A stretch of 55,797 nucleotides of DNA from Asterionella formosa (taxonomy: Eukaryota): NCBI GenBank assembly GCA_002256025.1, contig NKIB01013547.1, forward strand, positions 1-55,797, given 5' to 3'. Below, in pieces: positions 1 to 55,797 of the stretch (its first letter is position 1; each line of letters opens with the position of its first letter). The position numbers were made by a program, and so were the translations under genes. The notes under the pieces were generated by a model. That model worked only from the letters and a program-made list of their open reading frames with translations. It was not told where the DNA came from and did not search any database.

Positions 1-269
1 GTGGGCGATGGTCATATGAATCCATGTGTGCCATGTTGGTGAAATGTGGGTTTGATGACATGTTGATTGTGGCGAAATCCGAGATTATTTGTTGTTGTTG
101 TTCTCGACAGTGTGGTCCCCTGGTACCTGGTACCTGGTACCAGAGTACCGTATAGCTATTGTTGTATCCATGTATGATATACTGGTAAATGATGCGTCCT
201 ATATGTACTGATTCTACGATGATAATAATTGGGTTTCTAGTGACTACATTCAAAGTAGTCAATATGGAA

Positions 270-473
270 TCCTACGTTTAGGTAACTTTTGGAAGAAAAA
301 AACCTAAACGTAATGCGTTTGGGTAACTTATTGGGATACCGGGTATGGGCACAGAATCCCCTAAACGTAATGCGTTTGCGTTGGGTTTTTCACTCCCGTT
401 AGCATCGTTTTTTAGGGTTACCGAAACCCAAACACTGTTTGGTTTGCGTTTTGGTCCACCGTTAGCAACGGCC
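270..473. mobile_element. Probable right end of a PIF/Harbinger-like TIR element with subterminal repeats
   Basis: Repeated AAACGTAATGCGTTT and CCGTTAGCA motifs end in ...CCGTTAGCAACGGCC followed by TAA. The partner end is not visible. Confidence 0.35.
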
Positions 474-870
474 TAAATACTGGTATATTATCAACCAAAA
501 ATATGATCGTACCTGGTACCAGGTACTTATGTTGTCCGGCTCATTATAGTCGGAGTAGCAAAGTATAATGTGTGGTTGATGAGAGCTTGGTACATCAAAG
601 TGGACTCATTCGAATCGTTTGACTCCGAGTCCTAACTACGTATTGAGCTCACTTCAACAAACATAGACATACAGTAGGCAACTTACAAACTCAAACAACG
701 AAGGTGCAAAATAGAATTACTTACAAGTGAAACACCTGAAATATGATGACTTCCTATCAGGGGAATGGCTAGAGCTATGGTCTAATCGCTGAATGAATAT
801 GTCGAACAAGAAAACAGGTAAAGCACTCTTTACTAGCTGTTTAAGTATGAAACACATTACCCCCGAGACT

Positions 871-2522
871 TCATTCCTTAGACTTTTTCTTCTTTTTCTC
901 TGACTTCTTCTCCTTCTTTTCCTTTTTCTCCTTCTTTGGGATTTCCTCATTGTCCTCCGAAGATTTCTTAGTCTTCTTGCTAGATTTCACTTCTATTTCT
1001 TCATCCACGAAATCGTCTTTACCTTTTCGCTTCTTGTCAGACTTTTTGTCTTTCTTCGATTTGGGAGTTTTCACCTCCGCCATGTCGTCGTCGTCGTCGT
1101 CAAGGTCGTCTCCCCTGGCAGCCTTCAATTCCTTGGCAACCTCCGTCATGACGTCAATATTTTTTCGGGGAGCAGCACCCGTCTCATAAAATTTGAGACG
1201 CTCCTCGACCTGATCTCTTAGTTTTTCTCCATAAAGACGGCTTGGCTCATCACTGAAGGAATCGATGCGAGTGGCAATGGAGCATTTGTTGGCCAAATAT
1301 CTGGAAATACGGCCCTTGTTTTTGGCGTCAGCACGACCAATAAATGTGGAGTGGTAGATTAAACCATACTTGGGAGTGTTCCCCTTGGTCTTGAGTGCTC
1401 GGAATAGGGCCTTCTCTGCGCCCAAGATTTGGACTGTTGAAGCTGGTGCCTTGGCTAAGTTGGTCAAAGAACCAGCCTACCGGTAGTCGTAGTTGAGTGG
1501 TGAGAAAAAAGTCTAACCGCCCTGAAACTAATGTGTCCAATTCTCGTTCTTACCTTGCTGATCAATCGCGCAGCGACAGTATCACCAATAAGTGCACTCA
1601 GGTTAGGCGCAACCAGGTTCATCTTGTCAGAAAGGTACAGTGACAATTGCTTTCTGTACTCAGCGAGCTTCACCATTCGCTGAGTGAAATTAACAATGTT
1701 GACCATGTCAACGCTGCTGCAATCCATACCCATACTTGTCTTTGCTGCAGCAACAACGGCGTTGGCCATATCGTCGTCCCCAATAATCTCCTTCAAGCCC
1801 TCCAGTTTGGCGGCGTCGTCCTTCGTCAACGTGACCTTATCCTGAATGAACGCAGCAGAACGGGCAAACATGTAATTGTCCTTGACGATGCCCTTGAGCT
1901 CCGGAAAGTGCCAACTGTACCACTCCCGCACACGCATAGCGAAGGTATTGAGATCCTTGTCCATCTGATCCAAAAGAGCGATAGACTGAATGATCATGTT
2001 GTCCGAACGCGCAGGGTTGAACTTGACCTTGGAACGACTGTACGAGTGACCTAAACCAAGTTGTGCCTTTTCGGCAGCACCTCCAGCCAATCCCTTCACG
2101 AATACATCAAGATGTTGACGACATCCTCTGGCGATCTCCCGGATGGTATCATCACTTCGGCAAGAGACACCTGACAACCCGTCACTAATTGCAGTAGCCA
2201 GTGCCGGGTCAATTACGCCGAGAGTGAATTCGGCTGTTTTGCTCTTCTTCGAAACCTTGGGAAGGTTCATTTCCAAAAAATTATGAAGGGATCCTGTCAT
2301 GGCATGTTCCGAAATAGCGTTGGCGTTCTCAAGCGCATCTTGAGCGCTCTCGAAGGGTTGAAAACCCTTGAGCTTCAGTGCTCGACCGAAGCGTTCAATA
2401 TCAGTTACGGTGTCCATTGCGCCTTCGAGAAGGTTACCGATCTCCTCGAAGGCAACAACTTCGAAAAGAGCGTAACCAGCGGCACATTCTAGCAGAGTAA
2501 ACAACGTCTTGGAGTCCGCCAT
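871..2522 (-). CDS. NOP56: Nucleolar protein 56 (box C/D snoRNP core); 2 exons, intron 1477-1553
   Basis: Motifs [49 protein letters not shown] and [17 protein letters not shown], plus a KKE-rich tail. A GT-AG intron joins ...RLISK|AGSLTNL in frame. Confidence 0.96.
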
Positions 2523-2786
2523 AGTTGTTCTGATGGTAGGACTTGTAACAGCGTCTGATTTTCTTGACAACAACAAAATAATTTTCCAACATACATACCG
2601 GTATGGTTCCTATCCTCGATCAATGCATACAGCCAATATTTGTTGTACCAGGTACCTGGTAGTGCCTCGTCGTTACATTGGGAGGCTGTTTCCGCGTCCG
2701 ACCAAAATAATCAATGGTCGGCATCAGGCGCGCACGTTGGCACGAGACAATTACCGGTACCTGGTACCTGGTACCAGGCGTACCTG

Positions 2787-3435
2787 CAAGTTGCGGTCAT
2801 TTTGCTTAAGGTTCCTGCATTCAACCCTAAGCCAAAAATTAAAATATTGCTTAGGGTTGCCGAAATTCCCTGGAACTAAGAATTTATAGGAGCTATTTTT
2901 GAATGACATGATTCCGTTTGAAATATTCAAATCAGTGGAAATTTGTGCGTACGTACATAGATTGCTGGGTCTGAAGCCGATTTACCGGTAGATACATAGG
3001 TAACCTTCAAATAGCATCAGTATATAACTTCTGGCGAGAAATTGCAGAAAGGAACTTCGGTTTTTTAAATATGCCAAATAAAGTGATTTCCCCCGAAATT
3101 TCCAGTCTTTATAGCATAGTTAAAAAACCGAAGTTCCTTTCTGCAGTTTCTCGCCAGATCCTATATCCTGACAATATATAGCATTGACCTGTGCCCCTAC
3201 TTTTGTCAATGACTGTATCTAAGCAAATGAAAAGGGTGTATATTGGTGAAAGCTCCGTTTAGCGATACACATTTAAGTTTTACTCGTAAGAAGTGTGTGT
3301 TTGAGTACTCTGACTCAATATATTTTTTTGACCCTACCTCTAAACTAGGGTTGAAATGCAGGAACCTTAAACTAACATTTCAATCTGGGATAAAGATAGC
3401 TAAATCTTTAGTTTCAGCAAAAGTACCGCAACTTG
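2787..3435. mobile_element. ~88-bp MITE (TIR CAAGTTGCGGT.ATTTTGCT) interrupted by a 557-bp insertion
   Basis: Same termini and core as the uninterrupted copies at 7228-7315 and 8490-8576. CTG flanks both sides of this copy. Confidence 0.8.
2810..3366. mobile_element. Non-autonomous TIR element with TTAA target duplication (Kolobok/piggyBac-type target)
   Basis: Left end GGTTCCTGCATTCAACCCTA, right end TAGGGTTGAAATGCAGGAACC. TTAA at 2806-2809 and 3367-3370. A second partial copy lies at ~11279-11640. Confidence 0.85.
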
Positions 3436-3744
3436 CTGGGTACCTGGAACATGGTAGAAATAGCAAGCATGCAATGTTGAGAAAGGGATTCAGTGATTGT
3501 TCTTGTGCTTGCTTGATAAGCAACTGCCAGCAAGGAGAGAAAGATTGAAATATTGTGAAACAATGTACCGGTAATGAGATGCCGTTTGTCAAAATTCCGC
3601 CAGATAAATATTGTCAACAAGCCCAATAACCCATTTACCGTACCTGGTACCAGTACCGGTAGTACATTGGAGTCTGGAGAACCAGGGTACCAAAGATACA
3701 ACTCCCAATCACAGTCATTTCAAGGGCCTTCTAAGTTGAAAATT

Positions 3745-4992
3745 CTATGCATTTATCAAATTGAGCTTTGCCACAACAACTGGACCAGGGGGTTGTGCGA
3801 CACCCATACCTTGCATTTCTGTTCGAGCGCACGCCAACCAACACCACTTTGGATGAAAGGCAACATCTTCTGCTCCTACTCGTCTTCCGATTTTGAAATT
3901 ACCAATCATCGCCCCTGTATCTGCATCTGCAATATCAATTAATTCGTCATCACTGCTGCTTGCAAGTAATCTAGAGTCATGAGAGAAAGCAACACTTCGG
4001 ATAAACTTCGTACTCCGAAGGATTGTGTTGGTGCACACCATCAACGCCACGTCCCATAACCCGACAATTGTGTCGCTACCACCTGAAGCTAGTCGTTTAC
4101 CATCAGGTGAAAACGTGAATCGATTGATAGGAGCAGTGTGCCCGGGAAAGGTAGCGACTTCTTCAAGAATTTCGGGGTTATCCTGTCCTTCCTTGCAAGG
4201 CCATATTCGTATTTCCCCCATCCCTTCACCCCTGAAGGTTGTTGCAGCAACAAGGAACTCTCCGTTAGGGGACATGGTGCAACCTGATATTTCATTTTGC
4301 TGAAGATCAAAGGTGTGTACAGGAGCAGCACTGGTTGCTCGTCCGCCTTTTATTCCAAAACTAGGGTTAAGTTTGCGTATGTCATAGACATGCACCCTAT
4401 TATCCCTCTCCGCTACAACAAGCATGTGCACTGATCCCCACTCAACTGATACCGCACTTGTTCCAGCATTACGGGCATGACCTTGCAGATCAATCCTTGC
4501 GCGTTGAGATACAGCTGATACACGAATATCCCAAAGGCGAATGGAGCTGTCAAGTGCAGATGTGCACAACGTATTGGCCTCTTTGGGATGGAACCGTACA
4601 ACATCTACAGCTGCGGTGTGACCCCCAGATAGTACAATAACTTCACGGGGCTGATAATGTATAGGAGATTAGGAAAGATAAAGTATTTTGTGACTTTGCA
4701 GACATGTCGCGTTTCTTACCGCAGCACCTTCCACCGTCCAAATCTTTGCGGTGCGATCATGGCAGGCCCATGCCAGCCAACTGCCCGTGTTGTTCCACGA
4801 AACACTGCAAGACTAATTGAGTGTGATTACAGGATCATCCAGTAAGTGAAACAAAAAGAAACATAGCATCATGCATGCACTAGAAGCAAGAAAAGAAACA
4901 TTATGCGTCGAAACGGTTTGCCTCACCCTCAGCCGGTTCGCGCCACATTCCACCAATCCAACCTCGCCGAGCTTAAGACTTTTTTGCTGCAT
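3745..4992 (-). CDS. THOC3: WD40 protein, THO complex subunit 3 (Tex1)-like; introns 4813-4926 and 4651-4719
   Basis: Spliced frame MQQKSLK...|SCSVSWNNTGSWLAWACHDRTAKIW...|...GGHTAAVDVVRFHP...DSSIRLWD, later FSPDGKRLASGGSDTIVGLWD and SVAFSHDSRLLASSSDD. This is the typical THOC3 WD pattern. Confidence 0.8.
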
Positions 4993-5096
4993 TTTGACGA
5001 CAACAGCTGGCGCGGAGGCAGATTTATGGTCTTGCCGTGAGAGGATTTCCGGAAATAATACAAATAAAACGGAATGAAGGAATGCGAATTATTGAT

Positions 5097-5176
5097 TTGC
5101 TCAGCAGTTATCGTAATTGGGTTTGGCATCAGCCAACATATTTCACGCCATGCATCATTTCTTCTCATCACCAGCC
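5097..5176 (-). ncRNA. Candidate box C/D snoRNA
   Basis: GTGATGA (C box, 5171-5165) and CTGA (D box, 5104-5101) span ~71 nt, with internal GTGA (D') and CTGATGC (C'-like). The terminal stem is weak and no target was confirmed. Confidence 0.35.
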
Positions 5177-5222
5177 CAGCATAGCGCTATCACGGTACCA
5201 GGTACGTTTTACCAGACCTCAA

Positions 5223-7012
5223 GGAAGATCCGGTTGCGCACGTTCTATGCGCACCTTCCAGTTTCGACGCACTCCCAAGAGATCGTCTCATGCCTGCTGA
5301 ACAAGATAGACTGGGATTTCATTCCTAACTCTCTTAAGTAACTTTCTTCAATGTTGAATTATCATTCATCAAAATCCCAAGTCGACACATTCTGATACTC
5401 AAAATCGTGTTCACCTACTCCTACTGGTAATGGTATTCAACAACTGGATGACAGTTTGCTAATTCTGGAATTCACCAATCAATAACTTCTAGTCATAGTC
5501 AGCAGTTTCTAGCTAGTTGTAGTCAGCACTTTCTATTCAGTCAGCAAATTCTTGTTGCCGTCAGCAGATTTCTAGTCTCATGTGGTTATAGGTCAGCAAC
5601 CATAAACAAAGAGTCAGCCATTTGAAAATGTCAATGGACTATTAATCAACATTACTTAAATAGAGAATCAAACCAAAAATTTCTTTCGGCCTACAGATTA
5701 CCGTAGTTGAGCGTGCTGCATACTGTAAAAGTGTCAAATCTGTTCATAACTTCGTTGTTTTGAATTGTGCATCATCTAAACTAGTACGTGAAGCAATGCA
5801 CCATCGCCGTTTCAATTTTCGTTGTCATATTAGTGTTAGTATTACAATTATTTTTTAACGATTGTATTATCCATGTTGGCTGTGTTAGATATTTTTAGAG
5901 AATAACATAGCGATTTATTCATTTTCCATGGAGAAATTCAATATTTTCGACATGGTCAAGGCGGAGACGGCATGATGCAGGATTCTCTTGCTGCACACAA
6001 GAGCTACACTGTAGCATTTAATACACAGAAAGGAATCTCAAAATCTAGGCTAATGAATTATATACTAGCGTCTACAAGGGCTACCTTGGGTACCAGGTTG
6101 TCAGGATCTAGATTACTATAGGCCTCTTCCACAAGGGTCTGGTGGTCCATTGCTGCTGGAAAATAGCTTTCCGGACCCTCCGGGTGCGTAACTCCCGGTT
6201 GGTGCATGGATCGGTGCAAGTTTAATATGCTCCTGCAACATCGCATTTGCCATACGACTCCTGCTACCCACATCACAACGTAGGTATAGATGCAGTTCCT
6301 CCATAATGGCAACGTACCTGATAGACCTAGACCTGGAGGTAGTCTCAGCCTATCACACAAAGGGGGATTGCTCCCCGCAAGGTTTTGTGTGACCCCGCCC
6401 CTGATCAGGCAGTGAGTCTATTACAGTGGTTGGGATCACTGGTACTTCCATTCGCTTGCCCGTAGGAGCTACATGCCAATGTACTATGTGTACCTGACAC
6501 AGGTACACTCAAAATATATATCCTATGTAGTAATGGTAAATATGTGATAATTGATATGTATGATATTGCAAATACGGTAGTATATATAGCGGTACCCTGG
6601 TAGTTTGTTGCATCTGGAATGATAATGACTGTGACAATGTACTGGTATTTAGATATGACATTACATATGCTTAGTATCTGTAGTGTTGGCAAGGCTCTCA
6701 AGAGGGAGTAGTGGTTGTGCTCGTTCATGAATATACTTCATAGGAATAAGGGTCGTTCAGACAATCTATTCTTATTCGCAAGTTCTAGTCGTTATCAGCA
6801 AATTCTAGTCATAGTCAGCAGTTTCTAGTCGTGGTCAGCAAGTTCTAAACATAGAAAGGTAGGATTCCTATATTTTTCCGAAGCTAGAAGACGGTTTGCT
6901 GAAAAATGTTCATCACTCAGCAAATCTGGCCTATCTAGTCCGGCAGGCATGAGACAATCCTTTGGGAGTGAAACTGATAGTTGCGCATAGAACATGCGCT
7001 ACCGGACCTTCC
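5223..7012. mobile_element. ~1.4-1.8 kb non-autonomous element with ~75-bp TIRs and internal 20-bp tandem repeats (copy A)
   Basis: GGAAG(A/G)TCCGGT.GCGCA.GTTCTATGCGCA... occurs at both ends in inverted orientation. The interior is homologous to 18860-20387, 10340-10990, 32420-33400 and 50425-50820. Confidence 0.85.
6099..6499. mobile_element. Solo LTR (401 bp) inserted in copy A
   Basis: TGTCAGG...CCTGACA termini with a 5-bp TSD CAGGT (6094-6098, 6500-6504). The segment is absent from the other copies of the host element. Confidence 0.85.
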
Positions 7013-7227
7013 AGGAGGTTGTGGCAAGCTACCTGCTACCTGGTACCATGGTACTTGGAGTACTGTTTTTTTACATATGACAGAAAATACTGAATGACAT
7101 ACGACAATGACTACTGCATGCATTGTGGCTAAAAACGTACTCCGGGGTAGAAGCCAACAAGGCAATGAGACTCATATCCAGCTTCCTTTGGGAGAGAAGA
7201 TTAAGACAGACAGGTAAGAGAGTACTG

Positions 7228-7315
7228 CAAGTTGTGGTAATTTTGCTGAAACTAAATATTTAGCTTTCATTATCCTATATTAAATTGTTTATTTAAGCAA
7301 AATGACCGCAACTTG
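7228..7315. mobile_element. ~88-bp MITE, empty-site copy in reverse orientation
   Basis: TIRs CAAGTTGTGGTAATTTTGCT and AGCAAAATGACCGCAACTTG. Confidence 0.8.
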
Positions 7316-7877
7316 ACAGCAGATAGCAATGTTTAGTCAGGGGAGTCCAAACTAGCCACGAATTTAAGCAGCTGCAGCTTGGCCAGCAATGATAATACTG
7401 GCAGTATGGATGACAATGACTGCTGCCGCTCTCACTATTTCTAGGTGGTGCAGCAGCTACCTGGTTATGGTCGAACACTGGTTTGCTCCATAGCCGGTAC
7501 TCTAAAAGCGAACCAATTTATTGTCACGCAAACTTCAAATTAAATTGATGTTGAAGTAACTATGAAAATCGATTGGTTCAAGAATGGGTCAGGATTTCAG
7601 ACAAAGTGACTCCTTCCTTCCTAACTAGGAATAATTGCATACAAGCTAATCAAGTAAGTTTTGATTTCTACTTTCAGTTGACAGTGCGAGAAACGCCTCG
7701 GCAAACTGGCAGGTAAGAAGGACAGACAATCCTGAACCTGGCATGAAACGGAATTTTTGTACCCCCAACGTTTGATCAGATTTTTTGTAGTAGACTTTCC
7801 TTTTCAAACCCAATGTGATTGGTGGTCGATCATGCCTTACAAAATTCTACTTGTGTTTTCGTGAATGCGATCGATAT

Positions 7878-8229
7878 TTAGGTTGCCTGGGCAGCCATGG
7901 AATCCTCAGGACCAGCACCCGGAACCAACACAGCTATCTGGTTTCCATTTAGTAAGATTTCGCTGTTGAGCGCTGTCATTATAATTTCCCCTCCATTGCT
8001 TGCATGTGGTGCATACTCTACAGCGTCGTCCAAAACAAGATTTACCTGGTGGAATTCAATGTGAGATGCCTCAAGCATAGCTTCTGTACATGCATCTACA
8101 ACAAAGACTTACATAATCATCAAACCCTCTCAGCGTTCCCACAACTTCAGTTTTCCCCCGCATGAGGATCCATATTTTCGATCCAATCGCCTTGTCGATC
8201 AATTCAAGGGGAAGGATACGTGTTGCCAT
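7878..8229 (-). CDS. LSM5: U6 snRNA-associated Sm-like protein LSm5; intron 8046-8112
   Basis: [46 protein letters not shown]...[14 protein letters not shown]. Confidence 0.95.
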
Positions 8230-8489
8230 CTTAGCTTTCTTGCGCTTTCAATTAAGTGTCTTCCTTTCAATGCAAATTGACTTTTAGATTGGTTCAATCT
8301 TTGTTCTTGTGCTCAAAACAATCGAGGTACTTCGGACCCACTTCATATCGTTCTATGGTTTTACCAGTACCTGGTCCCTGGTCCCTGGTACACCTGATAC
8401 CTGATACCAGGTACCAGGTACCGCTGGTTCGAGTGTTCATATGTCGTGGGTTTTCTCACATATGTATATACCGTACTCCGGAGTACCAG

Positions 8490-8576
8490 CAAGTTGCGGT
8501 CATTTTGCTTTTATCAACAATTTAATCTCGGATAAAGGAAGCTAAATCTTTAGTTCAGCAAACCTACCGCAACTTG
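8490..8576. mobile_element. ~88-bp MITE, third copy
   Basis: CAAGTTGCGGTCATTTTGCT...AGCAAACCTACCGCAACTTG. Confidence 0.8.
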
Positions 8577-10339
8577 CGCCCCGCAGGTACCGGTATTACC
8601 TGTTTGTACAAGGTACCGGTAGTCGAGTACCTGGTACCAGGTACCCCATGCTGTACCGGCACCCTGGTACCAGGTACCAGATAGTTAGGACTGCTAGTAG
8701 TTGTTGGCTATATATAGTAGTGCTGCGCACAAAGCAACGTAAAAATCCTGTGTGCCTCGTGTAACTTTCAGATTTGTGTATGTAAAACATAAAAAATACA
8801 TGGAAGTGGACTTTTCTTAATCAATGGCTAATAATTGTCTTTTGTTTTAATATATGTATAATTAGTAGACTAAATCAAATCAAATCAAATCAAAATAACC
8901 AGAGGCTAATTGTACAAATGCACCTTTTTTTCAAGTTGAGCCTCCTTCTTGGCAAGAGGTACCAGAAAGCAGGAAAACATATCACCCAGAATGGCCAATT
9001 TGTCATCATTGTAACTTGGAGAAATAGAAATGAGTTTAGTATCATGACACGTTAGCTCAGTAGTGGATTCATTCTCATTCTCATCCTCACTTCCATTAAA
9101 TTCGTCATCATACAAGCTAAAAAAAAGTACTTGTTACTCTCCAACAAGGAAGCTGGGGGGTGTATCTGTAGATTTCTTGAGCTTCGGCTTGATAGACCAA
9201 TGTCAGCTACCTGTGACAGGATGCTGGGTAGATTGATGGGCTCACCTTGCATCTTCATTGTGTTCTGCTCTTTTCTCTTCAATAGCAAGGTCATATTTCT
9301 GTATACTTACATCGGTGATGAAATCACTGGTGAGGAAGAGCGGGCAATCCAAGCGAAGATGGATAGTGAGAACGCTCCAGGCACAATTTTGTTGTAGCAT
9401 ACCCATAAGGGTACATTTCCGGAAATTCGGCTCAAGCACTTGTTAATCACCATGTTAGTAGGAGTGCTAGCTATGGTTTGGAAATGCTACACAGCTCCAG
9501 TGATGCCAAAAACGGTGCATGAATATTCAACGATATGTATTGTCTTTGTTGCATTTGATAATGTCAAGATTGAAGCAGAACCTGAAGAAATTAGTTTGCT
9601 TTTATTCTAATCGATATATGACGTAGTAGCTTATATTGCTACTAATCAACCTGTAAAATAATCTGTAAATAAACTAAATAATAAATCGTAAATTGTCAAT
9701 CATAAATCGTAACACATTGATTTTATGTTAATACTTAATGATATTGAATCGTAAATCGTAAACCCTAATTAATGCTGAAATAATCTATGTCGAAATAAAA
9801 TGCAGCTGCATGGATATGGATTTTGCAATATAGAATTTTAAAAGGGGTGAAAGAAGGAGGAAGACTGATCTTTTGAATATATTAAGCTACTAGCCCTTGT
9901 TGGCGCTTATATAAAATTAGTCAGCTGACATCCTTTGTGAATACAATTCCTGTTAGATTTAAATTTTAACAGGTTGTGATCCAAATGTTATGGATTATGC
10001 AAAAAAATTTATGTGGAGAATATTTTTGAAATCAAGTGAAAATACTGCCTACTAGGTTCTGACTTCTTTACACAGATCACTTTATGTTAACGTAAAAAGT
10101 TGTACAATCACATTATGATTTTTATGTGTCGGCTTTTGTTCTTGCCATTAGCATATCAACAGTCAACCTTGCCATCGATATTGTCCAATTGTTCACTCAT
10201 TTGAATTCCGATTTCAACTCTTTAACAAATCTTCTATGAGCTCAAGAGTATTATATCGACTACAAAATGTTTGTGATGAATCATTGCAGCGAAGACAGTG
10301 GCTGAAAGTACATTTTTCACGACTTCCATTTTACATATA

Positions 10340-10990
10340 GTATGGCTACATAGGATATATGCTATCTTGCGTACCCAACAAAGCCTTTGTAGAAGCTAGT
10401 ACTATATAATTATTTAGCTCAGATGTTGCGATTTGTTTCTATAAATAAATCGCTACAGCGGCTGGAGAATCGTGCATCATGCCATCAACGGATCGACCAT
10501 GTCAAAAATAACGAATTTCTCCATTAAAAATGAGAATGACGCTATGCTAAAACGTAGATCTATTATGCATCATTTATACAATACAATGAAAGAAGAATTA
10601 TTATGATGTTACTGATTATGACAACGAAAATTGAAGTCGCCGATGGTGCATTGCTTGCTTCACGTAGTTTAGACAAGGCAAAATTCAAAATGATGAAGTA
10701 ACGATGAGATTTAATACTTTCAGAGTACACTACACGCAACATTACGGTAATCTGTAGGTCGAAGCAAATTTGGTTTGATTCTCTATTTAACAATATCAAG
10801 TAATTTAACAATATCAAGTAATAGTCCATTAATATTTTCAGAATGACCCTTTCGTTTACGAGTACTGATCAAGTTGGTAACTACATATGACTAGAAATTT
10901 GCTGTCAACGACTATAAATTGCTGACTAGCTACGAATAGAAAATGCAGCATACAAGTAGGATTTGACTGGTTTGACAGAAACACCATACA
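10340..10990 (-). mobile_element. Internal fragment of the long-TIR non-autonomous family
   Basis: Reverse-complement similarity to 5500-6090 and direct similarity to 19480-20040. Confidence 0.75.
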
Positions 10991-11278
10991 CTGGGACAAA
11001 AAACTACTATGGGTGAAAACAGTGAATATCTCAACTCAGAGTTGGCATAAAGAAGGTGGGATTCTGCTGGGAGAAGGAGCTTGGCTCCGCCTCGCCCATC
11101 TGATCGAAAGGTTGGAGGGATGTCGGCCAAGGGTTTATTTATGGCACAGGCTCTTGTAATACTAGCCTCTGTGTGTCTCCATAGCCCAAGTGCAATTACA
11201 GTTTAGATATAACGTACTCTAAAATTTTATTTATCTCCTACGATTTGCTGACTATGAATAGAATTTGCAAAGACTTTG

Positions 11279-11640
11279 AGGTAGCCTTCAAATAGCATCA
11301 GTATATAACTTCTGGCAAAAAAGTGCAGAAAGGAACTTCGGTTTTTTAACAATGCCAAATAAAGTGATTTCCCCCAAAATTTCCAGTCTTAATTGCATAG
11401 TAAGAAACCCGAAGTTCCTTTTTGCGGTTTCTCACCAGATCCTATAACCTGACAATATATAACATTGATCTATACCCCTACTTTGATCAAGGACTGTATC
11501 TAAGCATATGAAAAGGTTGCATATTGGTGGATATACATTTATGTTTTACACCTAAGAAGTGTGTGTTTGAGTGCTCGTCTGACTCAATTTTTTTTTTGAC
11601 CCTACCTCTGCTAAACTAGGGTTGAAATGCAGGAATCTAA
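11279..11640. mobile_element. 5'-truncated copy of the TTAA element at 2810-3366
   Basis: Near-identical to 2999-3366, including the internal hairpin and the right TIR. Confidence 0.85.
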
Positions 11641-12535
11641 AAGTAGAGTCAATTTGCTTAAACTAACATAGTCCCTAAATACTTTATCCCAAAATTACAA
11701 TTTGTCAGAACCTGTTTTGTCCCTAATTATCTGAACGTATCGAATTTTGTCCAGTCGTCTTTATATAGCCTGCGGGCGCGAGCCCTTAGAAGTTTCATGT
11801 TTTGATTTCTTGACCGCTGCGAAGTCAGGGAATATTTGTCCGTTATGGGAATGAGCACCGTTACACGAATAAGCAAAATTACCGAAACTCGCATGTACCT
11901 GGTCCTAATCACAATCCTATTATCCTTTCCTACCTTCTTTTGACGACCCTTCATTTCGACTACCGGTAATGTTGAGAAGGACATCTCCAACCTACGGTAT
12001 ATGTACTAAACAGAAGTGACCCTCTCTACATGACCCCACGATTTAATATCTTTGTCATTACCGGTCCATACTTGCCGGTGCGGCTCTCGAGGACCATGTT
12101 CTTTAATTTGGCCCTGACGTTCGCGTCTGTAATCATACTTCCTTCTAATAATAAATACTGTAAATAGATTAATGACCAATAACATACGCAGGCAAGGATA
12201 TTCTGTTGGTCATTGATAAAAATTTAAAAGACCCCCTCCTAATTTAAAATGGTCTCTTCCCGTCATGCTGACGACTATAGCACGCACACATCATTCTCAC
12301 TGATCGAAAGTAAAGTGCTGTCACTTTTGAACGAAAAAGGCACCATCTATGTAAATCGATTTCGTTTTGAGGACATGTGTGCTGTGAGATCCTAAAGAGG
12401 AGGGGGGTTTAACAAATGTGACTCATCATCATCGGCCATAAATATTTGGGAAGAAGCCGTTTTAGGAAATATTTCATCATCTCAACAAGTAGCTCATCGC
12501 TCTCCCCTATAAGCTCCTCTGCCGTCAACTCGACC

Positions 12536-12799
12536 ATGGTGCTTTCAAAGATTGAACAAAAGATGTTGAACACAGGGAAAAAGCCGGCGAAAAAGGCCGT
12601 CGAATTTCCAGCGAAAAATCTGTTGAAAATCACAAAAGCAAACTACGTTGCGCTTCAAGGTACTGACAATGTCAGGCGATATCAACGCAGGGGTTCCCAG
12701 GTTCCAAGCATGTTATTCAACTCTGCATCATTGAAATGGAAAGATAATGAGCTCGATGAAAGTCTCTCTGTTCTCCTAGACAAGGTGACAAATCTGTGA
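12536..12799 (+). CDS. Small (87 aa) basic protein with an RRYQRRGS-x-VPSM motif, function unknown
   Basis: ATG in ACCATGG context with a TATA-like CATAAATA ~100 nt upstream. The ORF has coding-like composition, and the motif resembles short diatom hypothetical proteins. Confidence 0.65.
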   Translation: MVLSKIEQKMLNTGKKPAKKAVEFPAKNLLKITKANYVALQGTDNVRRYQRRGSQVPSMLFNSASLKWKDNELDESLSVLLDKVTNL

Positions 12800-13780
12800 C
12801 CTTCCGAAAGGAGCGCTCCACTTTTTGAAGTAAATGACATTTCTCTCGAAGGTGGAAAGGTTATCAACTCAATTAAATGGCTTTATCTTTGATACCTGTC
12901 TTGTTTCAGGGAGAGAGACAAGGTCTAGTCGGTTCAATTCTAGAACACTCGTTGTACTCACAGCAAAAATAAAGCAGCAAGACTAGATTATTTTATATGT
13001 TTGGATAAAGAGTAAGAAGTACAAGACGCAATAGGTTTTCGACTTGTTGGATTTTTTAATTCTTCTCAAGATGACCTTTCTTACTGGACAGCCATGGGAT
13101 ATGTCGTTATCGTTTTCTCTTTGTGACTTCGAATTGGTTCTCGACTCCGGAGCGCAGCACGTTTGGGTATTTGAAGCGCAGTGGCTACCGTATTCAATAC
13201 TCCCAACTCCAACCAGGCATATGTTGATTCTACGACAGAGATTGTGACCAGTTTCTCGCATCGGCTCAAACTATTCTCCAGGTAATGGGTTCGCCCATCA
13301 CTCGTAGGTAAAGAAATCCAGGACCAAGCCAACAAAATCTGCAGTTGACCAATTGGTGTGTAGTTTTCGGTTTGTGGATCCTTCTTAAAATATCATACAA
13401 TACATGAGAAGAAGACGTAATTCCAAGCATGAATTCTAGCAAACCACCTTTGCTGACAGATCTCGTTTATCATAAAAGCTAGTCGATTACCGGTATTCCT
13501 CCTCGTGGTGTTGATAGTCGACCAACTGTTACCAGGTCATTTTGCATTTTTTACTTGTAAATAAATGTTTCGTTGTATTGCATCAATTCCTTTCCCTAAT
13601 GTCTTAAAACGATTGCAGACGCAGATGTTCAAAAGGAACGTGATGATGAAATATAGTCCATGACGACCACACAAGTTGAAACACTACTACGATTTGTTTG
13701 CGCCACATAGCTCGACGACTACTTATTCACACTATGTTTTGCAACAATTCGTCGTCCCCGTGACACTTTTCAATATTCAA

Positions 13781-14767
13781 TTAAGATTCATACCGTTGAA
13801 AGTTGTCATAACCTCGCTGTTTGGGAGCTGCATTGGCATCTCGCTTTTCCCATTGGCCTTTTGCCTTATTGGTTGATTTCTTTGGATTACTTCGTGTCTT
13901 GGGCGAAGTTGTGCCCACTGTTCGAGTGACTTCTCCGCTAGATGCCGCAATCGACATAACGTCCTTGGCGTCAAAAACCAAAATATTCTTGTCTGACACT
14001 CCTGATCTTCCAAGCAACTCTTCGATTGACACATCAGCTCTTGCCCTGTACTTGACATCATCGTCAATATCTCCTCCAATAATGTACAGCAGCTTTCCAG
14101 ACTCCTGGTTTATCAGCTGAGTGATCCAGAAACAAAATTTCGGTATCGATGTCACGCTCCGCCCCACAACAAGGTCATATGCACCTTTGTGTTTTCTGCC
14201 TTCCAACGCATCATTCACTATTTCTTCAGCTCTCCCATGATGCACGTGAACATTGTCCAACCCTAACTCTTCTGCCATTGCTTCGACAGCCTTCAACTTC
14301 TTGCCGACACTATCCACCAACAAAAAGTCCACATTTGGCATAGCGATGGCCAAAGGTAACCCAGGAAATCCCCCACCAGTTCCTACGTCGACAACGCGGC
14401 GTTCTGGGCAAAACTCTTTCATACCCAACATGGCGATAGACGGCAGAATATGTCGACCAAAAATGACTTTGTCAGTGCAGTCTTTGCGAGAAACAAGATT
14501 GATGCGATCGTTCCAGGCCACCACCATTTCCGAGAGGTCGGCCAGTTTGCTGTGTTGAGAAGAGGTCAAGCCTAGTTTGGCTGTCAGGATCTTGGCTTCG
14601 TCGCAGTAAGGGTCCATCGCAAAGTTGACGGATGTGCTGGAGGGCTGTTCATCATGATGTCTTGATGATTGTAGGATCAGGGAATGGCTAGAGCAATACG
14701 CGGGATATTGAAAGGCTGATGACGCTCTGGCCAGGAGACAAAGTGGACGCATGTAACCAGCTCTCAT
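13781..14767 (-). CDS. rsmG: 16S rRNA m7G527 methyltransferase RsmG/GidB, probably plastid-targeted
   Basis: WNDRINLVSR, RHILPS, VVDVGTGGGFPGLPLAI, LVDSVGKK and HGRAEE motifs. The N-terminal LCLLARASSAF resembles the diatom ASAF cleavage motif. Confidence 0.92.
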   Translation of the reverse strand: MRAGYMRPLCLLARASSAFQYPAYCSSHSLILQSSRHHDEQPSSTSVNFAMDPYCDEAKILTAKLGLTSSQHSKLADLSEMVVAWNDRINLVSRKDCTDKVIFGRHILPSIAMLGMKEFCPERRVVDVGTGGGFPGLPLAIAMPNVDFLLVDSVGKKLKAVEAMAEELGLDNVHVHHGRAEEIVNDALEGRKHKGAYDLVVGRSVTSIPKFCFWITQLINQESGKLLYIIGGDIDDDVKYRARADVSIEELLGRSGVSDKNILVFDAKDVMSIAASSGEVTRTVGTTSPKTRSNPKKSTNKAKGQWEKRDANAAPKQRGYDNFQRYES

Positions 14768-15296
14768 TGTAGTGAACTGAGCTGTGAAAATGAGATGCAC
14801 CTTCCTCTTTCATTCGTTGTACCAGGTACATGGTACCTGGTACCTAGTATCAGTAATCACCAGGTAGACTACGGTAGCTGTCTGCCAAAAACAGAGAAAA
14901 ATCCCCATGTAACATTTGCACGAAAATTTCAAAGGACAAATAAAATTGATGGAGAGGAATAAAAAAGCTATGACATTTATTTCCAACATTTATATACCGG
15001 TATCATACACATAATAGCTAGTATCTTAGCATAAAAAGTATCTGGTACCATGGTTGTTTTAACAAGAAAAGGAATACAAAGAATAAAACGGTATTTCATT
15101 CTAGCATTCCGGTACGTGTAACAATTGATTCCTGATATACAAATGTACCCGAGTATCACATGATCTATTTTATACTCTAGCGGTACCAGGTAGTATGTAC
15201 GAGCAGCATAGCAGTGGTCTACTGGTACAAAATAGTGCTACATGTATCCGGCTGCCACCATTGCACGCAACCAAAAAATACTCCTACTGTGTTAAT

Positions 15297-16370
15297 GGGC
15301 GCGCTCTGATAATAAAAAATTATTATATCATGTGTATTATAACACAAATCGTTGTACCCATAACCCCAAAATTTGTGTTTGTGTTGACCAAATTTGGTAA
15401 ACCTGGTAAGCACCTCGTTACAGTTATAAATAACAGTGCATTATATAAAAAGATGTTTAGACATGAATGACTTTATAGAATTTCCCGGAATATTTCAAGA
15501 CTTGCTTGCTCATACTCAAAATGGCTTGCTCTTGCCAAAATAGGTATGCATATACTTATGCATAGTATCGTTACATATCAATCAACCTCCTCAATAAATC
15601 GATCGTCATCGCTTTAAGATTTCGGCCATGTCTTCATCTTCTTCTGGTCAAAGGAGAGCAGCCAGGGAGGGCTTCCCTTCCTCTCCAAGGCTGCTTGAAC
15701 GTCGCCATCACCAGCAACAAGAACAACAACAGACTCAACCAGAAGAAGAGGAGGACGACGACGACGAGAATGAAGATGACACTGGTGCTGATGAGTTTGC
15801 CAGTGACGATCATGACAGTAGGATGGGTGTCCCAGGTGTTTCTCAGATTGGTGTTTCTGGGGTTACTCAGTCCCCATCAAGGAACAACAACGATTTTTCA
15901 CGTGCTCCTACTAGTTCAGTTTCAAGAATGGCAACTGCCAGGCGAGAACCAACGTTTCCAAGAGCTCACCGAAGCATGCATCAACAGTCAAACTTTCCCT
16001 GAACAATGGCGTCCGGCGTCCTATTTACTGGTGGATAGCACATTGCTAACAGTAGCAATGTGATCATAATGTCATCATCATCATCATCAGGAGATGAGAT
16101 GAAAGTCGACATGGTCAGTGACCGACGATGATGAATGTATAGAACTCATGCATATAATGAACAAGAGGCGGCATAGCATACAAGAGGATGCATCGATATG
16201 AAAATTTAACTGTTGAAAATTAAAGTTAAAAATATTTATAATGTCAGAGAAGTAATCTAAAATATCTCTATTATCAGAGCGCAAGGACAATATTATGTAG
16301 CAGATAACCAGAATAATTTGTGTTATAAGACACACATGATATAATAATTTTTTCTTATCAGAGCGCGCCC
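15297..16370. mobile_element. PIF/Harbinger-like deletion derivative with ~55-bp TIRs and 3-bp TSD; carries ORF 15628-16002
   Basis: GGGCGCGCTCTGATAA.AAAAAATTATTATATCATGTGT is inverted at both ends, with AAT on both flanks. Confidence 0.85.
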
Positions 16371-17399
16371 AATATCTGCATATGATGCTCCATACATGCG
16401 CCGTACAAACCATACTGGCGCAGCCACCAGATTAGGTACATGCGTGAGTGCCAACAACGATGTACTCGCAACAGCAATAGAATAGTCATAATATTGTAGT
16501 TCAACTTTATTCACGACAAGGTTCCCCTCAACATACTTTACTACCGGTATGTATGTACCGGTGGTAATCAGTATTCCCTATGTATAAGCAAGAAGAGGTA
16601 CCTTGTAGCTGGAACCGTACCAGGTTCATGCCGGTAGGCTAGTCCCACATCCTTATACCCACCAGAGAACCAGGTACCTGGTACGTTCGCAGAATGTATC
16701 GATAATTTTGTTGGGCCTTGCATTTATAAAACCGGTACTGTATTATTGTCCATGTAAAAATAACGAATGGCTGACATTGACATTGGGTCGGTTCCAGCAA
16801 ACAGGTGGGCCTAGCAGTCAACCGTACTACCTGGTTACCTGGAAACAGAGAGTACCTTGTACTGGTATCACATGAGCCGAATGTATGTACGATATTACCA
16901 CAAGGGAGGTACCTGGTACCAGGGTACCCATAAACGTCATTGTCCTGGCTTTCTGTAATTAAATTATTAGGATCTAAACAAATTACCGGGTATTCGAAAC
17001 CAATGAAACATACATACATGCATTCCATACATGCACATATCGCCAAATGCTGTTTTAGATTGACCGGCCACTCAAATATTTGCGGGAAGCCGAATGCAAC
17101 ATCATGTAGCTTTTTTTCAGAAAATCATTCTTCAAAATTAGAGTTTGATGATATTGAAATTAATTGGCCATCGCGAAACCGTTGGAAATTTCTAAATGTC
17201 AAGGTGGTAATTTCACAGGAGGAGTCGAATTTGAGTGCCTGCTGGCGCCGCATTTACAATTCGACAAAATGACCACAACTTGCAGGTAATAGGTACCCTG
17301 GTACTGTATTGCAAACACATAGATACCGGTAGCTACATGCTGCACCATGCATGCACAACAGGAGATTGTGAACAAGCAAACAAACGTTTTGCTTCCTTG

Positions 17400-18260
17400 T
17401 TCATTTCTTCGTGGTTCGTCTTGCTGCCTGGTTCGTTGTAACCCGTGATTCTTTCTTCGTCTCTTCATTTCATGCATGCATATGGAACTATGTAAGTACA
17501 GGTATTTTCAATCATTACAAGGTGCTCCCATGTCTTGTTACTGCAAGATTTGTTTTTATTATTGTCCCAGCTGGTTGGTTTATCGAATTCCTAAGCACCG
17601 GGGTCTGCTGAATGAAGGGTCATATACCTATATTTCCATCAAATGTACTCACTTGATTTTCGTCATACCTTGGACGATCCACAGCTGAAAGAAACATTAC
17701 CTTCTCTAAATGATCCTTGTGTTTGATCCTGTGAAGCATGGGGGCCCCTCACTCTCAGTCAAGACGAATCGCTGCTTAAACCTCCTGAACACATAAAAAC
17801 ATTTTGCATCGACATGAACCTGATCGTAAAAATCGTCATAGAACCCAAACTTCTTACCTGGGTTGAAAGCCACTTCGGGTGATGGGTGAAGTTGTTCAGG
17901 GTGATTCAACTGTTGATTATATTTCTGCGGCCAGCCAGTCATGTTTTTGCGGGAAAGCGAGGGAAATTTGTTATTATCTTCTAAACAGTACGAGGCGAGC
18001 ATGTGGTTCCTTATACATTGTACAGTACACCTATTCACAACATCTAACCGATGTGGCAAGAATTTAATGGTTCCAGGCAACAGAACAAGCTGACCATCTA
18101 TTTTCGTCTCTTCCATTAGTTACTCATTTAAGGTTCCGTAAAGCATAATCGAGAATCATTTGACGCTCTTCTACTGTCAAATCCCTTCTTGTACATTTCT
18201 TAAGATTGAGTTGTGGCAAAAAATGGGGAGTCGCCAGGCATCTGCATTTTGCTTGAGATA
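17400..18260 (-). pseudogene. Degenerate plant-type (DD39D-like) mariner transposase
   Basis: Frameshifted pieces RDLTVEERQMI, YDQVHVDAKCFY (cf. VHIDEKWFY), KVMFLSAVDRPRYD, IGI*PF and RNSINQPAGT. Confidence 0.8.
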
Positions 18261-18352
18261 AGGCATAGTAAGTGAAAATCGAAAAAGCCAAAAAAATTTG
18301 AAATGTAATTGCCAATTTTAAATTAAATACATTTATATTATAATTTGATCTG

Positions 18353-18427
18353 AGGGAATGGCTTAGTGGTTTAGCACGTTGCCTTTGATCCTCTTAGGTT
18401 TTGATGTTCGATTCCGGCAATTTTTTT
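18353..18427 (+). pseudogene. tRNA-like (Gln-TTG-like) Pol III unit or SINE-like head
   Basis: A-box TGGCTTAGTGG (18359-18369), CTTTGA anticodon-like loop, B-box GTTCGATTCC (18406-18415) and a T7 terminator. The stems do not pair as a proper tRNA. Confidence 0.5.
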
Positions 18428-18467
18428 AGAAGCAATTGTTGGATTCGACTCCCACACTCCTTACTAT

Positions 18468-18786
18468 TGTCCGGCACGGTCTTGCCTTGTGTGCAAGAAA
18501 TAGTGGGTTGCCCCCCCCCCTACAAACAGCTTGTGTTGCCTTCCTAGGCGGTCAAAGTTTCCCCTAGTAACGCTACGGCTAAGACGATCACCTTTCGCGA
18601 AAGGTGGTTGGGACTCACCTACTACGCTAACAAAACTAGGGAAGCACAGGTCTTGTCTGCAGGTCTTATCACAGTGAAAGACTTGCCTAGAAATAGGGGA
18701 GTACGAATGGGCTATAAAATATACTATCCTAGTTAACATCCTAGATCTGTAGAGGATGGCACACATTAGGGCAATTGAGCCGGATA
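18468..18786. mobile_element. Possible older solo LTR
   Basis: Near-inverted ends TGTCCGGC...GCCGGATA, a GC-richer interior and a TATA-like motif. No clean TSD. Confidence 0.3.
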
Positions 18787-18859
18787 AAATTTTAGGAGTC
18801 AAAATCCCAGAGAAATTTTAAGAATTGACCCAATTGTTTTTGCACAGGGTACCAGGATA

Positions 18860-20387
18860 GGAAGGTCCGGTAGTGCACGTTTTATGTGCACCTTTTCAGT
18901 TACAATTCACTCCCAATGATTCATCATCATCCATGCCTGCCAGACGAGCGAGATAGGAGGCCAGCTTTTGAAAAAAAATGTCCCTTGAGTAATTTTGGAA
19001 AACGTTACTCTAATTGACCGATGACAATTTGCAAAATCAAACTCTGAACATGACTCGGATTTGCTGCCTGATCAAACAGTTCAGCAAACTGTCTTCTTGC
19101 CTCGAAATACAAATAGGAATTATTCTATGTATAGAACTTGCTGACAACGACTAGAACTTGAGGGCGAATGCAAATAGATTTTTTGAATGACCCTTCTGCA
19201 AATGAAGTACCGGTATGCACATGAACATACACAACTATGTACTAAACACCCCCTAATAGAAATACTGCTAGCTAATATGTATGAACACACATAATGTTTT
19301 ATGTAAAGACATACCGGTGGTAACAGTCATTATCACGCCTGATGCAACAGCGTACAAGGTAGCGGCATATTTGCAAATATCATACAGATCAAATATACCG
19401 AGACTATGCATGGCTCATAGACATAGGATTTATTATATGCTCAGGGTACCCAATGAGGTAAGCAACCCTTGTAGACACTAGCATAAAATTAATTAGCTTA
19501 GATGTTGCGATTTGTTTCAATTTATATAACTAAACACTACAGTGTAGCAGTAGTTCTTGTGAACGGCTGGAGAATCCTGCATCATGCCGTCTCTGCCTTG
19601 ACCATGGTGAAAATAGCGAATTTCTCCCACAAAATGAGAATGATGCTTTGCTATTGGGTATGGTACATATATCTAACATGATATAGATGATACAATCGTA
19701 AAAAATTAATTGTAATAACACAACTATTGACAACGAAAATTGAAGACGCCGATGGCTCATTGCCCCATGTGGTTTAGACAATGCACAATTCAAAATGACG
19801 AAGTTATGAAGGCCGAGATTTAACACTTTCACAGCATGCAACACGCTAACACTATGGTAATCTGTATGGCAAACGAAATTTTGTTTGATTCTCTATTTAA
19901 CAATATATCAATTAATAGTCAATTGATATTTTCAAAATGACTCTTTTGTTTACAAGTACTGATTCAGTGGATGACTACATGGCTGTGACTAGAAATTTGC
20001 TGACAACAACTAGAACTTGCTGACTACAAATAGAACTTGCTGACTACAAATAGAATTTGCTGATTATGAATAGAATTTGCTAACTGCAAATAGAATTTGC
20101 TGACTATGACTAGAAGTTACTGAGCAATTTGTGAACTCTGTGACCAAACCATCTTCCAGTTCCTGAATACTACTATCACCTTTAGAAGTAGTTGAACATG
20201 ATATTGATGATCAGAAGATGACTTGGATTTACTGAATGATAATTTTATGGCATAGAAAGTTACTCAAGAGAGTTTGGAATGGAAAGGTAGCCTACTGTAA
20301 CCCTTCTGGTAGGCATGTGAGGAATCATTGTGAGAGAGTCGAAACTGAAAAAGTGCGCATAAAATGTACATGATTACCAGACCTTCC
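18860..20387. mobile_element. Long-TIR non-autonomous element (copy B, opposite orientation to copy A)
   Basis: GGAAGGTCCGGTAGTGCACG...ACCAGACCTTCC. The interior is the reverse complement of copy A without the solo LTR. Confidence 0.85.
19984..20122. repeat. 20-bp tandem array (GCTGACTACAAATAGAA(C/T)TT), ~7 units
   Basis: A 20-nt period is directly visible. Related arrays occur at 5485-5580, 6780-6850, 32660-32740 and 50480-50590. Confidence 0.9.
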
Positions 20388-20397
20388 AGCATAGCCA

Positions 20398-20622
20398 GTG
20401 CCTGGGACCTGGTACTGGTACTGGTACCGTACCAGGTACCAGGCACCAGGGTACCTGTTACCTCTTACAATGCCACACTTCGCACTTTAAGACTGTATTA
20501 GATTACCGGTATATATCGTACCGGGACATCTTCTCCTTTTGTAACTGTTACTGGAGTACCAGGTACCGGGTGGTAACTGTTACTGGTACTGGTACTGGTA
20601 CTGGTACCGGTACCAGGTACTT
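20398..20622. repeat. TA-C(n)G-TA palindromic unit arrays (representative cluster)
   Basis: CCTGGTA, CTGGTA, CCGTA, CCAGGTA and CCGGTA units are concatenated. Similar clusters occur at ~118-150, 510-527, 2645-2785, 3640-3692, 8365-8425, 8585-8680, 14818-14845, 16905-16930, 23403-23425, 29460-29550, 35788-35900 and 47938-48014. Confidence 0.9.
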
Positions 20623-20877
20623 TCTGTCGTATGAATACAAATGATAGCTAAGAGCTACCCGTATATAGGACGGTTCATGGTTCTCATTTGTGTGGGCAGT
20701 TGGAACTTTCACATGTATCGACGAAAGAGCCTATCGTGTCAGAGAGTTCGTCCGAATATAATCATCTTCTTCACAACAACCCGAGCTCACAAAAAGCCGA
20801 ATGAAAAAAACACCGAACAGGTCAATCAAATAGTCGCCATCTAAAGCAGGTCAACCCACACACAAAATCTAACAATC

Positions 20878-21833
20878 ATGCCAGTATTGACGCAGCGAGA
20901 AAGAGCAGGCGCGGTCAGCCAAAAGGCTCTCAAGGATGGCCTCATCAGCGGTGGTCTCACCCTCATCCCGTCCTACGGCGCAGTATGGCTCGCAATGAAG
21001 CGATCGCCCCAGTTTCTCAAGGTGAGCTTAGGTCAGAATGCATGCATTAATCATTGCTGTGTTGCATCAACGAGGCGTTCTCATTTTCTCCGTGAACCAC
21101 CATTTCAAACCGGTACTCTCAGTCCACGAACTGGCAGTCGCGCACCGCGCTCGTCGTAATGCCAGCATTGTTCATGTTTGGGCTCACCTCGGAGCTCAGG
21201 GTGGCCCACGAAACTCGAAACGTGATGCATGATACACACAATACTCTAAAGGCTGCCGAGTGGGCGGAAGAGCAGCATGCGGAAAACCTTAAAGTGAAGG
21301 ACCTCACGCCGTCGGAAAGGGACATGCAGATCACCGAGTTATACCGCCAGTCCGTCATCAATTCAGGAGTCAGAGTGGTACAGGGCGATCGCCTGGGTCT
21401 GCACCATCAAGTCATGAATTACGGGCAAGAAAACCCGGTCAAAATCCTGGCCTTGGTTGGTATTCCCTCGATTGCGTGGATCTTCTGGGGCAAGTCCGGG
21501 CAGAGCAACTTGCAGTTCCAGCAGAAGATTATGCACACTCGTGTCCTGGGTCAAGCCACAGTCCTCACCATTATGCTGTCGCTCATGGGGTTCAAGGAGT
21601 ATATGGACCGTAGCGGAAAATTTATTACTGAAGATGAAGCCGAACGACGAGTGCAGGAAATGCATAGCATGAGGGAGTCGCTATTGCAACGACTAGATGA
21701 CGACCGACGAAAGCAGGCGTATCTGCAAAATGAATTGAAAGTGGCGCATGATGCTGATGTGGCCGAAGGAACCGCTGATAAAAAGGTGAAGAAACACCAT
21801 CATAAGAAAGCGGAGGATTTGGTGTCGGCATAG
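20878..21833 (+). CDS. HIG1-domain mitochondrial membrane protein (Rcf2-like); intron 21022-21122
   Basis: Splice ...PQFLK|STNWQSRTALVVMP. Several TM helices, and the HIG1-like QKIMHTRVLGQATVL motif. Confidence 0.8.
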
Positions 21834-21920
21834 GCAGGTAGTCTCTGTGTATTTGCCTTGCTGACATCGCTTCGTAGTCCTAATTGCATTTTTACGCGTT
21901 TAATTTAATAGTTGTTGGCG

Positions 21921-23297
21921 TTATTTTGGATTAAAGTATGCTTCTAGTCGCTTCTGGGCTTCCAATAAGGTATCATCACCTTTGCAAAACGCAAATCGCA
22001 ACAGATTCTTGGCCAGGGGAATATTCGCAGGACTAAAGAATGCCGACGGTGGAATCGCCGTAACACCCACTGTTTTGGTCATCCACCTGCTCATACTCCA
22101 GTCTCGTGGCATGGGACTTGCTGGCATGGCTGTGGTCGTCTCCGTGACATCGTACGGGAAGTCAATATGAGAGGTATCAGCCATGATGAAGAATCCCCCC
22201 GGGGGAGATATAGGATTCATACCCGCCGATTCCAGAGCGGCCATGAGAATGGTTCGTTTTCGTTTGTAGTCACTGGCCAGCCACGCGTAGTATGTGTCGT
22301 ATCCTAAATAGGGTTCTCTAGCACGTTCCAATGACTGTGCCATGGCATCTTGATTTGGCGTGGGTGCGGAAAAGCTGCACCATTGTTGTACCGCAGTCAT
22401 AGCGTGTACCAAATGAGGTGGTCCGACGGCCCAGCCCACCTTCCAACCAGTGCAACTAAAAGTCTTCCCAGAAGAACTGAGAGTAAGGGTTCGCTCGAAC
22501 ATGCCTGGGAGTGAGGCAATGGATATGTGTGGTTGTGTCTCTGGTTCATAGATAATGTGTTCGTAAACTTCGTCGGATATAATAGTAACGTGAGGATGCC
22601 GGAGGATGATTTCGCCAATCTTTGTAAGCTCTGCCCTGGAGAACATTTTTCCTGTCGGGTTGTGGGGTGTATTTAGCAGCAAGACTCTGGTTTTAGGGGT
22701 AATGGCAGCCTCCAATTCACTCATGTCCAGTTGAAAAACGTCACTAGCCCCGCCAGTTCCTGTTGGTCTCAGGGGCACATATACTGGAATCCCCCCCGCC
22801 ATTTTGACTTGCGCGTGGTAAATATCAAACGCCGGCTCTAGCAAAATGACTTGGTCTCTAGGCGAGACCAACCCCTGCAATGCGCAGTAGAGAGCATTTG
22901 TACACCCAACAGCCGTGCCCACCATAGTGACTGGGTCAATCTCAACTCCCAGTGTTTCTGTATATCCTTTTGCCAACACTTGCGCCAGCGGCATGTGCGC
23001 ATAGCTTCTGGCGTATTGATTCGCGTTTCGCGTGGTGACGGATTTCATAAGTGCATCTACGCAAAAGTCCGGGGGTGACCAGTCGGGGAATCCCTGACCC
23101 AGATTGACAGCCTTGTGTTCGTTGGCCAGCGGACTAAACTCATGCCAAACAGTGGGCTTATCGAGACCATCCAGTCTGGGAGAAAGCACGGCGCGAGCTG
23201 TGGAGGTCAGCAGTCGCGACGAGCGTGCGTTTGGTTTCGAGAGAAGGCCAGATACTGATGCCCATGGAGCAAGCAACATGGCAAGTGCCATTTTCAT
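21921..23297 (-). CDS. Kynurenine/glutamine aminotransferase (class I/II PLP enzyme) with an N-terminal targeting extension
   Basis: AVNLGQGFPD, NQYAR, LLNTPHNPTGK, SDEVYEH, SSGKTFSCTGWKVGW (PLP lysine) and RFAFCK. Confidence 0.92.
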   Translation of the reverse strand: MKMALAMLLAPWASVSGLLSKPNARSSRLLTSTARAVLSPRLDGLDKPTVWHEFSPLANEHKAVNLGQGFPDWSPPDFCVDALMKSVTTRNANQYARSYAHMPLAQVLAKGYTETLGVEIDPVTMVGTAVGCTNALYCALQGLVSPRDQVILLEPAFDIYHAQVKMAGGIPVYVPLRPTGTGGASDVFQLDMSELEAAITPKTRVLLLNTPHNPTGKMFSRAELTKIGEIILRHPHVTIISDEVYEHIIYEPETQPHISIASLPGMFERTLTLSSSGKTFSCTGWKVGWAVGPPHLVHAMTAVQQWCSFSAPTPNQDAMAQSLERAREPYLGYDTYYAWLASDYKRKRTILMAALESAGMNPISPPGGFFIMADTSHIDFPYDVTETTTAMPASPMPRDWSMSRWMTKTVGVTAIPPSAFFSPANIPLAKNLLRFAFCKGDDTLLEAQKRLEAYFNPK

Positions 23298-23704
23298 TGC
23301 TTTGTTCAAGAGAGTTTAGTTGTTTTGCGAGTCTTTGCTGATCTATTTGTACAGTGATGTGCGCAATGTAGAAAGATGCTATTATGAAATGATAGATTCC
23401 ACTACTGGTACCAGGTACCAGGTTGGAGTACTTGCTTCGAATAACTGCCCCAGTCCTCCAACAATGCTGATGGCGCTTTGAGTGGGACAAAACTACATAC
23501 GATGCAGAAATAGGTTGACAACGTCACAACCGATGCCAGTTACCCTGGTACTAATGGTACAATGATGAGGAAGAAACCCTAACCTTTGGAATGAATCAGT
23601 CTAGATGTTCAGTGCAACACAGTGCCCTATCATTCGTATGCTTGCCTTTGCTCAAAAAGGGGTTGCATGCAACCTTTTGTGCATCAAAAGTTTGTTGCCA
23701 AAAA

Positions 23705-25163
23705 GGGCAATAGAAATCATGGCAAAAAGAATCCTAATCAGTCTTGTGTTTTCTTAGCTAAATTAATATTGTTTCATGATGCCAATCAAGCGATGCAAAA
23801 TCAGGGGTCAATCACTGTCATTTCAATTTTCAACTTCTTTATGATCTTTCAGCAAAACTTGGCAGCATTCCAGACCTGGGCTTTATTAGTTTCATAGATA
23901 GAATACAAGTATCGCTAGCAAGTAGTCAAACAAATGTTCTCATAGCTGTGAAGATTCATTGCAAAATAGCAAAAATAGAAAATCGGCAGAAGCAAAATGG
24001 CATTTGACTGCTGCAGCAATATCTTGTCCATGATTTCTTGCTGGATCAAAATCCTAATTGTTCGAACATAACCATCAAACATCAAGTAGACATTAACTAC
24101 AACATCATTAGCTGAAAGCAAGGTAAAGCCATCAAAAAAAGTCAAATATGATTACCCAGCCAGATCAATAATTTGGTTGGCCAACTATGACAAATTGGGT
24201 TATGTAGCTACATAATTTAACAGTATGACATCAAATATAAAATGTGATGGATCATATAATATATATATAAAAATATATATATAATAGAATTGAACTAGAA
24301 TGGTTTCAACATCTTCCATAATTTATATAAACCCACAACAATATTTTTGTATGCCTGATCATATAATTTCTTATCAATGACCACAATTATTGTTTGCGGC
24401 AATCAAATTTAATTTCTATGAATGGCAAGCAAAGTAAAATGGCAATGCTTTTGCAATATTAATGTTGTTGTAATATCTCCCAGAACTATATTTACATTAC
24501 TACATGCACGACTAGCTAGTGCTACCAAAAGTAGTTGCAAAACTCGCTGAACAGCATACTGATATCATAGAATCACTGCTCTGCTTGCTTGCATTGGCAA
24601 CAACCTTTAATCAATTTTCCAGCAACAATCATTGTACCACAACCTTGTCTTAAAGCAAAACATTACCTGCTGTTTCACTACCATCTGGTGGCCATGGATG
24701 ATTGTTGGATGAGAAGAAGCAATCATTCCTGCAAGTAGGAGAGAGTTAAATATGTTGGAGTTGCGAAATTGATAACAATGGCAATGCGCACAGGCCAACC
24801 ATCAGCTTTTTTTCTTCTTCTTTCGGTCTTCAATTGTGTGGTGATGGAAAGTTAATGTTGCCTGGTGTGTAAGTACTACAATGATTCACAATGCATACAT
24901 CTCCATTGGAACTCTTATTTTTTATTTCATTTCTAACCCAAAACAATTTTTCTATTTCTCATTTGATGCTACTTATTACATCGCATTTCATACTTTGGTT
25001 GCTCCAAACATCATTTTCAATTTTCATTGATGTTGCATGTTACAATCATTCTCGTGTGGTTTACGCTTGTTGTACCATCTCTATGCATATTACCGTTTTT
25101 CTGGTTGTGATGCTAAAATCGGCAATTTTATTGCCGAAAAATTCGATGTGCCCCATATTGCCC
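23705..25163. mobile_element. Highly decayed DNA-transposon region, possibly Harbinger
   Basis: GGGCAATA...TATTGCCC ends. The left part resembles 29653-29830, and a minus-strand fragment VYLMFDGY resembles the Harbinger DxGY motif. Confidence 0.3.
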
Positions 25164-25412
25164 TTAAATAAAAATTACTTAGAAGTACCCGAATGGCAAG
25201 ACGATAGCTGGAGCGGGAATTGCTGGTATTTCCTGATGATAACAGGTACCCGGTATCATGATACTATAGCGATTGTAATGCCTGTGACATACATGTGCTC
25301 ACCCCCAGCATCAGCTCCTCTTTTGAGGTGTCATACATCATAATTTCCCCTCGTTGGAATAAGGCAGTTACCGGCACCGTAGTCTGACCATTATTATTAT
25401 TATTGCAAGACC

Positions 25413-26205
25413 ATGTCATCATCGCTCCTTCTCCCCTCCTGTCGTCGCGCTCTCGCAAGAACTGCTGCGATACGACGCTCCATTACCATTCCGGTTGTCG
25501 TGGAAAGCGGCGCCTTGGGCGAACGGTCTTTTGATATTTATTCCAGACTTTTGCGCGAGCGCATCATTTGCGTGCACGGCGAGGTGAATGACAACATGGC
25601 CTCAGTTGTCACGGCTCAGCTGCTGTTTCTGGAATCGGAAGCACCTGATAAGCCCATATTTATGTATATCAACAGTCCAGGTGGTGTGGTGACTTCCGGC
25701 ATGGCTATGTATGACACTATGCAATATGTTCGACCAGCAGTTCACACCATTTGTATGGGACAAGCGGCAAGTATGGGGAGTTTGCTATTGGCTGGGGGGG
25801 CTCCAGGTTGTAGGTTTGCGCTGTAAGTGAAATTTCAGATGGGAAGGAAGTACATGGAATTTTAATTTCTGACTCTTTCTGCTCCTGTATGCATATGTAT
25901 TTACCCAAAGCCCCAATGCACGCATTATGCTGCACCAACCCAGTGGTGGTGCCCAGGGCATGGCCAGTGATATTGCGATTCAAGCACAGGAAATTTTGAG
26001 AACACGAGCCAATTTGAACCAATTGTATATGTACCATACCAAGCAGCCCCTTGACAGTATTGAGCGTGTCATGGACAGAGATACCTTTATGGACCCCACA
26101 CAGGCGTTAGCATTTGGTGTCATTGACGAAGTCTTGTCCAATCGAGACCAAGATCCGGAATCGACTACTGCAAAGAAAGATAATGGAATTGGAAACGAAT
26201 CATAA
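25413..26205 (+). CDS. clpP: ATP-dependent Clp protease proteolytic subunit, probably mitochondrial; intron 25823-25910
   Basis: [30 protein letters not shown] (Ser), MLHQP (His) and MDRD (Asp). The N-terminus is an Arg/Ser-rich presequence. Confidence 0.96.
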
Positions 26206-27007
26206 TGCGCACTGCACTTACTAGATTACGGACATGGTCCAGAGATTGAACTTTAATTAGACGATTGTACAGACACTTTGTTCTTACTATTTTATACTCG
26301 TGTGTTGTTGTTTTCGGAACCCAAGAAGTGTTTTTTGATCGTGTAAGTGCAGGTTAGGTGCAAGCAGACAGTCTATCCAGGTTCCGAATGCATTCTTGTA
26401 GCACTCCTTCTACTTGAGATGTGCAGCAAAGAGGGATGAAGACAAATTAACGTGATACAAATCGTACAGTGACTGTCGACAACTAAACTGCATAATATTA
26501 ACACTATATTAACCTGGTGCGATCGCTTGCTCATTTTTGCCTCGTTCCGAGTTCACGGAACACCGAACTGCAGCATTTGATTTTGCATCTCAACCAAGCT
26601 TTGACGTCCCAGACATACTCGAGCTCACTGTGTGTCGGGAGAAGAATCAACCAAACCCGTTTCAATGCAACCTTTATTACTAACCTTGAATACTAACGTT
26701 CTTGAGTCTATCTACAAAATAGTCAGCATAAATGCCACCAGATTGACCTCGCTTGAGATCCTTCCACTTAAAAAACCAGTTTTTGTATTTGTTGAACTAC
26801 AGGCGATATCCTGGTCAGAGCAAACATAATTTGAAAAGCAGGTTGGGCATGATGCTTTAACGTTCGGCATCTCCCATCTTCTTCGTTGAGAGGACCGTGA
26901 AATAATCATTGTTGTCAGGTCTAGCGCAGACCCACTACAGTCGCGATCAATGTACAAGGATGATTTATCTAAAAATAGGGGTGTTACATTTTAAAGAATT
27001 GACTGCC

Positions 27008-28977
27008 TTATGAAGCCATTAGATCAGCCAGTTCCTTGTCGGCATCAGCCAACATTGCATCAAGATCTGCCAAATCGTCATCACCTTCAGTTGCTCCCCA
27101 TCCTCCGTCAAGGTTGCCGTCTGCGTCACCATGATTAAGAATACCATCAAGGTCATCGTCTATTTTTAAGTTTTCGAGGTCTGCCTTAGCTTCTTTCAAC
27201 ACGTTATCGATGTTGTCGGAAAACGCCTTGTCGTCGGACTTTTCACTAGCCTTCGCTCCTTCAACGTCGTCGTCAATGCTATCCAGTTGGTGCTCAGACC
27301 GCTCCAATACCTCACCTTCAGGAACAGACCCGGGTTCAGTGGCTGGCTTCTCTTCTGGTTTTTCTGGTTTGAAACTTCCATCTAAAATGCTGGCTGTCAA
27401 CGGCAATGCCAAGAATTTTCTCAAATGCATGACAACCTCCTCGTGCCTAACATCGCCGGCAACTTCGAATCTCTCTGCTGCTTGTCGATACAAGTCCATG
27501 ATTTCATTCACTCGTTCTGTTGAAGGCTGGTACTCCAAAGCTCGTTCCTTGGCCTGAATATCTTGCACAATCTGAAGAGCCTCGTGAATTGCCCGTTGAG
27601 TTGCTGCATTTGTATGCTTGCCCTTGACACCATGAGCTTTGAGAACAGACTGGATCTGGTGGACTGCGTCGGCGCTATCGGGACACATTAGAATCAACGG
27701 GTCATCAGGAGCAGGCTTAAAAAAAAGTGAAATCGATTCTTCTCTACGGAACTTTAGCTTGGCCATCATATCGATTGGGACTGAAAAGGTGACTGTACCG
27801 ACAGTCAAGTTCATTTTAGTGGCCCGCACTTCAATAATATGTGTGTCTGTAATCATCAAGAACGACTCTTCCACCAAGCTTCTTGCAGATTGAGTAAAGG
27901 AACGAAGCATAGCTCCAGCTCCAGCGAATCCAGCACCAGCAACCTGTCAAATCGGAGGGTAATATGAAAAAGTTAGAAATATACTAAAGAAAATCGGCAA
28001 CATGAAAGGTTTATCTGACAAGCAGAACAACACACCTTGCTAAGGCTTCCAGCCTGCAAGCGCATGTAGTTTCCAAGGTCATCGGGAATTTCTCCATCAT
28101 CATCTTCGTCGTCCCAAAAATTGCTCACCTCGTTCTTGCTACTGGCTTTTGCAGCTAAAGCAATGGCGTCTTCCAAAAATCCAGGCCGTCGTATGGCTTT
28201 ACAGGAATACAAACCACGACAATCAACCCACGGAGCTTCCATTAAGTTAATTTCATCCCCAATACTGATACTGGTAGACGATGCTTGTCTCTTTTGTTCC
28301 TTTGGCTTTCGTCGCAGCGGATTATTTCTCGGCGGGTCAGCTGCTGCTGCTGTTGGTGGTGCAACGGCGGCACCTGGAGGTGCCACAGTGTTGCTAAAGG
28401 AAAAGGCACTCTTGGACAGAAAGCTCCCGAATCTGCGGGCTCCCTTTACCAGGTCATCAACTGGTTCCGAATCTTCTGGCGCCACGGCGGGATGAAACGG
28501 TTCGCCCATCAAAATGCTCTCTTTGACTTTCAATCCAATATTCAGGACAGCGTCAGTCATGTGCAAGCTCGGCGTCCAGTCAATGTCGATATCCACAGGG
28601 TTTCCGTTTTGAATGGTGGAGTATTCTGGGAACATGGAGGCTCCGGAAGAGAGCGTGGCGGTAGGCCGTTTAAAGGGATAGGCGCTCGCGCGGGTGTTGA
28701 TCGTGCCATCGGGGTTCCGTTCCATCGACGCATCTAACGTGATAATAACAATTTTGTCATCCGATGTATCTTCTCCTGATTGCGGGCTTGTAACATTCAA
28801 CACAAAGGAAACCTTGCAAGTTCCGGCAGCAATATCCAAGTGGTGCTCCATGAGCGAGATAAACGAAGGCAAAATGCCCGCCACGTCCTGGGTTTCCGAG
28901 TCGCTCGTTTCCGTTGTAAGAGCCAGAAGCTCCTTTTGCAGTCGAGTCGACCATATCTCCGCGTTGCGGTCCGACAT
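27008..28977 (-). CDS. Uncharacterised protein: N-terminal UBC/UEV-like domain, possible PH-like region, acidic tail; intron 27944-28035
   Basis: TRLQKELLAL, YPFKRP and DWTPSLHMTDAVLNI echo E2-fold motifs without the catalytic Cys. The splice SLSK|VAGAGFAG joins the two long ORFs in frame. Confidence 0.75.
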
Positions 28978-31900
28978 GATATGTCTATATAATGAGTTGC
29001 GCTATGATGGACAGATTTGAGCAGCGTTAGCCAAGAAGTGGAAGGACATCGCAACGACGATGAGACAACAGCATAATATTTCAGAGCGGGCGGGGCTGCG
29101 GCCGTGATGACGTGGACTTCAAAATATATATTGAAAATAAATAGCACCAATGAATTCTTTCCAAGCCGCTGAGGAGCAAAGATAATGGCCCAACGAAAAC
29201 TTCGTCAAACACAGTTTCGCCAATCACTGGCATTGAGGAAGCGACACATGAAGTCAATGGTCTATCGATCGGAAGGAGGAACATAAGCAATACAACCGCA
29301 CCTCTGATTCTTGTCGACAGTTTTCTTGGAGAAGGGTGGTTATAATGTACGCGAATCCATTACTCGCTACCGGCACGTAGCCACTTCGGGGAAACTTGCA
29401 CCGACTACCTGTGTCCTACAAAACACACATATAATCCATGAGGAATCTTTCGAACTGTGCTACCGGTACTAATACAAAGTCTAGTGGAGTACCAGGTACC
29501 GTACCAGTACTAACTACCTGTTACCTAGTACCAGGTACCAGTAGTACGTACGGGCAGTACGGACCACCAACAGCAATCGAGCAGTTGAGTCCTGTATATC
29601 TTAAACCACACATGCAACATGTTGTGATTCAACCTAGATGCAACTAATAAAAGGGCAATTAATTTTGTTGGTAAGAAAAAGAATTCTAACTTCTTCGCAT
29701 TGTTTAGAGCTAAATTAATTTCGTTTCATCACTGCAATCAAGAGAAAGGAAATGAGGGATTGATTGAAAACGATTTCTTTCATTTGTCGGCCAATCTTGG
29801 CTATATTTTAGACTTAAGCTAGAACAAATATGGTGAGCTAAAGTCTGAAATGTGGCCATGATTGGCTGAAAGATGAAGAAGTTGAAAATCGCAAAGTAAC
29901 AATAATAATTTTTTTGGAGTTTTAGTTAGCACTGGTATGTTTTGACATAGAAATATCATGTGGGAGTAGTTTCATCATGAGGAAGCTATAGACAAAACTA
30001 CTCATATATACAAAGGTTTGTCACAACAATGATTCAAGCAAAAATAAATTACTCTACTGCTAACTGGGATGTTTTGCTCCGCTTTTCCACAGTGCTTTTG
30101 ACCTTGAAGTACACTGATGTTGTGCTGCCATGAGTGCTACCATTTAGAGAAATAAATGAAAGAGTTGTCTGTATTTGAATGCAGCTAATGGAAATGACAA
30201 TCAACAGGTTGATGTAAGCACCTCAGCACCCGATTCATCCAACAACCAATAAGTGCCGCAAGGGAAAGAATGCCACCCACCAAAGCATCTCAAATGCTAT
30301 CACAAGCGCAACAACAGCAATGAACGACATCTACAAAATCAAGATCAAGAGGACTGCTTTCAGTACACACACCAAGTGAAAGAAAGCGCCCACAACAAGC
30401 AACTAGCAACAACCAACAAGACGCAATCCCCGAAGTGACAATGATACCAGAAGATGTCACTGCCAAGAACCAACGCAAGGCACAATGAGCGCGGCAAAAG
30501 CAATGAAATCTACAAAATCAAGAACAGGACTGTTTTCAAAACACACAAAACGCCCACACAACAAACAAAAATAATTATAATCAGATCTACAATTTCATAA
30601 AGAGATACATTGTTAGCATAATACTACTCCTTTATATTTTAGCTTCAATGGCGATTTTGATTGTTTGATTGATTTTCGACTAGAAATAGTACAACTAGCG
30701 AATATGATATACCACCGTCACACCATGATACATGAAAAATATGCGACGAAGCTAGTTAATTTTGGTTCCACATACTGTTCCAATTTTTTTATAGACAAAC
30801 TCACCAGTTTACTGTAACAGTCGTACATAATCTCCAATAAATCAAAATTGGCTGGCCTGTTGCCTTTAAAGGCTGTTTTTAGATCCGTAGTGGTTTTAAA
30901 AGTTACCGCCATGGTCGTTTGAAAGTCACTAGCTCTGTCGTGTTAATAGATTTTTCGGGACGTCAAATCAATTTTGATCGATGATTATTATGAACTAGTC
31001 TTAAAAAGTACTATTGGGTTTTACTGACAAGCCTCATCAAAAAATTGGTGGAAACTAGGAAAACAAGTTTTAGCTTTAACAACAAACCCAGAAAAGTAGA
31101 AAATTTTGAGTACGGGCATTGTTGCATGTGCAGCTGAATGGATTCAATATAGTAGGTCAGTGCTAGTGGGTTGAAACAAGAAACTAATAATTCCTCATGA
31201 CATGGAGAAATTCTGTTGTGCGCGCTGTGTATAGACCAAATTTTTTCATAAGCAAATCTTCCCTTCTTTTGAGCATGAATTCTTTTGAGAGATTTTTGAG
31301 AAAAACACAACATGAGAATTGTGTACTCGGATATGGTGTTAAACATTGCTTGAGGGCAATATAAACATAGTACATAGTACATACATCATACATTGCATAT
31401 TTGAAAATATTTGAATGTTAAACAAAAATGAAGAAATTACCTAGCATTGCTGCATTTCTTTGTTGTGATTTGGAATTTTAGCAGCTAATTTGAATAACAA
31501 TTATTCTGATTAAATTATGTAAATCTGTGGAAATTCAATAGGTAACATCCTTGTTCATCTAAAATCAGTTTGTAACTTGTGTGCAAAATTACTTTGAGGT
31601 TTTTACTATTCCAAAAGGCCATTTGCGCCCACAGATTTCTAGTCTATTTAGGATAGAAAAATAAAATTAGTACCATTCTGTATTTTCTCGCAAGATCACT
31701 TTTTTAACGTTCCTTGAGCTCTTTTAGTTTGTCGACTACTGCCTGTGAATTACATACACATATCATCGCGTTCCAGCGCCCAAAGTTTCCACGTATGTTG
31801 GGTTGGTGACACCGGGTTAGTGAGGTTTCAACAGCACCTAGGCTGGAAACACCAGGAAGCGCTACCTGGGCTCCCCTGCCAGCTATAGAGTAGTCGTAAA

Positions 31901-32419
31901 GCGCTTAACAAATGCGGTTATCAATGCATACACATATCGCCTTGAATGCCAATACAGTGTGGAGTGCCAATATTAGATCGTTGGTGCTGATGTGCATCAA
32001 TCATGGAAGGAAGCAAGGTGATGAGACAACTGTTGATTTGCACTATATGTTCCATCATCCTGGGGGTATATGCAGTCTCTTGGCTGGCACTAGCAGTTAA
32101 AGACTGTAAGCCACCGTTATGAAGACTTCTAGACTGGTCTGTAAACCACCGCTAAACGGAGTAAACGCATGGTTTGAACTTCTTTTGCAAAATACGCTAA
32201 ATATTTTTACGGAATAGTTGTTGAGTTTAAATAGCCAGTAAATATGAATGTGCTTGTATTGCAGCATTTTGTAGCTTGTTAGTTGCTCATTATGTCCCTA
32301 AGGTTGCTATCTATGGGAAATTGCGAAAAACAGATTTTTCACATTAACTCTATTGAGCAGGCATCACCTTTTCTATATACTTACTCAACACAACAAATAT
32401 AACTAAATATTCTTCCTCG

Positions 32420-33400
32420 TTTTTGCGGTCTTTTTCAATTTCGACTCACTCCCAATGATTCGTCCCATCCTACCGGAAGGGTTATGATGGCTTTCCATTC
32501 CAAACTCTCTTAAGAAACTTTCTATGCCTTTAAATTATCATTCAGTAAACCCAAGTCCTCATGTTCTGATCATCGAAATCGTGTTCAACTTCTTCTACAA
32601 ATGATAGTATTCAGAGACTGGAAGATGTTTTGGTTATAGAGTTCACAAATTGCTCAAGTAACTTCTAGTCGTAGTCAGCAAATTCTAATCGTAGTACCAG
32701 TCAGCGAATTCAAGTCCTTGTCAGCAAATTTCTATTCATATGTAGTCAACAGCTGGCTCAGTAGTACTCGTAAACAAAAGAGTCATTTTGAAAATGTCAA
32801 TGGAATATTAATTGATATTGTTGTTAAATAGACAATCAAACAAATTTTGGTTCGCCCTAGTACTGATTACCGTTGAGTGGAGTGTTGCATGCTGTGAAAG
32901 TGTTAAATCTCGGCCGTCGCAACTTCGACAGTTTGAATCGTGCATCGCTAAAACTATGTGAAGAAATGCGCGATCAGCGACTTCAATTTCCGTTTTCAAT
33001 AATGCTGTTATTACAATTATTTTTTTACGATTGTATTTTCGATGTTGTGTTAGATATACTAGTTACCAAGAAATAGCTTAGTGTCGATTTGATTTTTTAT
33101 GGAGATATTTGTTATTTTCGTCATGGTCAAGGCAGCGATGCCATGATGGAGTATTCTCCAGCCGCTCACAATGACTACACTGTAGTGTCTTTAGATAGGA
33201 ACAAATCGCAGCATCTAGTAGGCTAAAAATTTATATACAAGTGTCTAGCTACAAGGGCTAGCTACTTTGGGAACCCTGAGCATATCATTTATCCCAGCCA
33301 TAGTAAGTAATACTTGATATGTATAATATTGCAAATATAGCGGTATCCCGGTGGTGGTAGGCTGTTGCATCAGGCGTGATAACGACTTTGACCATGTATA
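32420..33400 (+). mobile_element. Partial copy C of the long-TIR family
   Basis: Colinear similarity to 5250-6090 and 6500-6650, including the 20-bp array. It lacks the solo LTR. Confidence 0.8.
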
Positions 33401-33749
33401 TAAAAATCTTTGTAAATGACAAGGTTCACCTCAACAACCTGCACATGTCATAGATAAACCATAATATGTACCCACGTGCAGTTACAATGGAACCATTACA
33501 CCGGTAAGAACAATATCCTGCCTCCTTAGTACGGTAGACAATGTGTATCCGTAGTATATCTACGGTTTTAGTCAAAACTATAAAGCTTATTGATTTCAAA
33601 ATCATTATTTCTTTCTTTTTTCATGTTTGTATTAAATCTAGGAATCATCATACACTGCCTTCTTGCACATTCTGAATTTACTTAAATTGTAAATAAATCA
33701 GCAAGTTTAATATTTTTGTTGTGCTCAATCCGCCAAATTGAAGCCCAAA

Positions 33750-35100
33750 TTTGTCTTGTTCTTGGATGAATTTTTCTCGAAGTAATGTTGGTTGATTGAA
33801 GCAGCTAGTTATTCTTCCGCCTTGAGAAAATGTGAATTATCCTTGTTAGATAGACTACCAGTTTAATAAGTTAAATATCATATCCACTATATATATATAC
33901 ATATAAAAATCAATTTTGGTTAGCTAAACCTCCTGCCTCTCAAGCCCCCTCTTGGTTGCTGAAAATGATTCCAAGGCTGTCCTTGCATTGTTCCAATTCA
34001 TTCAGGACCTTCTCGCGAGACAAAGGCAGCTGAAGGAAACCTCGGCTATTTGCAGTCCTATCCAACCTCTTCATTAAAATCCTAGATACTGCATTCCTCT
34101 TTTTCATCCACACCAAATAACCTTATCGCCATCACTAATGGTTGCAAAAGATTCATCCTGATTCACTTAATCCTCAAAATGCCAGAGCAGGCAATATGAT
34201 GCAATTGCGACAGTGCACAGTGGGAACTGCCAACCAGCCGGAACACGGCGTAAAATTCTATCATGTGGATGAAAGAACAATTCTGACTTAAATGAAGACT
34301 GCCTGGATGTGTCTTAGAGCCATCTTGATCATTTTCTGTGTAAGGAAATTGTATCCCCACATCATCTTGACTCCAAACCAAATGCTTGATACAGACACCA
34401 TCAGTACTATGAACCTGGTGCCACATCAAATCCCAAGTTAGACACAAAAAAGACATGTGCAAAAACAGCTGCTGCATAGAGAGTCATCTTCAATAAACCA
34501 TATGTTAATTTTCACGAACAGGTCGATTGTCAATTCACGTTTTCCCTCCTCAAGGCTACCCATCCCATATTGTTTTGCCTTATTTGCAATTCGTTTGACG
34601 CCAGCAATGGGATCTTTCAGCTCGTCATCAAAGTCGTCTGCAGCCTCCATCTTTTACTTCTTAAACAGGTTGTAAAGTGATGTTGGTTAATACATCTTCA
34701 AGTCTGTAGGTTTCAAGTCCTCAAATTTAATTGGTGGATGCAATCCTGTAGAGACTGCCCTTTCAAGAAAACTGCGTATCACTGATCGTGCTTTCTTCAT
34801 TTGAATGGGAATGGTGTCAATGTCATCAGTGATATATCTGATTTGAGCTAGCAACCCCGGTCCTAGCAGCTGGTCCTCATGTTTAAATAGATACAACAGA
34901 ATGACTTCATGTTCAGACTGGTATCGGTTCATCGTTGATTTTGCTCTTGTGTTGTTGTTATTTGCTTCTTCATGTAAATAACCACAATGAGCGAGCATGA
35001 ATGCTATACCCACATCCAGGGTAGTTGAATGCAGTTGAAATTGGTAGCTCCTTAACTATTCATCTCTCTTGAGAAGCACAAAATATTTCTTCATTGCCTG
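33750..35100 (-). pseudogene. Decayed Crypton (CryptonS-like) tyrosine-recombinase gene
   Basis: Broken frames KQYGMGSLEEGKREL, LCLTWDLM...HLVWSQDDVGIQFPYTENDQDG and ILRRVPAGWQFP. These match the WNLM..H..W..D...F..K.DQ.G and RRVP..F.FP patterns of stramenopile Cryptons. Confidence 0.65.
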
Positions 35101-36007
35101 ACATAGCATTTGATGTGGTGGTGGGTCGCTTCTTTTGGTGAATTTTTGTTTGTTGTTGCTCTCAATTGATGTTCATAATTGAGTCGGAACCCCTACTAGC
35201 TCTTAGCAGTAGTTATCACGCATGTAGCTATTGTCAACATAAATCCTACTACGATAGTACAAATTGGACGCTGTTTATGTATGGTTTTGGGGAGAAAAGT
35301 CTCCCAAAAAGCCGCTGCTGACAGGGCCGCAGAACATTTACGTCTCATAAGCTTGCGGGGAATAAACATCAGCGTGAAAAAAAGGGGAGAATTTCTCCTA
35401 AAAAATGTAGGATAATCTCTCATCCATTCTCCCCATTTTTCCACACTTCTGTACCACAGGAATTGTATATTTAGGCCACCATTTATAAATAGGGATGCAT
35501 GCTGCCCACAGAAAAATTCTGATTCCCTTTTCAGCTGCCGGGATTGACATTTGCGAGGAATGCGGGTTCTGTTCTCTGTATACCCCACGTTACACCACAT
35601 ACCGGTATTCCGGTCTGTCGTAACATGCATTTATTGAAGAACGAGTACATACATTGCTTTTATGCATCATAATATTCATACCGGTATATGACAAAAACCA
35701 AAAACGAGTACCTGGCGCCTGTATGTGCATATATATGATATCCCTGTATGTGCATGAAAAGTTAAACAATGCATAAACCGGTGCGTTGTACCTGCTACCT
35801 GGTGGTACTTGGTACTTGTACCAGGTACTGTTACTCCCTGGTATTTTTTAAATAAACCCTTAACAGGTACTCGCAGTAGTAACAGGTACCGGTACCAGGG
35901 TCCTGCACTTGGTACATAACGACCAGATTGCATGCATCGCGAAAGCCAGCATGCAGGGAGCAGAAATGAATCACACAACGACAGGAAGCAATTGTTGCAG
36001 CTCGGGC

Positions 36008-36912
36008 ATGAGCTCGTTCGGAACACCAACAAGAGTTCCATTCTCCCCCATGGCTTCGGAGGTGAGTGTCTGGTTTATAGTTTTTTTAAGGCGATAGAAA
36101 CAAACGATCGATTCCCTTTAAGCCATAGTTGTTTATGTATTTAAGCGGAACACATTGGTTTTTTTCGTGCTGCACCACTGAATTCAAAGAGCAGAATGAG
36201 TTTGAACGTTGTGTTACAGCGAATGATACAAGACTGTTTAGCTCCCTCATTGACTGATTGTTCTTCCATTTGTCTACAGGAGGAACGTGAGCAAGCCTTG
36301 CGAGACTACAAAGTAACAATTGAGTACAAACACCTCAAACAGCATGCACCAGGCGGCGTTTATTTGATTCCTTCCTTGGACGATCTTCGACACTTTTATG
36401 GAGTTATCTTTGTAAGAAGAGGACCATTTACTAATGGAATTTTCAAGTTTCAGGTTCGCCTACCGCCTGCGTATAATGATGTCAACACCTGGCCACAAAT
36501 TATTTTTTCGACGTATGTTTATAATCCGCACGTGCATCCAGTGACGGGAGAGCTTGACATTCAATCGGCATACCCTCGATGGGATCCTCATCGGCACTAC
36601 TTGGTAACTCTGTTGACATTTCTCAAAAAAATATTTTATGTCAAAACCTTTGGACCAGACGCCAAGGCCAACTTGGAAGCCAAGACCTTGGCAGAAACGA
36701 ATCCTGACATGTATCGCAAAAATGTGGAGAGTTGTGTACGGGAATCCCAAAAGGCAGTCTTTTTGAACGATCCTGGGTGCACAGCAACATTTACAGAAGA
36801 AACGTTATCGCATCAGGTATTGAGAGATTTGCTCAAACGACAGCTAAACGATCCTTCTCAGATAAACAAGCAAGTGGTGTTGAACATTATAGACAAGGCC
36901 AGTAAAGTCTAA
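36008..36912 (+). CDS. AKTIP: AKT-interacting protein / Fts / crossbronx-type inactive E2 (UEV); intron 36062-36279
   Basis: EYKHLKQHAPGGVYLIPS, FYGVIFVRRGPFTNGIFKF, VYNPHVHPVTGELDI and LTFLKKIFY. The start codon is uncertain (35951, 35966, 36008 or 36050). Confidence 0.85.
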
Positions 36913-37234
36913 TATTAGACCAATGACGTTGATTTTCTCTGAATCAGGTTTGGTGTATCAAAGTTAATGAATCTTGGTTCGAGGAAAAAAGTTCAGAAAG
37001 ATTATGCTTTTCGTTTTTGTCATATTGTAATATTTCACGGAAGTGTCATGCGAGCTGTGCTATTCATAGTTGTGTAGTTTTAAGGCATTAAATAAATGAA
37101 GTTAATAAATGTAAAACGTCACAGAATATTTGCAGATTTATGAATCAAAAAATTTGGCTACCAGTAGGTCTTTGGCAAGTCTAGGATGAGAAGCGACTAT
37201 CTTTAACAAGCTACATTAGAAATTGAAAACCCTG

Positions 37235-38359
37235 TTATGGACCAGCTAGAACTTCCAAAAATGCACTTCCTTTTCCAGACATGGCAGCATCAAGTTCGTC
37301 ACCCAATGTTTTGATGGGAATATTCGCCGATCCAAGTTTGGCACAAATGCTCGCTGGATTTCCTGGATAGCCAATGGCTGGATTCTTGAACGAGAAGTAA
37401 AACAAAGCACGAGAATTTTTGCTCTTGTTGGCACTACCACAATGCAATACTCGAGAATCATATACAGCGCAAGATCCCTTCGGAAGCATACCTAAAACAC
37501 CCGGGGTGGTCCGCAACAGCTTGTCTTTTGGTGATTCCGAGTTGTCAGGACCAGTCGTTTCGTCTCTGAATAGGGTGTGAGTCTCCAAGTTATGAGTTTT
37601 GGGCAGCCACACAGTCGGCCCCATGGTCATATCAATATCCTGTAAGGCAATAAAACAGGTCAACAAGACGGGCTCGTTATTATCCTTGATGTTTTCTCCT
37701 TTTATTACACATGGATTGTCGGGGTGAACTACTTGTCTTTGACTCCCAGGGTCCGAAATGAGACAAGAAAGTTCGTATAGTATTGCATCAGGGCTGAGCA
37801 ACTCTTCAATTGTTTGTCGCACAGGACTTTTGCACAAAACATGATGTAGCGCCTCATTTACCTCTTTTGATCCCAATGGTATCTTCAAGTCGCACCTATT
37901 CTTGCGAAGCAGGACATTAGCAAATCGATCGATACTCCTCGCAGTTCCAGAATTGACTTCCTCCTCGGCCGTTTGTCTCAGATTTATCACAAACTCCCTC
38001 ATGGAGTCTGCGATATCATTGCTAAGGGCTCCATCAATCCGAACAACACCTTCCCTTTCCAGAACTTTGGCACATGACTTTGCCTCTAACTTGAAGCCAG
38101 CCTTCCTGTTGCCTCCTCCAAACCCGCCCCCAGAACCAGAGCCCTTGACCTTTTGTGCTTTCAGTGGACTATAATTGTTTGACATGAGACCTTCTTCATG
38201 CACACCTCGTTTGACAAGAATGTCTTCTTGTATTTCATAGAGACCAACAGCATTCGCATCGAACAATCGCGTCGAGAGATGCGCTGGCTGTATAGTGACA
38301 AATGCGGATGTGAACGTGCAGCTCAAGATCCATGCCGTCATTAATACAAAACGGAGCAT
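37235..38359 (-). CDS. PhyH-type Fe(II)/2-oxoglutarate dioxygenase, probably plastid-targeted
   Basis: QVVHPD, FIALQDI..MGPT..LPKTH, DSRVLHCGSAN and SRALFY motifs. The signal peptide MLRFVLMTAWILSCTFTSA ends at F. Confidence 0.88.
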   Translation of the reverse strand: MLRFVLMTAWILSCTFTSAFVTIQPAHLSTRLFDANAVGLYEIQEDILVKRGVHEEGLMSNNYSPLKAQKVKGSGSGGGFGGGNRKAGFKLEAKSCAKVLEREGVVRIDGALSNDIADSMREFVINLRQTAEEEVNSGTARSIDRFANVLLRKNRCDLKIPLGSKEVNEALHHVLCKSPVRQTIEELLSPDAILYELSCLISDPGSQRQVVHPDNPCVIKGENIKDNNEPVLLTCFIALQDIDMTMGPTVWLPKTHNLETHTLFRDETTGPDNSESPKDKLLRTTPGVLGMLPKGSCAVYDSRVLHCGSANKSKNSRALFYFSFKNPAIGYPGNPASICAKLGSANIPIKTLGDELDAAMSGKGSAFLEVLAGP

Positions 38360-40367
38360 CCTAATTTTCGAATGGCAATTGAGGATGTGTGATGAGTGTG
38401 TTGCAATATAATGGGGAGTGAAATCAATTGCTTCAACACCAAAATTCCTCACGGTGCTTTTGGAAACGATCATGTCATTAGTGATGGAAATTCGAACTAC
38501 CAGTACCGGTATCTGTTACGTCATATCGTATCTGATGAAATCCAAATCAGCGGATTTTACCTACACATGGAGCAGTCCTCGTGATGGATGGAAAATTTTG
38601 CACCGGGATGTCGTGTCTACCTACGGGAACGTAATGTGCTGCGTAGGCCATTTGTTATTTAGTTGCGCAGTTACACATCGCGAGGTCTGTAGTGTGCCAA
38701 AAAATTAATCCAAACATTGCGTAAAACTAAATAAAATAGTTCGGGTAAAATTAGCTTTCACCAATGCGCCCACTTTGCATATGCTTAGATACAGTCATTG
38801 CTCGACTTAGGCATATGTTCTCTATTCAAATATGGAAGAAACCTCATTTCTGGAGAGAAACTGCAGTAATGTTTCTCTTGTATTATACATTGAAAGTATT
38901 TATATATCAATCGCTATTATAACTTGAATGAAATGATGATAATTATGCTTTATCTATTGATCTGTATTTTATGATTGATACATTTGCGTTCTTTGTTTCT
39001 ACCCTACAATCCAATGACTTTGTATTCCATTGAGCGCCTTTGATCCTAAGCATTGCAACCGAAATTACCGAAACAAGATCAAGTATTGATTCATTCACGA
39101 ATTCTGGTAGAACAGGAATGATTCAATGTGTGAGCCAAATAGTTGAATACACATTCAGCATTTCCCCTCAATTGTGCATAGCATCCTACATTCTCTGTAA
39201 TCCATGTGTCATTCTTCCTGAAAGCTATGTGATGAGCAAGTAAGTTTCAGGTATTTGAAACATGAACGATTGCACATCAAAATGATCAACATTTATTTTG
39301 ATTTACCTCTTCCCCAGGTTGATTGTTTATTTTGTTGTGGTCGTCTGCAGCAAACAGTGGAAGCCAGAAGTCAGAACTTGTACCATTGAACTATTCATTT
39401 GTACACACATATATCTAAAGCAATTCAACGACCATTTGTTGACTCACAAATATTTGTGAAACGAATTGCTGATTATCCATTCAGCATGACTCTTTATGGT
39501 GGCAAGAACTTAAATCTCGAAATATCAAGCATGATTGTTCCTGAAAGCGATAAACTTGATGGGCTAGTAAGTTCTAATGCTGCGACCATATATAAGTGCA
39601 ATTTGTTTTACTAACCTCGTCCTCATGTTGACTGTTCTTGTTGTTCTTTTTATTTGTAGTAGCCACTGACTGTGCTGACAAGTCAGAACTCGATAATAGG
39701 CATATATCAAGCAAGAAGCAGTGAATCAACCATATTACTCACTTATTTGCAGCGACAATAGATGGATTCGATTCCGCAATCATTTCTATACCATAACATC
39801 GTCAATATTCACTTTCTTCTTTCAACAAAGTCAAATAAGACAAGTACATCTACCGTGCTTTTATTTGTTTCTATTTCTCCGGTACTTAGGGCGTGGTACT
39901 TGGCGAATTGGTAAGGATTCTGGGATTCCCGAAAATGGACGTTTTTGCGGAAACGAGCATGACTTTATAATTATGCAATCTTTTTCAAAATAGAAGAAAG
40001 GTTTAGATCTTCCGAAGGGTCAGCTATCGATTCCGCACTTTAAATTCCCTTTTCGAAGAAAATGGAGGACACACGAATTTTTGTCCCAAGAGTGTGCTGA
40101 ACCTGTCAGGTCAACTCTACTCGTCCCTCTGTTCAACTATAGTTGCAACAATTCTTTTCTAGGCCTCCTCGATCTACTTTTGTACTTTGTCGGAGAATAG
40201 TCAACATACTGTACTTCATATGTTTGCTGGCATTATAGATGGGCTGATACTGTTTGTTACCAGCCAGTATATAATTTTGGAACAACGTTTGGCATCATGC
40301 TGGAATCGAATATCCATTAGGAATTGATTTTCCTTTTCGAGTTCATGACCCACATACATAGGGAGTA

Positions 40368-41628
40368 CTCCCTCTGTTCCGGTACAGTTGCAACACTCTC
40401 AGCAACTAACCCGGCTAAATCCATGTCCTTCAAAGAAGCCCTCTGTAGAAGCAATGTGCAATTTCTACGCAAGACGATGCAGGCTACGGGTACTACGTTG
40501 GTTAGATTAGTATATTGAGGCAAGCATAACACTAAATAGCAATCCATGTGCTTTGTTTAGGGCTATTGAATTTACTTAAATTTCGCTAGCCAGCATAGCT
40601 GTTTTGCTCTACATGGAGTGGTATGCAATATTCAAGATTGGCTTACTTGTATCTCGGTCTCACAACAGCACTTATTAACATGACTTTTTGAATATGAGAC
40701 TTGTGACTAAAACATTCCTTTCTGGTGGCACCTCATCTTAAGAGCTAAATATATGAGAAGCCTTTGATGCAAAGAACCATTTTGTATATATGGATATCAT
40801 GATAGAAGTGATCAAAGAAACCAAACTTACTGGGATCAAACAGTTCATGATTCATTTGAACAGGGTGGTTTAATTGCAAATGATTAATAGCATAAAACAC
40901 AAGATTCACAGCATTGTTGGGTGTTAGCAATGGTTTGATTGCATTAGTGTGAGGCTGTATCACTTCTATCTTGGTTGAACAGGTGTAAAAAAAGAGAGTA
41001 GTGACTGGGAGTCCAAGCTTCTTCCCTAATGTGCAGTAAGCTCATTGCTGATGGTGAGGAATCAACTTGACAGCTGCTATAATATCATCAGGAGAATATT
41101 TAATATCTCCACCACTCTTATACTTCCGGGACAGAGCCTTGTATGATTCACTATCCCATTCGTGAACAATTCGAGCGCACGCTTCCAGATGCGATAAATT
41201 GTGATTCTACTGACGTCGAATTTTCTAGCCAACTGGAGGTGAACATCCGGATTTACTATGAGCCAGTCGTCAATTTCGTTGCCTCCGATCTCGTCCCTTT
41301 TGAGGCTTCGAAGCAAACAATCGATGATGTAGTGTCGCTGTTCTGGTGTCAAATCCTTCTTTTTATGCCTATTGACTAATAACGAAGGGTCAACGAAAAA
41401 GGGGGGTGGTCCCGAGCAAACATTCCAATTGGGGTGCGATTCTACGAAAACTGCGCCAAAAGAACCCGAAGTCAGGTTCACCTAATTGTAGACTATTTAG
41501 ATAATGCTCGGAATAATTTTTGCTACCAGTACTGGACGGAGAATTTTTGGAGGTTGCCCTTCATATGAGGCAGTGAACTAAAGCTTGGTTGCAACGTTGC
41601 AACTACGTATATACCGGAACAGAGGGAG
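40368..41628 (-). mobile_element. Internally decayed plant-type mariner with intact Stowaway-like TIRs and TA TSD
   Basis: TA|CTCCCTCTGTTCCGG...CCGGAACAGAGGGAG|TA. Inside are DLTPEQRHYII, LARKFDVSRITIYRIWKRA (HTH) and FYHDIHI. A related ~245-bp MITE abuts it at ~40121-40365. Confidence 0.85.
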
Positions 41629-41784
41629 TACCAGGCATCATAGCTACCGGTACTTTTCCCCATGATAGCGTCTAAGATTTTTTTGAATGTGATTTGCTGC
41701 GTTTGTTGAACTGACAACACATCCTAAATCTTAGCACACGACATATTTAGTTCCAGGGTACCCTTCCTTGCTCTCAACAAGATC

Positions 41785-43999
41785 ATGTCAGGATACGACT
41801 TCGCAACAATTGGTGGGCCGCCAGACCCAATCTCCCTTTTGCGACAGCTCACTGTTTCCGACTCGAGTATCCCGGTAGAACCGGCAAATGGAATTGACGA
41901 TGGAGGGAAGCATCAAGAGCCTCCTGCTCGTTGCCGTCCGGAGGTACGCAATTACACTGGCATCCGTTTGGACACTTTCCCGCGCTAACACATTTGTCAG
42001 AATGGACTTTGGCCACATCGCGACATGTTGTCCTTTACTCGATCCTTGATTTTCTATGGTGCTGGCACTGTGACAGACGAAAATGTACAGGCGTGCCAGC
42101 ATATTCAAGAAGCAAGAGCCATGAGACAGAAATATTTTGGTAGAAAAGGGATGTCAGCCGGCATGGACATTCTCAAACAGAATCATGGACTGACTTTTGC
42201 CTTTGGAACAAATGGTGTTGTGGAGATTTTTCATCAAAGCGGGCCCTATACTACCAAAAATCTATGTCCAGTTCCCAGTATTGATGAATTTCACAAAGAT
42301 TACAAGCGCTTTGTACATATGCTGAATGACGGCGCCATGAGATCGTTTTGTTTCCAGCGGCTACAGTTGTTATCAAGTGCATTCAAAATGCATGTCACGG
42401 CTAATGGAGCAATGGAAAGTCAAGAGCAAAGTCAGCTGCTTGGAACCGATTTTTACCGGACCATGAAGGTCGACAATCATATTCATGCCGCTGCCGCTCC
42501 GAGTGTGAAGCATTTTGTTAACTTTGTAAGGAACAAGTTGGAGAATGAAGGAGATGTCGTGGTGTCAGAAAATGGAAAAACTCTCGTGGAGATATTCAGT
42601 GATGCTGGTATGGATTCTGATCATCTGACTATAGATGCATTTAATGTATTGGCTGATTACTCGGTCTATCAACGATTTGACAACTTCAACACAAAGTACA
42701 GTCCCTTTCGAATGGCTGATATGCGAAGAATCTTTCTGAAGACTACCAATCACATGGATGGCAAGTATTTTGCTGAACTCCTTAAGGGCGTCTTTGCTCG
42801 CCACGAATCATCGAAAGGACATAAATCCGCGGTTGAGATGAGATTAAGTATTTACGGTATGGAACGTCACGAGTGGTTGGACCTGGCAAAGTGGATGTTG
42901 CGTGATTGGGACGGGGACTACCCGGGTCCAGTTCTATCGTCTCATAATCGATGGTTGATCCAAATACCTCGACTTTGGCGTATCTACCGAGGCAAGGCGT
43001 CAGACCGGTCATTTCAAGAAATGATGGATAATCTATTTGTTCCCATTTTTGAGGCCACAATGTGTCCACAAGAACATCCTGAGGTGGCTGAATTATTGAA
43101 GAACATTGTTGGCTTTGATTCTGTTGATGACGAAGGAGCACACGAAGAAAACTGTAGCAATGAGCGTCCTACCAAATGGACGCAAGAAAGCAATCCGGCT
43201 TACTGGTGGCAGCTCTATTATATTTGGGCGAATTTGGAAGTCTTGAACCAGCTACGAATTGCAAAGGGCTTGAACCCCTTGGCGTTCAGGCCTCATGCTG
43301 GTGAGACGGGAGACCCAATGCATCTCGCGGCCACTTATCTACTTTGCCCATCTATCAATCACGGCATTAATTTGCACAGTCAGGTTTCTCTTCAATATCT
43401 ATACTATCTGGATCAGGTTAGTTGAAACATTTATTGTTTTCACCATGTTTCAACTTTTAATTCTGACTTTTTCTCCTTAGGTTGGTCTTTCTTTGTCTCC
43501 CTTGTCAAATAATTTTCTCTTCCGAAAGATTGCTACGAACCCATTTCCAAAATTCTTTCGCCGTGGCCTAAATGTTACCCTTTCCACGGATGATCCCCTC
43601 CTTTTTCACATGTCTGATGATGCCTTGCTGGAAGAATATGCCGTAGCTAGAGCGTCGTTTGATCTATCCATGACGGATGTTGCTGAAATCGCCAGAAACT
43701 CTATCCTTCAATGCGGTTTCGAAGATTCGCTGAAGAAGGAATGGCTCGGTGAAGAATACGCTCGAGGGGTTACGTTTTGCGATGAGAGAAAGACACATGT
43801 TCCATTGATTCGTGCTAAATATAGAGCAGAGCATCTTGCCATCGAACACATGTTAGTGCACCTGATCGGGGCTGGAAAGGGAGATGCTGTTCTTGACGAA
43901 ATGAAGGTTCAGTTTGGCTTGGCTCGCGACGCTCATCGAAATGTCTTGTTTGACAATATTGAGGATGTACCCTCCTTCCCAGAACAAGGGCAGCTCTAG
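41785..43999 (+). CDS. AMPD: AMP deaminase; introns 41944-42000 and 43417-43480
   Basis: KVDNHIHAAA, RFDNFNTKY, GFDSVDDE, FRPHAGETG, HGINL, SPLSNNFLF and LSTDDPL. Confidence 0.96.
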
Positions 44000-44175
44000 C
44001 GTAAAAAACGATAAAATTGTTACCGGTAGCATTGGTCAATCACAAGAGTACCATGCGCTTATGATGGCAGGAGAGTACCGGTACTTGAGTATGGTTCACT
44101 TAAGGGTATAACAACCTTTTACATTTTGGTGCCTTTGTTGGGCTTATTATTTTTTTCTACGTTCTTACTGAAGCC

Positions 44176-46938
44176 CTAGCTATGAAGTGAACTCGCTGGG
44201 GCGATAGGGCGTCCTTTTTGCTGTCCTGCTATTAGTTGAATCAAAATTTCTTTCGAATATTTTATTCGCTTCGCCACTTCAGGATTGGTGCCCACGAGTT
44301 CGTCGGTGAGGAAGTAAGTTGCCCGATTTCGGTACTTGTCGACATAAGTGACAAAGCGTTCGTCGGGAGTTAACAAAATTTCGGTCTGATCGTAGAAGAC
44401 AATTTGAACAGTGTTGTTGCTGAGACGGAAAAGAACGGCGTGTTTGGTTCGCACCCACTTCTTCAGGTACACCATCGGAACTCCTTCCGTACGAACATTT
44501 ACGCTATCAAAGACAGAGTCCACGTCGTCAGCTACGGCCTTCTTTTGTTGCTCAATTAGATAATTGCGAAAATGTTTAAGAAGCGTAACCTTCTTCTCAA
44601 GGCTTTCAGGATAGGTGTTGAGCGTATATTTTTCGCTGGTTGGATCGTTGCGACGTGTACTTGGTTCTTTGTAATCAACTTTTCGTCTCTCAATGAACTC
44701 AAAGCCGTCTCCCTCTGGTTCGAGAACAGTCTTTGTAGAGTCGTTGAAATAAACACCGGAGCAGCCATTGTTTAGCAAAAACCCAAGTCCGTATTTACTG
44801 GTATAATCAACGTATCTTGTTACCCAAATTCCCGGGCCACCTCGAGACGTCGCTCGGGGTGCGCGTCCGCGATAGCTGTTTTTTCGTAAGTCGGTCACAT
44901 CCAGCACTGAAGAGAGTCGTTCTAACATTTGATACAGGATCGCTGAGTCATGATCATTCGAGCGAGGACTCGATTGGGCTTCGCTACTCGCTTTGGGTTC
45001 TGACATCGACAAGGCATCGGCTTTAGAAATGATGCCATCCATACCACTAGGAGTGGCAATTTGAGGTGATTTCAAATGATGATGTTTTACCTTCTCAGTT
45101 TCATCAAAAATCTCAAAAGCTGGAAGAACGCTTGATTTTCCATGCACTGACGACAACATTGTCTTTGACATGTGTCGAGCTAGCAATGCACCCCTTTCAC
45201 TGGCAGCGTACTCTGCTTTACATTTGCCCGCTTCAGGCTCGGCGTTAAGGTCTTTGATACTGAAGGGGAAACATTTTCTTGTTGACGATGGGCGAGGCAG
45301 GGCAGAATGAGAGCTCGTGCGATAAAGTGTGTCGTCTTGGTCTGTCGTGCTCTCTACAACTTTGACTTTACCATCCTCATCACGTGTCCATTCTGGTTCC
45401 ATATGCAGTACTCGCAACGGAAGAAAAGTCGGGACCATCGCACTTTCAGAAGTGAAGAATTGATGTTTCCTGATCTCCAACAGAGTTGGTCTGGGTATAG
45501 GAAGATATGCAATTAGGAATGGACTTGTGAAGGGGTATCAGCATATGAAAGAAAACTTACCGATCTTCTGGCTTCGATTGAAGCATGAGAGATATTAGGT
45601 CCTTGGCATCACCACTGACATCGATATGACTCGGGAAGCTGTACTGGTTGGCAATGATACGCTGATAGGTTGCCTTCACATCCTTCGCTTCGTACGGCGG
45701 CTTTCCCACTATAATAGTATAAAGAATCACTCCCATTGACCAAATGTCCACTTCAAATGAGTGCCCACGAGTCTCCTTTGTCCCCAGGATGACTTCTGGA
45801 GCAATGTAATTCGGCGTACCACAAATTGTCTGTCTTTTCTCTTCAACAGACTCTAGTTTTGTTGCAAGCCCCAAATCTCCAACTTTGATAACAAGGTCTT
45901 TGTTCAGGAAAAGATTTCCTAGCTTCAAGTCACGATGAATGACGCAATGTCCGTGCATGTATTCCACAGCATCGACCATCTGAAGTAAGTAGTAAGCAGC
46001 TTCTGGTTCTGTTAGCCGTTTTCTTCGCTTAATCATTTCATTCATACTCTGATTGTGGCAGAGTTCTAGCAAGATGTAGCAGTTGATTTTATCTTCAAAG
46101 AAATGCTTGTATTCACAGATATACTTATGCTTTAGAATACGATGAATCTTGATCTCTGTTTGGAGCTGTAGAATGAGGTGTATGAGTGCGAATGCTGTGC
46201 AGAAAAACTAAAAAATAATGTGTAGGGCGGATGTGTTTTTCAATTTGGAAAAAGCAACCTTACCTTTTGTCGAGCTCTTGTCTTCACGAGGTTGGCTTTT
46301 GGAACAACCTTCACAGCATAGTTTTTGTTCGTCTCCAAAGCAGTGCACAGGTATACCTTAGCAAATCCTCCTTTTCCGAGTAAACGACCACGAAGATAAC
46401 GATGAACAGTATAACCGTCTCCATTGATCTTTCTTCGTTTTTCCTCGATCACAATGTTTTCGTCTGTTTCAATCTGTGAAGCATTGGAGGACATACCGGA
46501 TGAAGTCAGAACTGAACCTGCTAGCGGTGGTGTAGAAGAAACGAGGCCAGCGGATAGGGAACGTTGCAAATGAGGAGGAAGAAGTGGCGTTCCTTTTAAA
46601 CCTGCCCCAGTGTGTGTAATCAAGCTTGAATCTCCATTGTCCGACCCTACCTCCGCTGGATATGATAGTGAGTTGGTATTAGAAGAACTCGAATTATTTA
46701 TGCGAGCTTTGTTGTTTTCATTGTTGCTGGATTCCAACGTTGACAAACGAGTGGCAGCATTTTCTTTGTGTAATGATCCCTCTGATGAGCCAGATAAGGA
46801 CTGCGGTACCGTGTTTGGGTTTCTGGCTTGAAACGGTTTCCTCGACGATGCAGAGTTCCTGAACGCCATCCTTGATGGTTGGCAATGCTCGTTGTTTCCT
46901 GCAACACCGTTCAATCCAATCTTCTGGATATCGATCAT
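44176..46938 (-). CDS. PLK1: Polo-like kinase; introns 46166-46263 and 45491-45560
   Basis: LGKGGFAKVY, HRDLKLGNLFL, ICGTPNYIAPEV and GHSFEVDIWS, with Polo boxes WVTRYVDYTSKYGLGF and YLKKWVRTKHAVLFRLSN. The start is uncertain (46938 or 46869). Confidence 0.95.
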
Positions 46939-47347
46939 TCGAGGCGCGACGGAAAAAGCGATCGATTCGAATCAGAGCCAGCACAGCGCTAATCGATGTC
47001 AATTGCTCGACTAGAAACGCAGACTCAGACTCAGACTCAGACTCTGCTCACTTGTTTTGTTCAATTCGATGAAGCAACAAATGAAATTGATTGTGGCGGG
47101 TATATGTATATATATATATGAACACAAAGGAAGTGAAGAAGAGGTGGCAACGAAGTATCGTTTACGAAGATAAGCCTTCACTTAAAAAAGCGTGGCAAGT
47201 AGAGTTGCGCTATGTTGACAAGCGTGCGAGCAACACAAACATCGAAAACGTCGTTTGAATTTGAGTTCAGAAGCGAGACCACCAACGGTGGACGCGAGCC
47301 AACGGCATTGCATCCTTGATTAAGTAATCAAAACAGCTAAACTTTTG

Positions 47348-47926
47348 NNNNNNNNNNNNNNNNNNNNNNNNNNNNNNNNNNNNNNNNNNNNNNNNNNNNN
47401 NNNNNNNNNNNNNNNNNNNNNNNNNNNNNNNNNNNNNNNNNNNNNNNNNNNNNNNNNNNNNNNNNNNNNNNNNNNNNNNNNNNNNNNNNNNNNNNNNNNN
47501 NNNNNNNNNNNNNNNNNNNNNNNNNNNNNNNNNNNNNNNNNNNNNNNNNNNNNNNNNNNNNNNNNNNNNNNNNNNNNNNNNNNNNNNNNNNNNNNNNNNN
47601 NNNNNNNNNNNNNNNNNNNNNNNNNNNNNNNNNNNNNNNNNNNNNNNNNNNNNNNNNNNNNNNNNNNNNNNNNNNNNNNNNNNNNNNNNNNNNNNNNNNN
47701 NNNNNNNNNNNNNNNNNNNNNNNNNNNNNNNNNNNNNNNNNNNNNNNNNNNNNNNNNNNNNNNNNNNNNNNNNNNNNNNNNNNNNNNNNNNNNNNNNNNN
47801 NNNNNNNNNNNNNNNNNNNNNNNNNNNNNNNNNNNNNNNNNNNNNNNNNNNNNNNNNNNNNNNNNNNNNNNNNNNNNNNNNNNNNNNNNNNNNNNNNNNN
47901 NNNNNNNNNNNNNNNNNNNNNNNNNN
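47348..47926. other. Assembly gap (N run)
   Basis: 579 consecutive N. Confidence 1.
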
Positions 47927-48002
47927 AAAAAAGGGCACTGGTACCAGTGCATAGTCAAGACTAAGCGGAGTGCCTGGTTACATGGTACCCCTGGTACCAG
48001 TA

Positions 48003-49688
48003 CCGTATACCGTACTTCAGTGTCCTGGACCCCCCTGTGGTTGCTGTAGTACCCCCCTGTACATTTTTCTCAAGGGGGTGGTCGTAATAAAAGGCCCCGT
48101 CTTACGTTGCCCGAATTACGAAGATTGAGTCGCCCGGATAACCTGTTGCGCGTTTAATCTTCTTATTTTCGTCCCTTACGGGCTAATTAACTCGCAAATC
48201 CCCCCGATTACGAAGATAAATCTTCGTTCGCCCGAATATTTCGAGGGTCATCCCCGATATTGACCCAATCTTCGTATTTTCTTGAACAATCTTCGTTTCC
48301 CGAAGATTAATATTCGGGCAAACGAAGATTGTCTCCACCAATCAGAATGGCGGAAACAATATATAATTGTCATCACATATACTGATGATATAGTATTTGA
48401 TACTTCTTTTGTAGTTTTATAGTCATTATTATTACATATTAAAATATAATTATCCTTACTTTGAATATTTTTTTATGATTTAAAAAATTTGTAACATGAC
48501 GACTCCGCCAATGCTATCATCAACCTTCCTGGCACATTATCAACAGTGTGTACAGGCATGGAAGCGACAATGGTTGTCATGGCAACTACCAGCTGCCTTG
48601 CCAGCTGCGTTGCGAAATGAGCTGGTTTCTCAGTTTCATTTGAAAGTTCAATCTGAATGAGGGAATCAGCAATCGCCATCCAGCAACATCTGCTAATCAA
48701 AAAAGAATGAAAAGACCTCTGAGTCATCATTGTGATGGTAGGGAGATACTGGTGGTGGGAGAGGAGAAAGGAGATAGGCCGATGTGAAGGCCAATCACCT
48801 TGCTTACAACAACAGCAACGACAATGATGGAGCATTGAGTGTTGACGATTTTCATTATAATTAATTACCATAATATTCCTACGGACAAGACTACCAATTT
48901 TCATGTAGGAATACATTTCAATTCACGAGATCGGTCGTTTGACGCATGGATTGACGCATTATTTAATCTTTGGGACCGTAAGGTGGCCAAAAAATTTCCC
49001 GAATACGAAGATCGAAGATTTTGCTGCGATAGTTTCGCAATATTCGATCTTCGTATTTCGGGCACTGCAAGTTTCAGCCTAAGCACCCAATAATTTTCTA
49101 GACTTGGACAAATTAAAGCAAGTGCTTTAATTCTGTTGGCACTCGTATGTAGGCTTGGGAAGATAATTTTATTTAGCTGAAAAATGCGATTCTTTTTTAA
49201 ATACTAGTATATAAAAACACAACAGTATACCAGTGGTGGTTGTGAGCAGCCGGAGAATCCTGCATCATGTCATCTCTGCCTTGACCATGACGAAAATAAT
49301 GAATCTGTTCATGACAACTGAGAACAACTCTTGCTTTGCTATTTGGTACACATATCAAGAACAATATAGAAAATACAATTGTAAAAGAACTATTTTAATA
49401 ATAACACTAATGTTGACAATGAATATTGAAGTCACCGATAGCAGCCATGGTGATGTCGCATCTTTTTGGAAGGTGAATAACTTTCTCAGTTTTCACTTTA
49501 CAGAAGTAGTGAACATATTAATAAATATTAGAATGAAATGCGCCATCCTTAGAACTTATAAGATTTCCTTAGGTCTATTACAAGGGAAATCTCAACATAT
49601 TCCTGGAGCCCCTTAAGTTAAATCAGTCAAATTCAGTCATGGCAGGAGTGTACATTGCGGGGTCCAGCCAGGACACTGAATTATATGG
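48003..49688. mobile_element. TA-flanked TIR element (CC(G/A)TATA..TTCAGTGTCCTGG..CCCC) containing nested repeats
   Basis: Inverted termini at 48003-48035 and 49659-49688 with TA outside both. The interior has ACGAAGAT-rich repeats and a fragment of the long-TIR family (~49205-49460). Confidence 0.6.
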
Positions 49689-49715
49689 TACTATAGTTGC
49701 TGACATATGATATTA

Positions 49716-50400
49716 GGGGTGATCTCAACAGAGATAGCAGAGTACACATTTTTTGCATCTAAAAAAATTCGAATCTTTACAGAGATACATTTCACAAATA
49801 TATCTCAGTAGCTCTAACGTAAAACAGTTTGCTGTCTTTTCGCGTCTCCTCAACCATGTGCAACTGACTCAGCAAAATTTGAGCTAGTAAAATGTGCTTC
49901 AATTTTACCAGCAATTTGTCTCATGATGATCATTACTCCAACAACTATGACAAATCAACCAGAAGAACCTGACAAGTGCTGGGCTGTCATTGACAATTTT
50001 GATTCAGAACAGGAAATATAAGACCAACAGAGCTTTATGCTTCTTGCAGCAGTTCCATTTCCTTTTGGAATTCTATGGAAACTCGAAGTCAATGCAATCA
50101 CCATAATGGGAGTATCAATGACTTGACTGGGTCAAATGATACTAGTATGTGACAAAGCTTCTCAATGAAAAAAGATTTCATCATGAATATCAGCTGCCCT
50201 TTCAAGCTTTCAATCGCCTACTACTAGAATAACGTCAACCTTGCATCATAGTTAATGCTGTCAAATCAAATGCAAGTTCCAATATGAACACTAAAAGTCA
50301 GCAGATTTATCCAGAGTTGATGCTCACCATTCTTGGCTTTTACTGACTTGTTGGCGGAAACCTCAATGATATTTACCATTTCTAGGGGTGTATAGAACAT
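49716..50400 (+). pseudogene. Left end and N-terminal remnant of a PIF/Harbinger transposase
   Basis: TTA|GGGG start. The frame RFHHEYQLPFQAFNRLLLE*...IYPELMLTILGFY*LVGGNLNDIYH matches the Harbinger F..YRM...F..L and PEL.L..LR.LAGG..DI pattern. Confidence 0.65.
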
Positions 50401-50424
50401 TAGTTGTGTATGTTGATGTAAATA

Positions 50425-50820
50425 ACAGTACTTCATTTGCAAAAGGGTCGTTCAGAAAATCAATTCATATTCGCCCTCAAGTTCTAGTCGTTGTCAGCAA
50501 ATTTTATTCGTAGTGAGCAGTTTCTATTCATAGTCAGCAAATCCTATTCGTAATCAGCGAATTCTAATCATAGTTAGCAAGCAAGTTCTAAATGTTAGCA
50601 TGATTCCTAATTGTATTCCAAAGCAAGAAGACAGTTTGCTGAATCGTTTGATTCTGCGAATCATTATCAGTTAATAAGAGCAATGTTTACCTAAATTACT
50701 TAGTGAATATTTTTTTCATCGAAAGCTGGCCTATCATCTCGTCTTGCAGGTTGGGATGAATCATTGGGAGTGAATTGTAACTGAAAAGGTGCAAATAAAA
50801 CGTGCACTACCGCACCTTCC
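50425..50820 (+). mobile_element. Terminal fragment of the long-TIR family
   Basis: Reverse complement of 18860-19210, ending ...GTGCACTACCGCACCTTCC. Confidence 0.8.
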
Positions 50821-50922
50821 AGGACAGCGACTGTGATGCATGTATAAAATTATATGGAATCGTTGACTGTTCATCTATTTTTGCTCTTTCTTTAAGCCTG
50901 ATCCTTGTCATACGTGCTAAAC

Positions 50923-51422
50923 ATGAATAACGCGAGAGAACAATTGGATCGATTGCTAGCGTTTGATGCTGGTGCATCAGTCATATTTGGTGTACTTTCG
51001 CTCGTTGCTCCTCATGGTTTTTTGGCTAAATTAGGAGGAGGTTTTTACAATCATGACGTCCATGAGATTTTGAGGTGCGTTCCATGTGAATTTTTCCGGC
51101 GGGATGGTGCATTGTATTTACTCAAATCGTTCGCAGAATCTATGGTTGTTTGCGCGTTGCGTCCGGATGGATTTTATGGCATGTTCGATTTGTCGATGAC
51201 GGAAAATTTCGCAAGTCGGTTTGCGAAGCCCAATGTTTTTGTTATGTTTTGCAGGCCCTTGCGGTCGCCAGGGGTCAGTTTACTGATCGACATACATGGA
51301 TTAACTGGGTTGCTATTTTGGTTATGGTGATGTTAGCATCGGTGTATGGATCATTTAGATTTCGCAAAGGTGGGAATTTGATCAAAATATACGAGTTACC
51401 CACATCTAATTCGCTGGCTTGA
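50923..51422 (+). CDS. Small multi-pass membrane protein (weakly TP53I11/PIG11-like); intron 51075-51136
   Basis: The splice HEILR|IYGCLRVASGWILW joins two ORFs into ~145 aa with about 4 hydrophobic segments. Confidence 0.75.
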
Positions 51423-51876
51423 AGGCCTATGCTACAGTTAAAATATCTTGCCATTTACGGTTCATGAAGATAACAAAAGTTTCGATTCATAGACGACTGC
51501 GCCTTCGGGGTTTCGTGGAGTGCCTGCAGCCGGCGTCGGTCTGTGTTAAAGAATCAACAAACGACCTTCCAATTCGAACTGCCGTTTCGCCTTGGGTGCC
51601 GTCTGCTAAGGAAGGATCGAGAAGGGGAACGCTGCAAATTGCGTGTATGTATGCATGTCAGTTGCCAAGTAAATGAGTAGAAATTCTTAAATAAACCAAG
51701 GGTATGGCCGTGGTTCATTGTTTCCTGAAAACACAAGGGAATGATAAACGCTCTATAGATTAAAGTTACCCATAGCATTTCATTTTATTCCTAGGCTTGA
51801 ATTCGTCCAATATTGAAATGACTCAAGCTCCCAATGATCCCAGGGAGAACTCAAAATTAAAATTCAATCGAAAAAA

Positions 51877-54656
51877 TTAAGTTTGATAGACAACATTGTC
51901 AACAATCATCAATTTGTTGTTTGACTCCAACGCATCGATAGCAGATTGTACCTGTGTTCGATCTGCAATATCCTCGCAAATCTCGTCCACTGTAAGTCCT
52001 TGCTCCCCACGATTCCTAGTCAACTCATCCCATACACGAGCTTGAAGGTCTGGTGAAGTACTGGATGATTCTTTATCCAATCTCCTGCGCTTAGGGTTAT
52101 CGTCGCCTTCGTCGACGTCACTATCATCAGAAACAGTTGGTTGCTTGTCATTCATTGTAGTCGACAGGGGGGGTTCGGTAACTTCGTTATTCTCATGATA
52201 AAGAGCAAAGCTGAGAATGTCCATGGCAGCTGCGCAGTCGATTTCTGCTTCAACAATATTGCTTAGTCGAGCCTGAGGAAATGAGAAAGGAAAGCTGGTG
52301 TGAGATCCAATTTACAACGGCATTTTAGCAAAGACAAACTGACAACTAGTCTCACCTTTGCGTGAGCACTTGCAAGACGAATGACAGTCTCCAAACTACG
52401 TGCTGTCACTGGAAGAGTTCGCTCGTCCTGACGACTTCGCATCTCGGCATAGCGGCTGGCAATGTATTCACGGGCAGAGTCTGTCAACGACGGCTTCATT
52501 CGCGTTTTTGCAAAATGAAGGAACTTTCGCAAGAAGTCGTGTTGCAGGACGTCACCAGCATGGGGGTCGTCGTTCTCGATAGCTTGTGTAAGTGTGTACT
52601 CTTGATGAGACGAATGTTGCGAGCGCGCCCAGATTGAGTGGACTTTAGGTTTGCCGGTTTCGTCGTGAGGGGCAGCTTCATCATCCGAGTCGTCGTCCTC
52701 ATAATCACTGTCACGACCACTTAAGCCGTTGCCTGGTCGATATCTGTGCCCACGAATAACATGAGATGCAATCTTTCGATCAATGTTGGGGTCAAGTTGA
52801 TCGAGAACGACGAAAAGCAAATCGAAACGACTCAACAAGGAATCAGGTAATCCAATATTTTCCTGTATTCGTTTCTTTCGGTTATATTGGCCGTACACGG
52901 GATTGGCAGCGGCTAGGACGGAGCATCTAGCATTGAGACTGGCGTGAATCCCGGCCTTTGCGATAGTGACGGTTTGCTGTTCCATGGCTTCATGAATGGC
53001 GACACGATCGCTTTCTCCCATTTTGTCAAATTCATCTACGCAGACCAAACCACGATCAGCGAGAACCATAGCACCAGCTTCTAGTCGTCTCTCTCTAGTT
53101 TCGGGGTCTGTGGTTACAGCAGCTGTCAAACCGACACCAGATGATCCCTTTCCGGTTGTCGAGACTGCAAGGGGGGCAATTTGCATAGCGGATCGCAGTA
53201 ACTGACTCTTGGCAGTTGAAGGATCACCAACCATTAATATATTGATATCTCCACGAAGATGTGTTCCATTTTCAAGATTCTTCTCCACTCCAGACAGTAA
53301 CTGCAGCGCCAAGGCTTTCTTGATTTCTTTGTGACCATGAATCGACGGTGCAATGCTACGACCAAGGATGTCGAGAATATCCTTTCTCTTTGCCAAGGTT
53401 CGGATGGTGCGAACGTCCTGAGGCGAAAAAGTCAAATGGCTCACATCTCGACCCAAGACTTGAATGTTGTTGACTAGCACCACCGTCCTGAAAAGACCTG
53501 AATGCGAGGACTGTCCATTCGACGTTTGAGCCAACGCTCTGTATACCCCGACGACTTGGACGCGATCTCCGGGCTTAATGCGATCAACCAGATCATAATC
53601 CAAGACTAATTCAATGGAACGAGGCAGTTGCCCCATGGGTGCCCGCTCCGGCATTTCCTGCAAGGTAATAGTCTGGTAGTCTTTGTATGTGGACAGTCCG
53701 AATTCGGTCTCCAGAGAATTTCCGTCCTTATCTTTGGTTGGGTAAACCGATGAGGTGATGTTGATCATTCTATCAGGTAGTTCCCTACCGGCTGCATCAA
53801 TAGCTTGTAAGCCTAGTTGCGGGTCCGTAGCGTCCACGTATTCACGGCTTTCGTGTTGTTTTGTATTGGGGCAGTAGTGCACAGATTTCACGATTTTTGG
53901 TTTAACTGTTGAAACCTACGTTGCATTAAATTTGGAATAACAATAAGCAAGGAGTATTGAATTGAATGGCAGTGCCAAAAACACATGATACGTACCTTAG
54001 TGGCGACACCTTCGACACAAATTAGCTGACGAAGCGACGAGGAAGTTAGCTGTCGTGGACTGGAAGGTTCGGCCCCGATCGGTCCTGCCAATGCCACTTT
54101 GATTCGCACATCATCCTTGTCGTAACCAGGACGTTCTTCTGAGGCAATGGAATGACAAGCAGCTTCGAGAGCACGCAAGTGTCGCAGGGGATCCAATCGA
54201 AGACGCTGTGACATGGTAATATCTTCTGATCGGAGCTCTGACATGCTGATTCTGTTGTTTTGCGAGCAAGAAATTTTGTGGTGAGTTAAACCACGCAGCG
54301 ATCGCTGGAATGAAAGGGTAGGTACTCTGAAGAATTGGAAGGTCGCGGTGTCTTCCTAGAACCTAGTCAAACTTAGAGCTGTTCAGCCAAAGTACTTTCT
54401 ACGTACCTGATCCTCGGACATCCCCAACCAACCCCATCAGTAGCGTTCTTTCCGCCTTGCCCTCTCGATTGCTGGGCATAGTCATCAACAGCAGTCGAGA
54501 TGCGGTCTACGAGGCCATATCTCTGTAAATCGATGATAAGTTATGTAAGTCACGTGAATCCAGGTGGCACATGGCGGAGGAATCGTTCGCATTGCTCACC
54601 TCTCCGCGCAGGAAATCTTCATAGCGGGCACGAAGCTCGTTCAGAGTATCTGTCAT
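51877..54656 (-). CDS. MCM3: DNA replication licensing factor MCM3; introns 54523-54599, 54252-54406, 53916-53995 and 52273-52355
   Basis: [68 protein letters not shown] and [17 protein letters not shown]. All introns are GT-AG and keep the frame. Confidence 0.96.
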
Positions 54657-55344
54657 CCTTCTCACTCAACACCAAGGCGAGGACACAACAGCCAAGATGA
54701 AGCTGAACAACGAATTGAAGACCTTGAGTCCAGGATTCGAATAATAGCCGGCGCTGCTGCTCTTGATGCGAAGGACGAAACAACCTGGGACAACTATATG
54801 CAGCGTTAGACTACCGGTTTCACAGGTATATACGTATCGAAACGAGAAGCACAATTCAAAAGCATTGTCAACATCATGCACCACTCGAGACAGGATGTAT
54901 TCCGTACGTAAATCGACGGTTGCTTTCTGCCTCCTCTGCTACTCTTTTGGCGCAGCACACTGTTATTCAAACACACCAATCAAACCTGCGGATGACGTCA
55001 GCAAGATGCCGGAAAACGGTGCGGCACCAAGCAAGCTACCGGTTCACAATTACCGGTATGACGATGGCTGGTCGCACACAGGGAGGGCCTCCCCTCCTGA
55101 GCGGCATTTTGTGCGTACACATATCAGACCGCAATATTATTACTACCGGTATTTGATGCCCTCTGGCCTTGTTGCTTGTCATTTTACCAGTGCCTGCAAA
55201 TGCAAGAAGTTGCAGTCATTTTCCTGATATGGACGATTTGGTGCTGGACAGGCACATACCTCATGGTATGTGGAGAACGTCTTCAATTCATAGCACAATT
55301 CAGTGAAATAAGTAGTTGAATTCTTCGTCCAGACCACCAAAATG

Positions 55345-55440
55345 ATAGAACAGCATTTCAGGGGCTTCCAGGAAATGGCTATGACTTCCAGGAAATGTAA
55401 GAAAACATAAGGAAATGTGTTCAAAAGTCAGGAAATGTGC
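55345..55440. repeat. Short degenerate tandem repeat (TTCCAGGAAATG-like)
   Basis: CAGGAAATG or AGGAAATG recurs about 4 times. Confidence 0.5.
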
Positions 55441-55797
55441 TATTTTCCTGATTGTTCCAAAATTCGGTTTTCTGGCCAAATCGATCAAAGCCACTTATTC
55501 GAATACATTAGTACTGTGGTTAAAATTTGTTGGGATTTGAAATTTGAACTACCAGGTAGAATCCACAGCATCATAAGAGTTGATAAATTATTTAGTATGT
55601 AGTTACCACACATATGATGTAGTACTAGTATCATGTGCAGTATAATATTTTTCACCTGTCAGTCTGTATGATCAAATTGACATCATCTGGGATCACCATA
55701 CATTTATAAACAGCATTTACTGGAAAAATGGACCATATTATTGAAATGCTGATTCATATTCTGTTTAGTGATTTTCATCATCATGCTTCCAGCATTC

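Follow-up and report, generated by a model that had tools for sequence, protein, structure and literature searches.

The short words of the form TA-C...G-TA that recur in the window (the whole 55,797-nt stretch of Asterionella formosa DNA analysed here) are probably excision scars of TA-duplicating IS630-Tc1-mariner/pogo transposons, left by at least two elements and stacked where a scar recreates the target. The units fall into two classes. Comparison of repeat copies shows units of class 1 (CCG/CCGG/CCSGG) arising anew at any TA; they rarely stack and are very probably transposon excision footprints. Units of class 2 (CCWGG) lie in the context G-TA..TA-C, form stacks and are located upstream of genes, and the chances that they too are footprints are about even. 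More than one element is likely to have left the footprints.

All the strings cited in an earlier sequence-only reading of this DNA were found in place and its observation is confirmed, including the clusters at 20398-20460 and 20578-20620. The word TACCGGTA occurs 26 times in the window, against a shuffle mean of 0.21, and TACCWGGTA 29 times against 0.23, with 0 of 100 shuffles as high. Under a second-order Markov model, 2.2 occurrences of TACCAGTA/TACTGGTA and 4.6 of TACCGTA/TACGGTA are expected and 23 and 15, respectively, are present. The window holds 100 units in total (1.8 per kb) and 15 stacks of 2-6 exact units each (Table 1). Exact triple-CCWGG arrays number 406 in the whole genome and 0 in the control.

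Table 1. Unit stacks and transposon-related features of the window
Position	Strand	Feature
124..152	.	Stack of CCTGG, CCTGG, CCAGAG and CCG units between shared TAs
510..525	.	CCWGG stack, two units, inverted pair
2646..2782	.	Two stacks, 120-260 bases upstream of Nop-domain gene (first ATG 2522, minus strand)
2787..3435	+	MITE M1: TIR CAAGTTGCGG; insertion site a TAC-CTG-GTA word, with duplication of CTG
2983-2990		TA-CCGG-TA insert in a repeat nested within M1; absent from 22/37 homologues
3636..3661	.	Mixed four-unit stack: CCG, CCTGG, CCAG, CCGG
8368..8676	.	Dense stack cluster around a short M1 copy (8490-8576)
8474-8485		Stowaway-type scar TA-CTCC-GGAG-TA, in the cluster 8368..8676
14820..14849	.	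Degenerate CCWGG stack, ~50 bases upstream of GidB-like gene (ATG 14767, minus strand)
18861..20386	+	MITE M2 (long-TIR family of the sequence-only reading): TIR GAAGGTCCGG, CWG duplicated, not TA; inherited CCGG insert at 19208-19215
20398..20460	.	Mixed stack, 420-480 bases upstream of ORF (ATG 20878)
20549..20619	.	Longest stack: four uniform CTGG (slippage-like), then CCGG, CCAGG
23403..23417	.	Two-unit stack, ~110 bases upstream of aminotransferase gene (ATG 23297, minus strand)
29490..29559	.	Mixed stacks, ~500 bases upstream of ORF (ATG 28977, minus strand)
35806..35894	.	Degenerate stacks, 300-390 bases upstream of ORF (ATG 36196)
38498..38511	.	Two-unit stack, ~25 bases upstream of PhyH-like gene (ATG 38473, minus strand)
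40366..41630	-	Deleted Stowaway-like mariner relic, ends TA-CTCCCTCTGTTC, right flank TA-CCAGG
41080-41481		134-aa HTH remnant inside the Stowaway-like mariner relic
47979..48002	.	Stack adjoining pogo-type tip
48003..49688	+	Pogo family B copy, degenerate and non-coding; tips CCGTATA / CCATATA, TA each side; left tip +5 bases

In the mechanism that we propose, a unit would be gained as TA to TA-X-TA, and this step is seen directly between repeat copies. The expectation of the sequence-only reading that indels between copies would be anchored at TA was borne out: the 168 non-tandem indels of 6 bases include 45 anchored at TA, among which CCGG (TA to TACCGGTA) accounts for 19 and CCAG/CTGG for 9. 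At other lengths there are five CCSGG (7 bases) and five CCG (5 bases). Most of the catalogued indels are unpolarised; among the polarised 6-base gains, 4 of 10 are CCGG. Gains of CCGG are non-tandem in 19 of 20 cases, and only 14 CCGG units out of 279 repeat their flank in tandem. Two internal comparisons had been put forward earlier as single units added at a TA. The TA-CCGG-TA in the M2 copy is real but is not private to that copy, being inherited within a subfamily; the 16 copies read at this site comprise nine with a plain or mutated TA, three with CCGG, two with CCAG plus one or two extra units and two with other inserts. The five extra bases at 48003, relative to the family tip TA-CCGTATACTTCA, are also real, but a 7-base slip of the tip fits them equally well. 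A locus in the empty, filled and scarred states was not seen, and the contigs of four runs, part of whose indels were listed, are swamped by paralogues. Over 13000-32300 the contigs of runs X2, X6, X7 and X9 are paralogue-dominated, and several long ones differ by a net 6-7 bases but are unplaceable, so they give no evidence on strain polymorphism.

The flanks separate the two classes in our locus sample, which was chosen around repeats and includes 30 loci picked by a pattern including TACCWGG. A G is found left of the TA at 13 of 44 pogo ends and on 126 of 425 CCGG sides (p=1.0), compared with 275 of 382 unstacked CCWGG sides (p=5e-34). The pogo target context does not match the CCWGG context (p=6e-8). 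Self-stacking of the class 1 scar is seen in 1 of 216 adjacent pairs. These differences in flank context and stacking lead us to reject a single element for all units.

Two pogo families with TA-CCGT tips are present among 70 pogo loci in the genome. One is a young DDE_1 family with tips TA-CCGTAAAACCTGG, whose copies are 99.4-100% identical in different flanks and include one complete copy with a 406-aa DD35D ORF. This family, that of the intact copy L101, has a DDE_1 domain (E 1e-21), a DD spacing of 35 and 21-base perfect TIRs with TA duplication. This resembles pogo/Passer elements as described in the accessible text of PMC9976928 (DD35D, short TIRs, TA duplication, 0-4 base footprints). 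Passer members carry Brk plus HTH binding domains, and for the former L101 gives a BrkDBD match of only E 0.006, below the cut-off. None of 44 pogo ends adjoins a unit (0/44), so insertion is at any TA. The tips and the loose target choice match the CCG/CCGG/CCSGG class, for which this element is the candidate cause. The CC...GG-ended, TA-targeting element postulated in the sequence-only reading thus exists and is young. That a single element wrote all the arrays is not supported: this one inserts at any TA and its scars hardly ever stack on one another, and the stacks consist of CCWGG units, which cannot derive from CCGT tips. That reading had named as counter-evidence indels away from TA, homogeneous slippage arrays and the lack of a CC...GG-ended element. 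None of the three was found for the unit family as a whole, because the indels are TA-anchored, such an element is present and CCWGG neighbours are randomly oriented.

For class 1, a CCGT-tipped pogo would leave CCG overhangs whose joining would give CCG, CCGG and CCSGG at any TA, and CpG decay may then convert part of the CCGG to CCAG/CTGG. Consistent with this, C-to-T change at CpG amounts to 7.5% vs 1.6-1.9%, and CCAG is found in place of CCGG at a homologous site. The decay step is weakened, however, by homologues of TACCGGTA (not deduplicated), in which CAGG (12) and CCTG (10) are as common as CTGG (14) and CCAG (9). For class 2 we propose a second element, now lost or unassembled, with CCAG tips and a 4-base overhang. 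Annealing of CAG to CAG with a central mismatch, as in Sleeping Beauty, would yield either CCAGG or CCTGG at random and, less often, CCAGGG/CCCTGG. The last is seen 45 times and CCCAGG/CCTGGG once, which points to tips of CCAG rather than CCTG. The overhang and mismatch-annealing chemistry follows the accessible parts of PMC6943129, PMC9632168 and PMC1925063. If the second element preferred GG-TA-CC, its scar GG-TA-CCWGG-TA-CC would hold two new preferred sites and scars would therefore stack; slippage later lengthens some stacks. A search of 881 kb of loci (~0.9 of 68 Mb; fragmented assembly) turned up no element that duplicates TA and has CCA, CCT or CCAG tips, and the 70 pogo loci and ~55 DD39D loci contained none. 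A Pfam search for the Tc1 domain (PF13358) gave no match, and one for the mariner domain (PF01359) gave none here and none in any control either, which makes it uninformative. Viral contigs gave 0 matches.

The last step of the mechanism is seen directly: the stacks lie upstream of genes, and a DD39D mariner family and two CWG-duplicating MITEs strongly favour them for insertion. The DD39D family has CTCC ends, a DD spacing of 39, CTCCCTC tips and TA duplication. A TACCWGG (<=1 mismatch) lies alongside 39 of 56 of its ends; the corresponding share is 1.3% for TA in general and 43% for GGTACC sites. This shows that the stacks are true insertion hotspots, and to this extent the hotspot part of the sequence-only reading holds. 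M1 and M2 are CCWGG-tipped and duplicate CWG; that they are CC-tipped TA elements is ruled out, as the W is identical on the two sides and directly oriented. That DD39D insertion duplicates an entire 9-base unit is also ruled out (flank units 7 direct, 5 inverted among 12 scorable paired ends). Four more distant DD39D loci had no usable tips. A metagenome scan gave 19 DD39D-like loci, with CTCC/CTACC-type tips where visible and no CCWGG units.

The closeness of the DD39D family to CCWGG units allows an unlikely alternative for the stacks, with the CCGG class explained as above. Stacks would grow at DD39D breaks in GG-TA-CC, where error-prone end-joining copies the neighbouring unit, in direct or inverted form since GGTACC is self-complementary, and growth would need no CCAG-ended element. 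The family is nearly always beside CCWGG units and has 60 exact ends genome-wide, five composite TA-CTCC-WGG-TA scars have the form expected when a CTCC overhang is joined by microhomology, and direct and inverted CCWGG neighbours are equally common (43 same, 46 inverted), a ratio that leaves pure fold-back copying, which predicts inverted neighbours, unsupported. However, the first unit is left unexplained, and with both strands counted 298 of 370 isolated CCWGG units are not flank copies, the other 72 being tandem-compatible at chance level. Ten CCWGG arrays are absent from most homologues. Exact tandem duplication of 7 bases accounts for four, duplication followed by CpG decay for one, three are ambiguous, and two rows represent a single non-tandem gain of two units that matches neither flank. 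The DD39D copies seen are broken, and the family, whose tips are CTCC, has few ordinary scars (CTCC 30, CTCCG 15, CTCCGAG 8) next to the 285 CCWGG units. The tandem gains count against the footprint reading of CCWGG and bear on the reading that we regard as the least probable, an ordinary heptamer/hexamer microsatellite in which slippage at GGTACC sites starts tandem duplications and the units then diverge through point mutation, CpG decay and hairpin-loop flips. Four or five of the ten polarised gains fit it, as do the uniform runs at 20581-20606 (four CTGG units, slippage-like) and on contig C1127 (nine CCWGG units), and the same 7-mer occurs in tandem at 43 bacterial loci. The sequence-only reading had argued that slippage would give uniform units. 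Its argument is upheld by the random orientation of CCWGG neighbours, and slippage also contributes to some arrays. Against the microsatellite, the first triplets are uniform in 38 of 43 bacterial arrays but in 14 of the 38 triple arrays listed here (p=2e-6). The 14 exceed the 9.5 expected (p=0.07), however, and this excess, like the nine-unit run, counts against the footprint reading of CCWGG. The W is independent of flank (91:79) and flips at background rate, in 2 of 51 units, which rules out its randomisation by hairpin-loop flips. Decay of CCSGG would give CCCAG/CTGGG as often as CCWGG; the counts of 5 and 285 rule it out as the source of CCWGG. For the CCGG class, the microsatellite reading is already largely refuted by the non-tandem gains.

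Position relative to genes raises another explanation, rather improbable in our view, in which a transcription factor or chromatin protein binds the words as promoter elements, selection retains them in front of genes, and transposons track open chromatin. With crude ORF models, 46 single-copy ORFs have 40 CCWGG-type units in their upstream regions (19.4 kb), 2 in their downstream regions (24.2 kb) and 1 inside (44.6 kb) (p=3e-12). In Phytophthora infestans, another stramenopile, TACCGGTA (M94, the identical 8-mer, likewise enriched upstream of genes) and TACATGTA (M93) are high-confidence promoter motifs, interpreted as factor-binding sites; they rest on over-representation, the available text yielded no functional test, and the word 'transposon' is absent from the main text (PMC3597505). 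Selection, however, cannot create a six-base insertion at a TA, new units have appeared within MITEs and pogo copies that are dead, and the stacks are free to vary in unit type and orientation. Later co-option of scars as promoter elements can still hold.

On the excision-scar reading, the units resemble Tc1/mariner footprints such as TACAGTA/TACTGTA of Sleeping Beauty in having TA on both sides, inner bases equal to the element tips and two mirror products from a central mismatch, CCAGG/CCTGG corresponding to CAG/CTG (accessible text of PMC6943129). Unlike canonical footprints, they reach ~1-2 scars per kb of genome, stack up to nine deep and are biased to gene fronts, and the CCWGG writer was not found. 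In a Triticeae beta-amylase intron, Stowaway repeatedly inserted and excised at one TA, with re-insertion next to an earlier scar, TIR fragments of 1-4 bases flanked by TAs and a CTCCCTC-tipped family (plant-type Stowaway/mariner TIR consensus CTCCCTCCRT), as far as the available text of PMC1925063 describes. That case concerns one locus and CTCC-type scars, whereas here there are hundreds of arrays with CC-type scars, and the scars on which the CTCC-tipped family lands cannot have come from its own tips. The 43 bacterial loci, which we take to be intergenic heptamer tandem repeats, share the GGTACCW unit but differ in their uniform orientation (116:9, compared with 43:46 here, p=2e-13), isolated arrays and lack of a TA-CCGG-TA excess.

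In the literature searched, largely outside subscription journals, nothing to the point was found on stacked scars; the two-class split and the targeting of stacks are added here. Work on footprints usually deals with single loci. Should the 1-2 scars per kb be footprints, they would form a readable record of tens of thousands of excisions (extrapolated), including those of a vanished element. A target-recreating scar would be a non-slippage route to satellite birth that concentrates mutation in promoters, and would offer a natural example of a mariner with an extended target preference. We tentatively put forward, as a possibility short of an even chance, that the arrays are a self-amplifying scar satellite, with hundreds of arrays of mixed orientation in front of genes, written by a transposon regenerating two copies of its own target, that they now serve as a shared landing pad in which the DD39D mariner (consensus of 16 bases, TACCWGG-TA-CCWGGTA) and both CWG-duplicating MITEs specialise, and that some published stramenopile 'promoter motifs' (TACCGGTA, TACATGTA) are scars. 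The M94 and M93 pair would be the expected leftovers of CC- and CA-tipped elements, and motif finders may report scars as factor-binding sites.

The window, a eukaryotic contig densely packed with genes (among them Nop, WD40, GidB, aminotransferase, PhyH, polo-box and MCM), belongs to an assembly of 68 Mb in 15,436 contigs; most of the sequencing runs that contain it come from freshwater or algal metagenomes. The strings cited by the sequence-only reading are all present in it at the positions cited. Exact units (short CC...GG-type words between two TAs) number 100, or 1.8 per kb, and 2-6 units are chained via common TAs in each of 15 stacks. TACCWGGTA occurs 29 times (shuffle mean 0.23) and TACCGGTA 26 times (0.21). 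Observed and Markov-expected counts in 625 kb (the window plus fetched loci) are 227 and 6.0 for CCGG, 285 and 6.5 for CCWGG, 197 and 27 for CCAG+CTGG, 130 and 49 for CCG+CGG, 45 and 1.2 for CCAGGG+CCCTGG, and 23 and 2.2 for CCSGG; densities outside the window are biased because repeats guided the choice of loci, 30 of which were picked by a pattern containing TACCWGG. Across the genome there are 406 exact triple-CCWGG matches.

Indels between repeat copies had been predicted to be anchored at TA, and they are. When 269 sequences (910 kb) were aligned all against all, 1,955 distinct non-tandem indels of 3-16 bases emerged. Among the 6-base indels, 45 of 168 change TA to TA-X-TA, where X is CCGG in 19 and CCAG/CTGG in nine, and CCSGG accounts for five of the 7-base TA-anchored indels; the majority of these TA-anchored indels are unpolarised. 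In a stricter set, CCGG makes up 4 of 10 six-base gains lacking in most homologues, although two of the four are probably one site. The CCGG insert at 19208-19215, in a copy of the MITE family M2, is a genuine unit gain at TA, inherited within an M2 subfamily. At this site two copies have CCAG instead of CCGG, plus one or two extra units, and two further copies bear CCWGG-containing stacks; here a stack has grown at a single homologous TA. The other example given, five extra bases in a pogo-type tip at 48003, is real as an addition, but a 7-base slip of the tip fits as well.

A CC-tipped, TA-duplicating element had also been predicted and does exist. A PF03184 profile search of the genome gave 93 matches, including a pogo family with TA-CCGTAAAACCTGG tips, nine copies of which are 99.4-100% identical over ~1,955 bases with differing flanks (copies are cut at the contig end). 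Locus L101 carries a complete copy that has perfect TIRs and a DD35D ORF of 406 residues. A second pogo family has TA-CCGTATACTTCA tips and a third family CAGT tips. Passages in two papers state that 2-4 bases from the start or end of a Tc1/mariner-type element remain between TAs after excision (PMC6943129) and that Passer transposons leave 0-4 bases (PMC9976928). CCG overhangs would leave CCG, CCGG (by two-base pairing) and CCSGG scars. The frequency of G left of TA does not differ between pogo ends (13 of 44) and unstacked CCGG sides (126 of 425; P=1.0). C-to-T change at CpG is 7.5% versus 1.6-1.9% elsewhere, and CCAG/CTGG units can therefore be CCGG that has decayed. A counterpoint is that other variants are about equally common among TACCGGTA homologues (count not deduplicated). 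It is likely that the CCG/CCGG/CCSGG units are excision footprints.

The sequence-only reading ascribed all units to a single element, and this does not hold. Just one of 216 adjacent pairs consists of two CCGG units, a unit adjoins none of the 44 pogo ends, and the context of CCWGG differs, with G before TA at 275 of 382 unstacked sides. A neighbouring unit is present on 188 of 570 CCWGG sides versus 29 of 454 CCGG sides. The stacks are therefore a class distinct from CCGG, and one element does not explain both.

The mixed orientation noted earlier is confirmed for CCWGG, where neighbouring units are the same way round in 43 cases and inverted in 46. Slippage would instead give uniform units, and in a natural control, 43 bacterial loci with an identical 7-mer in tandem, the ratio is 116 same to 9 inverted (P=2e-13 versus CCWGG neighbours). 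The W of CCWGG is not a copy of the base beside it (91:79), isolated units are tandem-compatible at about chance level (72 of 370), and in 2 of 51 units homologues have W flipped. Nevertheless, slippage still contributes to the arrays: there is one uniform run of nine CCWGG units, 14 of 38 triple arrays are uniform against 9.5 expected (among the matches listed, the first 100 of 812), and of ten polarised CCWGG gains four are exact tandem duplications, a clearly non-tandem origin being seen for just one event (two rows). Excision footprints are the best explanation of CCWGG, at about even confidence.

The spectrum of CCWGG (285), CCAGGG/CCCTGG (45) and CCCAGG/CCTGGG (1) fits a CCAG tip whose overhang spans four bases, similar to the overhangs of 1-4 bases that a passage of PMC9632168 reports for Osmar5 and Ppmar2. 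CAG paired on CAG with a central mismatch would give CCAGG or CCTGG at random. A scan of 881 kb for repeated tips after TA gave CCGT and CTCC tips; no element writing CCWGG was found there, and no CCA, CCT or CCAG tips except those of the MITE families M1 and M2. These appear CCWGG-tipped, but the W on either side is identical and in direct orientation, meaning that CWG is duplicated. Both sit in or favour TAC-CWG-GTA, one set of M2 loci having been selected on this context. By analogy we take both families to be Harbinger-like.

The stacks are landing sites for a DD39D (Stowaway-like) mariner family with CTCCCTCTGTCTAGTAACAG tips and 60 exact ends. Selected solely on TA plus tip, the family has the flank consensus T44 A40 C35 C40 W50 G45 G47 (52 ends). 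TACCWGG adjoins 23 of 56 ends exactly and 39 of 56 with <=1 mismatch; the corresponding figures are 1.3% for TA in general and 43% for GGTACC sites (P=2e-4 versus GGTACC). Paired flank units are direct in seven cases and inverted in five, so insertion does not duplicate the unit. The consensus and the 39 of 56 ends thus show that a GG-TA-CC preference exists among resident mariners; a sister family favours TATG-TA. A CCWGG scar at GG-TA-CC would create two more such sites, which would be sufficient reason for stacking. One Triticeae locus, described in a passage of PMC1925063, provides a precedent for re-insertion adjoining an old scar. The footprint chemistry is already known; the scar density, the random-orientation stacking and the targeting of scars by another family are new, and no published account of such stacked, targeted scars was found in the literature searched, which covered few subscription journals.

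For 46 single-copy ORFs with at least 200 residues (crude ORF models), the counts of CCWGG-type units are 40 upstream (19.4 kb), 2 downstream (24.2 kb) and 1 inside (44.6 kb); for CCGG the numbers are 21, 7 and 1. Many window stacks are 25-500 bases ahead of an ATG. The upstream bias is consistent with co-option at a later stage or with insertion where chromatin is open. A passage of PMC3597505 names TACCGGTA as a promoter motif in Phytophthora infestans.

Repeats and related features of the window
Feature	Positions	Remarks
M1 copies	2787-3435, 7228-7315, 8490-8576
M2 copies	18861-20386, 5224-7011, 32420-33394, 50378-50819
Subterminal tandem repeats in M2 copies	19986-20123, 6778-6847, 50478-50580	20-base
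Decayed pogo copy	48003-49688	TA-CCGTATACTTCA family
Assembly gap	47348-47926	579 bases; directly before stack and pogo tip at 47979-48014
TA-CTCC-GGAG-TA	8474-8485	classic Stowaway/Osmar-type scar in a chain with CCG and CCAG units
DD39D catalytic domain	17530-17912	decayed fragment
High-copy MITE	15297-16370	GGGCGCGCTCTGAT tips, ANT-like 3-base flanks
Very high-copy repeat	24802-25225	~1,000x single-copy depth; end GCAATTCCCGCTCCAGC read inward; several copies adjoin TACCG or TACYA
TA-GC-TA	153, 3397, 5510, 9468, 10927	and 14 more

The bacterial (GGTACCW)n heptamer loci (L344-L386) are uniform and apparently intergenic, with many hosts in the Gemmatimonadota, Acidimicrobiia and Planctomycetota. 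Of the multi-base non-tandem indels anchored at TA, the change from TA to TA-GC-TA is the most frequent (n=27, many loci), TA-C-TA/TA-G-TA being still commoner (67); no GC-tipped element was seen. Microbial-mat contigs (L328-L335) likewise have many TAGCTA words next to DD39D-like elements. Finally, the mariner-relic region at 39580-42981 has a near-identical second copy, L051 (G000:C12419), possibly the other haplotype, and similar pairs are L034/L035, L027/L036, L038/L043 and L117/L127.
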